Shown: in pieces, positions 1 to 64,000 of the stretch
How the letters are laid out: every line of letters starts with the position of its first letter
Position numbering within the stretch: the stretch's first letter is position 1
Assembly (NCBI GenBank): GCA_963827275.1
Contig: CAWHAA010000005.1
Coordinates: 288,001 to 352,000 of the forward strand
Origin: an uncultured Spirochaetota bacterium
Lineage (GTDB): Bacteria; Spirochaetota; UBA4802; UBA5550
Length of the DNA stretch: 64,000 nucleotides
Direction: 5' to 3'
Translations under genes and position numbers: made by a program
The notes under the pieces: generated by a model
Seen by the model: only the letters and a program-made list of their open reading frames with translations
Told to the model about the DNA's origin: nothing
The model's database searches: none

Positions 1-978
1 GTGGACATCATCCGGGGCCTGCCCAATTTCATCATCGTGGGCCTGCCGGACTCTACCATCCGCGAATCGCGCGAACGGATCCGTTCCGCTATCGAAAATT
101 CAGGATTGGAGTTCCCGCCGAAAAGCTTCGTGGTCAACCTGGCGCCGGCCGGGTTCAAGAAACAGGGAGCCACCTTTGATCTGCCCATTGCCCTCTCAAT
201 CCTGTGTGCTACCGGCCAGGCGGAAGTAGATACCGCGGCAATACCGATGGTGGGCGAGCTCTCCCTTGACGGGGAGGTTAAACCTGTGCGCGGCATCATT
301 TCCATGACCATCGCCATATACCGCGGAGGATATCGGTCCATCATCGTCCCTTATGAAAACCGTCATGAAGCGGCGGCAATCCCGGGGATCGAGGTCTTCC
401 CGGTTAAAACAATTGCCGAAGCCCTCAAGGTCCTGAACGGCAAGGGTGAAGTTTTCAACGGCACCGCGCCTGCAGAGTCAACCCTTCCCGGACCCGATTT
501 TTCCGACGTCAGGGGGCAGGAAACAGCGAAACGCGCGATAGAGATAGCCGCTGCCGGCCACCACAACATCCTTCTATACGGATCGCCCGGTTCGGGGAAA
601 ACCATGCTGGCAAAAAGGATCCCCTCCATACTTCCCCCGCTCTGCAACGACCAGGCCGTAGAGACGACCATGATCCACAGCGTGAGCGGAGAACTGCAGG
701 GCGGCGGTCTCATAACCCGCCCGCCATTCAGGTCGCCGCACCACACCTCGTCGGATGTGGCGCTGACGGGGGGCGGCACAATACCTTCCGTGGGAGAGGT
801 CTCCCTGGCGCACAACGGCGTTCTATTCATGGATGAATTCGTCGAATTCAAGAACAACGTGATACAGGCCCTCCGCCAGCCCCTTGAAGACTACGAGATA
901 ACGGTGGCCAGGGCCTTTGGTACGTTTCGTTTCCCGGCCGACTTCATGCTCGTCGCCGCGAGCAACCCATGCCGGTGC
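1..978 (+). pseudogene. comM: comM/YifB Mg-chelatase-like AAA+ ATPase, 5' part (runs off the window start; interrupted at 978)
   Basis: GLPDSTIRESRERIRSA, NLAPA, Walker A GSPGSGKT, FRSPHHTSS, GEVSLAHNGVLFMDEF, ends ASNPCRC at 978. The ORF tail after 978 is island sequence. Confidence 0.95.
971..978 (+). repeat. target site duplication, left copy (GCCGGTGC)
   Basis: Identical to 29239-29246; the preceding AT is also shared. Confidence 0.9.
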
Positions 979-2091
979 ATAGCTCTCTCACTATCCCCAC
1001 ACAGCTCCCCTACCCTCATCTCAACCAACCGATCCATCCCAAACAACCTCAACCCCTTCAAGGCACACCACTCATCCAGATACAGTTGAGAATACTCTGG
1101 CCTGATATACCCATACCCAGCCAGAAAGGAATGCTTCAATACACGTTGGAACCCTTCTGCCGTCTGACTATGGACTCCCTTACAGCTCCATCTCTCTCTA
1201 CTCCAGACATTCCTCTTCAAATCCTTTGCCCGTTTCGAGTGGTTTACTGACCGATGATTGTCATTATATCGCTTCAACCACGGATAACCGGCATCAGAAA
1301 ATATCGGAGCATGCTCAGGCAAGAAATCCAGTAAGGGCATAATCGTTCTTTGTCTTTGATCAGGAATAGAATCAAATATGACTGGCCCTTTCTTTATCCC
1401 AATCGTGGAAACCAATGTCCCGATCTGGTACTTACCCTTCTCCAGAGCCACAGAATCGGACAGGTAGATGCTGGAGGTCTGGCCGTTGTGCTTGTACCGT
1501 GCTCTGTAGCCATTAGAGCCTTTTCTAGCTGAAAACAGGGCAACTGTATCCATTGATACTACCGGTTTGCTCTGGATTAATCCTGAGAGGTCTGAAGCGG
1601 TATCCTTGGGGAATCTAAAGCCTTCTGGGAACTCCTTCTGGATCTCCTCTGTCATGATCTGTTTAATAACGGGGATAAACTCCCTCAGGAATAACTGTAA
1701 CCGCCTCTTGAGTAAGGTGGCGGTGTTGTTGGAACATTGGAGTCTTCTTTGTATACTTGAGGCTGTCAGGACTTGAGGATGGATGTTGAGAGCTTCTGTT
1801 AGGATATATGAGAATGTCCAGAGCGGAAGTCTGAGATTGTGCAATGGGGTTTGGGAAGTACGTGATCCTTGGTAATAGCACTGGGGACAACGGATTGCAT
1901 TTTCTCTGGTCGCTATTTCATTAGTAAGTCTTGTTTGGCAATGGGGACAGTACTTGGGATAGAGTGGAGTTAAGGATCTGTTTGGTTAGTTGGGTGTAAT
2001 ATTGGATGTTGATCTGGGGGAATCTTGTTGAGAATTGGGTCTTGGCATTTTGGTGAAAATGTATAGGTTGTGGGGAGTGTGAAGGAGAGAT
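979..2091. repeat. left terminal direct repeat (1113 bp) with imperfect terminal inverted repeats
   Basis: Matches 28127-29238 by spot checks and identical ORF-track translations, apart from an extra G near 1962. Ends ATAGCTCTCTCACTATCCCCACA vs revcomp ATCTCTCCTTCACACTCCCCACA match at 17/23. Confidence 0.93.
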
Positions 2092-2187
2092 ATAGGTCTT
2101 ACCCTTGAAATATGGTAAAACTGACAGACCCTGATTCATCCCCATTTTTTTTAATGATTGCATATAATATCCCCTCCAAGATGCATC

Positions 2188-2217
2188 ATGGTATACAAAT
2201 TAATCGATAGCGGTCAA
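2188..2217 (-). promoter_or_regulatory. candidate sigma70 promoter for the transposase (TTGACC-N18-TACCAT)
   Basis: Visual match only, just upstream of the GGAGG RBS. Confidence 0.35.
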
Positions 2218-2286
2218 TTAATTATTTTATCTTATTGTCAAACGGGAAGAAACACTGATGGTAAGGGATTTATTAATTTTTAGTTT

Positions 2287-3240
2287 TTATCTATTTTTAA
2301 TAAAGTAGCGAAATTGCGTGGGCTCAAGAACATCATCCTCTGGATTCCACGGATCTTGATGATATCGTATATTCCCACCTGAGGCAATCCAGTCTTTTCC
2401 ATCCCTTTGCAATATTATTCCAGATATAACTATCAAGACTGAATATCCAGTATTATTGCGGGCATGTTGTAATTCACCATTTGTTAATAACACACTATCA
2501 CCATTGCCGGTGGTTCCTTTCACCTCAATAAATCTTTTCTCATTATTTTTTATAGCTAATAAATCATAAGACTGAGTTGATGACATATCTTCTATTACCC
2601 AACCTAATTCTTTGTATTTTGAAATTGCCACTTGCATTGCTCTTAATTCAACAGCCTTACGCTGAGGCTGGGACAGGCCAAATCCTTGCCCATCAGAAAA
2701 ACCCACTTGATTGACATTAGTTTTTGTAGACATAGGAAAACCCAGTTTTTCATGTAGTGCTTTCTCGTTTAATGGAAGGATAGAGAGTTGCGCCTTCAAT
2801 CCATCTGGGGTTAGTGAGCATTTTTTTATTTCTTGAACCGAAGGCGGATTATCAAGGATCTGAAAATTCTCAATGGAAGCAACGTATGACATTACATCTG
2901 TTTGAGTTACTACAGGATTTGCAAATTCATATGCGCATGAACCGCATTTCCATTTAGGAGTTTTTTTTATTCTTTCTCGAATATCAGTAGAGTTGCAATC
3001 TTGATTCGGACACCGGCGATGAGTTTTAATATCTTGAGATTTATTAATATCTCCCACTTCGCCCAACCCGATTATTTTATCATCCTTGCGGACTACTACT
3101 ACATCTCCAGAACCAAGGCTTTTATGGTTAGGGACTAAGCTGTCATAATGATATTCTTCTCCGGTTTTGTCACTATAACTATCTATACCTTGAGATATTC
3201 GAGTCTTGTCAGATTTTTCGAGAATTAACCAACAGGCCAT
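2287..3240 (-). CDS. DUF3883 (PD-(D/E)xK) nuclease with zinc ribbon and putative PUA/SRA-like N-terminus
   Basis: C-terminal YDLLA..RFIEVKGTT..LTNGE; Cys pairs CPNQDC and CGSC. Confidence 0.7.
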   Translation of the reverse strand: MACWLILEKSDKTRISQGIDSYSDKTGEEYHYDSLVPNHKSLGSGDVVVVRKDDKIIGLGEVGDINKSQDIKTHRRCPNQDCNSTDIRERIKKTPKWKCGSCAYEFANPVVTQTDVMSYVASIENFQILDNPPSVQEIKKCSLTPDGLKAQLSILPLNEKALHEKLGFPMSTKTNVNQVGFSDGQGFGLSQPQRKAVELRAMQVAISKYKELGWVIEDMSSTQSYDLLAIKNNEKRFIEVKGTTGNGDSVLLTNGELQHARNNTGYSVLIVISGIILQRDGKDWIASGGNIRYHQDPWNPEDDVLEPTQFRYFIKNR

Positions 3241-3262
3241 AGGTCCCTCGATAAAAAACGTC

Positions 3263-3664
3263 TTATATCTTAGCCTTAATTTTTGAAAAAATGGTCATCA
3301 TTTTTTTTTTGCCAATTTCACATTCCCAAATTCTATAAACAACCCAGCCATCTCTTTTAAGCTTCCTATTAACGGTTCTGTCTCTATTTTTGTTAGCGGA
3401 TATCTTTCTTTCCCAAAATTCCATGTTTGATTCTGGTATCTTTGCACATTTGTGCCCATGCCAGAAACATCCGTCGACAAACAGAGCAATCTTCTTTTGG
3501 GGGAATACGAAATCGGGCTTGCCAAATATTTTAAATTTTCTTCGCCAACCGATAACTTTTTCTTGTCGTAGATGAAGTATTATTTTTAGTTCGGTACTTT
3601 TATTTCCACTTCCCCGGATACGTGACATGTTCCAAGAGCGGTGTTCGCTGGAAAGACGATCCAT
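3263..3664 (-). CDS. vsr: very short patch repair endonuclease
   Basis: [40 protein letters not shown]; start overlaps the upstream stop. Confidence 0.95.
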   Translation of the reverse strand: MDRLSSEHRSWNMSRIRGSGNKSTELKIILHLRQEKVIGWRRKFKIFGKPDFVFPQKKIALFVDGCFWHGHKCAKIPESNMEFWERKISANKNRDRTVNRKLKRDGWVVYRIWECEIGKKKMMTIFSKIKAKI

Positions 3665-4419
3665 CAGATGACCTTGGCACGTTTCCATCTCGCCATGGCC
3701 GGGTCGAGGTGGTCAGTAAAAAAATCCTCAAATGATAGAATGTTGGGTGCTGATGAATAAACGGTGTTGCCATTCATTATTTTTTCAGGAACAACCAGAT
3801 ATATCCGGTTATTAAGCATCTCTTTTGATTGCTTTTCTGATACTCCCTCGTCAATGGTTGCCAAAAATAGCCCCTTGCCTTTAACACCTTCTGTGGCAAT
3901 TTGACGCCACCTTTCCCTCAATGTTCTTTTTGCTGTGAAAATAATACAGTCCGGGGCATTTTTATTGTAATGGTCTTTCGATGGTAATAGAAAATCAGGT
4001 TTTCCGTTTATTATACACTGTTCCTCAAAAGGATAATCAAGATTACGGAAAAGTGTTCTGATTATTGTTTCGAATGTCTTTCCCGCTCTTGCTTTTCTAC
4101 TCTGAGACAGGGACATGAAAAATTCATTAAGAGCTGGGAAAATAGCTTTATCCTGTTTTTCATCAAGATAATTCTTGATGACTTTTTCTCCGATCTTTTT
4201 TTCATAATTCAAGTATATCTGGTAACACTCATCACCCATATCCTGAACAATTTTGCTAAACTTTTCCTTCAGATCTTTTTTTGAATACCCTTTGTTGAGT
4301 ATTGCATCCATGCCACGTTTTGCAACAGTTTCAAGATTAGGCACTAACTTTTGGAAATCATCAAACATTTTCATACTATCAACCAGCCTTGTTCCTGATT
4401 CTTTTATCATCTCCAACAA
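3664..4419 (-). CDS. type II restriction endonuclease, EcoRII-C/SsoII-like
   Basis: [28 protein letters not shown] motifs. Confidence 0.85.
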
Positions 4420-5389
4420 GTTTTTGCTGTTTTAATGAATCCAGTACAGATTCCGCTATCTTTTCTACAACTTTGACAACAACAGCATTCCCAAATTGTC
4501 TATAGGCTTGGGTATCTGATACTGGAATTTTAAATGTATCAGGAAACCCCATAAGACGAGCGCATTCTCTCGGGGTGAGACGTCTGGGATTTTTCCCTTT
4601 TTGTCTGATTAGAATTTCTGATCCATCTTTGTAATAACGAGCACTCAATGTTCTTGTAACATCATTAGGGCCGACCAAACCGAATCCAAAACCATTACCC
4701 TTTTCGGCATGTTTTTTTGCATAATCTTGAAGATATTTCCAAAGGTGATCTGAAAGCGTATATTTCTTATCGACCTTATGTTCAAGTATTGAGCCGAGCT
4801 TCGGCCCGGATGGATCCATTTCCGGGAATTCATATAAGAGGGGGCGGTCGAATCCGACAATGAATATTCGTTCTCTATGCTGTGGAGTAACGCTTTTCGC
4901 ATCGATTACTTTATAGTACACCGTATAGCCAAGCTTTTCTGTAAGCGTTTTGTAAATGATATTAAATGTCCGCCCCTTATCATGAGTGATAAGATTCTTA
5001 ACATTTTCAAGTACAAAAGCACTTGGGCGGAGGTCTTTTATTATCCGGGCTAATTCAAAAAAAAGATTACCTTGTTTCTCATCGTCGAATCCGTGCTTAC
5101 GCCCAAGGCTGTTTTTCTTCGAAACACCAGCTATGCTGAATGGTTGACATGGGAATCCGGCGCATAAAATATCAAAAGATGGAATGTCGGAACTTTTAAC
5201 GGAATGTATATCCCCGACAGGTTTTTCGACAAAATTTGATTCGTATGTAATTTGCGAGTACTTGTCCCAATCACAGGAAAATACACATTCGCCACCAAAT
5301 TTCTCAAATGCAAGTCGGAACCCACCTATCCCGCAAAAAAGATCTATAAAGCGGAATGTATCACGAATGTGTTTTGTCGCTCTTCTCAT
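4379..5389 (-). CDS. dcm: DNA (cytosine-5) methyltransferase, Dcm/M.EcoRII-like
   Basis: [58 protein letters not shown]. Confidence 0.93.
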
Positions 5390-5620
5390 AACAACCAGTA
5401 TTAATTATTATGTCTTATTATTCAAACAGAATTTATGCTTCATTCTAATAAAAACACTTGATAATATTACATATTAAAGCTTTGTTATTATTATATATTC
5501 TCAGTCTTATAATAATATTCCAAGTAGGCAAAACGCTGGTGATCCCAACGGCACCCTCTCGCTGGAATTAAAATGAAGAAGAGGTTAAGCAAGTAAATAA
5601 TCCTTAATTAAGGAAAGTAT

Positions 5621-5860
5621 ATGATACAAAAACTATCAGAACTCTGGGATGCCCTAACCAAGACACCAGAATGGAAAGCATTCAATGATCATCTCAAGCA
5701 ACATATCAAATCATGGGAACATATACATGATTTTTGTGATTATTCCGGAACAGCGGATCCTGAACATGACGAAGAGGAAGAATACTTGTATCACATCGAG
5801 AAATGTATAGATCGTATATCAAACAAGTATCTACCAAAGCTTGGAAAAGACCGTAAATAA
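5621..5860 (+). CDS. hypothetical protein
   Basis: 79-aa ORF with AAGGA RBS. Confidence 0.55.
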   Translation: MIQKLSELWDALTKTPEWKAFNDHLKQHIKSWEHIHDFCDYSGTADPEHDEEEEYLYHIEKCIDRISNKYLPKLGKDRK

Positions 5861-6008
5861 TTTCGTTGATATTAAATTTAAAGCCCCATGTTCAGTGTTT
5901 TTTTATGTCGATTGCATCATGGATATTTTAAATTCAATAATAGATGAATCTTCACAGGTGAAGTAACCACAATTTAAAATGAAACTGAGATTGCTTATTT
6001 AATTTATT

Positions 6009-6521
6009 ATGAATATAAAATATTATTTCGATCTAAGAAGCAAATATCAGCCGAAAAGCTTAAATATAGTTTTTATTTTCGAATCTCCTCCAGTGTCAGG
6101 TAAATACTTTTATAACAAAGAAGGAAGCATTAAGGAGCCGCTATTTTCGGCAATGATGAAGCTGTTAAACTATAATCCAAAGAATAAACAAGAAGGTCTA
6201 ACCCATTTTGCTGATTTTGGGTATTTAATTGTTGATTCAACGTATGAGCCAGTCAACAACCTTAAAGGCAAAAAGCGGGATGATAAGATCCTTGAGAATT
6301 ATAATAATCTAATTATGGATCTGAAAGAGATGGGCGATCCAAAGGATCTAAGTCTTATACTGGTGAAGGCTAACATATGCCGGTTGCTTGAAAAAAGGTT
6401 GTTAGAAGCTGGTTTCAATGTGCAAAATAATGGTATTATAATTCCTTTCCCATCAACAGGACAGCAAAACAAGTTTCTAATAGAAATTCGGAAGGTCCTT
6501 GCAAATGATTCGGCTGTATAA
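6009..6521 (+). CDS. hypothetical protein, possible uracil-DNA-glycosylase-like fold
   Basis: IVFIFESPP..YFY and C-terminal PFPS resemble UDG-superfamily motifs. Confidence 0.5.
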   Translation: MNIKYYFDLRSKYQPKSLNIVFIFESPPVSGKYFYNKEGSIKEPLFSAMMKLLNYNPKNKQEGLTHFADFGYLIVDSTYEPVNNLKGKKRDDKILENYNNLIMDLKEMGDPKDLSLILVKANICRLLEKRLLEAGFNVQNNGIIIPFPSTGQQNKFLIEIRKVLANDSAV

Positions 6522-6558
6522 TTTGGTTGATTGGCATTTAAGGACGAAGGATTGTTAA

Positions 6559-9356
6559 ATGGATATTAGTATTCAAGAAATTGAAATTGCTTATAGAAAA
6601 TTAAAATCATACTTTTATTACGACAATACTTCACATTATTTTCGCAAGGCATTGGCGGAATTTGAGTCAAAAGATGGTTTTGAAAATAGATTATCTAACT
6701 TATGTGAATTTTTGAATAATTATAATAGTGTTGATTCACAAAACTATTTTTCTGAAATCGTTGAAAGAATCTCCTTTATTAGTCTACCAAAACGAATTAG
6801 TTATAAAAATCATGATTATGTTATTTCTAATCAAGTTGAAGATTCAAAATACACTATTGATAAATTGACATTCTTAATTGATGCACCAATTGAAGTGCAT
6901 ATTATATCTGTATTGTGGATTTTAAAGATTGGCGTGCAAGTTGCCTACTAATTATAAAACATATTTATACGGCAATAGAATTCAATTTAATTATAATTCC
7001 AATGAAGTTAAATCAGGATTACAATTATTTAAACCATATTATAAACAATATCAAAATTGGCGAAATAATGGACTTAGGAGTATTGAAAATTGTTTAGATA
7101 ATAATATAAATGTCGCCATGTTATTGCTGGACGTTAAAAATTATTACCACTCAGTAAAATTTTCATTTAATAAATTTAATGATTCCATTAATAATCTTAA
7201 TATTGAGAAAAGCTTTTTGCTACTTAATAAGTTATTATATGAAATTCATTATTCTTATACAAAAATAATCAACATACATACTGACGAAAAACACAATGAT
7301 GGCACCACTATATTACCAATAGGTTTATTATCATCAGGTATTTTGGCGGATTGGTATCTAAATGATTTTGATGAAAAAACGATAGCTCAAATCAAACCAT
7401 TATATTACGGTAGATATGTTGACGATGTTTTAATTGTCATAGAAAGCCCGAATATTGATAAGCAAAAAGATGATTTACTCGATGAGTTTCTTACAGATTA
7501 TTTTATTATAAAAAATGAAATCTTAACAAAGAAAGGAAATAAAGTTTATAAGATAAATAACTACCGAGGATTAGAAATACAAAAAGATAAAATAAAACTA
7601 TATCTATTAGATGCTAATGCTTCGAAAGCTGGTTTGAAAAAATTTGAAAACACCATCCGTAGGAATAGTAGTGAATTCCGTTTTTTACCTGATGAAGATG
7701 AAGTAAATGCAAATTTTGATGAAGAAGCTTATTCGATTATTTATTCTGATTCAATAAATAAACTACGAAGTGTCGAGGGTTTGGTGCACGATAAATATAA
7801 TATTTTTAGTAATAAATAACAATAGGAGGGCTTTTGGTTTTTTTATAAAAGAAGTTAATTCTCAAATAGATAAAATAAAAATTGCAAGTCCCGAGCTTGA
7901 GAAACGTACGATTTACTTTTTAAAAGATTATTTAACTATATCAGCATCAATTCCAATCTCACTTAATTTGTCATTTGCCGACGATCTCTTGTTTGATTGC
8001 TCAGTTTGGATTCATTATTGGAATATTCAAAATCTATAAGAATTTCCAATTTATTTAGACATAATTATGTTTACTATCCTCTATTTAACTTCACAGACAT
8101 GAGTTACAATTATTCAATAAATCTTTTAGATAAAGATATCAATAATTATCCATTTGTTAGATCATCGAATTATGGCATAACACATAATCATATAAAATAT
8201 ACACCTCGATTTGTTCATCTATATGAAGTTCAATTATATTTGATGTATTATAATTTGATTATCACTAAAATCAATAATGATAAAAATGATTTCAGTGAAT
8301 ATATCAATGAAAAACATTTATCAGAAATAACTATTGAATTATATTCAAATATTAACTACGGACGAGGAGATACTGATGAAAGAGAATATACATGATGGGT
8401 TTGGTTTTAAACAGAAAATCTTGAAACAGATTCCAGAGAGACAGGATGATGAAGAAATCGGTATTCGGATTGTTGAGCATTATTTTGAATTTGAAGAAAA
8501 AGAAAAGAAGTCAATAAGGGTGGGAATAGCAAACCTTAAAATAAATCATGATGATAGTTTAGATAATATTAAAAATCCTAATTTATCTTTTAGCAAGAAA
8601 CAAAAACTATGGAAACTATTGAATTTAATGGAAAGAGAGGATTGTGATCTATTTGTATTACCGGAACTATCTATTCCACATGAATGGCTTCAAAATTTAG
8701 CTAAATTTTCAGACGAAAATCAAAAAGCTATTATTTTTGGATTAGAACATTTCAAAGACAAATATAATCGAGTTTATAATTTAATTGTAACAATATTGCC
8801 ATTCAAAATATTTGGTTATAAAGCATCATATATTAGATATCGTTTAAAAAACCATTACTCGCCAGAAGAAAAAAGACAGTTAATAAACTTAGGGTATAGA
8901 ATACCAATACCATTGGTATATTGTTATGATTTATTTTCATGGAATGGGGTGTCTTTTTCGTGCTACAATTGTTTTGAATTCACAGATATAAATCATAGGA
9001 GTTTGTTTAAATCTGACGTGGATTTTATCGTTGCTGTAGAATATAATAAAGATATAAATTATTTTTCAAATATTGTTGAATCGATTGCAAGAGATATTCA
9101 TTGTTATGTTATTCAAGTCAATAATTCCTGTTGGGGTGATTCGCGCATAACTCAACCATCACCAACTGAAATAAAAGATATAATAAAAATAAAAGGTGGC
9201 GAAAATAGTGCTATTTTAATAGGCGTTATTGATATAGATAAACTTAGAAATTTTCAAATACAAGATTATGAAACACAAAGAAATGATGAAAACTTCAAAC
9301 CCACACCACCAGATTTTGATCAAGATAATGTGAGAAGACGCATGGGCCTTCTGTGA
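6559..9356 (+). pseudogene. reverse transcriptase-nitrilase fusion (UG1/DRT1-like), split over five overlapping ORFs
   Basis: RT motifs LDVKNYYHS, LPIGLLSSGILADWYL, YGRYVDD; nitrilase triad PELSIP, LKNHYSPEE, YNCFEF. Confidence 0.85.
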
Positions 9357-9755
9357 TAAAGTTATAATTGTGATGGATTTTAGTGATATTCCACTAAAAT
9401 AAGTTATAATTTTCTTTATAATACAGAATGAATATCTTTTGTAAAATAACAAACAAATTTATAACTAATCCATTGTAATAGATTTATCACTTATCAAAAA
9501 TATTTTTTAAAAAATAATCAATTGGCTTGTTATATAATTTCGCAAATCGCATCAACTCCACCACATCAACCCGCCGCTCACCAGATTCACATTTTGAAAT
9601 ATACGATTGGGATTGTTTCAGCTTTTTGGCAATGGCCAACTGAGTAAAGCCGGACTCTTCACGGGCTTTTCTGAGGTTCTGATCCCACCCCTTAAATTTG
9701 TACCACGAGATAGTTTAGTTTTAACCGATAAATAATCAAGACTAATGAGGTTAAA

Positions 9756-10028
9756 ATGAAAAAACGATTCTCAGAAGAGCAGATTGTCAGGATCCTCGGT
9801 GAGCATAAGGCGGGAAAAAAGGTAAAGGATATCGCCCGAGAACACGGCATTAGTGAGAACTCCTTTTATATCTGGAAGCGCAAATATGGAGATATGAGCT
9901 CTCAGGAAATTGTTCGATTGCGACTACTTGAAGATGAAAATACACGATTAAAGAAACTGGTTGCCGATTTATCCCTGGATAACATGGCACAGAAGGAGAT
10001 CATAAAAAAGTTCTGCGACCCGGAGTGA
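9756..10028 (+). CDS. IS3 transposase OrfA
   Basis: MKKRFSEEQIVRIL, LEDENTRLKKLVADL; AAAAAAG slippery-type motif at 10004-10010. Confidence 0.9.
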   Translation: MKKRFSEEQIVRILGEHKAGKKVKDIAREHGISENSFYIWKRKYGDMSSQEIVRLRLLEDENTRLKKLVADLSLDNMAQKEIIKKFCDPE

Positions 10029-10768
10029 AGAGAGAGGCAGTAAGCTATCTGATGAGTAGCTTCGGGTTTTCGATACGACGATCATGCAAGGTTTCCTGTA
10101 TGGCTCGTTCTACATTCTCATATAGTCCGCAGCCAAATGATGACGCACGAATCATTGGAGAGATAGATTCGATCCTTTCAAAAAATTCAAAATATGGCTG
10201 CGGAATGATACAGCTCAAGCTGAGGCAAAAAGGGATACTGATTAATCATAAGCGTACAGAAAGGATATATAAAGAGCATGGGCTGCAATTACGAGCGCGG
10301 AAACGTCGGAAAAAGATAGCTTCATTAGAACGATCACCCGTTGAATTGCCGAATGAACCTGGCGTCATATGGGCTTTAGATTTCATTCATGACTCGGTGG
10401 GCTTTAAAAAGAATCTCAAAATACTGACAGCGATTGACCCTGTAACGAATCATTCGCCACTTATTCATACTGGATTTTCAATAACGGGTAAGGATGTTTC
10501 TGAACTACTTGAAAGAGCATGTGAATCCTTTGGGTATCCAGAATTTATACAATGTGACAATGGTCCTGAATTTAGAAGCCAGGAACTCGACCGTTGGTGC
10601 TATGAAAAGGGGATTAAAATAATTTTCACAAGGCCCGGCAAGCCATCAGATAATTGCCACATAGAAAGTTTTAATGGAACATTTCGGAATGAATGTCTCA
10701 GTGCTCATTATTTTAAAAAACTGAGTACAGCCAGAGAGATTATTCATGAATGGTGGGAGAGAATATAA
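10025..10768 (+). CDS. IS3 transposase OrfB (DDE); C-terminus frameshifted near 10757
   Basis: WALDF, CDNGPEF, IESFNGTFRNECL; YNEERPQKRLKGMTP continues in another frame. Confidence 0.88.
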   Translation: MKREAVSYLMSSFGFSIRRSCKVSCMARSTFSYSPQPNDDARIIGEIDSILSKNSKYGCGMIQLKLRQKGILINHKRTERIYKEHGLQLRARKRRKKIASLERSPVELPNEPGVIWALDFIHDSVGFKKNLKILTAIDPVTNHSPLIHTGFSITGKDVSELLERACESFGYPEFIQCDNGPEFRSQELDRWCYEKGIKIIFTRPGKPSDNCHIESFNGTFRNECLSAHYFKKLSTAREIIHEWWERI

Positions 10769-11133
10769 CGAGGAAAGACCTCAAAAGAGATTAAAAGGGA
10801 TGACGCCAAAACAATATAATGATATGTTAGTAATCGAGAAAACTAAACTTGAAGCTGGTCGAATTGTGGGTGCAGGATCAGTTCTTCAGAAAGTTCTGAT
10901 ATTCGGTTGTATATATTGAATTTTTCACTTGCCATAGTATAAATCCTATATTAGAATATCCCAAATTGGAATATTTCAATCCACGCAAAAATCGAATAAA
11001 TTATAACAGTTATTATTTGCCGATCCCCTCTCCGGGGGATGACGGATGTGTATTTGTATAATATTTTAATGAAGTTATATAGGAGACGGCCATGAGAGAC
11101 AACTTAAGGGAGTTTATTGGAAGGATTGCCAAA

Positions 11134-12297
11134 ATGAAGAAAGTAACATTTATTATTATTTTGGCATCAGTGGTATTATTGCTGGGGGCGAAACCCGGTG
11201 ATAAGCTTAAGAAGAATTATCCCGAATTGTATGATGCATTCATCGGTGATTGGTATGTACTCTCGCCAACTGATGCTGGAAAATTACTATATCAATTTTC
11301 AATTAATAATGATGGCACTATAACAGGAAGTCTTGGAGAAAATAAATTTGATCGTAAAATTGAATGGTCTGAATGGTGTAACTGTGCTAATCAGGGCGGT
11401 ATTAGTTATGACTATTATTCGAGAAAACCAATAAAAAATGTATTAAAATCAAAGACAACGATAAAAGCGTATTGTTTTATATATTCTAACGTATTGAGTT
11501 TTAATAAATCAAGTAATATCGAGGAAGAAGGATATATTATTATTAATGAATCAGATATATCTCCATGGAAATTAAATGAAAGATATAATAAAATAAAAAG
11601 TCATCTCAAGTATATTATATTTGATTTTAATGGTAATAATAGTCCGGGTGATGTATCTTGTTTGGCAATAAAAGATAAAAATATACTTGATGAGTTTACT
11701 CAAACCATTAAGGAGCAAGAAACAAAATCAGGATTATTGACTAAAATCCCTAAATATTATAACAAAGGTAACTTTGGTGGTGGCTTCAAAGAATTCAAGT
11801 GGGGCATTACTAAAGATGAAGCCTTGAAATTAGGTAAACAATTAAGCTATACAATTGAAGAATATCCAGAGACACTTAATTTTAAAAAGGACGATGAATC
11901 ATTCTCGTTGATTTTCTATGATGGTTATTTATACAAAGTTAATAATGATTTAAAACTCTACGATGAAACTGTGAAAATATTATCAAAAAAATATGGGCAA
12001 CCTAAAGTCGTCATCGAGACAGGAAAGAAAAGTTATTTTTTGCAATCTGGAGGTTCGCATACTGTTCCAATAAAATATTATACTTACACTTGGTCAGATG
12101 GCATAACTTTAATAGAATGGGGTTATTCGCTTTATGATATCTTGCGTACCGATGGTGGATATCAAACTACTCATGACTATGATAATAAAATATATTATAC
12201 CAGTAAGTTGATATTAGACTTCAAGGAGAAAGTTGACGCTAAAAAAGAATTGGAAGAGAAAAAGAAACGTGATAAAGAATTACAAGAAAAACTTTAA
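11134..12297 (+). CDS. exported hypothetical protein
   Basis: Long ORF with signal-peptide-like MKKVTFIIILASVVLLLGA. Confidence 0.7.
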   Translation: MKKVTFIIILASVVLLLGAKPGDKLKKNYPELYDAFIGDWYVLSPTDAGKLLYQFSINNDGTITGSLGENKFDRKIEWSEWCNCANQGGISYDYYSRKPIKNVLKSKTTIKAYCFIYSNVLSFNKSSNIEEEGYIIINESDISPWKLNERYNKIKSHLKYIIFDFNGNNSPGDVSCLAIKDKNILDEFTQTIKEQETKSGLLTKIPKYYNKGNFGGGFKEFKWGITKDEALKLGKQLSYTIEEYPETLNFKKDDESFSLIFYDGYLYKVNNDLKLYDETVKILSKKYGQPKVVIETGKKSYFLQSGGSHTVPIKYYTYTWSDGITLIEWGYSLYDILRTDGGYQTTHDYDNKIYYTSKLILDFKEKVDAKKELEEKKKRDKELQEKL

Positions 12298-12337
12298 GAA
12301 TGATTTAGATAAATTATGATAAGGAATATTAATCTTG

Positions 12338-12365
12338 GGGCTGTCAACTATGACAGCCCTTTTTA
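12338..12365. terminator. intrinsic terminator between convergent genes
   Basis: GGGCTGTCA-acta-TGACAGCCC followed by a T run. Confidence 0.65.
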
Positions 12366-12373
12366 TTTTCAAA

Positions 12374-13415
12374 TCATTCCACAAGAAAGTTTTTCAATCC
12401 CGCCAAATAAGCCGAAGTTACAAGCACGGATGTATGCCCAAGTATTACTGAGAGCTGGTGGATATCTTTTGTTCTGTTGTAGAAATCGATTGCAAATCGA
12501 TGCCGAATTCAATGAGGCGAGTACTTCGTCTCTAATTTACCTCCCATCTCATCCTGAATCCTCCAGAGCCACATCGAGAAAGCACTGCCCGAGTAATCCT
12601 TGAATGGTTCCCGCCCTACAAGATTATATGATTTAAGGATAGCAAGAGTATCCTCATCAAAACGTCCATTGATCTCTTTCCCTTTTGACATTGCCCTGAA
12701 GTTGCCATCACGGTCTATTTTTAGAGAATTCAGGGAACCAACACGTAATCCGTATTTACGCAATATTCTCAAAGCACAAAGGGCTTTGATGTTTCCGTTA
12801 AGCTTCTTGAGTTGGCCACGGCCTGATACTTGTTGGGCTTCCTCTATCTGTTGTAGGGCATAGTTTTCAATACAGATCGAGTTCTTCATTCGAAGGGATT
12901 TGTTCAGCCTCTTTGATTGCGATTTTCTTTTTTGGGAGACCCTTGGCTCTTCTGAAAGGGTTCTTGAAAATAATCTCCCAACGTTCCAAGTCAGAAAAGA
13001 ATGAACTCGGAGAAGCAATTCGCTGGCGTTTGGTATTGCTTGAAAGCCTTTTATTGGAATTGAGATAAGCTATGTACTTATCGACAATGAGAGCATCAAC
13101 ATCTATGAGGGATGTGCCATTGAGCCATGTGAGGAAATAATTCAGATTTGCCTTGAAGCTCCGTATGGTGTGCTTGGATTGGAAACCTGATAACCATTGG
13201 TTCACAAGATCATCAACACCCTTTTTATCCAGCTTGGCTTTTTTAACTTCTCTACCGAACTCATTTTTTAGAGAGTCAATATAATATGCCTTGGCTATCT
13301 GCTGGATCTGCTTATCAGATAAGTCTGCTAGCTCAGGAGAGTCTAATATCTTCTGTATGGAGTCATTAATTCTTGTCGCTATCTCTTTCTTGGTATCATC
13401 ATTAATGGGGGTCAT
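12374..13415 (-). pseudogene. tyrosine recombinase/integrase with a frameshift near 12870 and an in-frame TGA at 12509-12511
   Basis: YGLRVGSL (R), SPH*IRHRFA (HxxR), LGHTSVLVTSAY (H, Y). Confidence 0.85.
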
Positions 13416-13754
13416 AAAGATGCCTCCTTTTTATAAATGTCATGATAATAGATACTATCATAACAAGTATAATGATACAAAAAATCCATATCTAAGTCAA
13501 TAGTTAGAATTAATAAATTATAATTTATAAGGAGGTGGTCAATCGATTTGGATAGTTGGAAATGAAATTCTCCATTATGGAGTGATATTTATAATGGGGG
13601 ATGAGAAGCAAATTTAATTATTATTGAAGTAAATAATATTTGAAAAGCAAGTCTCAATTATGAATATATGAGTTGGGAGATCATATCTTCCAAGAATAAC
13701 AAGTAAACCGAAATTTTCAAATGAGATGGCATATTATTTGTAGGATAAATAATC

Positions 13755-15497
13755 ATGAATATTGCATATTTAGAGAATCTAGATTTGTTACATGGGGATT
13801 TGTATTATGATGATATCAAATTGGATTTAAAAAGAAACACAATTCGTACATTAAAAAAAGAAGCAAAGTTGGAAACCAAACAAGCAAATGATTTGTATAA
13901 TGCATTGCCAATACAAAAATGGGCAAATAATAAATTATGGGTAAATTATGGAGAAATATACGATAAAGTTGAAGCAGTTATTATTGATAGTAAATTTAAA
14001 TTAAAGTATTTCAAAATAAAGGATCACGAACCACCGACTCTTTCATTGGTTATTGCAGAATATGAGTTCGCTACTTATGTGAACAGTTGTCCTGAAAAAT
14101 ATCCTGATTTTGAATTCCCTTATTTTTCATTAGATGATGATTATAATTATATTAATATTTTCTTAATAATTATATCAACTATTATTGCTCAGCATGTATA
14201 TGCTAAATGGGAATATATTAATAAGAATGCCTGTAATATAGAACTAGAAAACATGTTTATTATTCCTGCATGGGTTAGTTTATTCGCGCAGTTATTCTCG
14301 GGCGTGAGTGGAAAGAAATTCTCTCAATATTTTGAATTAAACAAGTGTGCTATTGATATAAAGGGAGGAATATTTTATTGTGATATCGAATTATACGATC
14401 TTACTGCATCCAGAGAAGCAAAAGGAAATCCAAAATCTGATTTTCGTATATTTGTTGATGAAAGTGACTTAATAAATTATAACTTAATTAAAAAATATAC
14501 TGAATCAACAATAAATGAAAATGAAGCAGATCTTAAAAATAAACAACAATTTGTTAAATTATTAGATAAAGTATTTTCTCCCAAAGGATTATTATGCTTA
14601 TTAAAAATTTTCTTATTTATTGAAAAAAGTGGTCGTCCTAATATAAAAGAGGCAAGCCTCGAGGATATATTTGTTGATATTAAAAAATCTACAATCAAGG
14701 AATATATAGAAATTATTACAGCATTAAGTATTATTAAAATAATGAAAGTGAATAAAAGCAGGGCAATTGGTTTTTTAGAATCTATTGAACTTAAACCGAC
14801 AAGAAGTTTACGTACCTATAGCATTAAAATTCGTTTATCTCGTCTCTATAAAAGATGCGTGGCAGGATATAACTGTTATATCCTGCCAGATGCCATATGC
14901 AATGAAATATTAAAAAATAATAAATTAAAATTCTTTTTACTAATATTCTTTTTGGAACAATGGGTTAAAACAAAACAACCTGAAATTGATTATAAAATTG
15001 ATGAATTAATTAAAATTGCTAAAATTGAAGATTATTCAGCAGGTGAAAGTGGTGGTATTTTTAATGTAAGACAATATGAGTTGCTTCTTGATACCCTTAG
15101 TTACATGAAGAGAAAAGGATTTATTGGAGATTTGCGTGTCTACTTGAATAATAAAGATAATATAATTTCCCTAAGAGATAAACCAAAAAGAAATGCGTGG
15201 AAGGATTATTCAATAACAATTACTTCTCCTGTATGGTTTGTGAAATATGCTATTGGGAATCATCAAGGAGAATATATAATTTTAAAAAAAGCACCTCCAA
15301 TAAAAACAATCACTGCGGCTAATATTAAAAAGTTTCGTGAAGTTGTAGAATGGACTAGTGTAAAACTTGCAAATAAATTAGAAGTTTCGCCTCGTTGGTT
15401 ACGTTTTCTCGAGACAGGACAAAAAAAGATCAGTAAACAAATTGAAGATAAATTACACAAAATACTTCAAGATATAATTAAAGAAAAAGGTTTATAA
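13755..15497 (+). CDS. large hypothetical protein with C-terminal XRE HTH
   Basis: 580 aa; IKKFREVVEWTSVKLANKLEVSPRWLRFLETGQKKIS. Confidence 0.7.
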   Translation: MNIAYLENLDLLHGDLYYDDIKLDLKRNTIRTLKKEAKLETKQANDLYNALPIQKWANNKLWVNYGEIYDKVEAVIIDSKFKLKYFKIKDHEPPTLSLVIAEYEFATYVNSCPEKYPDFEFPYFSLDDDYNYINIFLIIISTIIAQHVYAKWEYINKNACNIELENMFIIPAWVSLFAQLFSGVSGKKFSQYFELNKCAIDIKGGIFYCDIELYDLTASREAKGNPKSDFRIFVDESDLINYNLIKKYTESTINENEADLKNKQQFVKLLDKVFSPKGLLCLLKIFLFIEKSGRPNIKEASLEDIFVDIKKSTIKEYIEIITALSIIKIMKVNKSRAIGFLESIELKPTRSLRTYSIKIRLSRLYKRCVAGYNCYILPDAICNEILKNNKLKFFLLIFFLEQWVKTKQPEIDYKIDELIKIAKIEDYSAGESGGIFNVRQYELLLDTLSYMKRKGFIGDLRVYLNNKDNIISLRDKPKRNAWKDYSITITSPVWFVKYAIGNHQGEYIILKKAPPIKTITAANIKKFREVVEWTSVKLANKLEVSPRWLRFLETGQKKISKQIEDKLHKILQDIIKEKGL

Positions 15498-15805
15498 TAA
15501 ATCTTTTTCAATTCAATAGACTAAACAAACCAAACCCTCATTTATCATATCCAAATTGTCTTTAGGAACTAAAGACGACCATTCTTGCATTTCAAAGATT
15601 ACCATGATCTATTATGTACTCGCCAATAATGGTCTATTGAAGTATTATGTTTATGACTGAATAAATAACGAGGAGGTGATTAATGTAATTTAAGAATCTG
15701 GAAGATAATAAATGAAGTTGGTGTGTAAAAGATTGTTATGAAACAATAATATCTTTAGAATATTGGTGAGTATATCTCAATTTAAAAATTAATAGGAGAA
15801 AAAAG

Positions 15806-16261
15806 ATGAATATGTATGATTTTATTTTAACTAATGCTCGTTTAGAAGAAAAAATAAACCAAACAAGGCTTAAACTTGAGGAAAGTGCGTCCTCATTGGG
15901 TTCAATGGTTGAATTGTGCAAACCTGTGGTTGATCTTTTCCACAAGAATTTGCCTGACGAAATTAATCCATTAAAAAATACAGATTCAAGAATACCATTT
16001 TCCAAAGCTTTCATAATGGCGCGAATCATTCATTTAATAGGAACAGTAGAATTAAATGATGCTCTTATTGAAAGCATGGAGAATTGTGATGAAACAGAAC
16101 TGTATTATTTTCATTTCATGTGTGAAACTGAAGAAAGAAAAAAAATAATAATAAAGTCACATTTAGATTTTTTCCAAAAACATACGAATAATAATAACGA
16201 AAAAACTAAAAAAACTAAAAAATCAACAGGAGAAAATTATGGAAAAGCAAATATTAATTAA
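15806..16261 (+). CDS. hypothetical protein
   Basis: 151-aa ORF with AGGAG RBS. Confidence 0.6.
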   Translation: MNMYDFILTNARLEEKINQTRLKLEESASSLGSMVELCKPVVDLFHKNLPDEINPLKNTDSRIPFSKAFIMARIIHLIGTVELNDALIESMENCDETELYYFHFMCETEERKKIIIKSHLDFFQKHTNNNNEKTKKTKKSTGENYGKANIN

Positions 16262-16592
16262 TTATGAAATATTAGGCAAATATCAGGATGAATTAGGGAA
16301 CTTCGAGCCTGATGAATTGGAAAAATTGCTGAATAATTATAAAGCACTTTCAGAGTTTCAGGATGAGCTTGGAATGTATGAAACTGAAGAACTAAAAGAA
16401 GTGGTGAATAATTATATGACTCTTGAGAAACTTCAGGCTGATTTGGGATTGTGGGAGGCAGATGAACTAAAAGAAATGATTGGAGACCTTGATACTCTTG
16501 GCCAACTTCAGGATGATCTGGGAATTTGCGATACGGATGATCTTAAAAAGCATATCTCATTATTAACAGAGCTGAGGGAAATTGAAGCCTGA
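16239..16592 (+). CDS. acidic protein of four 25-aa repeats
   Basis: Repeat unit approximately NYxxLxxxQDELGxxExDELKxxxx; AGGAG RBS. Confidence 0.7.
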   Translation: MEKQILINYEILGKYQDELGNFEPDELEKLLNNYKALSEFQDELGMYETEELKEVVNNYMTLEKLQADLGLWEADELKEMIGDLDTLGQLQDDLGICDTDDLKKHISLLTELREIEA

Positions 16593-16660
16593 TATAATAA
16601 TGAGGATCACAGTACCATAAGGAGATAAACATAATTTAAACAAGGAGAAATGTATCGTTA

Positions 16661-16725
16661 AAGCAACATGGGTATCACCTGTAGTTGATCATGTAAACGA
16701 AATGCGGACGCTCCTACAATGGGAG
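16661..16725 (+). ncRNA. candidate structured RNA/leader, copy A
   Basis: Imperfect direct repeat of 17445-17515 with conserved hairpins. Confidence 0.45.
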
Positions 16726-16806
16726 GCTCGCGCTTTGTACAAAATTTAAAAGGTTTCTCTTTGAGGTGGGGGAAAGGTAAAATTTATAATTTCAAGGAGC
16801 TAGGAA

Positions 16807-17151
16807 ATGGACTACGGAACAGAGATTTACAAAGGCACAAAAATTATATGGGATGAAGATCATGATAAGAGAATTTGTATATTTATAGATGATCTTAAAG
16901 AAAAGTATCCAGATGTATCTTTATATTCTTGTTATGAACATAAAGGTTCAATTAAATTAATATTTAATAATTTTATACCATTGGAATATAGAGAAGGTAA
17001 ATTTATTGAAGTAATAGACGGAAAAACTTATATCTCATTAAGTGAAGAATACTTTGAAGACGAATGCTGCGAAGATGACTTTGAAGAGGAATTGTGTGAA
17101 GTAGATGCTCGAGACGAATGGTGTATAGAAGAATCTAAAATAAATAAATAA
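16807..17151 (+). CDS. acidic hypothetical protein
   Basis: 114-aa ORF with AAGGAG RBS; D/E-rich C-terminus. Confidence 0.6.
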   Translation: MDYGTEIYKGTKIIWDEDHDKRICIFIDDLKEKYPDVSLYSCYEHKGSIKLIFNNFIPLEYREGKFIEVIDGKTYISLSEEYFEDECCEDDFEEELCEVDARDEWCIEESKINK

Positions 17152-17348
17152 TAATATTAGTTTATAATAGCAAAGGGAGTTGTAGCGGTTTTCAGAAAAG
17201 ATTCTGGTTAATGAGAGCAATAATTTATGAATCAATCAGAGCTGTCCTCTGTAAAAGTCATGAGAAGATTGAAGGCCATGTAAACTAATAGTGGTAAGTG
17301 TTAAACGACGAATTATAGGTGGGAAGAAATGAATCGAATATAAAAAAC

Positions 17349-17392
17349 GGCTTCAAATAAATGATAATGTGATAATACATTTATTTGAAGCC
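17349..17392. repeat. perfect 15-bp inverted repeat with 14-bp spacer
   Basis: GGCTTCAAATAAATG / CATTTATTTGAAGCC. Confidence 0.85.
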
Positions 17393-17444
17393 AATAATTT
17401 CCATTTTAGTCTTATCAAGGAGAAAATTATGAAATAAAGGGCCT

Positions 17445-17515
17445 AAGCAACACAGGCATCACCTGTTGTTGAACATTTAGTTTCGTACTAAATACGGACA
17501 CTCCTGCAAGGGGAG
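17445..17515 (+). ncRNA. candidate structured RNA/leader, copy B
   Basis: Hairpins CAACACAGG/CCTGTTGTTG, ATTTAGT/ACTAAAT and CTCCT-GCAAG-GGGAG. Confidence 0.45.
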
Positions 17516-17768
17516 ATAAAGAAAATAAAAAGCAGGAGCGTCCTATGGATGTTATATTTCAGAGAATCATATTCTCTCCTCTCGGCATATTAATCTACAT
17601 CATCAACCGGATGGCGTTAGTGTCATCCTCTTCAATAGTATGGCTGGTTGTTGGCTCTGGCAACCATAACTTCCACTTCTATATGCCTCAAGCTCCTCCT
17701 TTCTATGAGATTATCAATCATAGCTTAGAAGATTTTACTAATAAAAAAAAGGGAATAGGAGTAGTATT

Positions 17769-19847
17769 GTGAAGCATATAGATATTAAACAACTCCAGAA
17801 ACATCTTGTAATAAAAGGGTTGGCTGGAACAAGAAAAACAGCATTATTAATCGCCATAGCTATACAGGCTGTATCTAAGGGAATGAAGGTTCTTTATCTC
17901 ACTTTTAATAAAAAAATACGTTTTGAGGTGATAGAAAGATCAAAATTAAGCAAAACCAAAGTACATACGTTCCACAGTTTTGCCTATAAGGAAATTATTC
18001 AAACGGACTTTCTAAATGATATTTTCAAAGACTTTTCGGTAGATGAACTAACTCAATATTTCGATGAGGATTATAAATATTTCTCATCAAAATCCAGTAA
18101 ACCTAAAGATTTATCCCAAAAGACATTGAGTGAACTTATTAGATGGTGGTGTGACTATTGTGAAAATAGTACTCAAACCAAGTATGATTTAATTATAGTA
18201 GATGAGTTTCAAGATTTGAATCCCAGTATGTTTAGGATGTTGAAAAAACTCTATATGATTAATAAGAAAAATGATGTTAAGATAATAGTAGCCGGAGATC
18301 CTTACCAAACGATATATCACTATCTGAATGGTTCAGATTCATCTGAGAATTACTTCAATACTTTTGGTAAATATTTTGGTGAATTTGAGACAATACATTT
18401 AGATCAATGTTATAGATGTTCTCCTGCAATACAGAGATTTGTTAATGGGTTCTACAGAAAACAATATATAAATTACAGGCAATTTGATTTAAATGGATAT
18501 CAAACCTCTGATTATTCGGAAGATGTATTTATTCATTTAATTCAGCACAGAAGATTAGTTAATGAAAAAGTATCTGAGATATGTAATCAATATCAGGGCA
18601 TAAAAATTAAAATTCTGGCACGTGTAAATAGAGAATTATCTCCATTTTCTGATTTAATTGCCAAGAATGATCTAATACAAACTTCTACTATTCACTCTGA
18701 AAAGGGCAATGAATGTGATGTTGTAATAATAGTTAATACCATATTTAATGATAAAATATCCTCTGAGGAAGACAAAAATCTGTGGAATGTAGCCATTACC
18801 AGAGGAAAGAAAACGGTGCATATTGTTTCCTCTTTTCCCAGCGAGAAGATATTGGATTTATTTGAAGCAGGAACTTATACTTTAATTTCCGAACAACATG
18901 ATCTATCTAATTCTACCATGGAAGACATTCCCCAAGAAACAATAAATTTAACTCCAGACAAGGTTAGAGAGTCATTGATTGATTCTGTGGAAGTCCAATT
19001 GGATTATGAGGATGCTCCATTTATTCCATATGAACAGCAGAATCTTAAAAAGAAATCTCGTTATATGACCAATACAAGGATCAAAGGTAAAAATATTGAT
19101 CTTGTACTTAATCAGGTCAAAGGAAAATTAAATTTCGAATATCTTGATTTAAACCAGTTGAAAAACCAAGGTTTTACTGATATACAAATTGTATCTTATA
19201 TTCTTGAGACCCAGAAAGAATACTTCAATTACAAGATTTCTGATGAAGAATTACTTTCACAAAAATTAAGAAGATTAGATCTGGCTAAATATTATGAGGT
19301 CTCTGGAACAGAAATATTGGATTATTTATCAATGGTATTAAAATTATCTAAATATTCTGACTCAGATAAAAAGACAAATTATTGTGGAGAGGAAGTTAAA
19401 ACAATTTATTTAAATTCTTCAAAGGCAAAAGAAAGAGGAATTAGGATTTATTTCCCCAAGTACAAAACTATTAATTCTTTAAATACTGATAAAAATATTA
19501 TTAAAGTTGAACTTTACAGAATTAGGAAATTGGGGATTAAAAAATTAGGATTATCAATTAAGAATGTTGGAGATTTATTAAGGTTTATAGATAATAATGA
19601 ATTAGAAAAACTTTATGATGAATGGATGAAATATGAATTTACATCTTTAACTGGTAAAGAAGTAAAGAATATTGAATTATTGAAGAAAAGAAGAAATATT
19701 TCAAGTTTGGAAGATTTAAGAGATTTAATTGATAGAGGTAATATTAAAATTAAAGATAAAAGAATTTATTATCATATTCTATTATCATTTATAAATGAAA
19801 GAGAAAGGAGGGAGATAGAGGAAATAGTTGGAAGTAAAAAAAGGTAA
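17769..19847 (+). CDS. UvrD/SF1 helicase with ~300-aa C-terminal extension (possibly Rep_trans-like)
   Basis: GLAGTRKT, TFN, TFHSF, DEFQD, GDPYQTIY, CYRCS, TIHSEKGNE, NVAITRGK. Confidence 0.85.
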   Translation: MKHIDIKQLQKHLVIKGLAGTRKTALLIAIAIQAVSKGMKVLYLTFNKKIRFEVIERSKLSKTKVHTFHSFAYKEIIQTDFLNDIFKDFSVDELTQYFDEDYKYFSSKSSKPKDLSQKTLSELIRWWCDYCENSTQTKYDLIIVDEFQDLNPSMFRMLKKLYMINKKNDVKIIVAGDPYQTIYHYLNGSDSSENYFNTFGKYFGEFETIHLDQCYRCSPAIQRFVNGFYRKQYINYRQFDLNGYQTSDYSEDVFIHLIQHRRLVNEKVSEICNQYQGIKIKILARVNRELSPFSDLIAKNDLIQTSTIHSEKGNECDVVIIVNTIFNDKISSEEDKNLWNVAITRGKKTVHIVSSFPSEKILDLFEAGTYTLISEQHDLSNSTMEDIPQETINLTPDKVRESLIDSVEVQLDYEDAPFIPYEQQNLKKKSRYMTNTRIKGKNIDLVLNQVKGKLNFEYLDLNQLKNQGFTDIQIVSYILETQKEYFNYKISDEELLSQKLRRLDLAKYYEVSGTEILDYLSMVLKLSKYSDSDKKTNYCGEEVKTIYLNSSKAKERGIRIYFPKYKTINSLNTDKNIIKVELYRIRKLGIKKLGLSIKNVGDLLRFIDNNELEKLYDEWMKYEFTSLTGKEVKNIELLKKRRNISSLEDLRDLIDRGNIKIKDKRIYYHILLSFINERERREIEEIVGSKKR

Positions 19848-20507
19848 TAAATATATATTATATTATAGGGGTGTTTTTTTATAAGATAAATGGACAAAAC
19901 ATGAATATTGTATAGTTTCGAATTTTAGATATGGAATCAAAATATGACAGGAGTAAGCATGGTTCAGGCGGTGTTAAAAAAACCCTGATTTGGTTCAATT
20001 ATTAGTAATAACTATACAATTGTTTGGTATTTATTTTAAAAATGTATTTAAGCAAGAGAGCCTGAGGAGGGTATAAATATTATGACCTGCTCGGTGCCGC
20101 TCTCAATAAGTTTGCAATTTATTTCGGAGAGAGGATGCCAGTGTGATCACTGCCATTTGCATAGAGATTCTGGCACCCTCTCATTGTACTCTCTCCAGAA
20201 CTCTTTAATAAAATATTCTACAGTTGATCCAGCCATTCAAAGATCATGAATGACAACATTCCTATTTTAAACCAGCTGAGGGTTGTCCAGCAGTCCCTTT
20301 TCCTTCATTCTGTGAATTACAAGCAAACCCTGAAATAATGCATAATAAGATAAATGATACAGCTATAATCTTTTTCATCCCTAACACCCCCTCCGTATTT
20401 GTAATAATTGGATTATCTCTTACAGTGTAATAATATTTATAGAGCCCTGCCGGTGTGCCATACCTACTTCAGATATAATAACTTGGCTCCCAAACAACAC
20501 GATTACC

Positions 20508-20581
20508 AAATTTTAAGCCTCTGTCCAGTACTTTTTGTGCGGGGGGCTTAATCTAAGAGGAAGTAATTGCTGAAAAAATGC
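20508..20581 (-). repeat. ~75-bp hairpin-forming repeat, copy 1 (inverted relative to copies 2 and 3)
   Basis: Reverse complement aligns to 22977-23053. Confidence 0.8.
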
Positions 20582-21035
20582 ATTCATTAACATGGGCCTT
20601 TACTTCTGAGGATGTAATTTCCTAAAAAGTTAAACTATCACGTGGCACAAATTTGGGGGTGGGATCACTTTAATAAACTTAATTGGTTCTCTATACATAT
20701 TCTGGATATTACAAATTTATTCATGCTTGATTGCGAACCAATTCATCATACAAGTCTATACACTAAATTTTCCCGTTGGTTATATTGTCATGTGCAGATA
20801 TTTCTTGACATTAGTCTTCTAATATTATGTATTATAAATAAGAAATTCCATCTGGGTGGGATGTGACTATTATAATTAACATATATCTATTATCTATGAA
20901 TGCATGAGAAGCTCTGATCTGGTTTTAATTCGAGTAGCACAAAGTATTTATTCCTTAGAAATGTATCTGCCTACACTCATATATTGGCATACATAAAAAG
21001 GCTGAACAATCACAATCAAAAGGAGACCAAATAAT

Positions 21036-21821
21036 TTGAAATATTTATTATTATGTTTATTACCTGTTTTTATGATTTCTGCCTGCTCAATAAAACCATA
21101 TTTAAAAGAAACCGATCTTCCCAATGGGATTAAATTATATTCAGCAGATAAACAATTCGTTGTCCATCCAGATTGTTATTGGAAACTTAGACCAGTAGTA
21201 GAAATTGGTCGTGAGTCAATTGATTATAATTATCTCAAACAATTAGATGCTGGATATAAGAATATTAGTTTAAACGTAATTGGAGAACTTGTTGATAAAC
21301 AGAATAAATTCTTTGTGGTTAATTGGCAACCCCATGGTTATTTTTTTATACTAGAAGATGATTATATATTTGTTAATAAATTTATAAAATATTTGATCCC
21401 TCTAGATTATGGTAATGACTCATATCATCCATCTGCATACGAGAACCAATTGTTTCCATATTATAAAGAATCGGGTAGAAATCTCAATATTATTTTAGAC
21501 GTTAATCTTTCAAGATCACTATTATATAACAATATACCTATTTCAAATATTAGATACTCACAAATTAATAATAAAATAATTCAACTTGCAGGGTATAATG
21601 GATTTGCAAACGAATTTTTAAACTTCACTGCATGCCCTCTTTTTGCACAATTCTCTAAAGGCGAATCATTATTATCAATTCATTCTTTAGCTGTTGAAAC
21701 AATTGGGGAAAAACCTTATACAAATCAACATGGACTGATGTTTATGGGTGTGCAATATCAGACAAAATTTATTATTGTTTGGCGGAACGGAGCATTTTAC
21801 GCTTTGCCATGTATTAAATAA
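21036..21821 (+). CDS. putative lipoprotein
   Basis: Signal peptide with ISAC lipobox; AAGGAG RBS. Confidence 0.7.
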   Translation: MKYLLLCLLPVFMISACSIKPYLKETDLPNGIKLYSADKQFVVHPDCYWKLRPVVEIGRESIDYNYLKQLDAGYKNISLNVIGELVDKQNKFFVVNWQPHGYFFILEDDYIFVNKFIKYLIPLDYGNDSYHPSAYENQLFPYYKESGRNLNIILDVNLSRSLLYNNIPISNIRYSQINNKIIQLAGYNGFANEFLNFTACPLFAQFSKGESLLSIHSLAVETIGEKPYTNQHGLMFMGVQYQTKFIIVWRNGAFYALPCIK

Positions 21822-21980
21822 TTTACTAACTTTATATTTTAAATAATTTGATGGTTGTTGATTTCTTTTATACATTCAATTCCAAACATCTATTGAATTT
21901 TGTGGTTATTATTTAAATCGTCAGATCGAGGACTTTTCTATTATCTAAAAGTGCGAAAGATATTGTACACTACCGAAGCA

Positions 21981-22034
21981 AACCCCTCTCAAGTGAAGCC
22001 TCCTCCAGCAGAAAAAGCGCTGGACAGAGGCTTA
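21981..22034 (+). repeat. hairpin-forming repeat, copy 2 (partial)
   Basis: AAGCCTCCTCCAGCAGAAAAAGCGCTGGACAGAGGCTT. Confidence 0.75.
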
Positions 22035-22114
22035 TTTTCATAATTCATCTTGACATTGTTATCTTATTTTGTTTAAAAATATTAAAAATAATTTTATAGA
22101 GGGCTAGCAGTAAA

Positions 22115-22898
22115 ATGAAAAAAATAGTTTTCATTTTTGTTTCAACTATTCTATTATGGGGATGTGCAACAAGTGGTTATGTACAATTTTATAAACCATA
22201 TATTAATCCAAAAGATAATCCTGATTATGAGCAATTAAAATATGGTGAACGACCTATAATCTATAAATCCAATGCTCTGATAAAAGATGTAAATTTTCTT
22301 CTTTCAAAAGGTTATGCTGTTATTGGTGAATCAAATTTCAATGGAGTATATGAAAATATTCAAAATGCGATAGATCAGGCAAGGGATGTAGGAGCAACCT
22401 GTGTTATAGTAAAAGCAAATTATTCTGTATACGCAAACACGGTCTTGGACAGAAGCCGTTCCAGATTTTAGTACAACATACCATTCAGGGAATATTTCTA
22501 CTGGGCGTTCAAATGCTTATTATAATGGCAGAAGTACCACATATGGCACAAAATACGTAGAACAAACCGCACGTGTTGATCGTTATGATCAAAATGCAGT
22601 TTATCTAGTTAAATCAAATAAAAAACTCAGAATCGGTATATATTTTAAGGATTTAACTCCAGAAAAACGTCTAGAAATTGGAAGAAATACAGGGGTATCG
22701 GTTAATGCTGTTGTGGAAAATTCACCTGCATTTCTTGCAAATGTTATGTCAGAGGATGTAATAACAGCAGTAGATTGGAAACCAGTAAATAATTGTGAAG
22801 AATTGAATAAAATTTTAGACCAACTAAAATCAGGAGTAACATTTACACTAATTCGAAATAAACAAACGAAAAATATTTTTATTAAATTTAATCAGTAG
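22115..22898 (+). pseudogene. PDZ-domain lipoprotein, frameshifted
   Basis: LWGC lipobox; C-terminal VENSPAFLANVMSEDVITAVD is PDZ-like and lies in another frame. Confidence 0.65.
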
Positions 22899-22976
22899 CT
22901 GAAACAACTTACTGATTTTTATATTTTACTTTCTAGGAATCTGCCCACTCATCGGTGCCGGCCGAGGGGACACAAA

Positions 22977-23053
22977 GCATTTTATCAGCAATTACTTCCT
23001 CTTAAATTAAGCCCCCTCCGGCAGAAAAAGCGCTGAACAGAGGCTTAAAATTT
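22977..23053 (+). repeat. ~75-bp hairpin-forming repeat, copy 3
   Basis: See copy 1; overlaps the stop of the Lgt-like gene. Confidence 0.8.
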
Positions 23054-23797
23054 TTTCAACAATACCCATTTATTTGCTTTATTAAAAATAATTGTCATAA
23101 TACAAGTTAATATGATTATTAAAGATATTTCTTGTGATGGTGAATAAAAGTCAGTGAAAAGACGTCCTCTATTATCACCTCTTTTAAATTCAATAAAAAA
23201 CCTAAATACAGAGTAGCATAATAAATATATAATTAATCTATTTTTTTTAATAAATTTCTGAAAAATAAGTGTTAATGTTAAAAGAAATATTATTTCAATC
23301 TCTCTTATTGGAAAACGAACAAATAATACAGATAAAACAGTAGTGTTACATATATTACCATAACAGCAACCACCGAGTAGGCATCCTATACGACCAATTG
23401 AATGAAATAAAGTAATTGAAGGAACTATTTCATTTATATATATGTATGTATTATATCCAGATAATTCAAGAATTATATAAAAAGTAATGATAAAAACAAT
23501 TAAGCCAAAATAAAATGTATACCCAGCATATATTATTTTTTGAAAAATATTAAATTTATCAAATTCTGAATAAATATACCAGTTTCCAATATTAGAGAAA
23601 GCTATTCCAACAAGAAACGATAATCCAATATAAATAATAGTATCTTCTTTTCGATATTTAGAATCTCCAATATTTTTAGAATTATAGAAATATAAAATTG
23701 ATGACGCTATCAAACCTATAGCAACCATAATATTAAATATTGGAATATTACCAAAATAAATTAATGGATGTAGTTCAATCATTTTAAAATCATCCAC
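23045..23797 (-). CDS. prolipoprotein diacylglyceryl transferase (Lgt)-family protein, divergent
   Basis: GRIGCLLGGCCYG, RFFIEFKRGD, SPSQ; multiple hydrophobic segments. Confidence 0.8.
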   Translation of the reverse strand: MDDFKMIELHPLIYFGNIPIFNIMVAIGLIASSILYFYNSKNIGDSKYRKEDTIIYIGLSFLVGIAFSNIGNWYIYSEFDKFNIFQKIIYAGYTFYFGLIVFIITFYIILELSGYNTYIYINEIVPSITLFHSIGRIGCLLGGCCYGNICNTTVLSVLFVRFPIREIEIIFLLTLTLIFQKFIKKNRLIIYLLCYSVFRFFIEFKRGDNRGRLFTDFYSPSQEISLIIILTCIMTIIFNKANKWVLLKKF

Positions 23798-23822
23798 GGG
23801 TGGAATTTATTCCACCCGTGGA
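23793..23822. repeat. perfect 14-bp-arm palindrome
   Basis: TCCACGGGTGGAAT-TT-ATTCCACCCGTGGA. Confidence 0.8.
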
Positions 23823-23839
23823 ACATCTCAAAAATATCA

Positions 23840-24217
23840 TTAGGCCTGCACTTCTTCTTTTTTTTGTGCAAAAGCTATAATTCCACCAATTAAAAATAGA
23901 ACTAAAGCTATTAATGAAAAGAAATTAAAAGTAACAAGGGTAATTCCAGATAATAAAGCTGCCACTAATAAACCCACTCCTGCAATGACTGGATTTCTTT
24001 TCCCAAAAAGACAACATACAAATCCAATTAATGCTGAAATTAAACCTATTGCCATAAATGTATTGCCGGTTTCTTGAACGGCAGCTCCGCTATTACCTGA
24101 AATTGAATCAAGACCAACCGCACAAGCACCTGCACACAAAGCTCCCGGAAGTTGCATTACAGCACCAATGACACCCATGATCATTGGAACCATTGAAGTA
24201 CCTCTTTTCTTTGCCAT
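23840..24217 (-). CDS. small membrane protein (DUF4064-like)
   Basis: Four Gly/Ala-rich hydrophobic segments; AAGGAG RBS. Confidence 0.7.
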   Translation of the reverse strand: MAKKRGTSMVPMIMGVIGAVMQLPGALCAGACAVGLDSISGNSGAAVQETGNTFMAIGLISALIGFVCCLFGKRNPVIAGVGLLVAALLSGITLVTFNFFSLIALVLFLIGGIIAFAQKKEEVQA

Positions 24218-24267
24218 TAAGAATCTCCTTTTAAAAATATAATTACAGGCTTTATTTTAATTGAAAG

Positions 24268-24981
24268 TTATTTATCTTTTTTCTTAACTGAAATAAATTT
24301 TAATGTAAAAACTGGATCATCTACAAAACCTTCCTCCATTAAGCTTTGCTCATTAAATCCTCTTTTTGAATCAGAAATGAAAGCCGCAGTAAATAGAACA
24401 TTATCTCCTTTATTTAGTTTTTCAACGTCTTTATATACTGATGAATTAAGAGGTATCATGCTATATGTTAGCATATCACTAAGCTCATTATTCCATGTTG
24501 CATAAGTTATTTCTTTATCATCAAATTCACTTTCAATTTTTATATAAAGTTTTTGCCCACCTTCGTTAGTCCCAATGTCTGTTAGTTGACCTTCCCAATT
24601 CACCACCCTTCCATTACCAAGATAACTTCTTAGAAATGAAACCATTTCACGATATACTGCTGATTTTTTTAATTCATTATCTTGCTCGGCATACTTTATT
24701 TTAAATTCTTTAAGTTTAGCATGAAATTTAATCTGATCTGGTTTTCCAATTTCCTTTGGTTCTGTATTTTCAGATGTTATTTTATCATCTGAATTACCTG
24801 AGGTACTAGATGATTCATTTTCACCAATATTTGCAATAATTCCAATTAAAATAATTGTAACGATAATATTGAGAAAATATGATAATCCTTTCTTCACATC
24901 TGTCGATTTGTAGATCAAATAAAAACCATAAAAAGGTATAAGATACTTCCAATTAAAACCTTTTGTTTCCTGATCTGTCAT
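24268..24981 (-). CDS. membrane-anchored hypothetical protein
   Basis: N-terminal TM segments and Ser-rich linker; AGGAGG RBS. Confidence 0.7.
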   Translation of the reverse strand: MTDQETKGFNWKYLIPFYGFYLIYKSTDVKKGLSYFLNIIVTIILIGIIANIGENESSSTSGNSDDKITSENTEPKEIGKPDQIKFHAKLKEFKIKYAEQDNELKKSAVYREMVSFLRSYLGNGRVVNWEGQLTDIGTNEGGQKLYIKIESEFDDKEITYATWNNELSDMLTYSMIPLNSSVYKDVEKLNKGDNVLFTAAFISDSKRGFNEQSLMEEGFVDDPVFTLKFISVKKKDK

Positions 24982-25475
24982 TTGAGCCTCCTTGTAATAT
25001 TAATATTTGCCATTTATAAAAATCATACCTATTTAAATACAGTACTTCAACGTACGAATGGTTATCTGTTTCAATTTGCTATATCATAAAGTTACTGGCT
25101 CCTGTTAGAGCTCTGGAAACGGGAGGAGGTATATTACTTCCTGATGTTGCCCACTTTATCTGATTTATTTTAACAGAAAATTTTATAATCGGACTTAGAC
25201 CAATGTTTTTTCCGGATCCATACTTTCTCGGGATCGGCCAATTGCATTCTTTCACATCCCCCGGATGGAATTATTATTAAAATTTGTATGTATTATTCAG
25301 ACTATTGTCAAGTAATTTATAACAATATTTTCCATTGAAGATGGGAACGTTGAATAATTTCCTTCTAGAATATAATCTGTTAATCTTGAATATCTAGGTT
25401 GTTATGATTGCCTCACGAGCTTGATACTGTGTTGCAAGAATCGGGTGATGACCTATTCAGTTTCTGTGGCCTTAA

Positions 25476-25724
25476 TTACTGTATGGTGACGTCACCCTGA
25501 GTTAAACGAATTATCTCTTTTTGAACATTAGCTTTTAAATCATCACTACTTTTTTTTAGATTCTTGATTGTGATATAATAAGCCAACAATCGCTCAATTG
25601 GGATAGACCAATCTGCAAAATCGTTTATATCCTTGATAAAAGACTCATATAGCTTTATCCTCTTTTCTTTAAAGCTTGAAAACAATGCCAAGATCTCAAT
25701 ATTTGAAAAAGCTTTTTCTTCCAT
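25476..25724 (-). CDS. hypothetical protein
   Basis: 82-aa ORF with GGAGG RBS. Confidence 0.6.
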   Translation of the reverse strand: MEEKAFSNIEILALFSSFKEKRIKLYESFIKDINDFADWSIPIERLLAYYITIKNLKKSSDDLKANVQKEIIRLTQGDVTIQ

Positions 25725-25820
25725 AAATAACCTCCATGATTAACTACTATAGGTGTATACGAATGAGAAGTCAAAATGACATAAAATATTTTTAAAAATT
25801 AAATTATTTTAAGAATAAAT

Positions 25821-26545
25821 TTACTTTTTGTTTATGGCAATTAAATCCCATAGCCTTTTAGCTATTTCTTGTCCTAGTGCTTCAATCGATTTCTTCGACA
25901 TATCGACCGTCATTTCTCCTACTGATTCATCTGGTTCTTGACCGTTATCTGCTTTCATCAGTTGATCAATAATAGAAAAGTTATCATCAGAGAAATCAAT
26001 CCTGATGGTGTCGGGGAGGGCATTAAATGCTTCTAATATCTTGGAGTTGTTGTATTTGTTACATACTCTTGCTGGTAGAGCCATGTCTTCCCTGTAGTGC
26101 TTCATGTAAACATCTCGTTTCAATAAAAGATAATTAGGTGTACTTTTTTCAATAACATCGTCGTGATTATAAAAAGCCCATCTTCCTGTATTGTAAAATG
26201 CTTGGGGTCTTTTGGTATTATTCCAATACACTCCAATTGAAACTCATAGTCATAGAGGATCGTACAAATGCCGTTGCACTTATCTCTGTTCTCACATACA
26301 ACTATGGATATAAATTTATTGATATCGACAACCGATTCACCATCAATCTCCAATAATGTTCCTCTTAAATTATAGACCAGCTTAATTATTCTTAAAAATG
26401 ACCTGTTGCATTCATAAGCTAAAATGGATATGGCGTTTCCTGTTTCCGTATATGTTTTTGGAAAATTTATCTTTGCTAACTGGATAGCCTCAGGAAGCTT
26501 TACGGACTTACTTTTTGAATTGAATGTTAATCTATATGTAATCAT
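25821..26545 (-). CDS. hypothetical Cys-containing protein, probably one frameshifted gene
   Basis: Overlapping ORFs 26120-26545 (has AAGGAG RBS) and 25821-26231. Confidence 0.45.
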
Positions 26546-26577
26546 AGGAATCTCCTTAAAATAATAGTCGTGAATAT

Positions 26578-27216
26578 TTATTGCTTAGCCCATCGATTCA
26601 CTTTTCTTTGGTTCTGATAAATACAGGAACCCCATGAAATATAACCGGACATCTTATTTAGCTTGTCGTGATTTGATCTGTATACCAGAAGCCAGTATTC
26701 CTCATCATCAACAGATGTTTCTCTATTCTTGCCTTGATTGAATTTTTTTCTGGCATTTGCAATAAGATGACCCCAGCCATAATTAGCTCTTCTTTCATTT
26801 TTATAACTCATTGGAATCCTTTTTGTTATATCCACCGCCTGTTCAATAGCCTTGAATTTCCATACCAAACAGGGGAAAATATCCCGAGAGAAATCATCGA
26901 GATTAACCTTCTCACAATTGGAATATTCACAAATACCCCAAAGATATACGGGGTCATAACGCTTATGTAATTTCATTATCTGGTAAGCAATTAATGCATC
27001 CCACTCGCCATTACTTTCGCCAGTATCTGGATGATCATTGAAACGATATCTTATCTTATTGATAGCCCGATTACAGCATTTAACCCACGTATACATTCCT
27101 ACAGGGTCAAAGGTTTCATTATGGCCGTAGTTATAATCTCTTTTCCTATTTCTAATTCGATCCAATAGATTCCGTATCCACCAAGGTGAGAACTCAGAGA
27201 CTTTCATTGTATTCAT
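26578..27216 (-). CDS. basic, Trp-rich hypothetical protein coupled to the transposase operon
   Basis: GGAGG RBS; ATGA overlap with the upstream ORF stop; 212 aa. Confidence 0.7.
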   Translation of the reverse strand: MNTMKVSEFSPWWIRNLLDRIRNRKRDYNYGHNETFDPVGMYTWVKCCNRAINKIRYRFNDHPDTGESNGEWDALIAYQIMKLHKRYDPVYLWGICEYSNCEKVNLDDFSRDIFPCLVWKFKAIEQAVDITKRIPMSYKNERRANYGWGHLIANARKKFNQGKNRETSVDDEEYWLLVYRSNHDKLNKMSGYISWGSCIYQNQRKVNRWAKQ

Positions 27217-27509
27217 TTCTTTAACCTCCGTAATGAGTATCCTTGCACCTTCCCACGTTGCTCGATGATTGTTGCACATAATTCAATTATTTCATGCTCA
27301 CTCAAATGACGGCATAGATACTTCAGGTCTTTATCTACGAGATAAAAGTTATCAAGAGTGAAGCGGTTAGCCTTTTTATGCGGATCTCGCAACTCCACTT
27401 CGCAATTCAATGGGGTTAATTCTCTACTTGTCAAAGCACAGCACCTCCCTTGTTGTTCTAATAATTGCCAGAAATGTTCAGCGGTGAATTTAAAGGCTTC
27501 ATCTGTCAT
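27213..27509 (-). CDS. small degenerate HNH-like protein
   Basis: LLEQQGRCCALTSREL...DNFYLV pattern; start overlaps the transposase 3' end. Confidence 0.6.
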   Translation of the reverse strand: MTDEAFKFTAEHFWQLLEQQGRCCALTSRELTPLNCEVELRDPHKKANRFTLDNFYLVDKDLKYLCRHLSEHEIIELCATIIEQRGKVQGYSLRRLKK

Positions 27510-29238
27510 ACCCTTTCTCCTTTATTATTTTTTTCCGTTTATCTTTTGACATACCATATTTTGGTTGTCTGGGTTTCTTGGGTGCTTCTACTTGTTTTAT
27601 AAACTTGGTGATATCTGATAGTTCAGATAGTTCGTTCTTGTCGTAGGTGTAGAGGATATCGGGCAAAATCGGAATAAGCCTTTTCAGTTGATAATTAACA
27701 TCCCCCTTACCTTTCTTATTAACTTCCACGACATCTGCAATACCAAGCATTGCCCATATACGAACCACTCGAAGTGCTTTCTTTTTATTTATAGTTCCAG
27801 CATTGCATACGGTATTTAACGAGCGATGTTCACGATCAGCCAGAAATGAAAATAATCTGTGGGCTAAAGAATTGTATTCAGACTCACTCTGTCTTCTTTC
27901 TCTATTTTCCTCATCCCAATAGAACAGGTAATCCTCAACCGCCTGTTTGAGGGGATAATATTCATTCCGGTCTAATATGAATTTTAATCTTTTGGGGATT
28001 TGTTTTCTGGTCTTACTGAAGATCCCATGAACACGATTATCAGGTGTTGGAAGGTTATAAAGACATTCATTGATTTTTGCTTTTAAAGACCATTTTTCAG
28101 TTTTATCTGGTGACTTGTCCGTGCATATAGCTCTCTCACTATCCCCACACAGCTCCCCTACCCTCATCTCAACCAACCGATCCATCCCAAACAACCTCAA
28201 CCCCTTCAAGGCACACCACTCATCCAGATACAGTTGAGAATACTCTGGCCTGATATACCCATACCCAGCCAGAAAGGAATGCTTCAATACACGTTGGAAC
28301 CCTTCTGCCGTCTGACTATGGACTCCCTTACAGCTCCATCTCTCTCTACTCCAGACATTCCTCTTCAAATCCTTTGCCCGTTTCGAGTGGTTTACTGACC
28401 GATGATTGTCATTATATCGCTTCAACCACGGATAACCGGCATCAGAAAATATCGGAGCATGCTCAGGCAAGAAATCCAGTAAGGGCATAATCGTTCTTTG
28501 TCTTTGATCAGGAATAGAATCAAATATGACTGGCCCTTTCTTTATCCCAATCGTGGAAACCAATGTCCCGATCTGGTACTTACCCTTCTCCAGAGCCACA
28601 GAATCGGACAGGTAGATGCTGGAGGTCTGGCCGTTGTGCTTGTACCGTGCTCTGTAGCCATTAGAGCCTTTTCTAGCTGAAAACAGGGCAACTGTATCCA
28701 TTGATACTACCGGTTTGCTCTGGATTAATCCTGAGAGGTCTGAAGCGGTATCCTTGGGGAATCTAAAGCCTTCTGGGAACTCCTTCTGGATCTCCTCTGT
28801 CATGATCTGTTTAATAACGGGGATAAACTCCCTCAGGAATAACTGTAACCGCCTCTTGAGTAAGGTGGCGGTGTTGTTGGAACATTGGAGTCTTCTTTGT
28901 ATACTTGAGGCTGTCAGGACTTGAGGATGGATGTTGAGAGCTTCTGTTAGGATATATGAGAATGTCCAGAGCGGAAGTCTGAGATTGTGCAATGGGGTTT
29001 GGGAAGTACGTGATCCTTGGTAATAGCACTGGGGACAACGGATTGCATTTTCTCTGGTCGCTATTTCATTAGTAAGTCTTGTTTGGCAATGGGGACAGTA
29101 CTTGGGATAAGTGGAGTTAAGGATCTGTTTGGTTAGTTGGGTGTAATATTGGATGTTGATCTGGGGGAATCTTGTTGAGAATTGGGTCTTGGCATTTTGG
29201 TGAAAATGTATAGGTTGTGGGGAGTGTGAAGGAGAGAT
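27499..29238 (-). CDS. IS1595-like DDE transposase, right copy: open frame with zinc ribbon, DDE core and ~208-aa C-terminal extension, but no native start
   Basis: Manual translation is open from 29238 (ISPSHSPQ...YCPHCQ...RCPQCY) into the 497-aa ORF; no ATG/GTG/TTG upstream of 28992 before a stop in antisense comM. Confidence 0.88.
   Translation of the reverse strand: MSPSHSPQPIHFHQNAKTQFSTRFPQINIQYYTQLTKQILNSTYPKYCPHCQTRLTNEIATRENAIRCPQCYYQGSRTSQTPLHNLRLPLWTFSYILTEALNIHPQVLTASSIQRRLQCSNNTATLLKRRLQLFLREFIPVIKQIMTEEIQKEFPEGFRFPKDTASDLSGLIQSKPVVSMDTVALFSARKGSNGYRARYKHNGQTSSIYLSDSVALEKGKYQIGTLVSTIGIKKGPVIFDSIPDQRQRTIMPLLDFLPEHAPIFSDAGYPWLKRYNDNHRSVNHSKRAKDLKRNVWSRERWSCKGVHSQTAEGFQRVLKHSFLAGYGYIRPEYSQLYLDEWCALKGLRLFGMDRLVEMRVGELCGDSERAICTDKSPDKTEKWSLKAKINECLYNLPTPDNRVHGIFSKTRKQIPKRLKFILDRNEYYPLKQAVEDYLFYWDEENRERRQSESEYNSLAHRLFSFLADREHRSLNTVCNAGTINKKKALRVVRIWAMLGIADVVEVNKKGKGDVNYQLKRLIPILPDILYTYDKNELSELSDITKFIKQVEAPKKPRQPKYGMSKDKRKKIIKEKGYDR
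28127..29238. repeat. right terminal direct repeat (1112 bp)
   Basis: Copy of 979-2091. Confidence 0.93.
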
Positions 29239-29717
29239 GCCGGTGCGGCTACCTCTTCGACAAGGAGATCCCCTGCGTGTGCCCGCCGTACCAGGTCAAG
29301 GGCCATTTCCAGAAGATATCGGGCCCGATACTCGACCGGATCGACATCGAGGTGCTGGTCGGACGCGTACCATACCATGACCTGATGTCCGGCGGGTCGT
29401 ATGAAGGTTCGGCGGCCATCAAGGAACGGGTCATGGCCGCCCGCGAGATACAGGAACAGCGCTTCAAGGCAAGCCCGACCAGGTACAACGCGCGCATGAC
29501 CCAGGAGGAGATCAAGAAGCACTGCCGGTTCACGCCGGAAGCCGAGGAGGTGCTTGCCCTTGCCGTGAAGCGGACAAATCTCACCGCCCGCTCTTTTTTC
29601 AAGATCCTGAAAACCTGTCGCACCATTGCGGACCTGGGCGGAGCGGAAATGATCCAGAAGGGGCACATTCTTGAGGCGCTCTCATATAAGAATTTGCAGA
29701 GAAATTACGATGTATGA
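29239..29717 (+). pseudogene. comM: comM/YifB, 3' part (begins with the right TSD copy)
   Basis: CRCGYL, KISGPILDRIDI, SAAIKERVMAAREIQ, ARSFFKILKTCRTIADL, HILEALSY. Confidence 0.95.
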
Positions 29718-29879
29718 CCGGGTATGCCGGCAGCGTCCATGAAAAATAAAAAATCAGCCCGCAGAGAGACCGGCAGTTGATATTATTCGAATCCTGATGT
29801 ATATTGGGTGTACCATTATCTGCAGGAAAGAAAATTGCGGCTGGAACGAGAAAAAAGGAAAGATATCGAGGAGCAAGCC

Positions 29880-30092
29880 CGTTCTTGTTTTTTTGATGAC
29901 GGCGACAGGATAGAGGTCATGACCGAAGACGCGCCGGCACGGTTCCTGCTTATTTCGGGAAAACCGATCGGAGAGCCGGTCGCATGGAGCGGGCCGATTG
30001 TCATGAACACGCAGGAAGAGCCCAGGATTGCTTTCGAAGAATATCGGAACGGGACTTTTATCAGGCATGGACCTCCGGAATTGTTCTTGTAA
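29880..30092 (+). pseudogene. pirin C-terminal fragment
   Basis: RFLLISGKPIGEPVAWSGPIVMNT; N-terminal cupin domain absent. Confidence 0.7.
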
Positions 30093-30270
30093 TTATTCAA
30101 GCGTCACGATACCATAGACGCATGGCGATAATCAGCATCAGCGCGGAACACCCGGCAACCACGGGTTGGCAGTGCGCGGAGCGGCGTCACCGATGCGCAT
30201 ACGGCCCGTTATATTAAACAGAGAGAGCGGGATGCCGGCAGCCCCGCCAGGACAGGGAAGGAGATACACC

Positions 30271-30516
30271 ATGGCAATCGAAGAAGATCTGAACCTGCAT
30301 AAAATTATGATCCAGACCGTGGACAAGCAGATCAGCGACAATGATCCGCCCGCCGCGCGGGAGGCCTTCGAGCGGCTGGTCAAAAACGGGCATGACAGGG
30401 AAACCGCGAAAGAGATGATAGCGTCGATTATAGCGGAAGAGATATACGTGATGATGAAAAACGACAAAAAGCTGGACCTTGAAAACTATATCGAACGTCT
30501 TGAAAAGCTGCAATGA
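30271..30516 (+). CDS. hypothetical protein
   Basis: AAGGAG RBS; host-like codon usage. Confidence 0.7.
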   Translation: MAIEEDLNLHKIMIQTVDKQISDNDPPAAREAFERLVKNGHDRETAKEMIASIIAEEIYVMMKNDKKLDLENYIERLEKLQ

Positions 30517-30569
30517 TACCGCCGGTGCAGCCGCGCGGCGGGCTGCCTGCCGTTACCGGGAACAGGTAA

Positions 30570-31535
30570 TCATCCCGCCCTGTAACGCACGCACCGGACC
30601 GCACGGTTCTTCTTCGCAAGGAGCTCCACCGGCGCCTGCGTGCACCGGCCGATCCCTATATCACATCTGGGGAAAAAAACGCATTCTTTCGGCCGGGCCG
30701 ACATGGAGGGCACCATGCCCGGGATGGTCCGGAGCGTCTTCCGGTTCTCCCCGATCCGGGGGATCGCGCTGAAGAGCCCCTTCGTATAGGGGTGCCCCGG
30801 GCTTTTGAATATGTCCGCCGTTTTCCCGTATTCCACGATTTCGCCCGCGTACATGATGGCGATTTCATCCGCGATGTTCGCCACGATCCCGAGGTCATGC
30901 GTGATGAGCAGGAGGGACATCTTCCGCTCTTCCTGTATCTTCATGAGCAGGTCCAGTATCTGGGCCTGGATGGTCACATCCAGCGCCGTGGTGGGCTCGT
31001 CGGCGATGAGGATCGACGGCGACGTTGACAGCGCCATCGCGATCATGGCGCGCTGGCGCATGCCGCCGGAAAGCTCGTGGGGATACGAGTTGAGACGCCG
31101 CGACGGATCGGGGATGCCCACGCTGTTCAGGAGCCCCGCAGCGTACTCCTTCGCTTCGCGGGCGGGCATGGCAAGGTGGAGGGTGATGCTCTCCATGATC
31201 TGGTACCCGATGGTGAAGACAGGGTTCAGCGAGGTCATCGGCTCCTGGAAGATCATGGCGATCTCCTTTCCCCGGACCTTCCTGATCTCCCCGTCGTCCA
31301 TCAGGGCAATGTCCCGTCCCCGGTAGAGGATGCTGCCGGATTCAATGCGCCCCGGCGGCGGGACGAGCCTCAGCAGCGAATAGGCGGTGACCGATTTTCC
31401 GCACCCGGACTCACCCACGAACCCGAGGGTGCGGCCCTTCTGGAGCGTGAAAGAGACGTCGCGCACCGCGAGGACGTCTCCCCCGGAAAGGGGGAACCGC
31501 ACATTGAGGTTGTTCACTTCAAGAATCGGCTGCAT
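30570..31535 (-). CDS. oligopeptide/dipeptide ABC transporter ATP-binding protein (OppD/DppD-like)
   Basis: GESGCGKS, FQEPMTSLNP, LSGGMRQR, DEPTTALD, HPYT. Confidence 0.93.
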   Translation of the reverse strand: MQPILEVNNLNVRFPLSGGDVLAVRDVSFTLQKGRTLGFVGESGCGKSVTAYSLLRLVPPPGRIESGSILYRGRDIALMDDGEIRKVRGKEIAMIFQEPMTSLNPVFTIGYQIMESITLHLAMPAREAKEYAAGLLNSVGIPDPSRRLNSYPHELSGGMRQRAMIAMALSTSPSILIADEPTTALDVTIQAQILDLLMKIQEERKMSLLLITHDLGIVANIADEIAIMYAGEIVEYGKTADIFKSPGHPYTKGLFSAIPRIGENRKTLRTIPGMVPSMSARPKECVFFPRCDIGIGRCTQAPVELLAKKNRAVRCVRYRAG

Positions 31536-31543
31536 GGAGCACC

Positions 31544-31825
31544 TCACGTGATATTCCTGCTCCGCCTCGTGACCTCGAACCCTTCGGCCGTGAGCCGGTC
31601 ATAGAGCGAATCACGGTCGACATTCTTCAGAAGGCATTTATACAGCACCGCGTCCCGGTATCCTATCAGCTCGACGCGGTCGATATGCACCACCTGCAGC
31701 TTGCCCGGCTCCACCTGCTCGGCCCGCTTTTCACTGGTTTCGCTGAACGATATTTTCTGTATGGAATGGCCCCTCAGGGTTTCGAGGAACGACTCCAGGG
31801 TATCATAGACAATTTCTCTCTGCAT
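31544..31825 (-). CDS. hypothetical protein
   Basis: 93-aa ORF with GGAG RBS, directly upstream of the ABC ATPase. Confidence 0.65.
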   Translation of the reverse strand: MQREIVYDTLESFLETLRGHSIQKISFSETSEKRAEQVEPGKLQVVHIDRVELIGYRDAVLYKCLLKNVDRDSLYDRLTAEGFEVTRRSRNIT

Positions 31826-32099
31826 CGCAATCTCCGGACATATGTCACGGCCGCAGCAACGGCCGGATATGGTAGGCTATCCAACAGGGATTATCCTGTC
31901 AAGATTTTACTTGGTTTACCCCCGTCCGCAACGTCATCGCAGGGATCATACCACATTTTTTATATTTCCCTGTCCCCCGAGCGGCTGGGGGGCTCCTGGC
32001 GCCATGACAGGTTCTGCTTCACAATTCCCCGAAAAGATATTGACTCGTATCCAACAAATAATCCACCGTATTTTCACACAAAACCGGAGCAGCACTATA

Positions 32100-32882
32100 A
32101 TGGAATTTAAAGAAAAACGCCCTCTCTATCTGTTTGAAGAGATAATCTCCATCCTCAGGGGTGAACACGGGTGTCCCTGGGACAAAAAGCAGACCCACCA
32201 GACCCTGCGGCCGTACCTCATAGAAGAAACCTACGAGGCGATTGATGCGATCGAGAGCGGCGATCCCGGACATATCAAGGAAGAACTGGGGGACATTCTC
32301 CTGCAGATATACCTGCACGCCGAAATTGCCCGCGAAAAGGGGGAGTTTACCATCGATGACGTGGCGCAGGCAATAACCGACAAGATAATCCTCCGCCACC
32401 CCCACGTGTTCGGCGATGACCGGGTCCGGGACGCGGACCAGGTCGTCGAACGGTGGGAGGAGATCAAGAAAAAGGAGAAGCCCCACCGCGAGTCCATGCT
32501 TGACGGCGTGCCGAAGCACCTGCCGGCACTCCTGAAAGCGTACCGCATCCAGCAGAAGGTCTCCCGCGTCGGCTTCGACTGGGAAAAGATCGGGGATGTC
32601 GCCGACAAGCTCGACGAGGAAGTCGGGGAGCTCAAGGAGGCACTCCGCTCCACCGACCCCGGGCGGATCGCCGACGAGGCGGGGGACATCCTTTTCAGCA
32701 TAGCAAACCTGCTCCGCTTCATCAACATCAATCCGGAGGACGCCCTGAGCAGGACCAACAACAAGTTCATGGCGCGTTTCCGGCATATCGAGAAACGGGC
32801 CGGCGAGATGAAAAAAAACATCGAGGATATGACGATCGACGAGATGGAGAGCCTCTGGCGGGAGGCAAAGGGAACGGTGTGA
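32100..32882 (+). CDS. mazG: nucleoside triphosphate pyrophosphohydrolase
   Basis: GCPWDKKQT, IEETYE, EELGD, RHPHVF, GFDW. Confidence 0.95.
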   Translation: MEFKEKRPLYLFEEIISILRGEHGCPWDKKQTHQTLRPYLIEETYEAIDAIESGDPGHIKEELGDILLQIYLHAEIAREKGEFTIDDVAQAITDKIILRHPHVFGDDRVRDADQVVERWEEIKKKEKPHRESMLDGVPKHLPALLKAYRIQQKVSRVGFDWEKIGDVADKLDEEVGELKEALRSTDPGRIADEAGDILFSIANLLRFININPEDALSRTNNKFMARFRHIEKRAGEMKKNIEDMTIDEMESLWREAKGTV

Positions 32883-32908
32883 CGGGGCGCCGCTTCAGGC
32901 CGGCGCCC

Positions 32909-34567
32909 TCATTTTATTGCTCTGACACCCTCAATCTCCCGGAGTATCCGCTTCATGTCATCCGGTGAAATATTCCCGCGCCCGAACTTGTACGAATATA
33001 TTTCTTCTTTTATTCTGTCAATGGCGGCCCCGCTGGCATCCGGGCTTCCGGCCCCGTCCCTGCGCGCCTGTTCAAGCGATTTCTCTGCCGCCTTCAGGAA
33101 CCCTTCGCCGTCGCCACGGTCAATGCAGCGGGCCGCCTCGGCGTGATAGTCCTGCTCCGCGCGCGCGGGCCGTTCCTCCTCCTGCCGCCGGTCGCCCTCG
33201 TGCCCGTGAACGACCAGCCGGTACCGCTTCCGCTCCCAGACCACAACGAAGACGATCGCCCCCGCCAGCGCAATGACAATAAGGGCAATATAGAGGGGAT
33301 TGAAATCGACACGCTTCTCCTTCTCCTCGTCAAAGCGGGCCCCCTGCCGGGCGCCGTCGCCTTTGGCGGTAAAGGAAATCTCTCCGGACAGGGCGGTCTC
33401 ATACTTCCCGCTTTCAGGGTTGAAGAAGGTGAACCTGAAGCGCCCGGGGTTCATGAGGCCGGCCTTTTCCGGCACCAGGGTATAGATATATTTCTTGCTC
33501 CCCCGCAGCCTGCCTCCGTCGATTTTGATAGCGCTTTCTCCTTCCTCCGCTATCACCTTGAGGCCGGGCACTTCGCGCTCGAGCGAGGGCTTCGTCATGG
33601 TGACCAGGTTGCCCGCCCCCTCCACCGTCACGGCGATTTTTTTCTCATCGTACACCCTGACTTCGCCATCCGGGCTGTCAGCACGGATGGTGAAACTGCC
33701 GATATCGCCCTGGAAGGTATCAGGCCTGCCCTGCTCCGGCAGCGGCACAATCGCGATGGATTTGGTGTCAAAGGGGAGGACCTGGGTACGGGTGAAGCCG
33801 GGAACATTCATACCGAAAAATTCATCTATACGGCGGCGCGATGACGTCTCCACTGCCAGGAGCGCCGACCCCCCGCCGACGCGGTAGCTCCCCGCGCCCG
33901 CCGGTATCAGCGCGAAGGTGGCGATGTGCGCCCTGGCGTACTCTCCCTCGCGCCCCTGTTCGCCGAGCGCGGGGTCATCGATCATCTTTATCGCGAACCC
34001 CTTCGTGTCAGGGAATTGATTGAAGCGCTGGGCGCTCGCGCGCAGCCCCGCAGTGAGCAGGTAATATCTCATGATGACGGGCTGTCCCACGTAGGCGGTA
34101 CCGGAGGAAAGCTCCACCGAGGACCTGATGTCCGCAATGGCGGACCCGCCCCCATCGGCCGGGGAGCCGCCGCCGGCCGCCACCGTGAGGGAAACCTCTT
34201 CAGAGAGGAGCCTCTCTTTTCCGCGCTGCAGAACGAGCGGGGGGATCCGGTAGCGTCCGGCCTTACGGGCGGTCACGGAGAAAAGAAGCTTCACCCCCGA
34301 CCAGGACCTGCCGTTGACATACTCATAGCTCTGTTCCATGCCGCTGTACTCGATCGTAAGCCCGGGGACGGACGGGTACTGCACCGGCTTAATCCCGTCT
34401 GCATCGCCGGAGAGCCTGATACGGAGCATGGTCGAGTCGCCCACCTCAATGGAAGATTCCTCGATCTCGGTTTCAAGCCGCGCCGCGCCGTACGCGCCGG
34501 CGGCGTTGAGCGCGAGTATCGCGCAGAGCAGGATCTTACCAGTATTTTTCAAGCTTTCTCTTTTCAT
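32909..34567 (-). CDS. batD: BatD-family protein
   Basis: Signal peptide, Ig-like segments, C-terminal TM; position in Bat operon. Confidence 0.8.
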   Translation of the reverse strand: MKRESLKNTGKILLCAILALNAAGAYGAARLETEIEESSIEVGDSTMLRIRLSGDADGIKPVQYPSVPGLTIEYSGMEQSYEYVNGRSWSGVKLLFSVTARKAGRYRIPPLVLQRGKERLLSEEVSLTVAAGGGSPADGGGSAIADIRSSVELSSGTAYVGQPVIMRYYLLTAGLRASAQRFNQFPDTKGFAIKMIDDPALGEQGREGEYARAHIATFALIPAGAGSYRVGGGSALLAVETSSRRRIDEFFGMNVPGFTRTQVLPFDTKSIAIVPLPEQGRPDTFQGDIGSFTIRADSPDGEVRVYDEKKIAVTVEGAGNLVTMTKPSLEREVPGLKVIAEEGESAIKIDGGRLRGSKKYIYTLVPEKAGLMNPGRFRFTFFNPESGKYETALSGEISFTAKGDGARQGARFDEEKEKRVDFNPLYIALIVIALAGAIVFVVVWERKRYRLVVHGHEGDRRQEEERPARAEQDYHAEAARCIDRGDGEGFLKAAEKSLEQARRDGAGSPDASGAAIDRIKEEIYSYKFGRGNISPDDMKRILREIEGVRAIK

Positions 34568-35252
34568 CGCCGCTCCCTTTCTGTCTCCGCACCGGACTCT
34601 GCTGCAGGGACCGGAGGATATTCTTGACCTGTTCCTTGTTCATGCTGTTCTCCCCGCGGTTGCTCTTATCACCCTGCCGGTTCTCCTGTTTTTTATCCCG
34701 GTTCTTGTTGTCCTGCCCGGACTTGTCTTTATCCTTTGTAGTATCCTTGTTGTCTTTATTATCTTTCTTGTCTTTATTATCTTTCTTTTCTTTTTTGTCT
34801 TTATTGTCCTGATTCATATGTTTCAGCACGTACTCGATATTTTTCTTCGCCCGGTCGTACCCGGGATCGATCTTCAGCGCGTTCATATAGGCGTTGATGG
34901 CCTCACGGTAATTCTTCTGCTTGAGATACACGTTGCCAGAATTAAAAAAGGCCTTTTTCTGCACGTCCCGGTCGTCCGACTGGACAGCGCGCTGGTACCC
35001 GGTCAGGGCGTTATCGCCGTCCTCGAGCATGTAGTCCGCGTCCGCGCTGTTGAAGGCGAGCTTCTTTTTATCGTCCTCGCCCGGCGCATACTTTTCAGCT
35101 TTCTCGTAATACCGCTTGGCGTTGTTGTATTTCTTCTGGTTGAATTCCTCGTTGCCGCTCGAAACGGCATCACGGTAGGGATCAAGCCACGAAATTGAAA
35201 GAAACGCGCAGATGACCATTGCCGGTACAAATGCCGCATGCTTTCCAGTCAT
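34536..35252 (-). CDS. batC: TPR protein, BatC-like
   Basis: TPR motifs (FNSGNVY, AYMNALKIDP) and K/D-rich tail. Confidence 0.75.
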   Translation of the reverse strand: MTGKHAAFVPAMVICAFLSISWLDPYRDAVSSGNEEFNQKKYNNAKRYYEKAEKYAPGEDDKKKLAFNSADADYMLEDGDNALTGYQRAVQSDDRDVQKKAFFNSGNVYLKQKNYREAINAYMNALKIDPGYDRAKKNIEYVLKHMNQDNKDKKEKKDNKDKKDNKDNKDTTKDKDKSGQDNKNRDKKQENRQGDKSNRGENSMNKEQVKNILRSLQQSPVRRQKGSGDEKRKLEKYW

Positions 35253-35331
35253 ATCGCCGGTCTCCTTCTTAACTATTAATACTGGCATCAATGTACGGCA
35301 CCCTGCCGCCTGACATAGAATCAACGCCTCT

Positions 35332-36333
35332 TTATCTTCTGCGCTCCGGCAGCATCAACTCCACCGAAAGGAGAATGAGCAAAACAAGCACGAAAATCTG
35401 GTACTGCTCGCGGGGTTCCTTGATGATACGCGAGCCGAACTTGCTCCGCTGCTGTTCCGAGATGATGTCCATCACGTAATGGAGGCCCGAGAAACCGTCC
35501 GTTATATCGATGTATGAGCCGCGGGTGAGACCGGCGATGCGCTTCAGGAAAGACGCGTCCTTCGCCGTCTTCACCAGCTTCCCGCCCGAATCCCGGTAAT
35601 AGCTGTCGGGGGACGTGTTGTCGCCGGCCGCCGGTATCACCTCGCCGCCCGCCCTGCCGATGCCCACGGTATAGATGGCGACGTCCATCTCCCGGAATAT
35701 CTTCGCTGCGTCCTCGGCGGTCCCTTCATGGTCTTCGCCGTCCGTGATGATAATAAGGATACGCGACGTGAGCCGCTTGTCCTTGAAGACGCGGGCCGCC
35801 TGCTTGAGCGCCATGCCGATGTCCGTGCCCTTCAGGTTGATCGAATCCGGCGAGGCCGCGTCGAGAAACATCATGAAGGCGCCGTAGTCGTTGGTCAGGG
35901 GGCACTGGAGGAACGCGTCGCCGGAAAAGAGGACCAGGCCCACGCGGTCCCCCGCAAGGGACTCGACGATCCACCGGACCGCGTCCCTGGCGCGCCCGAG
36001 CCGGCTCGGCTTCACGTCCTGGGCAAGCATGCTGGGGCTCACGTCAAGTGCGATGAGCACGTCAGCGCCCTCGTTGTTGACCTCGCGCACCTGTTCCCCC
36101 CACTGCGGCCGCAGGAGCGCCACGGCGCAGAGCACAATTGAAATGACGACAAGGGCCTGCTTCGCCCGCGCGACAGCGCCGGAGCCCTGTATGAGATGGT
36201 TCCGCGCCACGCCGCGCCTGAGGAGCGCGATGGCGCGGCGCTTCCACACAAGGTAGAATACGAACAGCGCGAGGGTCACTGCCGCGGCCGAGACGATGTA
36301 GATAAGATACTGATAGTTACCTAATTGCATCAT
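35332..36333 (-). CDS. batB: vWA protein, BatB-like
   Basis: LDVSPSMLAQD, PSRL, ITDGEDH. Confidence 0.85.
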   Translation of the reverse strand: MMQLGNYQYLIYIVSAAAVTLALFVFYLVWKRRAIALLRRGVARNHLIQGSGAVARAKQALVVISIVLCAVALLRPQWGEQVREVNNEGADVLIALDVSPSMLAQDVKPSRLGRARDAVRWIVESLAGDRVGLVLFSGDAFLQCPLTNDYGAFMMFLDAASPDSINLKGTDIGMALKQAARVFKDKRLTSRILIIITDGEDHEGTAEDAAKIFREMDVAIYTVGIGRAGGEVIPAAGDNTSPDSYYRDSGGKLVKTAKDASFLKRIAGLTRGSYIDITDGFSGLHYVMDIISEQQRSKFGSRIIKEPREQYQIFVLVLLILLSVELMLPERRR

Positions 36334-36387
36334 GACACCGTGACCCCCCTGTCGCTCCGGGGACACCCGCAGGAAAAATGCTGACCG

Positions 36388-36579
36388 CCCCCCTGTCCCC
36401 CGCTGGGGGCACGTGCGATCATACTTGTACTATAACCCTTACCTGATCTCATCACTAACCGCATTGAGGTCTTTCATAACTTCTTCATTAAAATCGTTAT
36501 ATAATAATCCCCGTTCTCTTCATGTTCCATGATATACATCCAAACCCTTCATTCGTGCCCCCTGCGGGGGACAGGGGGG
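36388..36579. repeat. inverted pair of GC-rich REP-like units
   Basis: CCCCCTGTCCCCCGCTGGGGGCACG at 36388 and its reverse complement at 36554-36579. Confidence 0.75.
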
Positions 36580-36581
36580 TC

Positions 36582-37577
36582 TTACGGCACCTTCCGGTAA
36601 AAAACGGAGCGGAGCAGTATTTCAAGAAAAAAGAGCGCCGCCGCCGCCACGATAAACCACTGGAAGCGGTCGTAAAACTCGTGGTACTGCTTCAGCTCCA
36701 CCTGGCTCTTTTCGAGCCGGTCGATGTCCCTGATGTTCTGCCAGAGGACGCCGGCCGAGGTCGCGTTGAAGAACTTTCCGCCCGTGGTCTCGGCGATTTT
36801 TTTCAGCGTATCCTCATCCATGTCCATGACGACATGGCGGGTCATCCCCATGAACCCGGTGGGGTATGGGACCGGCTCGCCCTTCTTCCCTATCCCCACG
36901 GCGTAGATCCGGATCCCCATTTCCGCCGCCGCCTTCGCTGCGGTCTCCGGGTCCATGCTCCCCCGGTTGTTCATCCCGTCGGTCACGAGCAGGATGACCC
37001 TGCTCTTCGACGTGCTCTCCATCATGCGCGCCGTGGCAAGGGCGATCGCATCGCCGATGGCGGTGCCGTCAACGTGCACCGACTCGAAATCGACCTCCTG
37101 CACGATGTCCCGTATCATCCGGTGCTCCAGTGTCAGCGGGCACTGCAAATAGGCCTCGCCCGCGAACACCACCATGCCGACGCGGTCGGTCTTTCTGCGT
37201 GACACGAAGTCCTCGATCACCTTCTTGGACACCGCGAGGCGGTTCTTCGGCTGGAAGTCCTCGGCAAGCATGGAGAGGGAAACATCCATGGCGATCATGA
37301 TGTCCACGCCGAGGTTCTTGACGCTCGAGTAGTGGACCCCCTTGCCCGGCCGCGACAGCGCGACGATCAGGAGCAGGAGCGCCGCAAACCTCAGGACGGG
37401 CAGGAAGCGGTACGTGCGCGCCCGTATGGAGCCCCTGGCGCGGACGACCCTCTCGGAGGATATCGCCACCGCCGCCTCGCGGTTATAGAGCTTCCGGAAG
37501 AGAAACCAGAAGAGCATCGCCGCCCACGGAACAAGCAGGAGCAGCATCAGCGGCGTCTTGAACTCAAGCTGTTCCAT
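36582..37577 (-). CDS. batA: vWA protein, BatA-like
   Basis: MDVSLSMLAEDFQPKNRL, GTAIGDAI, TDGMNNRG. Confidence 0.88.
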   Translation of the reverse strand: MEQLEFKTPLMLLLLVPWAAMLFWFLFRKLYNREAAVAISSERVVRARGSIRARTYRFLPVLRFAALLLLIVALSRPGKGVHYSSVKNLGVDIMIAMDVSLSMLAEDFQPKNRLAVSKKVIEDFVSRRKTDRVGMVVFAGEAYLQCPLTLEHRMIRDIVQEVDFESVHVDGTAIGDAIALATARMMESTSKSRVILLVTDGMNNRGSMDPETAAKAAAEMGIRIYAVGIGKKGEPVPYPTGFMGMTRHVVMDMDEDTLKKIAETTGGKFFNATSAGVLWQNIRDIDRLEKSQVELKQYHEFYDRFQWFIVAAAALFFLEILLRSVFYRKVP

Positions 37578-38562
37578 CGCCCGCGTCTCCCGATAATTTT
37601 TTCGCCAGGCCCACGGTGCGGTCGAGGCTGGAATGCAGGAGCTCCGCCGACGGCGTGAACTCCGCGAACTTGGAGAGGTCCCACAGGTTCAGGACGCCCA
37701 TGATGTCGCCATGGTGCGCGTCGTACAGGCCCGCGGGGAACACCTTCCTGATTTTTTTCTCTATCTCGTAGGTGGTCATGTCGGTCGCATCAAACCCGAA
37801 CTGCGACGACAGGAATTTTCTGAATATCATGGAGATGCCGAACACGAATTCGTCGATCTTCCCCTCGGCGATAAGCCTGTCGCCGGCGAAGGCGCCGATC
37901 TCATTAAAAAAGATCCGTATCGGGGGAATGATGACCGGGGCCGCGAGACGCGCCGCCCGCCATCTCGTGAAATACCGCCATCCGACAAAGGCGGCGATCC
38001 CGGCGGCGATGAGGCCCAGGACCAGGAACGCGAGGCGCCAGTAGTTGCCGCCCAGGGCCAGCGGCGGTTCGATTTCCTGGAACTCTCCCTTTTCGTTGAG
38101 CGCGGCGATCTCCACCTTCGGGACCTGGTACCCGATTGCGATCCCGTCCGCGCCCCTGATCTCGACATCGGGCAGCTGCCAGGTGCCGGGATGGTAAAAC
38201 GACATTTGCAGTATCACGGTGATATCGGTCATGGCCGCATCTGACCGGTCGTCCTTCTTTATCGAATGAATAACATACACGGGAACATACTGCGCCGGGT
38301 CATCTTCCGGTTTTTCCCCGTCGGCTTTCTTTTTCGGCGCGGCGTCCTTCTTTGTTTCCTGGTAGAATTCGCGCTTCTCGGGCGGGTTGATCGACAGCGC
38401 CGAACGGCCCTTCACCGCCACGTTGACGCGGTACTCAAGCAATGCGCCCACGGTTGCCTTCTGCGGAGTAACGGTGGCCTTGATCAGGGGTGCGCCCTGT
38501 TCACCCGGGGCCGCCGCCATCACCAGGAGGGCGGCCGCAATTGTCATCACTCTCGATTTCAT
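37564..38562 (-). CDS. Bat-operon membrane protein
   Basis: Signal peptide, TM segment, DLSKFA motif. Confidence 0.7.
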   Translation of the reverse strand: MKSRVMTIAAALLVMAAAPGEQGAPLIKATVTPQKATVGALLEYRVNVAVKGRSALSINPPEKREFYQETKKDAAPKKKADGEKPEDDPAQYVPVYVIHSIKKDDRSDAAMTDITVILQMSFYHPGTWQLPDVEIRGADGIAIGYQVPKVEIAALNEKGEFQEIEPPLALGGNYWRLAFLVLGLIAAGIAAFVGWRYFTRWRAARLAAPVIIPPIRIFFNEIGAFAGDRLIAEGKIDEFVFGISMIFRKFLSSQFGFDATDMTTYEIEKKIRKVFPAGLYDAHHGDIMGVLNLWDLSKFAEFTPSAELLHSSLDRTVGLAKKLSGDAGDGTA

Positions 38563-38566
38563 GCGC

Positions 38567-39406
38567 TCAGGACCTCGTAATCCTGGTTCGGTTGCGTTTC
38601 TCGAAATATTTCAGTATCGGGATCTCGATCGGCTCGGCGGTGCTCAAGGAGATGGCGTTGAATTCAGCCAGGACCGGGAAATTCCCTTTTTCCGGGACCG
38701 CGTCGGAGAGGAACACCTTCCCGGTCTCGAGGTCCACGAACTCGGTGAGCCCGAAGAAGCGGGCCTCCTTTTCAAGCGGGTCTGACACCTGTATCGGGAT
38801 GATGTCGTGCTTTCTCGCAAGCAGCTTCATCTTGAGGACAAAGCCGTCATCCGGGTCAAGGAAGTCCGAGATGATGAAGACGATGCTCCGCTTCTTGAGG
38901 ACGCGCTGGACGAAGTCGATGGCGGCCGATATGCGCGTTTCCCTTCCCGCGGGCCTGAATTTCACGATCTCGTCGAGCACTTTCAAAACGAACTTGCGCC
39001 CCTTCTTGGCGCGGATGAAGCGCTCGACCCGGTCGGTAAAGATGCAGGCGCTCACGCGGTCGTTGTTGATCTGCGCCAGGTTCAGGAAGAGCGCGGCGAC
39101 CTCGAGCACCAGGTCCCGCTTCCGCCTGCCGCTGCCGAACTCGGTGGACCCCGACATGTCGATCATGAGCACCACGGAGAGCTCGCGCTCCTCGATGTAC
39201 TCCTTGATGTAGAGGTTGCGCATCCGCGCGGACACGTTCCAGTCGATGTTCCGGACGTCGTCGCCGTACTGGTATTCGCGCACCGAGTCGAACGACAGCC
39301 CGTGCCCCTTGAAGGCCGAGTGGTACTCGCCCATAAAGAGGGTGTTGATCTTCTTTCCGGGCTGGAGCCGTATCTTCTTTAAGAGCCCGAGTTCCCCGGT
39401 TTCCAC
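38567..39406 (-). CDS. DUF58 protein
   Basis: FKGHGLSFDSVREYQYGDDVRNIDWNVSAR. Confidence 0.9.
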   Translation of the reverse strand: METGELGLLKKIRLQPGKKINTLFMGEYHSAFKGHGLSFDSVREYQYGDDVRNIDWNVSARMRNLYIKEYIEERELSVVLMIDMSGSTEFGSGRRKRDLVLEVAALFLNLAQINNDRVSACIFTDRVERFIRAKKGRKFVLKVLDEIVKFRPAGRETRISAAIDFVQRVLKKRSIVFIISDFLDPDDGFVLKMKLLARKHDIIPIQVSDPLEKEARFFGLTEFVDLETGKVFLSDAVPEKGNFPVLAEFNAISLSTAEPIEIPILKYFEKRNRTRITRS

Positions 39407-40390
39407 TTACGGGACCTCCACGGAATCGAACAGCATTTTCACCACGTCGTCGGCGCTCTTGCCGTCCGCCTCCGCCTCGTAGGAGAGGATGATGCGGTGC
39501 CGCAGCACGTCGGCGCCGATCTCCTTGATGTCGTCCGGGGTGACGAAGCCCCGGCCCCTGATGAAGGCGATGCAGCGCGACGCCTTCATGAGCGCGATCG
39601 AGGCCCGCGGGCTCGCGCCGAACTCGATGTATTTCTTCAGCTCCTTGCGCGACGGCCGCCTGGTCTCGCCCACGATGGTGACGATGTAGTCGATGAGCTT
39701 GTCGTCAATGTATATCTTTTCGATTATTTCAGCTTTCTTCGCGATGCTGTCCGGCGAGATCACCTTCTTGACATTATCCAGATTTATTTCGCTGAAGCGG
39801 TTCAGGATCTCCTTCTCCTGCTCGTGCGTGGGGTACTCCACCAGGACCTTCATGAAGAAGCGGTCGAGCTGCGCCTCGGGCAGGGGATAGGTGCCCTCCT
39901 GCTCGATGGGGTTTTCGGTGGCAAGCACCATGAAGGGCCGTGCAAGGGCGTGGGTCTCCTCGCCTATGGTGACCTGCCGCTCCTCCATGCACTGGAGGAG
40001 CGCCGACTGCACCTTTGCCGGGGCGCGGTTTATCTCGTCCGCGAGGAGCAGGTTCGTAAAGATAGGCCCTTTCCGGGTGAAGAAGTCGAGCTCTTTCGGG
40101 TTATAGATGCGGGTACCGATGAGGTCCGCGGGAAGCAGGTCCGGGGTGAACTGCACCCTCTGGAACGAAGTGTCGATGACGCGGGCAAAGACCCGTATGG
40201 CGAGGGTCTTGGCCAGGCCGGGAAGCCCCTCAAGCAATATGTGCCCCTCGGAAATAAAGGAGATCAGTATCCGGTCCACAAGGGCCTCCTGGCCCACGAT
40301 GACCTTTGCTATCTCCGCTTTTATCTTACCGACAAAATCATTCTCAGCCTTCACTTTTTCAGTGAGCTTTTCAATCTCGGCGTAATCCAT
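39407..40390 (-). CDS. moxR: MoxR-family AAA+ ATPase
   Basis: GLPGLAKT, QFTPDLLPAD, DEINRA, NPIEQEGTYPLPEAQLDRF. Confidence 0.95.
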   Translation of the reverse strand: MDYAEIEKLTEKVKAENDFVGKIKAEIAKVIVGQEALVDRILISFISEGHILLEGLPGLAKTLAIRVFARVIDTSFQRVQFTPDLLPADLIGTRIYNPKELDFFTRKGPIFTNLLLADEINRAPAKVQSALLQCMEERQVTIGEETHALARPFMVLATENPIEQEGTYPLPEAQLDRFFMKVLVEYPTHEQEKEILNRFSEINLDNVKKVISPDSIAKKAEIIEKIYIDDKLIDYIVTIVGETRRPSRKELKKYIEFGASPRASIALMKASRCIAFIRGRGFVTPDDIKEIGADVLRHRIILSYEAEADGKSADDVVKMLFDSVEVP

Positions 40391-40827
40391 AGCGCGTCTC
40401 CACGAACGATAGTAATAAAAGGATGTAAGGTATGAAATTTAAAGATATATACTTTTGTCTACAAGAAAAACCGTGTTACTCTATGGCAAACGAAGCCATC
40501 GATATACCAAATTGTTTAGTGATGGCGTTGCCAATAATGTTACACGTGAGTGTACTCAATACAAAAAATATCGGCGGGGGCTGCACCAGGCAAATCGGCA
40601 ACACAGCGCGATCAATATCGCGCTACCGGCTGCATAATACTGAACAAACTAAAATTTTTATATAGCGAATTCCCGCCTGTGACTAAACTCCATAAACTCG
40701 GTTTTGAAGGCAATTTTGACTTGATAAAAAAACAATTTCTATTCAGATTTGCAGATACATCACACTATTGCCAGAACATGCTATTTTTCCATGGTATGCA
40801 ACATAATCTATCAAGAGGAGGAACATC

Positions 40828-42114
40828 ATGCCCATCCATGACAAAGACTTTATCAAGGCCCTCGAAGTCGGAAGGCCGCCGAACATAACGAAGCTTTTCC
40901 CCAACTCAAAGGCGCTCCTGGTGAGCGGGAAAGTGATCGACCGGGCCATGATTGCGAAAGGGAACGCCATCGCCATCGCCGCGAACGTACGGAACAGCTT
41001 CGTCATTCGGGGCGCCCTCATGGCCGCACAGCGCGCGAACGCTGCGATCATCCTTGAAATAGCGAAATCAGAGGGCGGCGCCAAGGCCTACTGTGCCGTC
41101 AATTACTGGAACATGGCGACCCTGATCGATGCGGTCTGCAACGAACTGGGCATCACCGTCCCGGTCGCGATCCATGCCGACCACTACGGCATCCAGAACG
41201 ACAAGGACCTGGCCGCCGCGAAAATCGAAATCCCCACCATGTTCGACGCCGGCATGACGTCCATCGCGATCGACGCGTCGCACCTGCCCGACGACAAGAA
41301 CCTTCTCGCGAGCATCGAGCTCAATCCGCTGGTCCCGAAATGGGCCGGCCTCGAAACGGAGGTCGGCGAGATCAAGGGGAAGGAAGGGCTGTCGACGCCG
41401 GAAGAGGCGCTTTTCCTCATCCAGGGCCTGAACGCGCACGACATCTTTCCCGACTGGATCGCCCTGAACAACGGCACCACGCACGGGATAGAGGAGAGCG
41501 ACGCGGGGATACAGGTCGACCTTACCGCGAAGATACACGCGGCCATCGAAAAATACAAGGTCTCCGGCGCGCAGCACGGGACCTCCGGCAACAGCTCGGA
41601 CCGGCTCCGCCAGATAGCGCAGAAAACCAGGACCACGAAGGCGAACGTCGCCACCGCCCTGCAGATGATCTCCTGGGGCCTGGAAGTCAACGACTACGGA
41701 AACGCCATCATGGACGCGAGCAAGAACTTCAAGAAGACCAAAGGCGCCGGTGTAACCGAGGAGATGTGGGAGGAGATGGTGAAGTACGCCACGGAAAAGA
41801 CCCTCAAGGCGGGTGATTACAAGAAGCTGAACCTCCCCTTCGAGAACAAGCTCACCGGGCTGCCGCGCGATGTCCGCGACCGCATGGCGAAGGGCGTGGA
41901 GGACTTCGTTTATGGAATGCTCGCAAATGTCCTCAACGCGAAGGACACGGCGCCGATGGGGATCGAAGCCATACTCAAGGCAAAATCCTACGACCTCGGC
42001 CCTAAGATGTCACGTATCGAGGACCCGAAAGAATGGACCAAGGAGAAAATAATTGAGAGGGCAAAAGTCTTTTCCAAGGCTCCCGACACCTCCGGCAAAG
42101 ACCATAGCGATTAA
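40828..42114 (+). CDS. class II fructose-bisphosphate aldolase family protein
   Basis: HADH, IDASH, ETEVGEI, NGTTHG, QHGTSG, KANVAT. Confidence 0.9.
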   Translation: MPIHDKDFIKALEVGRPPNITKLFPNSKALLVSGKVIDRAMIAKGNAIAIAANVRNSFVIRGALMAAQRANAAIILEIAKSEGGAKAYCAVNYWNMATLIDAVCNELGITVPVAIHADHYGIQNDKDLAAAKIEIPTMFDAGMTSIAIDASHLPDDKNLLASIELNPLVPKWAGLETEVGEIKGKEGLSTPEEALFLIQGLNAHDIFPDWIALNNGTTHGIEESDAGIQVDLTAKIHAAIEKYKVSGAQHGTSGNSSDRLRQIAQKTRTTKANVATALQMISWGLEVNDYGNAIMDASKNFKKTKGAGVTEEMWEEMVKYATEKTLKAGDYKKLNLPFENKLTGLPRDVRDRMAKGVEDFVYGMLANVLNAKDTAPMGIEAILKAKSYDLGPKMSRIEDPKEWTKEKIIERAKVFSKAPDTSGKDHSD

Positions 42115-42228
42115 GATGACAGCGCACGCGATGCCCCGTAATGCGGGGCATCGCTTTATAAAAACAGATGTAACAAAAAGAGCAGGCATGTTCCTCAGAT
42201 ATACATATAGCAGCTCCCGGGAGGATTA

Positions 42229-42945
42229 ATGAATTATCTTGCGGCACTTTTCATACTTGGCGCCCTGATCCTGCTGCACGAGGCGGGCCACTTTTTCGCG
42301 GCAAAAGCTGCCGGCATCCCGGTGAAGCTCTTTTCAATCGGGTTCGGGCCGGCCCTCTGGAAAAAGAGCATCGGCGCCACGGAATACCGCCTCTCGCTGA
42401 TACCGCTTGGCGGCTACGTGCTCCCCGCCCTCCGGGACGAGAAGGATTATTTCGACATCCCCGTCCACAAACGGATACTGCTCTCCCTGGGCGGACCGGC
42501 GGCAAACATCGCCGCGGTCCTCATACTGTTTGCCGCACTCAACGTGATTCAATCGGGCCCCTCGCTCGCGGGCATATTCATATCCCCGGTGACGCAGACC
42601 GCCTCACTCATGTATAAGATCATTGCATCGCTGGCGGGGCTTTTCACGCAGGACGGCACCCTGTACGGCATCGTGGGCGTTGTGCACCAGGGCGGCACAT
42701 TCATCGACGGCGGCTGGACCAGCGCCGTGCGCCTCGCCCTCGTCCTGAGCGCCAACCTCGCGGTCGTCAACCTCCTGCCGCTCCCTGTGCTCGACGGCGG
42801 AAAAATTCTGTTATGCCTCCTTGAAAAAATAAGCGTGCGGCTCCGGGCGGTGTACATGCCGATGATGGTGATCGGCTGGCTGTTCATAGTCGGCCTCATG
42901 ATATATGCGACTGTCCTGGACGCGGGAAGACTGCTGATGAGTTAA
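42229..42945 (+). CDS. site-2 (M50/RseP-like) metalloprotease
   Basis: HEAGH, FSIGFGP, NLLPLPVLDGG. Confidence 0.9.
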   Translation: MNYLAALFILGALILLHEAGHFFAAKAAGIPVKLFSIGFGPALWKKSIGATEYRLSLIPLGGYVLPALRDEKDYFDIPVHKRILLSLGGPAANIAAVLILFAALNVIQSGPSLAGIFISPVTQTASLMYKIIASLAGLFTQDGTLYGIVGVVHQGGTFIDGGWTSAVRLALVLSANLAVVNLLPLPVLDGGKILLCLLEKISVRLRAVYMPMMVIGWLFIVGLMIYATVLDAGRLLMS

Positions 42946-43005
42946 TCATGAAAATCAATCCGATGCGGTTACACCTATAAACGAAGGGGTTTGGAAAACC
43001 ATACT

Positions 43006-43383
43006 ATGAAGAAAGGGATACTGTCGATTATCATGGCGGCATGTTTCGCCACCGCGGGGTTCGCACTTATATCGGATTTTAACGGGAGATACGAGAAGGT
43101 CCCGACGTACCGTGACCCCTGGTGCGGCAGGGCAATCGAGATACGCAAGATTCGCTTCAACAAGTACCGCATCTCCTGGGACCTCATCACGGGGAAGCAG
43201 ACCGTGCTTGAGCTGGTGGGAAAATCGCAGGGGAACCTTCTCGATTTCCGCAGCAAGAAGGGCGAGGAGATGTTCGGCTATACGTACGCGCTGACAGACA
43301 ACAAGAACAGGCTGGTCGTCACGCTTACCTCTCCGCAGAAATCCATTGTCTGCGAATTCACCCGCATCAACGGGAAAAATTAG
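43006..43383 (+). CDS. exported hypothetical protein
   Basis: Signal peptide; host-like codon usage. Confidence 0.65.
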   Translation: MKKGILSIIMAACFATAGFALISDFNGRYEKVPTYRDPWCGRAIEIRKIRFNKYRISWDLITGKQTVLELVGKSQGNLLDFRSKKGEEMFGYTYALTDNKNRLVVTLTSPQKSIVCEFTRINGKN

Positions 43384-43396
43384 GCGGCGGGCATAC

Positions 43397-44302
43397 TCAG
43401 TTCCTCATGAGGCCCGCCACATGCTTCACCTGGGCCGTGAGGTTCGTTATATAAGCGTTCCGTTCCTGGAAGATCGTCCCCTTATCGTCATATTCCTGCC
43501 GCGCCATGCTCTCGATCGCTTTTTCAATGTCTCCGCCCGCCTTGTCGATAAAACCCTCGATAAGCTTCCGGTACGTGAATGTCGCCTCCCGTGACTTCAG
43601 AAGGAATCCCATCGCGTCCGGTCCGGTGAGGACCCAGCCGTGGCCGATGCAGAGCACCTCGGGCGCGAGGGCAATCATCCGATCAATCGAGGCCAGGTAG
43701 TCGGCGTAAGACGAAAGAAATTCAACCTGGGGCTCGTTCCCGTCAGCCCCCTGCGGCACGCCGGCCGCTTCGCCGGTAAACAGGACCTTCATTTCAGGGA
43801 TATAGTAGGCAAGGCAGTCCCTGGTGTGGCCGGGGACTTCGAACACGCGGCAGGTGAGCCCGCCAAGGTCGAACGCGTCCCCGTCCCTGAGAACAAGCTC
43901 GAAATCAATAGGCCGTATCGCCAGGTCCTCGTCACCGGCGATGTCCCTGAAAAGCCCGCGCTGGATCTCGCTCAGCCGGTTCATCATGGCGAGGACCGAT
44001 TCCTTTTTCAGAAGCGGTGCGATCCTTTCATGCGCTCCTATCTTCAGGCCGGGGATGTTTTTTTTCAAATAGTATGCCGCACCCAGATGGTCGTAGTGCG
44101 AATGGGTGATAAACAGGTAATCGAGCCTGGCAGGGTCGCCCAGCAGCTCTTTTACAGATGTGAAATACAGCGGGGCCATCATGTTTATGCCCCCTTCAAT
44201 CATCAGGTTTTTTTTATCGCCCCTGATAATATACGCGGGATAGGCAGGGCCGGCGATGGCGTCGATCCGTTCATGTATGGGGCCGCTCGCCAGTAATTTC
44301 AT
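43397..44302 (-). CDS. MBL-fold metallo-hydrolase
   Basis: THSHYDHLG, PGHT, GHG. Confidence 0.9.
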   Translation of the reverse strand: MKLLASGPIHERIDAIAGPAYPAYIIRGDKKNLMIEGGINMMAPLYFTSVKELLGDPARLDYLFITHSHYDHLGAAYYLKKNIPGLKIGAHERIAPLLKKESVLAMMNRLSEIQRGLFRDIAGDEDLAIRPIDFELVLRDGDAFDLGGLTCRVFEVPGHTRDCLAYYIPEMKVLFTGEAAGVPQGADGNEPQVEFLSSYADYLASIDRMIALAPEVLCIGHGWVLTGPDAMGFLLKSREATFTYRKLIEGFIDKAGGDIEKAIESMARQEYDDKGTIFQERNAYITNLTAQVKHVAGLMRN

Positions 44303-44333
44303 GATGGTTGTCCTCGGAATCAAGTAAATTCGC

Positions 44334-44629
44334 GGGTCAGAGCAACCCGTTTACCGATAACTATCGGTCAGACAAGGTGCCAGAGCAAGCCATTTCTATG
44401 TTATAGGGATAGTTATCGGTAGTTAGAGAGTCAGAGTAATCCAAGGATGGCCTATCATATTGACATTTATCGGTAAAATGTCTGATTTTGCTCTGACACT
44501 TGGCTGTCCACCATATCGAAGGGGTTTACCACCGATAGTTATCGGTTACTCTGACCCCGGAATAACAAGTCAGGAGATGCATGCTGCCGATAACTATCGG
44601 CAGCATGCCCAATTTACTCTGACCCCCGG
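44334..44629. repeat. cluster of ACCGATAACTATCGGT palindromes and CTCTGACCCC motifs
   Basis: Palindromes at 44353, 44408, 44531 and 44586, interleaved with CTCTGAC/GTCAGAG motifs. Confidence 0.8.
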
Positions 44630-44631
44630 TC

Positions 44632-46365
44632 TTACACCGCCTTCCGGCTTTTATTAAACTGTTTGAAGCTCATCACGCACACCCCGGCAGCCAGGCAGAG
44701 GAGGATGATATCGCCGGCAGAGAGCATCCAGTTCCCTTTCGGTATGTATTCTTTCACAAGAATAACAACAAGCGCCACAATGGTCGTTACCAGCATGAAC
44801 AACCCCGGTATCATGGTAAACAGGTACTTTTTGCCTTTCTTTAACAACCAGATACTGACCGTGATCAGCGAGAGCGAGGCCAGAAGCTGGTTCGCCGCGC
44901 CGAAGAGGTTCCAGAGCTGCTTGAACGCATTGAAATACGCCAGGACAAACATGAGGACAACGCAAAGAGCCGAGTTGAAAATGTAGGTGTTGAGTATTTT
45001 CGGGACCTTCTTAAAGATTACCCTCCAGAGCTCCTCGAAAAGGTAACGGTTGAGCCGCACCGCGGTGTCGAGCGTCGTGACCACGAAGCCCTCAACCATG
45101 AGAATGCCGAAGACCGTGCCGTACACGACCGGAAGGCCCACCGCCCGGTTCAACAGGCCGCCCACGCCAAGGGCAAACGCGAGGACCGGGTTCGACTTGA
45201 CCGCAACATCGGTCGGGAACACGATACCGCAGAGCTTGTCGTAGCTCAGGCCGCACCCGATGGTGATGATGACCATTATGGCGAGGAGCGCCTCCAGGGA
45301 CATCCCCCCGAAGGCAACGATCCGTGAATCGGGCTTTTCAAAGTTCACCTGCTTGGCCGTGGTGCCGCCCGCGACTAACGCGTGGAAGCCGCTGATGGCA
45401 CCGCAGGCCACCGTGATAAATAAAACGGGCCACACATACCCCAGGTGCTCGGCCCCCGCCCCAAGGTTGAACATCGGGGCTTCCACCACCGCACCCTGCA
45501 GGCCGAGGATGATGCTGCCGGTAAGCATACCGATAACCCCGCCGTACAGAAGGAAGGAGTTGGTAAAATCCCTCGGCTGGAGCACAACCCATACCGGAAC
45601 GCCTGCCGCAAATATTGTATATACGGAAAGAATTATCATCCAGAGGAAGGAATCAATTTTTATAGGAAACATCAGACCAACTTTAATCGACACGGCACAG
45701 ATTGCTATTGCCACAACAGACATGAGCCAGGGGTTGGCCTTCCGTTTATAAAGCAGATAGCCAAGAATTGGCGCGCAGCAGGTGATGACGATGACCGACG
45801 TGGATGCGATGCCGCCAATGACCGCGTAGGTGATGCCGTTTTCCACGACAGTACGGATCCCGAGATCACCGCCGCCGAAAAATTCAACCGGGTATTTCGA
45901 CGCGAGCGCCGTGGTCGTGAGGGTTAAAAATACCGAGGTGACCATTAACAGCATTATAATCGTGAAACCGATGAACAGCAAAAACCCCGTGCGACCAAGG
46001 GTCTTTTCCGCGATCTCCGCGATGGAACGCCCCTTTTCCCTCATTGACGCCAGGAGCACCGAGTAGTCATGGACAGCGCCGATAAAAATGGTGCCCAGGA
46101 CTATCCACAGCCATACCGGCGCGAAACCGAATATAAGCGCCACGCAGGGCCCGATGATGGGACCGCCGCCGGCAATTGACGCGAAGTGGTGGCCGAAAAT
46201 TACGATCTTGTGTGTCGGCACATAGTCGACGTCGTCCTTGAGCTCGACCGCCGGCGTCACATGGGAGCCGTCAACGTCAAAATTTTTTTCAATGAACCGA
46301 CCGTAGAAGATATAGCCGAGCAGTAATGCAACGATTGAAACACCGAGAACAAGAAGCAGATTCAT
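44632..46365 (-). CDS. cstA: carbon starvation protein A family transporter
   Basis: FGHHFASIAGGGPIIGP, LQPRD, ACGAISGFHAL, TTLDTAVRL. Confidence 0.93.
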   Translation of the reverse strand: MNLLLVLGVSIVALLLGYIFYGRFIEKNFDVDGSHVTPAVELKDDVDYVPTHKIVIFGHHFASIAGGGPIIGPCVALIFGFAPVWLWIVLGTIFIGAVHDYSVLLASMREKGRSIAEIAEKTLGRTGFLLFIGFTIIMLLMVTSVFLTLTTTALASKYPVEFFGGGDLGIRTVVENGITYAVIGGIASTSVIVITCCAPILGYLLYKRKANPWLMSVVAIAICAVSIKVGLMFPIKIDSFLWMIILSVYTIFAAGVPVWVVLQPRDFTNSFLLYGGVIGMLTGSIILGLQGAVVEAPMFNLGAGAEHLGYVWPVLFITVACGAISGFHALVAGGTTAKQVNFEKPDSRIVAFGGMSLEALLAIMVIITIGCGLSYDKLCGIVFPTDVAVKSNPVLAFALGVGGLLNRAVGLPVVYGTVFGILMVEGFVVTTLDTAVRLNRYLFEELWRVIFKKVPKILNTYIFNSALCVVLMFVLAYFNAFKQLWNLFGAANQLLASLSLITVSIWLLKKGKKYLFTMIPGLFMLVTTIVALVVILVKEYIPKGNWMLSAGDIILLCLAAGVCVMSFKQFNKSRKAV

Positions 46366-46479
46366 TGGGTGGCCTCCCGAAGAGGGTATTGATGATGGGT
46401 ACACTGTCGTCAAAATTAATGCGTACGTCAATAAAAAAAGACTAACAAAAATAGTGATATTTGAGCAGGGGATCGAGGA

Positions 46480-47727
46480 TTATGACGCAGATTCGATCAT
46501 TTTTATGATCGCCATGGCATTGAGGACCGCCTTGGGCACAAAAGAAGAATGCAGGGCAAATTCCTGCTCCTTGCTGCCGTCGGGTGCATGCTCGGAGCAA
46601 TGGGGATTGCCTCCCGAGGGGCCCAGGCCGTCAATGGTCGGCATGAAGTCCCAGAAATAATTTCCATCAGACAACCCCCCGCGTTTCTCCAGGTGGACGG
46701 TGAGCCCGAGAAGCCTTCCCGCCGCCTCCCAGAATGAATGCAGGCGCGATGAGCCGGAATTGTCCGGCCACGCGGGCACCCTGCGCACCAGTTCCGCCGA
46801 AGTCCGGCAGGAAAATCCGCCCACCGCACTCGATACGCTGGTATAGCCGTCCAGCGCGAGAATATCAGCAAGGGCTCTGTCGAACACGACGGGAGAAAAC
46901 GCCCGCATCTCGGCATGTGCCTCGGCAAAATGGGGCACGCGGTTTATCTGCGAACCGCCGGCGATTTTGCCCACGTTCACCGTAAGATCGTTCGCATAAT
47001 CCGTTATGGATTCGATCTTCCTGACCACGTCGGCCATCTGGACGATGGCGCTTGCGCCCTTTTTGTGGGAAACGCCGGAATGGGCTCCTTTCCCTTCCGT
47101 GGTAATCCTGATTTCCGCCCTGCCCTTCCGCGAGGTGACCACGTAATAATCCGCGCCGCGCGCGATCCCCGCCTCGAAGATAAGGCACCCGAGAGCGTCC
47201 GCGCCGAGGCGTTTTTTGCACAGCTCGCCGAAATCAACCGAATCGGTCTCTTCTGACGCGTCAAGCAGAAGCGTCCACGATACGTCATCAAATACATCCG
47301 GCGCGGCATACCGGAGCGCCTCCAGTGTCATGAGCATGACGATGGTGCCGCCCTTTATGTCCTCGGTGCCCGGGCCGTAAATGCGGTCGCCGTCGATGCG
47401 CCAGCAAAAATCATTCCGCTCCTCTTCCTCCGGGCTGAAAACAGTATCGAGGTGGGACGCACAACCGATAGTTATCGGTCCTTTCCCGGTCCGGGAAAGG
47501 ACGAGGTGGTCCCCATACAATGGATTCACAGAAGGGACCCGTTCATCGGCAAACCCCAGGTGGCGCATTGCGCCTGCCGTGTAGTCGGCAAGGCGGTTGA
47601 CTCCCCCGGGGTTCATGGTGTAGGAATTTATCCCCACCATGTCACGGAAGGTGTCCATGTAGCGGGGCATGTTTTCTTCAAGGTAGGCGCGCATGCGCAT
47701 TGCTGCCGCAGAATCAAAATACTTCAT
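46480..47727 (-). CDS. M20-family metallopeptidase
   Basis: HLDTVF, GPGTEDIKGG, SEE, GGLSDGN. Confidence 0.9.
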   Translation of the reverse strand: MKYFDSAAAMRMRAYLEENMPRYMDTFRDMVGINSYTMNPGGVNRLADYTAGAMRHLGFADERVPSVNPLYGDHLVLSRTGKGPITIGCASHLDTVFSPEEEERNDFCWRIDGDRIYGPGTEDIKGGTIVMLMTLEALRYAAPDVFDDVSWTLLLDASEETDSVDFGELCKKRLGADALGCLIFEAGIARGADYYVVTSRKGRAEIRITTEGKGAHSGVSHKKGASAIVQMADVVRKIESITDYANDLTVNVGKIAGGSQINRVPHFAEAHAEMRAFSPVVFDRALADILALDGYTSVSSAVGGFSCRTSAELVRRVPAWPDNSGSSRLHSFWEAAGRLLGLTVHLEKRGGLSDGNYFWDFMPTIDGLGPSGGNPHCSEHAPDGSKEQEFALHSSFVPKAVLNAMAIIKMIESAS

Positions 47728-47978
47728 TTTATAAAATGTTCCACCGATCAATAAAAGCTGCATATTCACATGTCCAGAAGATGTAATTTTATCAAGCATT
47801 TTACTGAAGGTGATATTTTTTTCAGGATGGTCACATTCAACTATTCAATAGTTCATAAAAATGATTAATTTTTAATCTATACGCATCGCGCTCGCCTGAT
47901 ATTTCTTGACAGATTCGAAATAGATGCGACATATTAAACAGGTCGCCGGAGCGTACTTCCCAAAAACAGGATACTGAC

Positions 47979-48806
47979 ATGAATACTGCAACCCGCGGAT
48001 TGAACCCGATACAGATTGAAGCCACCACTCTGCCGGACGCATGGTTCCAGACCGTGTACCGCTGCCTTGAGGTCGGGAGGGATTTCACGATCGACCGCGG
48101 CTCTTATGCGGGAGAAAAGCGCCTTGAGTTCGATTATATCACCGTGCATATCAAAAAGCCCGGGGAACACCCCCTCCTGCCGCAGATCCCCGGTCAATAC
48201 AACCTGCCGAACCCGGTAGCAGACGATTATCTCACTGATTATCTCCCCTACCTGATGACCGGGGAGGCAAAGCCTGGTGAATCGTACACGTACGGGCAGC
48301 GGATTTGCAAATACGAGCTCCCCTTCGGCGATGCAAAAAACTACAACGGCAGGGAATTCGAACATATCCTGATCCAGGACAGGGACGCGTGGGAGGACCG
48401 GAAAATCATTGTCGTCGAAAACGGGAAAACCTTTCTGAACCAGATGGAGCTCTGCATCTGGACCTATAAGAACAAGGGCCACCGCAACAACCAGATGGTA
48501 CTCCAGGTAGCGCATCCCACCGACATGCTCCTGCAAGACCCGCCCTGCCTGCGGCTCATCGACACGCGGATACAGGACGGCAGGCTTAACTTCATCATCT
48601 ATTTCCGTTCCTGGGACCTCTGGGGCGGCTTTCCCGCCAACCTCGCGGCCATGCAGATGATGAAAGAGTATATCGCCTCCGAGGTAGGGGTAGAAGACGG
48701 TGAAATCATCGCCGCGTCCAAGGGCCTCCACCTGTATAACTATGTCTGGGAGCTGGCCGAGTGCATACGCGGCAAATCTATCGAGGAGTTCCGGGCTGCG
48801 AAGTAG
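47979..48806 (+). CDS. thyA: thymidylate synthase (short, archaeal-like type)
   Basis: YTYGQR, DPPCLR, FRSWDL..GFPAN, HLY. Confidence 0.85.
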   Translation: MNTATRGLNPIQIEATTLPDAWFQTVYRCLEVGRDFTIDRGSYAGEKRLEFDYITVHIKKPGEHPLLPQIPGQYNLPNPVADDYLTDYLPYLMTGEAKPGESYTYGQRICKYELPFGDAKNYNGREFEHILIQDRDAWEDRKIIVVENGKTFLNQMELCIWTYKNKGHRNNQMVLQVAHPTDMLLQDPPCLRLIDTRIQDGRLNFIIYFRSWDLWGGFPANLAAMQMMKEYIASEVGVEDGEIIAASKGLHLYNYVWELAECIRGKSIEEFRAAK

Positions 48807-48989
48807 GCGATAGACGCCATCCATGGGATATTTTGTTTATTGATTGCTCTGACTCCCGGGATCTACCGATAACTATCGGTCCAATAATGATCCCCTTACT
48901 CTGACCCCAAAAATGATTTGACAGAACAGTCCAAAACAGGTCACAAACGACACGTTTAGCATGAAATTACCGTCACAAGCGAGACTGGA

Positions 48990-50375
48990 ATGGATTTTTT
49001 TCACGACATCATAAAATGGATTAACGGCTACCTCTGGGGACCGCCAATGCTGGTCATCCTCTTCGGCACCCACCTGTTTCTGACCTTCAGGCTTCGGTTC
49101 ATTCAGCGCTATATCGGCCTGGCCATACGGCTTTCATTTACCAGCGATGCGGATGGTCATGGCGATGTTCATCATTTCGGCGCCCTCGCAACGGCCCTGG
49201 CTGCCACCATCGGCACAGGCAACATAGTGGGAGTGGCCACGGCCGTGGCCCTGGGCGGCCCGGGGGCCGTCCTCTGGTGCTGGCTTACCGGCGTGTTCGG
49301 ATTCGCCACCAAGTATGGTGAGGCCGTGCTGGCGGTCAAATACCGCGTCAGGACCTCGGACGGCACAATGCTGGGCGGCCCCATGTACGCCCTTGAGCGG
49401 GGACTTGGCAAGAAATGGCTTGCCGTGCTCTTCTGCGTGTTCACCTCCATCGCCGCTTTCGGTATCGGCAACATGGTCCAGGCAAACTCCATATCGACCC
49501 TTGCCAGAGAAACGATCGGGGCGCCGCTCTGGGCCACCGGCCTGTTTACCACGATTATCACCGCGGTCGTAATCCTCGGCGGCGTAAAGTCCATCGCGAA
49601 AGTGTGCACACTGCTTGTGCCGTTTATGGCGGGGTTCTATATTATCGGCTGCCTGATCATACTCGGGATCAACCGGGAAACGCTGCTGCCCGCCCTGATC
49701 ATGATCGGGAAGTCGGCCTTTTCACCCCAGGCGGCCGGCGGCGGGTTCATCGGCGCCTCGGTGATGATGGCGGCGCGCTTCGGCATCGCCCGCGGCCTCT
49801 TCTCGAACGAGGCGGGGCTTGGTTCCGCTCCCATCGTGGCCGCGGCGGCCATCACGAAAAACCCGGTCAAGCAGGCCCTGGTCTCCGCCACCGGGACCTT
49901 CTGGGACACGGTGATTGTCTGCGCCATGACCGGCCTGGTCATCGTGTCCACCATTATGCGCTTCCCCGGCGACTTCGGGACATTAGAAGGCGCGCTCATA
50001 ACCAAGCGCGCCTTCGCGGAGATACCGGTCGTCGGCCCGATCATCCTGACGGTCGGGCTCCTGACATTTGTCTATTCAACCATACTGGGCTGGTCGTACT
50101 ACGGTGAGCGTTCCGTGGAATATCTCTTCGGCAAAAGGTCGATCGTTCCCTATCGCGTACTCTGGGTCATCGCCGTCATGGTGGGCTCGGTGGCATCGCT
50201 GCCGCTGGTATGGGACCTTGCGGACACGATGAATATGTTCATGGCACTGCCGAACCTGGTCGCGCTCATCCTGCTCAACGGTGTGATTATCGCCGAAACG
50301 AAAAAATATCTCTGGGAGGGAGACATTCACGACCCGGCAGAGGAAAGCAGCATCACCGGTACCCCATTGCCCTGA
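48990..50375 (+). CDS. alanine/glycine:cation symporter
   Basis: GTGNIVGVATA, GGPGA, RGLFSNEAGLGS. Confidence 0.93.
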   Translation: MDFFHDIIKWINGYLWGPPMLVILFGTHLFLTFRLRFIQRYIGLAIRLSFTSDADGHGDVHHFGALATALAATIGTGNIVGVATAVALGGPGAVLWCWLTGVFGFATKYGEAVLAVKYRVRTSDGTMLGGPMYALERGLGKKWLAVLFCVFTSIAAFGIGNMVQANSISTLARETIGAPLWATGLFTTIITAVVILGGVKSIAKVCTLLVPFMAGFYIIGCLIILGINRETLLPALIMIGKSAFSPQAAGGGFIGASVMMAARFGIARGLFSNEAGLGSAPIVAAAAITKNPVKQALVSATGTFWDTVIVCAMTGLVIVSTIMRFPGDFGTLEGALITKRAFAEIPVVGPIILTVGLLTFVYSTILGWSYYGERSVEYLFGKRSIVPYRVLWVIAVMVGSVASLPLVWDLADTMNMFMALPNLVALILLNGVIIAETKKYLWEGDIHDPAEESSITGTPLP

Positions 50376-51372
50376 ATTTTTTTATTATACTCTCCGCTTC
50401 ATCACGCACCCTGACGTTTTTATCAGCACGCGCCGTCTGGAGCGCCTTCATCGAATCCGGACTATGAATGCGGCCGAGAGCCCTGACCGCCTCAAGGCGC
50501 ACATCATAAAATTTATCTTTAAGAAGTACCGCGAGGCAATCGACGGAAGACGGCGCAGCAAATACGGCAATGGAGCGTGCGGCCTCAAGCCGGACCTCCT
50601 TGTACTTGTCCCGGCATGCACAGTGGAGCAGCGGCAGGCCCTCCCTGATCACTTCCTCGCCAATCTTTCTGGCGGTTTCTTTACGGACCGGCTCAAGATC
50701 ACCCATTCCCCTCAGCAGCTGAGCAAAGCGGGTATCATGAAGGACCCGGCGGGCAAGGTCCGAGTCCACGTTTGCGAGACACGCGCGCGCGGTGTCCCGC
50801 ACCTCCTCATTGCCGTCTGCAAGCAGTCCGATCAGGTAATCAACGCTCCGTTCATCGCCGATACTGCAGAGCGCATGGGCGACCTGGACGCGCATGATTG
50901 AGTGCCGGTCACGGAGACACTCGGCGATATTTTGCACCAGGTGCGCCTTTTTCGTTGCACCGGCAGCATGGACCGCCTCGTATCGCACAATATCCTTTCT
51001 ATCGACCAGGGCAAGGACGATTACCTCCATGATGGGGCCGTCAACATTCGGGCCGCGGCCGGCGATTATCTTCAACAGCTCAATCTTGTCTTTCCAGGCG
51101 CCCCTGGCAATAAGCTCAATGAGGTTCTGTGAGCGCAGGGGGGCGCCCAGCTCGGCAAACTTTAACGTGGCCACGGTCCGCACTGTTTCATCAGGGTCTT
51201 TCAGCATGGTCCTGAGCCTGGCGATTACACGCTCATCCAGACCGGGAAAATTTGCCAGCACCAGAAACGCACGACACCTGATATTCGCCTTTTTATGCTC
51301 CAGGCATTTGATCAAACCCTGGACATCATTATTCTTTTTCAATCGATCGATGTTGGGTCCGAATAGTCCCAT
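50353..51372 (-). CDS. HEAT-repeat protein
   Basis: Repeated L.D....VR..A..ALG units; GGAGG RBS. Confidence 0.85.
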   Translation of the reverse strand: MGLFGPNIDRLKKNNDVQGLIKCLEHKKANIRCRAFLVLANFPGLDERVIARLRTMLKDPDETVRTVATLKFAELGAPLRSQNLIELIARGAWKDKIELLKIIAGRGPNVDGPIMEVIVLALVDRKDIVRYEAVHAAGATKKAHLVQNIAECLRDRHSIMRVQVAHALCSIGDERSVDYLIGLLADGNEEVRDTARACLANVDSDLARRVLHDTRFAQLLRGMGDLEPVRKETARKIGEEVIREGLPLLHCACRDKYKEVRLEAARSIAVFAAPSSVDCLAVLLKDKFYDVRLEAVRALGRIHSPDSMKALQTARADKNVRVRDEAESIIKKFRAMGYR

Positions 51373-52013
51373 CACAATCCTCCATGAAAAAAACAGAATG
51401 GCGCCGAGAACGTAACGGTGCTATATAAAATATAACAATTAACTCTTAAAAATACAATAGACCGCAGCGGGAATATCCCTGATATTCTCTACATTACCGG
51501 GATTTGAAGCAATATATCAGCGCCGGAGGTCGATATATGGGTCACCTGGGTCCGAAGGAAGTCCATGTCAGGCCGGGAGTAAAAATTGATAATCTCAACG
51601 CAAGGACGCCCGGGACCGACGCGGATTACTGTCCGGGGCGCGGCGTATGCGCCATAGCCTGCCTGAAAGGCGCGCTGAAGCTTACACGTAGGACGAACCG
51701 CGTGCCCCATCCGGAAAATGTTTTTGAAAAAGTCATCCCGAGAAGTTTGGAGCAGGGCAAAGGGTGGGTAATGAAAATGTGAATACAATTACATGGCGGG
51801 AGGCATAATCGTAACGCATCCCTGCTCCGACGCATTGATATTTTTCGGCGTCCCGGATTTCAGCTTCAACTATCAGAATGGAACGTATGCACTCCCCACC
51901 ATCGACGCGCTGCTCAACGGGGTTATCACCCCGGGGCGGATCGGCTTCGGATTGGCGTCAAGCTTCAGGACCCTTGATTGGTTCCGAGGCAGTGATATGC
52001 AACCACGCCACTG

Positions 52014-52247
52014 TCAGTGGGTGCTCGCTTTTCCGGTCAGGCTTCTTTCTGCTTCAAGCCAATCTCCCATTTCGTCTCCGGGAAAATTATTTTTCACCCT
52101 TGAAAGATAATTATAATAGGCATGGAGCCTGATATCATCCTGGAAACCGGGAAAATCAAATGTTGCTTCGTTCTTTTTTTTATTACTGGTCTTGAATATG
52201 CCAGCCTTCGACATGGCCTGTTGCTGAATGTTTTTTTTCGACAACAT
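52014..52247 (-). CDS. DUF2934-like small protein
   Basis: IRLHAYYNY...GDEMGDWLEAE. Confidence 0.7.
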   Translation of the reverse strand: MLSKKNIQQQAMSKAGIFKTSNKKKNEATFDFPGFQDDIRLHAYYNYLSRVKNNFPGDEMGDWLEAERSLTGKASTH

Positions 52248-52526
52248 AATCCTCCCTCCCTTTTTTAAAATAATACATCCCGTCACATAGTACTTGAATC
52301 CCGCAAAACCTCCTGATTGGAAAAGCTGTATAAACTGGATGGACAAAAAAATAATACGATGATGTTTCTTTATGTGTTATATAATGTATATATAAATCCT
52401 TAACAGAACAACAGTTATATATAAAAAAATCTGAATTTGATGACATTTATGGGAATACATGATTGACTGATGGCTGATATTTTAGTATTTTAGCTTATAA
52501 TTATTATCAGCGAGTATACAAAGACA

Positions 52527-52712
52527 ATGCAAGCACAATGCATAAAACATCCCGACAATGAGGGGAGATATTTTTGTTCAAAATATACAATATATCTCTG
52601 CAACGAGTGCCTCTTATGCCAGGACCCCGGGGGTTACTGTAAATTCAGAACATCCTGCATCATCAATGAATTTAACAAGCATGGCAAACCACTACTCCCC
52701 ATCGATATATAA
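52527..52712 (+). CDS. small Cys-rich (zinc-finger-like) protein
   Basis: CIKHP..CSKY..CNEC..C..C..C. Confidence 0.6.
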   Translation: MQAQCIKHPDNEGRYFCSKYTIYLCNECLLCQDPGGYCKFRTSCIINEFNKHGKPLLPIDI

Positions 52713-52813
52713 ACATCGAGTGGCGAAATTTATCCTTTACCATTGAAAAATCATTTATCGAATTATCATTCCAATTCGTTAATCCTGTAATCAATTTCAA
52801 GGAAGGATTAATT

Positions 52814-53260
52814 ATGATGATTCAAACGACAATCAATATCCATAAAACAACTCTTGAAAAAATTACTCATGCCTCACTCCATTCCGGTGTTTCCCGCAAC
52901 CAGTTAATAATAAGGCTTTTAAAAAAAGAGATGAATATTGTACAAAATAATTTTAAACATGGTAAAAGAATACAATACCAGGGAAGGGACGGGGCGAAAA
53001 ACTGGCACACATTTCACCTGCAACTCAGGCCGGATGATTATGAATATTTTTTGGACTTGAGGAAGTTGTTTAAAATGTCGATTTCGCGTATTCTTGCAAT
53101 AGCGGTTGCTAAATATCTACAAGATATCAAAAACAAAATTACCGATAACTATCAATATAGAAACTACATTATAATAAAAGACATAATTGATGATGTCATA
53201 TGCTGGAAACTCCTATGGGGATTCCCCAAAACTCCGGAACTGCTATTTTCCCCCCACTAG
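52814..53260 (+). CDS. RHH-like protein resembling Leptospira DUF1564
   Basis: TTINI..SRNQLI, IQYQ, DDYEYFLDLRKLFKMSISRILA. Confidence 0.6.
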   Translation: MMIQTTINIHKTTLEKITHASLHSGVSRNQLIIRLLKKEMNIVQNNFKHGKRIQYQGRDGAKNWHTFHLQLRPDDYEYFLDLRKLFKMSISRILAIAVAKYLQDIKNKITDNYQYRNYIIIKDIIDDVICWKLLWGFPKTPELLFSPH

Positions 53261-53385
53261 CCTCTCCCGATACAACCGCCTGATAATATTTATATCACGT
53301 GAGCACAAAACTTCTTGATTAATATACCATATTCCGGGAAATTCGAGAGCTATACCTGTTCAGCGTGACACCAAGGAGGAGATAC

Positions 53386-55152
53386 GTGTCGAAACCTGAC
53401 CCCACAAAGCTTGCCGACTGGCAGATTGCCGAAGAATGCGAAAAAAGCATGAAAACCGTGTACCAGCTCGCTGAAGAGCTGGGGATACAAAACGAGGAAC
53501 TGCTGCCCAATAGCCACTATTATGGTAAAGTCGATTTTGAGCTGGTACTCGAGCGCCTGAAAAACAGGCCTGACGGTAAATATATTGACGTTACCGCCAT
53601 TACCCCTACTCCGCTGGGCGAAGGGAAAAGCACCTCAACCATCGGTCTTCTCCAGGGTCTTGGCAAGCGCGGAAAAAAGGCCACCGGCGCCATACGTCAG
53701 CCATCGGGCGGGCCTACAATGAACATTAAGGGGAGCGCAGCCGGCGGAGGGCTGTCGCAGTGTATTCCCCTCATCCCATTCTCTTTCGGCCTTACCGGCG
53801 ACAACAATGACATCATGAACGCGCATAACCTCGCCATGGTGGCCCTTACCGCACGGATGCAGCATGAATTCAATTACGACGACGCAATGCTCGCGTCCAA
53901 GAAACTCCGGCGGCTCAGCATCGATCCGCGCAGCGTCGAAATGGGATGGGTCATCGATTTCTGTGCGCAATCTCTCCGTAAAATAATGATCGGGATGGGA
54001 GGACCATCCGACGGCTTCCTCATGGAATCAAGATTCCAGATCGCGGCGAGTTCCGAGTTGATGGCGATCCTGGCGGTATCATCAAGCATGGCCGATATGC
54101 GGGAGCGCATCGGAAGGATTGTCATCGCGCACAGCAAGAGCGGCACCCCGGTCACCACCGCCGACCTCGAGGTGGACGGCGCCATGACAGCCTGGATGTT
54201 CAACACGCTCAAGCCGAACCTTTTGCAGACGCTTGAGGGCCAGCCCCTGTTCGTGCACGCGGGTCCGTTCGCGAATATCGCGATAGGCCAGTCGTCGATC
54301 GCCGCCGACAAGCTCGCCCTCAAGCTTTCCGATTACCATGTTACCGAAAGCGGCTTCGGCGCAGACATCGGCTTCGAGAAATTCTGGAACCTGAAATGCA
54401 GGATGAGCAGACTCAAGCCGCACTGCGCGGTCATCGTCGCGACCGTACGGGCGCTCAAGAGCCACGGCGGGGGCCCTCCGGTCCCGCCGGGCCATCCCCT
54501 CGACCCCGTATATACAGAAGAAAATGTTGCGATGGTTGAAAAAGGATGCGCCAACCTGATACGTCATATCCAGACCGTGAAAAAAGCGGGGATAAATCCG
54601 GTGGTATGCATCAATCCATTTTCTACAGATACAAAAACGGAGATCGCGGAGATCAAGCGGCAGGCCGAGGCAGCGGGTGCCCGCGTTGCGGTTTCCCATC
54701 ACTGGCTCAAAGGCGGCGACGGCGCCCTTGAACTCACCGACGCCGTTATCGATGCCTGCGCTGAAAAAACGAATTTCAAGTTCCTCTATGACCTTGAAAT
54801 GCCGCTTTCCAGGCGTATAGAAACGATCGCGAAAAAAGTGTACGGCGCCGACGGTGTTAAATACCTGCCCGATGCCGAAGAAAAACTGAAGAAAATTGAC
54901 CGCGATCCCGAGTTGGCAAAGCTCGGCACCTGCATGGTCAAAACGCATCTTTCCCTGTCCCATGATCCGAACCTGAAAGGTGCGCCTACCGGCTGGGTCC
55001 TCCCCGTGAGGGACATCATCATCTTTCGCGGTGCGGGTTTCGTGGTGCCGGTTGCCGGAGCGATAAGCCTGATGCCGGGAACGGCGTCAGACCCGGCATT
55101 CAGGAGAATCGATGTTGATCTCAATCGGCGGAAGGTGACAGGAGTGTTTTAA
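53386..55152 (+). CDS. fhs: formate--tetrahydrofolate ligase
   Basis: [46 protein letters not shown]. Confidence 0.96.
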
Positions 55153-55213
55153 CGATAGTTATCGGTAACATTATAATAATTAATATCATTACATGGGGGG
55201 AGGGTGACGGATA

Positions 55214-56017
55214 ATGAAAACAACAAAACAACTATTCGGATTATTGCTTCTTTCAATTGTGGGACTGTATTGCAGCACAGTGCCCATTACCGGCAGAAAG
55301 CAGCTGATAATCGTTCCCGAATCGCAGATACTTTCCATGAGCATGACAGAATACTCGACATTCATGAAATCAAATAAATTAAGCCAGAACGCCCAGCAGG
55401 CTGCGACCATACGAGCAGTCGGCCAGAGACTGCGGGCCGCGGTCGAGCAGTACCTGTCCTCGATAAATCAATCGGCACTGGTAAAGGATTTCGAATGGGA
55501 ATTCAGCCTGGTGGAATCCAACGAAGTGAATGCGTGGGCAATGCCCGGCGGCAAGGTTGTCTTCTACACCGGCATACTCCCCGTCACAAAAAACGAGACC
55601 GGGATAGCGGTGGTGATGGGACATGAAATAGCGCATGTGGTGGCGCGCCACGGTAACGAGCGCGTGAGCCAGGGCCTCCTGACCCAATACGGCGGCGCGG
55701 CCTTGTCCGTATTGATAAAGGATAAACCTGAAGCGACACAACAACTCTGGATGACCGCCTTCGGCCTCGGGGCTCAAGTGGGAGTCATCCTGCCCTATAG
55801 CCGCACCCACGAAAAAGAGGCTGACCGTATCGGCATGATCATCATGGCCATTGCCGGCTATGATCCCAACCAGGCGGTGGAATTCTGGCAGCGGATGTCC
55901 GAGATGAATACCGGGACAAAGCCCCCGGAATTTCTCAGCACGCACCCCTCAGATAGCACAAGGATCCGCCTTTTGAAGGAAGTGCTTCCAGAGGCGATGA
56001 CTTATTATAAGAAGTAA
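55214..56017 (+). CDS. M48-family metallopeptidase
   Basis: NAWAMPGG, HEIAH, EADRIG, FLSTHP. Confidence 0.92.
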   Translation: MKTTKQLFGLLLLSIVGLYCSTVPITGRKQLIIVPESQILSMSMTEYSTFMKSNKLSQNAQQAATIRAVGQRLRAAVEQYLSSINQSALVKDFEWEFSLVESNEVNAWAMPGGKVVFYTGILPVTKNETGIAVVMGHEIAHVVARHGNERVSQGLLTQYGGAALSVLIKDKPEATQQLWMTAFGLGAQVGVILPYSRTHEKEADRIGMIIMAIAGYDPNQAVEFWQRMSEMNTGTKPPEFLSTHPSDSTRIRLLKEVLPEAMTYYKK

Positions 56018-56161
56018 CTTTATATATACATTTCTCGTGATTTGTTTTAGATATTCATATTCTTTGATTTCTCATCTCTTCTTCTCCCCGATAGTTATCG
56101 GTTCTATACCGATAACTATCGGGACAACTACTCAAAGCACGCCATTTTTCAGAAATTAATC

Positions 56162-56222
56162 TTGACAAGGGGTCATTATTATATTACTATATCAATATAT
56201 CTTGATATAGTAATATAATAAT
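56162..56222 (+). promoter_or_regulatory. sigma70 promoter (TTGACA-N17-TACTAT) overlapped by a perfect 21-bp inverted repeat
   Basis: Arms at 56175-56195 and 56202-56222. Confidence 0.75.
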
Positions 56223-56225
56223 ACC

Positions 56226-58209
56226 ATGACGCCCCACACTGTTACCATCGCGCCAGATGCCATCGAAATAACGGTCCCCCACGGCGAGAACCTCCTCCGC
56301 GCCGTGCATGCGGCGGGCGTGCACGTCAACTCCTCATGCGGCGGCCAGGGCACATGCGGGAAATGCCGGGTGCGGATCCTGAGCGGATCCCCTGAAGGCG
56401 GCAGGACCGAAAAAATATCAAACGAAGAATACGCAAAGGGCTACCGGCTCGCCTGCCTGACCCATGTTGAAACATCCCTGAAGGTGGAGATCCCGCCCGA
56501 CTCGCGCCTCCACCGCGGGGTCCTGGACAGGTCCCGCGTGAAATCACCTACCGGCAGGCTGGCGACCGCGCGGGCGGTGGACCTGCCCGGCGCGGATCAA
56601 AGAAGCCTTGTTGTTGAAAAAAAATTCATCACCATAGATCCGCCCACGATCGAAGATAACGCGAGCGACCTGTCGAGGGTCTGCCGCGCGCTCAAAAAAC
56701 AGCACGCCATCAAGGACGCCGAGGTCGATTACCCGGTCCTGCTGAAGCTCTCCCGGGCGATACGCGAAAACAACTGGCAGGCAACCGTTACAATTCTGAA
56801 GGACGGGACGGAGGCGCTTCCCGAAAACAGGCGCTCTCAGATCATCCGCATCCAGCCGGGTGATACGACCGGCCGCCATTTTGCGGTCGCGGTCGATGTG
56901 GGCACCACGACGATCTGCGGAGAGCTCATCGACCTCATAAAAGGGGAAACCATCGCGGATTCATCGGAATATAACGGGCAGATAAAGTTCGGCGAGGACG
57001 TAATCACCAGAATGGTTTTCGCGCAGAAAAACGAGGGCCTGGTCATTCTGCAAAAGACGGCGGCGGATACGATCAACACCGTCATCGATTCGCTGCTCAC
57101 GAAAGGGAACATCGACCGCGCCGACATATCCCACATCACTGTTGCGGGAAATACCGCCATGACGCACATCCTGCTCGGGCTTGACCCGCGGTATATCCGC
57201 TCCGCGCCCTATACGCCCACGGTCAACCAGATGCCCCCTGTCAGGGCGATCGAAATCGGGCTCGGGCTCCCCGGCCACGCGCGCCTCACCGTCATGCCGC
57301 TTATATCAAGCTACGTGGGGGGCGACATCGTGGCCGGCGTCCTTGCCTCCGGACTGCACCGACGCAGCGCCAACACGCTCTTCATCGATATCGGCACCAA
57401 CGGCGAGATCGTTGTCGGGAACCGGGAGTGGCTCGTCACCGCGTCCTGCTCCGCAGGCCCGGCGTTCGAGGGGGGCGGCATCCGGCACGGCATGCGCGCC
57501 ACCTTCGGCGCCATCGAGGAGGTCCGCATCGACCCCGGCACCTGCGAACCGGTGGTCTTCACGATCGGCGGGGAAAAGCCGAAGGGCATCTGCGGCTCCG
57601 GCATCATAAACATCGTGGCCGAATTTCTGGAAACAGGCCTGCTCGAGCCCAACGGCAGGTTCAGGACCGATCTCTCGACCGGCAGGCTGCGGCAGGGCCG
57701 CGACGGCATGGAATTCGTCCTGGTCACGGCCGACCGGAGCGGAATTGACGGCGACATCGTCATCACCGAGGTTGACATCGACAACTTCATGCGCGCCAAG
57801 GGCGCACTCTATGCCGGCTACCAGACGCTGCTTGAGAGCGTGGGTCTTTCGTGGACGGACCTCGACGAGGTGATTATCGCCGGGGCGTTCGGGAGCTACG
57901 TGGACATCGAGAAATCGATCATCACCGGGCTCTTCCCCGACCTCCCGGTGGAGCGCTTCAGCTTCATCGGCAACAGCTCGCTCCAGGGGGCCCGGCTCGC
58001 GCTGCTGTCGCGCGAGCTGCTCGACGAAGCGAATGGGATCGCGGCGAAAGATGACGAACATCGAGCTGAGCGACCACAAATCATACATGGACCACTACGT
58101 GGCGTCGCTCTTCTTCCCCCACACGGAGCTTAGAAATTTCCCGACGGTCATGGAGCGGTTCAAGAATATCGAACGCATGTGCAGCGACAACAAAGGAGAC
58201 AGCGAGTGA
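56226..58209 (+). CDS. ASKHA/2Fe-2S reductive activator of corrinoid proteins (RACo/AcsV-like); 1-bp frameshift near 58048
   Basis: CGGQGTCGKC, DVGTTT, DIGTNGE, AGPAFEG, GICGSG; the C-terminus MTNIELSD..LFFPHT is in another frame. Confidence 0.9.
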
Positions 58210-58961
58210 GCACCATCATAGCGGTCGCCGGCAAGGGCGGCACCGGAAAAACGACAACGGCGGCGCTGATCATACGGCACCTCCTTAAAAAGGGGAAAAC
58301 GCCGCTCCTGGCGATGGACGCTGACCCGAACGCGAACCTGGCGGATTCACTGGGGATCAGCGTGCCCGACACCATCGGGTCCGTGCTTTCGGACTTCATG
58401 CGCAAACGGGCGGAGCTCCCGGCGGGCATGACCAAGCAGGCCTATCTCGACATGCAATTTCACCAGATCCTGAAAGAAGGCAAAGACATCGACATGCTCG
58501 TCATGGGATGCCCCGACGGGCCCGGGTGCTACTGCGCCGCCAACTCGATCCTTAAAGACTACTTCGATAACCTTTCGAAAAATTATCCTTATATCGTGGT
58601 GGATAATGAAGCGGGCATGGAGCACTTCAGCCGGAAGACGGCGGCCCATATCGACACGCTCATCTTCTGCTCCAATTATTCCCTGAAGGGCCTGAAGACT
58701 GTGAAGACGCTTGCTGAAATGGTAAAAGACCTGAAAATAGACGTCCGGGAACGCTACCTGCTGGTCAACCGCACTCCCGAGACCCTTGAACCTGCGTTCC
58801 TGGAGAGCATCAGGGAGACCGGCATTCCATTCCTCGGGCATACCGTCATGGATACCGAGATCGAGGAGTCGGAAATCAAGGGGATACCGCTGATCGATAT
58901 GCCGGACAGCTCGAAGACCGTGCAGAGGATCGAGGAGATGCTGAACAAAATAATCCCATGA
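58206..58961 (+). CDS. cooC: CODH/ACS nickel-insertion ATPase (CooC/AcsF)
   Basis: GKGGTGKTT, DADPNANL, GCYC, DNEAGMEH. Confidence 0.92.
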   Translation: MSTIIAVAGKGGTGKTTTAALIIRHLLKKGKTPLLAMDADPNANLADSLGISVPDTIGSVLSDFMRKRAELPAGMTKQAYLDMQFHQILKEGKDIDMLVMGCPDGPGCYCAANSILKDYFDNLSKNYPYIVVDNEAGMEHFSRKTAAHIDTLIFCSNYSLKGLKTVKTLAEMVKDLKIDVRERYLLVNRTPETLEPAFLESIRETGIPFLGHTVMDTEIEESEIKGIPLIDMPDSSKTVQRIEEMLNKIIP

Positions 58962-59032
58962 GATCGCACAATCCCCCCTGTCCCCCCGAGGGGGCACGAG
59001 GGAGATAATTATATCTGATAAACATGACATGT

Positions 59033-59458
59033 ATGATACAAGGAATAAGCCATATAACATTGATTGTTAACGACATCGAAAAAACAGCGGATCTCTTCCG
59101 TAAAATATTCGATGCGCGAGAAGTTTATTCAAGCGGGGATGATATTCATTCCCGATCAAGCGAAATATTTTTTTTGGTCAATGACGTCTGGTTCGCATTA
59201 ATGCAGGGGAATTCATGCCAGGAAAAAACGTATAATCATGTTGCATTTAAAATCAGCGATGACGATTTCGGCATCTACTCAAAAAAGATTGCAGAAATGG
59301 GCCTGGTAACAATTAAAGACAGGAAAAGAATGCCCGGAGAAGGAAAATCCATATATTTTTACGATTATGACAATCACCTCTTTGAGCTGCATGCCGGGAC
59401 CCTGGAGGAAAGATTGGAGCATTATAAAAAGGAATCGCCGACCGTTCAGCAGTCGTAA
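59033..59458 (+). CDS. fosX: VOC-family protein, FosX-like fosfomycin resistance hydrolase
   Basis: GISHITLIV, YNHVAFKI, EGKSIYFYDYDNHLFELHAGTLEERL. Confidence 0.8.
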   Translation: MIQGISHITLIVNDIEKTADLFRKIFDAREVYSSGDDIHSRSSEIFFLVNDVWFALMQGNSCQEKTYNHVAFKISDDDFGIYSKKIAEMGLVTIKDRKRMPGEGKSIYFYDYDNHLFELHAGTLEERLEHYKKESPTVQQS

Positions 59459-59504
59459 GAGCCGATCAGCACAATAATACCATGACAGGCATAACAAACG
59501 AATA

Positions 59505-60461
59505 ATGATCCGCACCATGAACACATTGGGCTGCAACTCAGTACCATTTCTCTTTATAATCGATTTTTTGATGAAAAAACCGGTCATCATCCCATTGTCC
59601 GACATCAAAGAATCCGAGATACTTTTTGACATCAATGGCATTACCAACGCCCCGGCATCTACCCGTACCGGGAGCGCGGCGGCGTTGAAGAAATATCCCC
59701 CCTCATATGCACACTATTCAACTGCTTTTGCAAAAGTGCAGGAACACCAGATGCGGGGCGACTCATATCTCCTGAACCTGACATTTCCGACCCCCATAGA
59801 AATATCCCTCACGCTCCGGGAGCTATACTTCCTGAGCAGAGCGCGTTATAAAATATGGTTCCGGGACATATTCCTTGTCTTTTCACCCGAGTCCTTCATC
59901 CGGATAGAGGACGGACGCATCTCGTCCTACCCCATGAAAGGCACGATCAATGCCGCCATCCCGTGCGCCGAAGAGATTATTCTGGGCGATGAGAAGGAGT
60001 TCTCGGAACACCTGACCATCGTCGACCTTATACGGAATGATTTGAATATAGTTGCCGACAACGTTACCGTTGACCGGTTCCGTTATGTGGAGCAGGTACG
60101 CACCTCTGATTCGACGCTGCTGCAGGTCAGCTCGCAGATTTCCGGCGACCTTCCTTCAGACTATCAGGGAGACATCGGGAGCATTATCACCGCGCTCCTG
60201 CCGGCCGGATCCGTGAGCGGTGCGCCAAAGAATAGAACCATTGAGATTATCAACGAGGTTGAGAACTATGACCGTGGCTATTATACCGGCGTTGCAGGTT
60301 ACTTCGACGGGTCGAATCTCGATAGTTGCGTCATGATACGGTATATTGAGCAGATCGGCGGGACACTCTGCTATAAAAGCGGCGGCGGCATAACGGTATA
60401 CAGCGACCCGAAATCAGAATATCAGGAGCTCATCGACAAAGTGTATGTGCCGATTGTTTGA
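59505..60461 (+). CDS. pabB: aminodeoxychorismate synthase component I
   Basis: SPESF, PMKGT, EHLTIVDLIRNDL, PAGSVSGAPK, SGGGIT. Confidence 0.9.
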   Translation: MIRTMNTLGCNSVPFLFIIDFLMKKPVIIPLSDIKESEILFDINGITNAPASTRTGSAAALKKYPPSYAHYSTAFAKVQEHQMRGDSYLLNLTFPTPIEISLTLRELYFLSRARYKIWFRDIFLVFSPESFIRIEDGRISSYPMKGTINAAIPCAEEIILGDEKEFSEHLTIVDLIRNDLNIVADNVTVDRFRYVEQVRTSDSTLLQVSSQISGDLPSDYQGDIGSIITALLPAGSVSGAPKNRTIEIINEVENYDRGYYTGVAGYFDGSNLDSCVMIRYIEQIGGTLCYKSGGGITVYSDPKSEYQELIDKVYVPIV

Positions 60462-61038
60462 ATCCATACGGATAAAGAACGGCGTTCCGGATAACCTTCA
60501 ATATCACTCACGCCGGATGAACGCCTCACGTCATGAGATCTTTGGAAAAAATGAGGAGATCCGGCTGGCGGAAGCAATAATTGTTCCGCCCGAATACCAG
60601 ACCGGCACCGTCAAATGCCGGGTCGTGTATGGAGAAGAAATTGACTCAATATCCTTCGAGCATTACCAGAGACGAACGATCCGGAGTTTAAAGCTGATTC
60701 GGTCCGACGATGCGTTCTATGAGCATAAATTATGCGACCGGAGCCTCTTTGAGCAGCTTTTACTGGAACGCGGGACCTGTGATGACATCCTGATCCTGAA
60801 GAACGGCATGATCACAGACACCTCGTTCAGCAACGTGGCTTTTTTTGACGGGTCGGGATGGATCACGCCCGTGTCGCCTCTTCTGCGCGGCACGAAGCGA
60901 GAAAAACTTCTGGACGACGGTATTATAGAGGAAGAAAATGTTCATGTATCTGATCTGGGCCGTTTCAGGCATCTCAGTCTAATAAATGCCATGCTGGACA
61001 TCAGGGATGTCATCATTAATGTTGACAGAATCATGTAG
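60445..61038 (+). CDS. pabC: aminotransferase class IV / 4-amino-4-deoxychorismate lyase
   Basis: FESI, HSRRM, TDTSFSNV, LLRGTKR, INAM; overlaps pabB. Confidence 0.8.
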   Translation: MCRLFESIRIKNGVPDNLQYHSRRMNASRHEIFGKNEEIRLAEAIIVPPEYQTGTVKCRVVYGEEIDSISFEHYQRRTIRSLKLIRSDDAFYEHKLCDRSLFEQLLLERGTCDDILILKNGMITDTSFSNVAFFDGSGWITPVSPLLRGTKREKLLDDGIIEEENVHVSDLGRFRHLSLINAMLDIRDVIINVDRIM

Positions 61039-61085
61039 TGGCCTCTAAGTGTATCTGTTTCTGAGAGATACAAAGGGAGTAAATA

Positions 61086-61979
61086 ATGACGGCAACAATC
61101 ATCAGCGGAAAAGATATCGCCGCGCAGATACGGGAAGAGCTCAGGGCCGAAGTGGCCGGTCTTTCCGCGAAGCACAACATCAGGCCGGGCCTGGTGACCA
61201 TCCTGGTCGGCGACAACCCCGCCTCGGTCAGCTACGTGACCGGAAAGCAGAAGACCGCGCACGAGCTCGGGTTCCACTCCATCCAGGTGACCCAGCCGGC
61301 CGATATTTCCGAGGAAGAGCTGCTGAAGCTCGTTGACCGGTACAACAACGACCCGGCCATCCATGGCATACTGGTGCAGCTCCCCCTGCCGAAGCACATC
61401 AACGAGAACCGGGTGCTGTACGCGATCGACCCGGACAAGGACGTGGACGGGTTCCACCCCGTGAACGTCGGCAGGCTCATGATCGGGGACGCGCGCTTCT
61501 ATCCCTGCACGCCGTACGGGATACGGGAGATGCTGACGCGCGCCGGGGTGCAGATCGACGGCGCGGAGGTGGTCGTGGTGGGACGGAGCAACCTGGTGGG
61601 CAAGCCGATCGCGATGATGCTGGTGCAGAAGCAGAAAGGCGCGAACGCGACCGTGACCGTGTGCCATACCCGCACCAGGGACATAAAAGCCCACACCCTG
61701 CGCGCCGACATCCTGATCGTGGCCGCGGGCGCGCCCAACTCGGTGACCGCAGACATGGTGAAGGACGGCGCGGTGGTCATCGACGTGGGCGTGAACCGCG
61801 TGGGCGTCACCGCGGAAGGGAAAGCAATTCTAAAGGGAGATGTGGACTTCGAAGCGGTCAAAGAAAAGGCGTCGATCATCACGCCGGTCCCCGGGGGCGT
61901 GGGCCCCATGACCATCACCATGCTGATGAAGAACACGGTGCGGGCCGCGAAGCTCGCGGCAGGGATGACGCTGGATTAA
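61086..61979 (+). CDS. folD: methylene-THF dehydrogenase/methenyl-THF cyclohydrolase
   Basis: GILVQLPLP, KDVDGFHP, PCTP, GRSNLVGKP, TPVPGGVGPMT. Confidence 0.97.
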   Translation: MTATIISGKDIAAQIREELRAEVAGLSAKHNIRPGLVTILVGDNPASVSYVTGKQKTAHELGFHSIQVTQPADISEEELLKLVDRYNNDPAIHGILVQLPLPKHINENRVLYAIDPDKDVDGFHPVNVGRLMIGDARFYPCTPYGIREMLTRAGVQIDGAEVVVVGRSNLVGKPIAMMLVQKQKGANATVTVCHTRTRDIKAHTLRADILIVAAGAPNSVTADMVKDGAVVIDVGVNRVGVTAEGKAILKGDVDFEAVKEKASIITPVPGGVGPMTITMLMKNTVRAAKLAAGMTLD

Positions 61980-62076
61980 TGCCCCCTGGCCCCCGCAGGG
62001 GGCACGCATGTCAGGTTGATTCCCTGATGCCCCCTCGGGGGGACAGGGGGGAGTAAAAGGATAAAAGGGTATTATA

Positions 62077-62295
62077 ATGGAATACAAAACAATCGAGAAA
62101 AAAGACGCGGCCGGCAACATGGTAAAGGTCCTTGACGCGACCTTCGAGCCGGGAACGCCGGAAACAAAAGGCGTCGGCGAAGACAGGGGCTGGCGCAGGC
62201 ACATGACAGATAAAAGTGAGATGCTGAAATACCTGAAAAACGGCGAGCGGTACTGGTATTCTCACGAGTGGTACGGGAGCGAGAAGAAACGATAA
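62077..62295 (+). CDS. small hypothetical protein in the acetyl-CoA pathway cluster
   Basis: 72-aa ORF with host-like codon usage. Confidence 0.6.
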   Translation: MEYKTIEKKDAAGNMVKVLDATFEPGTPETKGVGEDRGWRRHMTDKSEMLKYLKNGERYWYSHEWYGSEKKR

Positions 62296-62343
62296 ATCAT
62301 GCAAGCGGGGTCACGTGACCCCGCCTTTCCAAGGAGGACCATC

Positions 62344-63288
62344 ATGGCATTTGAAGCACCGAAAATAAATTACGCGGGAAAGATCAGGGAGATCACACTG
62401 GGCGCGGGCCCGAAAGCGGTCACCGTGGGCGGCGCCACATCCTACCCCTTCCACCTATTTGAAGGGGCCATGCCCCATCCGCCCCGCATCGCCATGGAGG
62501 TCCCGGACTACAAGCCCGAAGACTGGGCCGAGGCGGCCACCGCCCCCTTCGCGGACGTCCTGGATGACCCGGCGGCGTGGGCAAAGAAAAACGTCACCGA
62601 GTACGGTGCGGACATGATCGCCCTGCAGATGGCGAGCATCGACCCCAACGGCATGAACCGGCCGGCGCGGGAAGCGGCCGACATCGCCAAAAAAGTCATC
62701 GCGGCGGTTGATGTGCCGGTGATCCTCTGGGGCGTCGGCAACCATGAAAAGGACACCGAAGTGCTGCGCATCCTTGCGGAAGAATGCGAGGGTAAAAACC
62801 TGGCGATGGGGCCTGTCGAGGAAGGCGACTACAAGCAGATCGGCGCCGGCGCCCTCGCCTACAAGCACGTGGCCATCGCTTCATCGCCCATCGACGTGAA
62901 CCTTGCCAAGCAGCTTAATATACTGCTCGGGAACCTGGGCGTGCCCGCGGACAAGCTCCTGGTGGACCCCACGACCGGACCGCTCGGCTACGGGCTCGAG
63001 TACACCTACTCGGTGATGGAGCGCGACCGGATGGCGGCCCTCACCCAGGAGGACGAGAAGCTCCAGTATCCCCTCATCTGCAATGTCGGATCTGAAGTAT
63101 GGAAAACAAAGGAAGCCAAGATGTCCGCCTCCGACGACCCGAAGCTGGGCGACGCGAAGGAGCGGGGCATCCTGCTCGAATGCATCACCGCGATGAGCCT
63201 CCTCATAGCAGGGGCGGACGTCCTCATCTTGAGGCACCCGGAGTCGGTGAAGCTTATCAGGAAGATGATCAAGAATTTGATGGAGTAG
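62344..63288 (+). CDS. acsD: corrinoid Fe-S protein small subunit (AcsD/CdhD)
   Basis: PRIAMEV, SPIDVNLAKQLN, DPTTGPLGYGLEYTYSVMER, ILRHP. Confidence 0.93.
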   Translation: MAFEAPKINYAGKIREITLGAGPKAVTVGGATSYPFHLFEGAMPHPPRIAMEVPDYKPEDWAEAATAPFADVLDDPAAWAKKNVTEYGADMIALQMASIDPNGMNRPAREAADIAKKVIAAVDVPVILWGVGNHEKDTEVLRILAEECEGKNLAMGPVEEGDYKQIGAGALAYKHVAIASSPIDVNLAKQLNILLGNLGVPADKLLVDPTTGPLGYGLEYTYSVMERDRMAALTQEDEKLQYPLICNVGSEVWKTKEAKMSASDDPKLGDAKERGILLECITAMSLLIAGADVLILRHPESVKLIRKMIKNLME

Positions 63289-63472
63289 CCCCCCTGTCCC
63301 CCGTAGGGGGCACGAAAGAGGGAGCTGGAAGTATAAAAAACGCAAATCAGGGTCATCATATAAAACAAAGCAGTGAAACAGCATCATATACAATTGATTT
63401 TGAATTATTACAAAATGATTGATCCCTCACGCCCCCTCTGGGGGACGGGGGGGGAGATAACAGGAGCACCAC

Positions 63473-64000
63473 ATGTCAGAAGAAACCAAACTCTTTGCCG
63501 ACAAGGCATCGCAGGAAATATATGAAAAAGCAAAAAGAGACGGCGTCAACACGGTCTTCGACAAGGCGGCCGAGCTCAAGGCCTGCCCGATCGGGTCGGC
63601 AGGCGACTGCTGCAAGCACTGCGGCATGGGCCCCTGCCGGGTGCCCGAGCCAAAGTCGCCGGGGGCGGTACGCAAGCTCGGACTGTGCGGAGCAACGGCA
63701 GAGACCATATCCGCGCGCAACTTTTTACGCATGATAGCCGGCGGGGCCGCTGCGCACTCCGACCATGGCCGCGGCGTTGCGGAGATCTTCCTGTCCGCGG
63801 CGAAGGGCGAGATCCCCGGCTACGGCATCAAGGACGAGCAGAAGCTCCTGGCCCTCGCGCTCGACTTCGGCATCGCCATCGAGGGAAAAGACACGAAGGC
63901 GATCGCCATCGAAGTGGGCCAGAAGTCCCTGGCCCTGTTCGGCCAGCAGGACGGGGAGATCATGTATGTCAAGAAGGCGCCGCAGCGGCGCCAGGAGATA
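63473..64000 (+). CDS. cooS: anaerobic carbon monoxide dehydrogenase catalytic subunit (runs off the window end)
   Basis: Manual translation: MSEETK...CPIGSAGDCCKHCGMGPCR...GLCGATAETISARNF..AAHSDHGR. Confidence 0.92.
   Translation, partial: MSEETKLFADKASQEIYEKAKRDGVNTVFDKAAELKACPIGSAGDCCKHCGMGPCRVPEPKSPGAVRKLGLCGATAETISARNFLRMIAGGAAAHSDHGRGVAEIFLSAAKGEIPGYGIKDEQKLLALALDFGIAIEGKDTKAIAIEVGQKSLALFGQQDGEIMYVKKAPQRRQEI

Follow-up and report, generated by a model that had tools for sequence, protein, structure and literature searches.

A split-gene DDE element in comM of an uncultured Spirochaetota bacterium and its probable route of site-specific integration

The window analyzed in this study, a stretch of 64,000 nucleotides from an uncultured Spirochaetota bacterium, contains an island of about 28 kb in comM, bounded by two copies of a long direct repeat designated U. 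On sequence comparison, we consider it probable that the island is a site-specific element with a split integrase gene, integrated by a copy-in process from a circle carrying one repeat and steered to its target by the C-terminal tail of the integrase (gene A) together with the products of genes B and C. Related elements almost certainly target comM at one and the same base.

The preliminary description had stated that removal of positions 979-29246 restores the comM codons, and this is confirmed: in silico deletion yields a single open comM/YifB frame of 482 codons that reads ...ASNPCRCGYLFD... across the former insertion point, window positions 961-978 (AGC AAC CCA TGC CGG TGC) encoding S N P C R C, and each half of comM matches the Mg_chelatase family (PF01078) in Pfam. 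The outer direct repeat is 10 bp (969-978 and 29237-29246), but the target duplication is the 8-bp GCCGGTGC, because the other two bases are the AT end of the element, present also in the inner copy. An 8,192-bp contig from run X1 matches window positions 300-978 with no differences, passes directly to 29247 and onward, and differs at one base from window positions 29237-30000; it carries GCCGGTGC once and represents the empty site. Since this near-identical strain has an intact comM, GCCGGTGC is a real 8-bp target duplication. The absence of visible TnsC, TniQ, or serine recombinase genes also holds for the 32 ORFs of the island and its flanks, none of which had a Pfam match to them among the best five families per protein. 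The features of the insertion are collected in Table 1.

Table 1. Features of the window at the comM insertion and within the island
Feature	Position	Strand	Basis or remarks
comM 5' part (YifB/Mg-chelatase-like ATPase), codons to N-P-C-R-C	1..978	+	frame, Pfam
Left 8-bp target-site duplication, GCCGGTGC	971..978	.	single copy in empty site
Terminal repeat U, left copy, 1113 bp, downstream in gene sense	979..2091	-	Zn-ribbon/HTH/DDE part of integrase gene A
Imperfect terminal inverted repeat of U, begins AT, inside coding sequence	979..1002	.	17/24 against the other end
Cargo end giving gene A 5' end	2092..2177	-	GGAGGGG 2177-2171, ATG 2163, 24 codons in frame with first base of U
Low-GC cargo, about 25-39% against 55-60% in host	2092..28126	.	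AT at both ends beside U; inner junctions without duplication; low GC does not extend to U at the insert ends
NOV_C-domain nuclease-like gene, Vsr, EcoRII-C type REase, C5 methyltransferase (type II R-M)	2287..5389	-	cargo
UG5 RT-nitrilase (DRT-like) defense gene, several frames	6559..9356	+	cargo
Transposase (rve, HTH_21), which we take to be of the IS3 family	9732..10768	+	cargo, Pfam domains
Tyrosine-recombinase-like gene, two frames	12509..13415	-	weak Phage_int_SAM match
Gene C, about 211 aa, basic, predicted all-helical, candidate target selector	26578..27213	-	no Pfam family
Gene B, 98 aa, HNH-fold family; HNH histidine of other lineages replaced here	27213..27509	-	
Gene A 3' part outside repeat: linker, winged helix (model residues 451-527), 47-aa tail	27499..28126	-	tail groups with comM-lineage elements
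Terminal repeat U, right copy, 1112 bp, upstream in gene sense	28127..29238	-	open from first base, no start codon before conserved part
Right 8-bp target-site duplication	29239..29246	.	
comM 3' part, GYLFD... to stop	29247..29717	+	frame, Pfam

The integrase gene of these elements is split. U, which starts and finishes with AT, holds only the middle of gene A, comprising the Zn ribbon, the HTH, and the DDE part of an IS1595-like gene. At the start side the gene A frame is open from the first base of U, and in 22 of 23 pairs the cargo end contains an in-frame ATG; an in-frame ATG occurs in the host flank of the upstream copy in 2/23 (one pair has no flank, and in five the codon is GTG or TTG) and within U, ahead of the conserved part, in 2/23. 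The upstream copy extends 155 to 222 codons into the cargo in 23 of 24 pairs, these extensions being homologous, and downstream copies, among those listed, extend 0 to 78 codons into host DNA. As the start lies in one cargo end and the C terminus in the other, a whole gene A requires the order cargo end-U-cargo start, that is, a one-repeat circle. Two metagenome contigs (L104 and L099) carry this order as a single ORF of about 600 aa; they could be assembly paths of short reads through a collapsed repeat. The upstream integrated copy could be translated from an internal Met (P0005). The left U of the window has no stop codon of its own, and its frame continues for 29 codons into comM antisense; one extra base near position 1962, the only difference between the two U copies (1,113 and 1,112 bp), shifts the frame, which may reflect a real mutation or a sequencing error, and the window's left copy may be dead. 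A promoter-like match upstream of the gene A start (2217-2188) was no better than those in shuffled sequences. Two other arrangements were considered and rejected: the cargo is not an unrelated circle with an IS-interrupted gene, since no separate gene is restored when the cargo is closed on itself and the extension is conserved as part of A, and U is not inverted relative to the cargo, since the extension is homologous in all lineages.

The catalytic residues in the right U (D181 at 28698, D266 at 28443, and E312 at 28305) are invariant in 27 sequences. Gene A matches PF12762 (ISXO2-like) with 33 bits against a cut-off of 27 and reaches 22.3 bits with NCBIfam NF033547, below the curated cut-off of 75. 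In the predicted structure (pLDDT 79), residues 167-358 match integrase cores (best Z 9.7, rmsd 6.1, 148 aligned) and residues 451-527 match winged helices (Z 8.4, rmsd 1.8, 63 aligned). Gene A is followed by gene B and then gene C. An HNH_5 match was obtained for 10 of 24 gene B members, the window's B not being among them; gene C has no Pfam family, and its structure model, with a pTM of 0.22, is of too low a quality for structure comparison. Atlas look-ups with the winged-helix part and gene C gave no match at 0.9. A Foldseek search gave no match at an E value of 0.001. The B and C families are unrelated to TnsC or TniQ.

Among the 122 genomes of the order, 8 matched the DDE protein, and in 6, the window's own genome and five more (G000, G310, G322, G223, G364, and G193), an element end lies at the same comM base, after the N-P-C-x-C codons; the 3' half of comM could be located in 112 of the 122. 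G322 has a pair of repeats in comM enclosing about 32 kb, G310 has a single U with an 8-bp duplication, G223 has a 3' junction beside an intact allele, G364 has a 5' junction with an atypical end, and G193 has both element ends with the body unassembled. The duplicated 8-mer matches each host's own comM allele. Inspection of ten further genomes with short frames gave G083, G193, and G352, six with an intact site, and one in which the contig ended further on. In G083, a DDE carrier, comM is divided between two contigs, and the break falls at the duplicated 8-mer itself; G352, without a DDE match, has an intact comM and, in addition, a contig that begins at the site, with an element in neither. 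G063 is the sole DDE carrier of the eight with an unbroken comM frame. Its contig C54 holds a degraded element (L084 and L096), in which the upstream repeat is truncated and the downstream copy, about 8 kb away, contains an internal stop. The DDE cores of the four other comM elements are 45 to 56% identical to that of the window, and the window's element lies in the opposite orientation, so that several independent events are likely, with the proviso that kin are nonindependent samples. Site-specific targeting of comM by a DDE enzyme, proposed in the preliminary description from a single insertion, is thereby supported.

The best homologues are from Spirochaetota; in the phylum as a whole, 69 of 401 genomes matched the DDE protein, as did 59 of 75 sampled genomes of one family, taken as Leptospiraceae from named homologues. 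By Pfam, targets include uvrD, ssb, comEC, histidine kinase, tetR, and fliG genes, and targets at gene 3' ends include flagellar rod, PilZ, SpoIIE, MBOAT, and amidase genes; ARAGORN identified the ends of tRNA-Tyr, -Leu, and -Arg genes. The uvrD insertions in L038, L088, L012, and L082 lie, by sequence, at the same codon, and stacked elements share a site, with the 8-mer between neighbors. No comM insertion was present among the 69 loci of a contig scan of genomes. It had been suggested that homologous elements at unrelated sites would speak against targeting; such sites do occur, but they are lineage specific, each lineage reusing its own conserved sites, and the family is thus site specific with changeable targets. 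Besides comM, the disrupted genes include competence and recombination genes, namely comEC (L101), ssb (L087), uvrD, and a gene that we take to be radC from its motif (L081, a solo repeat in G193); a predicted DDE-SSB fusion (P0101) indicates a second ssb insertion, about ten codons from the L087 site. In Leptospira, by contrast, many of the targets are the ends of tRNA genes or the 3' ends of other genes, where insertion is harmless. At the MBOAT stop codon, four to five different elements are stacked in two genomes (L147-L149, L157, and L162 in CBDEUV010000002.1; L150, L151, L154, and L164 in OZ245742.1). Plasmid and phage records gave one match each, both of the integrated type, the plasmid record being a replicon of Leptospira that carries housekeeping genes; a free one-repeat circle was absent from these records, and no relatives were found among viral contigs. 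The 47-kb record L118 (KF114878.1), deposited as a Leptospira phage, is flanked by both halves of the integrase gene, has no capsid gene listed, and has the appearance of such a cargo. One RefSeq record leaves the upstream copy of the integrase without annotation.

What selects comM is suggested by the composition of the window's element. In a DDE tree of 52 rows, the four other comM elements, L104, and the radC solo repeat form a clade with 100/100 support, and the window's element is placed elsewhere, beside L103 (85%) and the comEC solo repeat. Its winged helix is 72 to 76% identical to those of L103 and P0004 versus 46 to 47% to those of L050 and L104, but its last 47 residues are closer to L104 (61%) and L050 (48%), versus 34 to 36%. 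Gene B behaves like the tail (67 and 66% to L104 and L050 versus 52%), as does gene C (38 and 43% to L104 and L050 versus 26%, with a background of 21 to 34%). By these groupings the window's element is a chimera, in which the tail, B, and C come from the comM lineage and the catalytic core does not. Because the tail, B, and C group with the comM lineage and the core does not, they are the likely target selector, a reading drawn from one element and from a comparison lacking the targets of L103 and L104. The preliminary description had held that any targeting would need another determinant; the tail with genes B and C is the candidate, which that description had missed along with the split-gene architecture. 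The gene B profile matched in none of five other genomes (G223, G364, G083, G063, and G193), and gene C matched in 3 of 122 genomes. The solo repeats in radC, which belongs to the comM clade, and comEC may be off-target or made in trans.

We propose that the circle, comprising the cargo and one U, would carry a whole gene A followed by B and C, with A starting in the cargo end, its DDE core in U, and its winged helix and tail in the cargo start. If the chemistry is that of the IS26 family, A would nick both ends of U and join them to a target with an 8-bp stagger, and replication would duplicate U to generate the order host-TSD-U-cargo-U-TSD-host. Neither integrated copy of A is whole, and integration may thereby be switched off. 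Recombination between the repeats would free the circle and leave comM permanently broken; single U copies with an 8-bp duplication exist, as in comM of G310 and the presumed radC of G193. Lineages reuse fixed sites, and the choice of site would fall to the tail, B, and C, to judge from the one chimera. Directly repeated IS copies and an 8-bp duplication are known products of IS26-family copy-in, and recombination then leaves solo copies (PMC6952201).

The repeats themselves are compatible with this proposal. In 27 of 31 pairs their identity is 99.5% or more, a count inflated by the picking of pairs by likeness and their filtering at 90 to 92% identity, with the candidate pairings L068/L069, L079/L080, and L085/L086 dropped. 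An exact 8-bp duplication is present in 26 of 30 pairs having both flanks; the L034 row, which lacks a flank, is spurious. In the stack on CBDEUV010000002.1, five neighbors are 78 to 83% alike, and the three within-element pairs that were compared are 100% identical. As stacked neighbors differ by about 20% and their own repeats are identical, each integration seems to make its own second repeat, which points to copy-in. At the inner junctions AT lies beside U at the cargo end in 24 and at the cargo start in 21 of 27 rows, with no duplication there. A tyrosine recombinase family is present in 8 of 12 cargoes, and such an enzyme might resolve the repeats.

The same features can be read in other ways. 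The terminal inverted repeats of U, its PF12762 domain above the cut-off, and the 8-bp duplication would be expected of an ordinary composite transposon, in which two autonomous IS1595 copies move the cargo by their outer ends and comM is a hot spot, and an IS1595-family pseudo-compound transposon has been described (PMC12561309). We nevertheless judge this very improbable: U has no start and stop of its own, conserved in-frame parts of the gene are contributed by the cargo ends, gene B comes after A in every upstream-copy locus that allowed a call, and the genome of the window has no third copy of U, two being the total. Flanking copies that were inherited would, moreover, have diverged, whereas the pairs are near-identical and neighbors differ by about 20%. 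The latter observation does not discriminate against a two-step route, in which a lone U is pasted by the circle's integrase and the circle then recombines into it, by RecA or in the conservative manner of IS26, to give the same product with no replicative fusion; stacked elements would each still have matching repeats, solo repeats with 8-bp duplications exist, and both routes are described for the IS26 family. Two events would, however, be required for each of about 30 elements, and the AT|AT context is kept at the inner junctions only, which fits one reused donor site; we therefore hold this route to be unlikely.

Recurrence might also reflect loose insertion specificity and selection for the loss of comM. 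This gene is disrupted by many element types, as the preliminary description had said of other element classes, and comEC and ssbB are likewise known targets of other elements (PMC12378983). Any position in the 1.5-kb gene would then serve, yet all six insertions lie at one base, and the stacks at the 3' ends of genes left intact are equally precise, so that we find this explanation hardly credible.

A different determinant was considered in view of a segment in relatives of the window's element. At 7 of 30 junctions, the terminus of U recurs internally in inverted form, and the sequence that comes next after this copy corresponds, in register, to the duplication and flank in reverse complement; the segment matches at 10 to 16 of 16 positions against control means of about 6, one control equaling the weakest case, and five further candidates were seen. 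These junctions span comM, uvrD, ssb, and the end of a SpoIIE gene, and two belong to comM elements; the mismatches in G310 correspond to a different comM allele. The hairpin and the reverse complement of the element's own target flank lie at the 5' end of U (L088:2268-2402, L012, L087, L031, L005, L070, and L050), and the hairpin-linked segment, which is perfect over 26 nt for uvrD, varies with the target and matches the host allele in L005. That this segment reads the target by base pairing, as RNA or DNA, would accord with its register and with compensatory changes in 7 of 14 predicted pairs of the inner hairpin, but it is quite improbable. The segment is missing from G364 and from the window's element, where none stood above controls, although both occupy the same comM site; it has decayed in G322, where the repeats are identical; and in L042 the retained segment does not resemble the present target. 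At -2.2 kcal/mol the consensus fold is weak, the sequences behind it are related, and the island has no Rfam match. Fold-back template switching during copy-in predicts the same register and explains the segment equally well, and we therefore treat it as a lead. A wider interpretation, a new LTR-like, self-disarming DDE class, complete on the circle only, with a swappable tail-HNH-helical selector of conserved sites, repeatedly in competence and recombination genes, plus one branch that writes a copy of its target into the end hairpin as a self-updating guide, is possible but rather doubtful; the split-gene class alone, with no guide, is the probable one.

Several known systems resemble parts of this design. 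Tn7-like elements, including AbaR/Tn6022, use fixed sites in or beside conserved genes, form stacks at one site, have changeable target modules, target comM, and generate a 5-bp duplication; the window's element differs in its 8-bp duplication, its long direct repeats, and the absence of TnsC or TniQ matches among the 32 ORFs. Guide-directed elements of the bridge/seek RNA type carry sequence complementary to their target, unlike the element in the window. Direct repeats around a cargo and an 8-bp duplication are shared with IS26 pseudo-compound transposons and translocatable units, to whose one-copy circle, copy-in cointegrate, and postrecombination solo copy the circle and copy-in predicted here can be likened (PMC6952201). 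IS26 is, however, an autonomous, complete IS with random copy-in targets (PMC6952201), whereas the present repeats are not complete ISs, gene A overruns both repeat ends, B and C are partners, and the sites are fixed. The IS1595/ISXO2-like ISApl4 and Tn7560 have in common with it PF12762, an N-terminal Zn ribbon, an 8-bp duplication, and terminal inverted repeats (PMC12561309). ISApl4 measures 712 bp, encloses its gene in perfect repeats, and is scattered in as many as 39 copies (PMC12561309); the gene described here encodes about 600 aa with an extra winged helix, its repeats are imperfect, its NF033547 score is far lower than the cut-off (22 against 75 bits), and its start and C terminus lie outside the inverted repeats of U, unlike those of an IS1595 IS. 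Integration also splits the gene in the "suicidal" integrases of SSV1 and pTN3, for which chimeras between elements may change specificity (PMC8371274); these are tyrosine recombinases with a short att site, described in that review as archaeal only, in contrast to a bacterial DDE enzyme with a 1.1-kb duplication and the catalytic core in both halves. TnGBS and p-MULT, DDE integrative and conjugative elements, are likewise large, moved by a DDE enzyme, and selective in their targets (PMC3942029), but they have a Mutator-type enzyme, targets upstream of promoters, and conjugation genes, and the abstract of that source mentions neither a split gene nor long direct repeats. LaiGI I of Leptospira interrogans is an island reported to excise as a circle and to have integrase genes and Rep (PMC1936430 and PMC4140679). 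An IS1595 transposase has also been noted in a Leptospira island that is not described with this anatomy (PMC12457778). We found no published description of this element family in the open-access literature, subscription papers and ISfinder being outside the scope of the search.

The cargoes are diverse. No relaxase, Rep, conjugation, or packaging gene was recognized in that of the window, many ORFs of which have no family, and 12 cargoes, compared by clustering alone, revealed no apparent shared relaxase- or conjugation-like family. In the cargoes L127-L138 and L118, RHS-repeat genes of about 2,300 aa were present in 6 of 12, a gene that we presume to be SRAP-like in 5, and a DNA polymerase B cassette in 3. 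The window's UG5 RT-nitrilase gene spans four frames, and the genes at 12509-13415 and 22115-22898 are also split, which suggests decay or long-read or assembly errors; by BLAST, the tyrosine-recombinase-like gene at 12509-13415 matched none of the other cargoes' tyrosine recombinases. A 580-aa ORF (13755-15497), whose C-terminal part weakly matches an HTH-like family (phrog_2104) and which is unmatched in other cargoes, is possibly a replication or regulatory protein, and the ORF at 16239-16592 contains about five 17-residue repeats (L..LQDELG..E..ELK).

If our interpretation is correct, these elements represent a new design of site-specific integrator, in which a DDE enzyme with a core of three small genes places 18 to 100 kb at one base with no TnsC or TniQ. 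Self-splitting integrases are described in the review cited above for archaeal tyrosine recombinases only (PMC8371274). The natural chimera offers a direct test of the target determinant. The proportion of matching genomes in the one family sampled (59 of 75) implies that this element family may explain many of their islands, and the insertions in comM, comEC, radC, and ssb are relevant to how natural transformation and mobile elements conflict.

Follow-up and report, generated by a model that had tools for sequence, protein, structure and literature searches.

A spirochaete element in comM bounded by two copies of its own IS1595-type transposase core

The element interrupting comM in the window (the whole stretch of 64,000 nucleotides analysed here, from an uncultured Spirochaetota bacterium) carries at both ends a direct repeat coding for the Zn-ribbon/DDE core of a transposase of the IS1595 type. 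Start and stop of this transposase gene both lie outside the inverted repeats of the repeated unit, which, in contrast to an ordinary IS1595 insertion sequence, is therefore not autonomous, as an earlier note on this DNA had claimed for both copies. The split of the transposase gene is a family trait, recurring across spirochaetes with the same polarity. With a probability of roughly 0.7, we consider these to be site-specific integrative elements whose terminal repeats are the core of their own transposase and which move as a one-repeat circle, express the whole gene in that form and insert replicatively.

Alignment of the terminal direct repeats, which lie at 979-2091 (1113 bp) and at 28127-29238 (1112 bp), shows 0 mismatches and 1 indel, a single extra base at about position 1962 in the left repeat relative to the right one. 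Each 1.1-kb unit ends in inverted repeats that are imperfect and ~23 bp long, and the 8-bp target duplication GCCGGTGC is found only outside the directly repeated units, at 971-978 and 29239-29246, so that the earlier description of the ends holds. The halves of comM, separated by the 28-kb element, fuse in frame to 483 codons with one terminal stop. A contig of sequencing run X1, representing an identical strain, equals window positions 1-978 and then continues straight into position 29247; its single 8-mer at the junction indicates an empty comM site. This bears out the insertion postulated earlier, although comM is only one of several targets of the family. In the 4.13-Mb genome of the window, only the two unit copies and no further unit or unit ends were found. 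None of the sequencing runs contained more than 0.09 of the words, and no RNA run was among those listed. The features are as follows.

1-978, plus strand: comM (YifB/Mg-chelatase family), 5' part; Pfam Mg_chelatase, E 4e-72; true start before the window; empty allele in X1
971-978, plus strand: target duplication, left copy, in the comM NPCxC codons; four further genomes share this 8-nt register
979-2091, minus strand: leader-side terminal unit, transposase core between the inverted repeats; Pfam DDE_Tnp_IS1595; frame shifted at about 1962, before the Zn ribbon
2092-2177, minus strand: transposase leader, 24 codons (ATG at 2163), with RBS-like GGAGGGG (2177-2171)
2287-5389, minus strand: cargo; NOV_C-domain protein, Vsr, EcoRII-C-like restriction enzyme, C5 methyltransferase
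6559-9356, plus strand: cargo; four reading-frame pieces of a UG5 reverse transcriptase-nitrilase defence gene
9675-10884, plus strand: IS3-type insertion, three more copies elsewhere in the genome
12509-13415, minus strand: two overlapping frames that likely encode a tyrosine recombinase; SAM-like domain match under the Pfam cut-off
13755-19847, plus strand: 580-aa protein (weak C-terminal HTH match), small ORFs, 692-aa UvrD-like helicase
26578-27279, minus strand: partner gene 2, 233 codons, Trp/Arg-rich, all-helical; no family match; homologues start at codon 23
27213-27509, minus strand: partner gene 1, 98 aa, degenerate HNH-fold family; overlaps the transposase stop
27499-28126, minus strand: C-terminal extension of the transposase, 208 codons, outside the unit; predicted winged helix
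28127-29238, minus strand: C-terminal-side unit, open frame, Zn ribbon, D181/D266/E312; no ATG/GTG/TTG before codon 83
29239-29246, plus strand: target duplication, right copy, repeating the 8-mer at 971-978
29247-29717, plus strand: comM, 3' part; Pfam Mg_chelatase_C, E 4e-29

The assignment of the core is based on the DDE_Tnp_IS1595 domain (32.7 bits against a cut-off of 27 in the Pfam profile scan), on the acidic triad D181, D266 and E312, invariant in 17 aligned sequences, and on an integrase-like fold in structure comparison (Z 10.3, rmsd 3.2, 126 aligned). From 29238 to the stop at 27499, the right copy has an uninterrupted frame of 579 codons, in which the earliest ATG, GTG or TTG, at codon 83, lies downstream of the Zn ribbon. 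The leader (2163-2092) is preceded at a distance of 7 nt by GGAGGGG, and since it shares its frame with the unit start, both parts add up to 24+579=603 codons. Leader and left copy, however, yield only 80 aa owing to the extra base, and the 603-aa frame thus requires the sequence of the right copy; the continuous frame of this length predicted in the earlier note stands with the right copy and fails with the left. Matching 24-residue leaders, with 7 and 9 of 24 residues identical and a Met at position -24, are present in the full-length homologues P0002 (603 aa, 75%) and P0004, and the 208-aa extension is conserved across homologues under purifying selection (dN/dS 0.11), confirming the assumption that these stretches inside the left and the right end are real parts of the gene. 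Within the extension, residues 451-527 (numbered in the 579-aa frame) are predicted to form a winged helix. The copy carrying the extension and the partner genes has no start, but as the extension and both partner genes (dN/dS 0.06 and 0.15) are under purifying selection, they must be expressed. A promoter scan gave 2 matches versus 3.1 expected, and the promoter-like match at 2217-2188 does not exceed chance.

The transposase was matched in 97 of 156 Leptospirales species genomes. Among 29 two-ended elements, the window included, the repeats are at least 99% identical in 26, 21 of these being 100% identical, and 92-98% identical in the remaining three; two candidate pairs at 68-72% identity were left out as different elements, and shared-flank lengths of this set, inflated by repeat overlap, were left out of the estimates of duplication length. 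Sibling elements within one array are only about 78-86% alike (dS ~1.2-1.3), and near-identical pairs next to divergent neighbours are expected if one template supplies both copies at each insertion. An in-frame upstream ATG was present in 18 of 19 leader-side copies, in 1 of 24 C-terminal and in none of 12 solo copies; a second set gave 14/16 leader-side versus 3/16 C-terminal copies. The background frequency is 0.24. Hence the homologues show the split that the earlier note had suggested looking for, and none of the patterns named there as contradicting it was found: a whole ORF between the inverted repeats was absent in every homologue examined, and the solo units are without an upstream start. 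Solo units with 8-bp duplications occupy the same sites as full elements, also within multi-megabase contigs, and the solo 1.1-kb unit anticipated in comM is seen, with its 8-bp duplication, in the single-contig genome G118. Junctions within tandem arrays read unit-8mer-unit with differing units, and no IS is shared between the segments. Three C-terminal copies in G122 and G123 are without a full distal unit, and the identical OZ1 and OZ2, located at an assembly origin, may be an overlap artefact and were not relied on. Leader, unit and C-terminus form one ORF in four metagenome contigs (L055, L059, L078 and L083), which are 3-4 kb long and in which an assembler could produce the joined gene through a collapsed repeat. 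Family members bear annotation labels such as 'hypothetical protein', 'transposase, partial' and even 'phage'.

Complete elements hold ~17-75 kb of defence and other cargo. Only the transposase and the two partners are widely common to 33 element pieces, while the tyrosine recombinase family occurs in six; the recombinase at 12509-13415 is possibly a candidate resolvase, although not conserved across the family, and 13755-19847 possibly a putative replication module. No resolvase or replicase was widely common to the 33 element pieces, three complete array members had none among their 45 proteins, no relaxase or coupling protein was matched among 34 window and the 45 array proteins, and no transfer gene, recombinase or replicase was common across the elements. 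The family had no match in IMG/VR and one in the plasmid collection, an integrated element. The single match in the phage collection, KF114878.1, is a linear 47-kb record with both termini falling within the transposase gene, as would be expected either of a circle or of an interior cut at the repeat. A Foldseek structure search returned no match at E<=0.001, a PDB sequence search one weak, unrelated match, and the leads of the atlas searches were all under 0.9.

Insertions occur at fixed targets, namely comM, comEC, uvrD, radC, the 3' ends of MBOAT genes and tRNA-Tyr. The comM register is the same in five genomes, with the insertion ~46 codons past the comM DEF motif, and MBOAT 3' ends are used at nine loci, the host gene being oriented into the C-terminal copy. 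In the tree, the transposase core of the window clusters with units targeting comEC and a regulator, and a single clade of comM-targeting cores was rejected (p-AU 7e-32). Both partner proteins cluster with their counterparts from the second complete comM element (100/99 and 99/96), a link between partner and target that rests on two complete comM elements. A single clade of MBOAT-type partner-2 proteins was likewise rejected (p-AU 7e-8) in a test confounded by rows of unknown target, and the structure model of partner 2 (pLDDT 57.9) was too poor for a structure search. RNA-guided targeting was considered and dismissed, given that no element matched its own target better than chance would allow, the longest exact match of an element to its own target being 9-11 nt versus up to 14 nt to the targets of others (8 targets); Rfam gave no match in window positions 1-31000.

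We infer the circle, the replicative insertion and the separation of the partner genes from their promoter as follows. In the circle, leader, unit and C-terminus would form one ORF of ~600 aa, with the two partner genes downstream. The transposase would nick at the inverted repeats of the unit and join them to the target with an 8-bp stagger, and replication through the unit would result in a cointegrate of the order host-8mer-unit-interior-unit-8mer-host, by which the gene is split. The identical repeats could later recombine, releasing the circle and leaving a solo unit behind; since no resolvase is conserved, this recombination would most simply be RecA-dependent. The target is probably chosen by protein, via the transposase tail and the partner genes, and newcomers may insert at a used site again, giving rise to tandem arrays. 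A more detailed version, which we put forward only tentatively, regards the family as bacterial 'suicidal' DDE integrative elements with LTR-like ends, in which the transposase would switch between two products depending on the state of integration: a short form of leader and core, with a stop often provided by the target duplication, would excise the circle, the full-length winged-helix form together with HNH-fold and helical-repeat partners would insert replicatively at a protein-selected site, and a swap of tail and partners would retarget the element.

Alternatively, the element might be a composite transposon mobilised through its outer ends, with the C-terminal copy expressed from a promoter and a non-standard start within the unit and with gene conversion homogenising the repeats. 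The unit is indeed conserved as DNA over its first 150 nt (dS 0.26 versus 1.27), where a promoter could lie, some ATG, GTG or TTG precedes the Zn ribbon in 14 of 24 C-terminal copies, and the MBOAT host genes point into this copy. These internal starts, however, share no common position, and the window, in which comM runs antisense to the C-terminal copy, has none before codon 83; moreover, the conserved external leader with full-length homology, the 100% repeats and the solo units would be left unexplained, and we regard this explanation as unlikely. Slightly less weight still is given to a restoration of the gene without a free, RecA-made circle, either in a dimer sharing one unit after unequal sister-chromatid crossover or through an IS26-like conservative exchange by the leader+core protein. 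Most relatives have open leader-side copies that end just past the unit, often via a stop inside the 8-bp duplication (+5), so that a catalytic form of ~420 aa could be made in the integrated state, and RecA-independent reactions of such a kind are described for IS26 in the parts consulted of PMC7986276. On the other hand, the leader-side copy of the window is frameshifted, the leader-side stop shifts across targets from -1 to about +240, the shared-unit dimer is absent from all chromosomes examined, and the array junctions read unit-8mer-unit.

That an assembler merged a solo unit in comM with a separate one-unit plasmid appears very improbable. It is true that the runs searched contained no reads of the element, that several cargo genes are fragmented, perhaps through indel errors, and that short-read assemblies break at the repeats (L009, L011). 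Multi-megabase contigs, however, also show the two-unit structure, as does a record labelled complete (1208/1208 bp, 35,330 bp), assemblies keep units only 80% alike separate within arrays, and the artefact would itself need circle and solo unit to exist. Ordinary pseudo-compound transposons do carry directly repeated IS1595 copies, as Tn7560 does according to excerpts of PMC12561309, but a one-off accident, in which an ordinary IS1595 element in a plasmid gene formed a cointegrate with comM, is refuted by the conservation of the split in 28 other elements, by leader, extension and partners conserved family-wide and by a unit without its own start or stop; we give it next to no credence.

LTR retroelements have identical terminal repeats made at insertion and later diverging, and recombination leaves solo repeats; for the element described here no RNA intermediate is implied, and its sole reverse transcriptase is defence cargo. 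Gene-splitting integration is known for archaeal tyrosine integrases, and neither a case for DDE enzymes nor a description of the split-transposase architecture was found in the open-access literature searched. According to the abstract of PMC7253208, the 'suicidal' integrases of the archaeal SSV family likewise have the recombination site within the recombinase ORF, so that integration splits the gene (as would be the cause here), and hybrids between the pieces accompany target switching. In contrast to these tyrosine recombinases, our element combines a DDE enzyme with a target duplication, and the entire 370-codon catalytic core is duplicated.

Members of the IS1595 family, as far as excerpts on ISApl4/Tn7560 (PMC12561309) and on MTnSag1 and tISCpe8 (PMC5704250) describe them, share the DDE_Tnp_IS1595 domain, terminal inverted repeats and the 8-bp duplication, and circular intermediates have been reported. 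ISApl4 is present in up to 39 copies, with directly repeated copies in Tn7560 (PMC12561309), and these relatives have the whole gene inside the inverted repeats and insert at many or AT-rich sites (PMC12561309; PMC5704250), in contrast to the ~600-aa enzyme with a winged-helix tail, the start-less units and the specific sites found here. The pseudo-compound transposons and translocatable units of IS26 (IS6 family), in the portions of PMC7986276 consulted, resemble our element in the cargo between direct units, the 8-bp duplication, a one-unit circle able to re-insert as a cointegrate (predicted here) and arrays. IS26, however, is autonomous with its gene within the inverted repeats, and its targeted integration adds no extra IS copy (PMC7986276), whereas here the transposase gene overruns both inverted repeats, Pfam matches IS1595 only, the units are without a start, host sites are fixed, two partner genes are conserved and array junctions read unit-8mer-unit. 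The IS2-like megacircle of Burkholderia thailandensis is similar in being an IS-bounded island with a circle of one IS plus the interior, but has complete IS2-like elements and re-inserts beside an existing IS, and the abstract mentions neither a split gene nor a fixed host target (PMC6350997). Protein-guided comM insertion and modular target selectors are shared, in our proposal, with Tn6022 (TnsF) and Tsy, for which long terminal repeats are not described in the excerpts of PMC10293859 and with which the comM site was compared at gene level only; none of the 34 window proteins had a TnsB/TnsC/TniQ/TnsF-type Pfam match in a profile set without TnsF.

If our preferred reading of a one-repeat circle with replicative insertion is true, the transposon ends lie inside the element's own transposase gene, and every insertion disables the enzyme by splitting it. 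The family would be a direct test case for replicative transposition by an IS1595-type enzyme, and the divergence of the repeats could be used to date insertions, as for LTRs. Several of the elements interrupt competence or repair genes, namely comM, comEC, radC and uvrD, and the family possibly provides a new, small protein target selector for the site-specific insertion of large cargo.

The direct repeats of about 1.1 kb (units) claimed for the ends of the comM element (979-29238) are real, as 979-2091 and 28127-29238 differ by a single base at about 1962. The 8-mer GCCGGTGC stands on both sides, at 971-978 and 29239-29246, and the comM halves rejoin in frame across the element, in agreement with the 8-bp target duplication proposed in the earlier note. 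Because an 8,192-bp contig of sequencing run X1, identical to window 1-978, then runs on into 29247, an empty comM site with one 8-mer exists. No further copy of the unit or its ends was found elsewhere in the 4.13-Mb, 11-contig genome, and GC content is 32% in the element interior versus 56-59% outside. The right copy comprises 579 open codons, in which ATG, GTG or TTG occurs no earlier than codon 83. The 24-codon leader of the left end (2163-2092) shares its reading frame with the start of the unit, and to that extent the claimed in-frame joining stood; together with the left copy it yields a product of 80 aa only, cut short by the extra base at about 1962 of the assembled sequence. At the inner junctions (window 2092-2099 and 28119-28126, and in relatives), a rough tally mostly found the unit preceded by ..CAT or ..TAT and followed by ATAG or ATGC. 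These bases lengthen the inverted repeat on the interior side only, which might be a mark of donor ends.

Two interior genes have broken frames, reflecting either decay or assembly indels:
Window 6559-9356: UG5 RT-nitrilase gene, in four frames
Window 12509-13415: likely tyrosine recombinase, in two frames

The interior also holds a repeat of about 130 bp, MITE- or REP-like and with many genome copies (20508-20634, 21985-22034, 22924-23053); outside the element lie a tandem repeat with a 9-nt period (34722-34808) and a 21-nt near-palindrome that occurs at six scattered positions (44352-56127). The other complete comM element, in genome G121 (L112+L113), encodes a C5 methyltransferase, a restriction enzyme and Vsr that are 34-52% identical to those of the window.

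The transposase matches Pfam DDE_Tnp_IS1595 above cut-off, and an alignment of 17 sequences shows no variation at D181, D266 and E312. Its C-terminal extension is conserved among 95 homologues, which confirms it as a genuine part of the gene, and two full-length homologues, P0002 (603 aa, 75%) and P0004, carry a 24-residue leader like the window's when the proteins are compared. In a structure model with a pLDDT of 75, residues 170-348 resemble integrase cores (Z 10.3, rmsd 3.2, 126 aligned) and about 451-527 resemble winged helices, with a middling score (IscR Z 7.9, rmsd 2.9, 78 aligned). HNH models were matched by 2/15 members of the family of partner 1, the first of the two genes following the extension, and one member matches PHROG HNH families; partner 2, a helical protein rich in Trp and Arg, matched no family. 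Within an array in genome G122, dN/dS was 0.06 for the core, 0.11 for the extension and 0.06 and 0.15 for the partners (two and three sequences), at a dS of 1.2-1.6; the extension and partners are under purifying selection.

Homologue scans returned 50 genome loci, 44 metagenome loci and no viral ones, and all titled records with family loci are from spirochaetes or unlabelled bacteria. Whole-genome searches matched 8/122 genomes in the window's class, its own included, and 97/156 in the order of G124, a genome with a Leptospira locus. The interior of one such element makes up a record whose title calls it a complete Leptospira phage genome (L051, KF114878.1); none of the record's 34 annotated features is a virion gene. 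Of 29 elements with both units present, the repeats are 100% identical in 21, at least 99% in 26, and 97.9, 94.2 and 92.1% in the remaining three; this set excludes L005/L026, which lie on separate contigs (90%), and two candidate pairs of 68-72% identity. The split seen in the window recurs in these homologues with constant polarity: the extension-side copy stays open for about 490-660 nt past the unit and has no upstream ATG, and the opposite copy has an upstream ATG and stops shortly past the unit. An upstream ATG was present in 18/19 leader-side copies, 1/24 C-terminal copies and 0/12 solo units, classes that were set by hand, partly from the flanks, with two boundaries about 60 nt off, and in 14/16 versus 3/16 of a further set (background 0.24); the counts are descriptive because related elements are not independent.

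Insertions in five genomes (window, G121, G118, G049 and the identical L019/L102, counted once) share one 8-nt register of comM, the other four being oriented opposite to the window's. G121 holds a complete element with 1188-bp, 100% identical repeats, and the single-contig genome G118 a solo unit in comM, of the kind that the earlier note proposed to look for. Targets in other lineages are tRNA-Tyr and genes that we take, from their sequence, to be uvrD, radC, comEC, and MBOAT-like, flgG-, fliG- and PP2C-like genes, the last four kinds at their 3' ends. Several of all these targets are competence or repair genes (comEC, radC, uvrD, comM; L054, L103, L108, L010, L018, window), and the uvrD site, used in two different orders, adjoins a VGDD motif. 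MBOAT-like insertions coincide precisely with the stop of genes whose products end in YFQF or YFVF (L006, L017, L021, L027-L031, L033), where the 8-bp duplication includes the host stop codon and the same stop ends the leader-side transposase copy. The G122 array consists of four complete, different elements in tandem, after which come three solo units and an element with one end only, with TGTTTTAG separating each member; G123 and G199 have similar arrays. A guide-like copy of the element's own target is absent in every case.

Anatomy, target duplication, empty site, fixed targets, arrays and solo units are direct observations, and the architecture is almost certainly real. For its origin we favour, at a probability of roughly 70%, a circle that inserts replicatively. 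Since the extension and partners are under selection, some state must supply them with a start, and identical repeats within diverged siblings imply one template at each insertion. Recombination between the repeats would leave solo units as its reciprocal product, and all three would be explained by a one-unit circle inserting as a cointegrate, a geometry adopted from what is known of the IS6 family (PMC7986276). The joined gene occurs in four short metagenome contigs, of a kind that repeat collapse could also yield. Two observations speak against the circle: 14/24 C-terminal copies have possible internal starts, at scattered positions, and three copies are one-ended. As no conserved resolvase was found among the elements examined, RecA is the default for circle release; more boldly, a short protein of leader and core might take part. 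A 35.3-kb member (L053, NZ_CP043881.1, about 72.7-108.1 kb) encodes a CyRepA1-family replication protein, so some circles may replicate; it also has a tyrosine recombinase, and its cargo includes TIR, Abi and RT genes. Three array members, CB1, CB3 and CB4 (L006/L007, L012/L016, L016/L008), contain an internal inverted copy, 96-100% identical, that forms a third, inverted end spanning their own leader-side 1.5-2.4 kb, the leader and the first ~320 nt of the unit.

LTR retroelements offer an analogy to the terminal repeats. The IS26 translocatable unit works alike, yet the element departs from IS26 in defining properties; split-gene logic is shared with SSV-type integrases, from which it likewise differs in a defining property; and an autonomous IS1595 element would hold the whole gene within the unit, which is not the case here. 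These comparisons draw on PMC12561309, PMC5704250, PMC7986276, PMC10293859, PMC4758666, PMC6350997 and PMC7253208. Full-text literature searches, covering few subscription papers and neither ISfinder nor the 2009 IS1595 family and 2007 Leptospira excisable-island papers, which may bear on novelty, yielded no description of this architecture among the matches listed, in line with the earlier view that it is unlike described IS1595 elements. The feature is real, family-wide and, as far as could be searched, unmatched by any described class.

The units closest to the window core sit in comEC (81%) and in a response-regulator gene (67%); a single clade of the five comM cores was rejected (p-AU 7e-32, quick tree). 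The MBOAT partner-2 proteins do not form one clade, a result with 2/25 rows left out and confounded by rows of unknown target. Both window partners group with those of G121 and of locus L059 (100/99; 99/96), and the window tail, that is, the C-terminal extension, is closer to that of L059 (61%) than to those of the closest cores (42-49%). These relationships, which involve two complete elements and to which the MBOAT partner-2 result runs counter, suggest that tail and partners may constitute a swappable targeting module.

Follow-up and report, generated by a model that had tools for sequence, protein, structure and literature searches.

What does a transposase gain from a C-terminal extension and from two small genes whose frames overlap its own and each other's? 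This question is raised by positions 26578–28126 of the window, by which we mean the whole 64,000-nucleotide stretch of spirochaete DNA analyzed here. An earlier note on this DNA had proposed that the extension and the two coupled genes constitute a module for targeting or processing. In this report, we find that the three form a conserved unit, which in Leptospira and its relatives is located at one end of large DNA islands.

Layout of the island

A low-GC island of 28 kb (979–29238) lies within comM. The 5' part of this host gene (YifB/Mg-chelatase-like; Pfam PF01078/PF13541) occupies positions 1–978 of the forward strand, and the 3' part, recognized by Pfam and by the joined reading frame, occupies 29247–29717 of the same strand. 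An 8-bp target-site duplication, GCCGGTGC, is present at 971–978 on the left and at 29239–29246 on the right; when the island and one duplication are removed, both comM halves form a single open frame.

Each edge of the island is formed by a copy of a 1.1-kb transposase core, and both copies are read on the reverse strand. The start-bearing copy (979–2091; 1113 bp) encodes a zinc finger, a helix-turn-helix and a DDE domain but no extension. The extension-bearing copy (28127–29238; 1112 bp) has no ATG, GTG or TTG before the zinc finger. The copies are near-identical, with one base difference, and the core ends are imperfect 24-bp terminal inverted repeats that match at 17/24 positions. An extra base at 1962 puts the start-bearing core out of frame with its own start. 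Four related contig sets agree with the right core copy at this position, and the extra base could be either a mutation or an assembly error. Several cargo genes of the island are likewise frameshifted. A search of the window's genome revealed no further core copy.

Between the cores lies a varied cargo. It includes genes for Vsr, an EcoRII-like endonuclease, a C5 methyltransferase and a NO VEIN-C domain protein (2287–5389, reverse strand), a UG5 reverse transcriptase-nitrilase defense gene broken into four frames (6559–9356, forward), a tyrosine recombinase in two frames (12509–13415, reverse) that has a homolog at 42–45% identity in a second element, and a UvrD-like helicase fusion (17769–19847, forward) that may be a replication gene. 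Three small ORFs (141, 136 and 82 aa; 25476–26545, reverse) lie downstream of the three-gene module, and each was seen in one relative only. No relaxase or mating-pore genes were found among the ORFs scanned, and the small and unknown ORFs might still hold some.

A transposase gene divided between two core copies

The central point, on which the earlier note is silent, is that the inverted-repeat ends of the core lie inside the transposase gene. On the right, the reading frame stays open between 29229 and its stop codon at 27499, and the extension (27499–28126, reverse strand; 209 codons, outside the core) starts at the exact inner end of the core copy. On the left, the 5' end of the gene (2092–2177, reverse strand) is also outside the core: the ATG at 2163 and its ribosome-binding site, GGAGG, are found beyond the inner end. 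A promoter-like site upstream of this start (2217–2188) did not rise above chance. The start codon is thereby found without the extension in one copy, and the extension and partners are found without the start in the other. Because the ends are inside the gene, neither copy is whole, and a whole gene requires one core between both cargo flanks.

This arrangement is not peculiar to the window. In all 22 pairs of cores, the cargo provides an in-frame start ahead of the short copy, and the frame of the other copy continues for 165–222 codons past the core. Pair members are 16–67 kb apart. Some extension copies could be translated in place, since 10/22 have a GTG or TTG (never an ATG) within the core before the zinc finger and 4/22 have an in-frame start from the flanking DNA upstream. 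The two cores of a pair are closely matched: the first 11 pairs were all 99.9–100% identical, 10 of 11 candidate pairs from Leptospira were 99.0–100% identical, and overall 21/22 pairs share at least 99% identity. The exception, L106/L107, has matching duplications and cores that are 72% alike. The cores of different elements in two genomes are 66–86% identical (15/15 comparisons). Four extension copies (L039, L042, L048 and L057) had no partner core copy in the DNA fetched, and we infer that they are decayed older insertions.

The transposase itself, which we take to be IS1-related, has catalytic residues D178, D263 and E309 in the window core, and this triad is invariant in 21/21 sequences, as are four cysteines of an N-terminal zinc finger. 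Such a finger is a feature of the IS1595 family. The protein passes the cut-off of Pfam DDE_Tnp_IS1595 (32.7 bits; cut-off 27) and fails that of NCBIfam NF033547 (22.3 bits; cut-off 75). By these sequence criteria, it is a divergent branch of the IS1595 family.

The earlier note had picked out a winged-helix-like peptide in the extension by eye. That peptide falls inside a stretch (residues ~450–520, encoded at ~27670–27882) that is modeled as a winged helix. The scores are middling, supportive but not decisive: the best VIA Z-scores are 6.4–6.7, all below 8, Foldseek E-values exceed 0.1, and the top rows are winged helix-turn-helix proteins. Against Zalpha, the model gives a Z-score of 6.4 and an rmsd of 1.5 over 60 residues. 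We also considered whether the extension might have arisen through accidental fusion to a cargo gene that had been interrupted. This idea was rejected, given that homologs are in frame at 26–64% identity and that no duplication is present at the inner core flanks in the window.

Three genes conserved as a unit

A match was obtained in 10/101 related genomes, and the core is present in 23/24 sampled Leptospira genomes. A scan of one genome per species yielded 40 transposase loci; all but two are titled as spirochetes or as "bacterium bin.39" relatives, and one is on an Elusimicrobia contig. Neither query found a relative on viral contigs.

The earlier note had staked its proposal on the co-occurrence of the partner genes with homologous transposases, and they do co-occur. 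Among the 40 loci, some of which are near-copies such that the counts are not independent, 17 have the extension and 23 consist of the core only. An HNH-like gene is found directly behind the transposase at 17/17 extension-bearing loci, and the 23 core-only loci gave no match to it. The third gene is intact at 14/17; at the other three it is frameshifted, cut by a contig end, or replaced by a longer second gene. In a separate Leptospira set, both partners accompany 15/16 extension-bearing copies, and the sixteenth is decayed. Approached from the other direction, ten metagenome contigs with the HNH gene had the extension upstream in nine cases and a third-gene match downstream in all ten. The gene neighborhood is conserved in its details as well, as gene order and overlaps of −4, −11 and 0 nt recur at 29–66% identity, and this recurrence argues that the arrangement did not arise by chance. 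We are very confident of the layout and of the three-gene unit.

The claim that the three proteins form one machine thus stands as regards the genetic unit. As for a physical complex, a single pair prediction weakly suggests that the two partners associate: their score was 0.60 (best of three controls, 0.02), the partners had pLDDT values of at least 84, and the runs agreed in at least 60% of contacts. Of 157 solved complexes, only 18 reach such a score, as do the two mismatches that passed.

The two partner proteins

The second gene (27213–27509, reverse strand) encodes a 98-aa protein, and its frame, running from 27509 to 27213, overlaps the transposase stop by 11 nt, as the earlier note had described. 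The HNH-like fold assigned there was borne out: the first ESM Atlas match scores 0.96, and the ten best family-bearing matches all fall in one clan. Pfam HNH is matched weakly by 2/16 homologs. The accompanying claim, that the catalytic His and Asn are missing, holds in part. At the positions of the HNH motif, the first His is lost (it is Leu in the window protein) and is likewise lost in 10/21 homologs, with 11/21 retaining it; the last His/Asn position, the second metal ligand, is absent in 21/21. The central Asn, on the other hand, is kept in the window protein and in 21/21 homologs. The loss of metal-binding residues suggests that the protein is nuclease-dead; it is a candidate adaptor. 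No fused, longer forms of the HNH protein were found among 6353 candidates, which is weak evidence, and a PDB sequence search with a profile of this partner gave no informative match.

The third gene (26578–27216, reverse strand) begins with an ATGA overlap at 27216, is preceded by GGAGG, and encodes a 212-aa protein. It is basic, as had been noted, and it is predicted to be all-helical besides. Pfam, NCBIfam, PADLOC and the PDB yielded no family match, a PDB sequence search with the family profile was uninformative, and ESM Atlas gave no match over 0.84. The family forms 78 clusters at 50% identity, the longest member having at most 247 aa. Its hallmark is a repeat of the form W-x9-K-L, present seven times at a spacing of 20–30 residues. 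We examined 651 Trp-anchored windows from 80 family members: K/R at +10 together with a hydrophobic residue at +11 occurs in 52% of them, compared with 5% (maximum 7%) in 200 shuffles. The seven distinct Trp columns are 76–97% conserved. The predicted model has a pTM of 0.23, too low to define the fold.

Target sites and what may select them

Insertions occur at one 8-bp position per class of target gene. With genes named by Pfam, at least nine targets are found across the family. The comM site, used in five genomes and in both orientations, corresponds to NPCxCG codons. Seven insertions are in the last codons of MBOAT genes, five at the ends of PilZ genes, four at the ends of flagellar-rod genes and three at the end of a lipoprotein-like gene. 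Further, there are three insertions in uvrD, two in tetR, and one each in radC, a response-regulator/kinase gene, a membrane-protein gene and a hypothetical gene. The host gene is cut at comM, uvrD, tetR and radC and is left intact at many sites. The target sites vary at wobble positions.

RNA-guided targeting was considered and rejected. In 7/7 elements, the longest internal segment that could act as a guide to the target fell within the range of shuffles, and the elements had no Rfam match.

To follow target choice through the module, we counted, among 21 complete modules, how often the nearest neighbor of each component shares its target. The first count gave 14/17 for the core, 15/17 for the extension, 14/17 for the HNH-like protein and 16/17 for the third protein. 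One module of then-unknown target grouped with PilZ elements and was later located at a PilZ site; a hand recount with this module in place gave 15/18, 17/18, 17/18 and 18/18, respectively. The counts include L043, in which the third protein is frameshifted.

Kin in these counts are not independent, and two discordances are informative. L108 is inserted at a flagellar-rod site. Its core is 87–89% identical to those of PilZ-site elements and 64% identical to that of the other rod-site element, and its extension follows the core, with 54–58% identity to the extensions of PilZ elements and 43% to that of the element sharing its target. Its third protein, by contrast, is 42% identical to the rod-site protein and 22–28% identical to the PilZ ones. 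The second discordance is the window. Its core is nearest to that of a uvrD-site element (56%) and groups away from other comM cores; its third protein is nearest to that of the other comM element, in genome G043 (42%; next, 27%), with tree support of 97–99. The extension tree also groups both comM elements (support 95), and in the third-protein tree the MBOAT group needs two changes; all of these groupings rest on quick trees. Taken together, these comparisons are suggestive, though not proof, that the third protein follows the target, and they lend indirect, suggestive support to the targeting role that the earlier note had envisaged for the module. That the 212-aa repeat protein is the target selector is a reading that we modestly favor.

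Circle-type contigs, solo cores and arrays

If a whole transposase gene requires one core between both cargo flanks, such states might be found. Two metagenome contigs, L078 and L079, carry an intact transposase (604 and 608 aa, respectively) with cargo-type flanks on both sides. In KF114878.1, a transposase of 645 aa runs across both record ends and is followed by both partners. This 47-kb GenBank record was deposited as a Leptospira phage and is labeled linear; KF114878 is not mentioned in Table 4 or in passages of PMC4758666. These three could be either true circles or the result of an assembler's collapse of the 1.1-kb repeat.

Solo cores flanked by a duplication are found in comM of G027, a one-contig genome, and in radC and uvrD of G022. 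Head-to-tail arrays are present in two long-contig genomes, with four and three complete elements, respectively, and the same 8-mer between them; runs of up to three solo cores occur between elements in arrays. The cargos of G043, KF114878.1 and NZ_CP043881.1 contain replication and tyrosine-recombinase genes. In the tandem MBOAT-site elements, no replication or recombinase gene was detected in the 56 ORFs scanned. The cargo scan left out 12 of 95 ORFs (inverted-repeat duplicates, one methyltransferase and two short ORFs).

Discussion

The layout, the 8-bp duplications, the fixed sites, the tandem arrays, the solo cores and the joint occurrence of the three genes are seen directly in the DNA. 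The best explanation of the whole, to which we assign a probability of roughly 0.6, is a circle that carries a single core and an uninterrupted gene, a replicative integration that copies the core, and a 212-aa protein that aims the reaction at one host gene. Replicative cointegration followed by resolution is established for other transposons, and a circle-cointegrate cycle, considered apart from the question of targeting, seems to us likely and somewhat more secure than the full reading. In the circle, one operon would encode the full transposase (zinc finger, helix-turn-helix, DDE and winged helix), the dead HNH-fold protein and the repeat protein. The repeat protein would recognize a coding motif that is conserved in the target gene, and the HNH-fold protein would bridge the repeat protein to the transposase extension. 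Both core ends would be linked to target DNA at positions separated by 8 bp, and replication would yield target-core-cargo-core-target with an 8-bp duplication. Integration would put the start codon and the extension-partner block at opposite ends of the island; with the start parted from the extension and the partners, targeted integration would switch itself off. Recombination between the identical cores would produce a free circle and leave a solo core behind. Because the target site would stay usable, arrays could build up.

The same cointegrate cycle might operate with the winged-helix extension as the reader of the target, the partners serving to process an intermediate or to regulate the reaction. 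Winged helices bind DNA, the extension's neighbor shares its target in 17/18 cases, with the comM pair grouped at a support of 95, and the first His is kept in 11/21 HNH homologs. We nonetheless judge this version unlikely. In L108, the cleanest discordance, the extension tracks the core and only the third protein tracks the target; moreover, the last HNH ligand is lost in 21/21 homologs. A greater departure would be an ordinary pseudo-compound transposon moved by its outer ends, in which the start-bearing copy is a complete DDE enzyme, an internal start serves for separate expression of the extension and partners, and the joined gene is dispensable. The short copy does have the zinc finger and a complete D-D-E triad, matching duplications flank unlike cores in one element, and pseudo-compound transposons of the IS1595 family are described in parts of PMC12561309. 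However, 21/22 pairs are at least 99% identical, versus 78–86% for different elements of one array, and the frame crosses the inner end in 22/22. With no in-core ATG, no conserved internal start, and intact genes in existence, we consider a pseudo-compound transposon improbable.

Finally, a circle could enter a resident core by homologous or conservative recombination, in the manner of IS26 translocatable units, with its specificity inherited from old insertions. Solo cores are common at target sites, and such a route for IS-bounded units is described in PMC12561309. Yet each element of an array arrives with a core pair of its own, new 8-bp duplications lie between unlike neighbors, and entry into a resident core leaves unexplained the presence, across genomes, of unlike cores at the same base of comM, uvrD and rod genes. 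We regard it as very improbable. Replicative integration from a circle, probably aimed by the third protein, remains our preferred reading.

Comparison with known systems brings out what is unusual here. Based on the relevant sections of PMC12561309, the islands share with the IS1595 family, ISApl4 and Tn7560 the DDE_Tnp_IS1595 domain, terminal inverted repeats and an 8-bp duplication, and they share with Tn7560 two directly oriented copies around cargo, for which a one-copy circle has been proposed. ISApl4 is described there as 712 bp in length, with the whole gene inside, at 39 places in one genome. The spirochete gene, in contrast, overruns both ends of the core, comes with a predicted winged-helix extension and two coupled partners, and is associated with fixed gene motifs. 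Unlike in IS1595 insertion sequences, the transposase gene is not contained between the inverted repeats in any of the 22 pairs; unlike in a pseudo-compound transposon, neither copy is a complete IS.

IS26 moves by copying of the element, with formation of a cointegrate. The islands may resemble IS6/IS26 (covered in part by PMC12561309) in that direct repeats arise by copying of the element and are resolved by recombination, both of which we infer for the spirochete islands. They differ in that IS26 belongs to another transposase family and its copies are complete and require no selector proteins. To our knowledge, it is mainly in Tn7-like elements that DDE transposition has been found to be steered by dedicated protein selectors. 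As Tn6022/TnsF and Tsy are presented in passages of PMC10293859, the likeness would lie in comM targeting, a dedicated selector and an inactivated enzyme fold reused in targeting. No TnsB, TnsC ATPase, TniQ/TnsD or TnsF was found among 26 island ORFs (Pfam) or 12 proteins (NCBIfam). Further, Tn6022 uses a site in the Walker B motif (PMC10293859, in part), whereas the spirochete comM site consists of the NPCxCG codons, and at least nine genes are targeted.

A recombination site within the element's own gene, which is parted on integration, is also known from the archaeal "suicidal" integrases of SSV1, pTN3 and pT26-2; those enzymes, according to the portions of PMC8371274 consulted, are tyrosine recombinases and exclusively archaeal, whereas ours is a bacterial DDE enzyme whose core is duplicated, not cut. 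TnGBS and other Mutator-like DDE integrative and conjugative elements (PMC3942029, in part) offer the example of a DDE enzyme that mobilizes a large replicating element with a site preference and 8–9-bp duplications. In those elements, the inverted repeats enclose the entire element and are joined in the circle, unlike those here, which bound the core only. An island of Leptospira interrogans, LaiGI I, has been reported to leave the chromosome as a circle that replicates; the accounts of it in sections of PMC4140679 and PMC1936430 mention no IS1595 repeats. An IS1595 transposase is listed in a Leptospira island in a section of PMC12457778, with nothing further said there. We found no description of such spirochete islands in the literature searched, which consisted mostly of open-access main texts. 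These islands are real, conserved and apparently undescribed.

A more ambitious reading makes the 212-aa protein a modular DNA reader of a new kind, in which each of the seven repeats specifies part of the target. A three-protein DDE machine would then place circles of 16–67 kb at any of many genes and would be re-aimed by changing repeats. Such an integrase would be compact, programmed by protein and unrelated to Tn7, and it would give the archaeal suicidal integrases their first DDE counterpart in bacteria. We hold this reading to be doubtful.

If our preferred explanation is correct, the islands would represent an independent solution to the problem of targeted DDE transposition, with a selector that matches no known family and has been redirected to at least nine genes. 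They would combine a self-off switch with a small system capable of carrying tens of kilobases to a chosen site. In Leptospira, where the pieces are annotated in records as "transposase" or "hypothetical", the cycle would explain a common, unrecognized class of islands and scars. It would also give mobile elements a further way to inactivate comM and radC.

The core, the 1.1-kb IS1595-like transposase segment that bounds the island on both sides, has the ends AT...AT in the window (inner junctions 2090-2093 and 28125-28128) and in most relatives. Its inner flanks, read outward, are mostly AT too, such that ATAT stands at these junctions in the window and most relatives; G043, a relative's genome, and some Leptospira elements are exceptions. 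At L110:596, a core locus on contig C16 of genome G148, the upstream host gene has its stop codon completed by the core's first base and thus stays whole.

A relative that is about 93% alike and shares the module of transposase extension and two partner genes is present in the digester metagenome contigs of one study (runs X1-X4 against window 26000-30000). In three of the runs compared, its junction with comM is the same as in the window.

Within the window, frameshifts split the RT-nitrilase gene (6559-9356) into four frames and a recombinase gene (12509-13415) into two, and the left core is also split (position 1962). Either indel errors of long-read sequencing or decay may account for these frameshifts. 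The island also holds a two-ORF element, assigned by eye as IS3-like (9689-10768), to which 20626-20659 is a 34-nt inverted match. Further inverted and direct repeats (20508-20634, 21985-22034 and 22924-23053) resemble the remains of elements. A 117-aa acidic protein (16239-16592) contains three 25-residue repeats, spaced at 75 nt.

Several tandem elements at the MBOAT site (L043/L050, L041/L047, L047/L042 and L051/L052) carry an inverted duplication of 0.6-2.4 kb, the arms of which are 97.8-100% identical. The duplicated block adjoins the start-bearing core, that is, the copy whose gene takes its start codon from adjoining cargo. Genes for DprA, DUF6908 and SNase lie in this block, and the duplication often includes a fragment of the core 5' end in inverted orientation. 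The element bounded by L106 and L107 (contig C11 of G148) has a module and flanks of PilZ-site type, and the 5' part of its first core resembles tetR-site cores. It is likely a recombinant between element types.

By the record's annotation, L101, a complete 35-kb element of an L. interrogans replicon (NZ_CP043881.1, 72,780-108,110), has as cargo a Rep of the CyRepA1 family and a recombinase, together with defence-like genes (TIR, RT, NadE/NUDIX and Abi). KF114878.1 (L100, noted at 25821-28100), deposited as a phage, encodes two tyrosine recombinases as well as a family B DNA polymerase, and its record annotates no virion gene; it may be a pipolin-like replicon mobilised by an IS1595-like transposase of the island's family.
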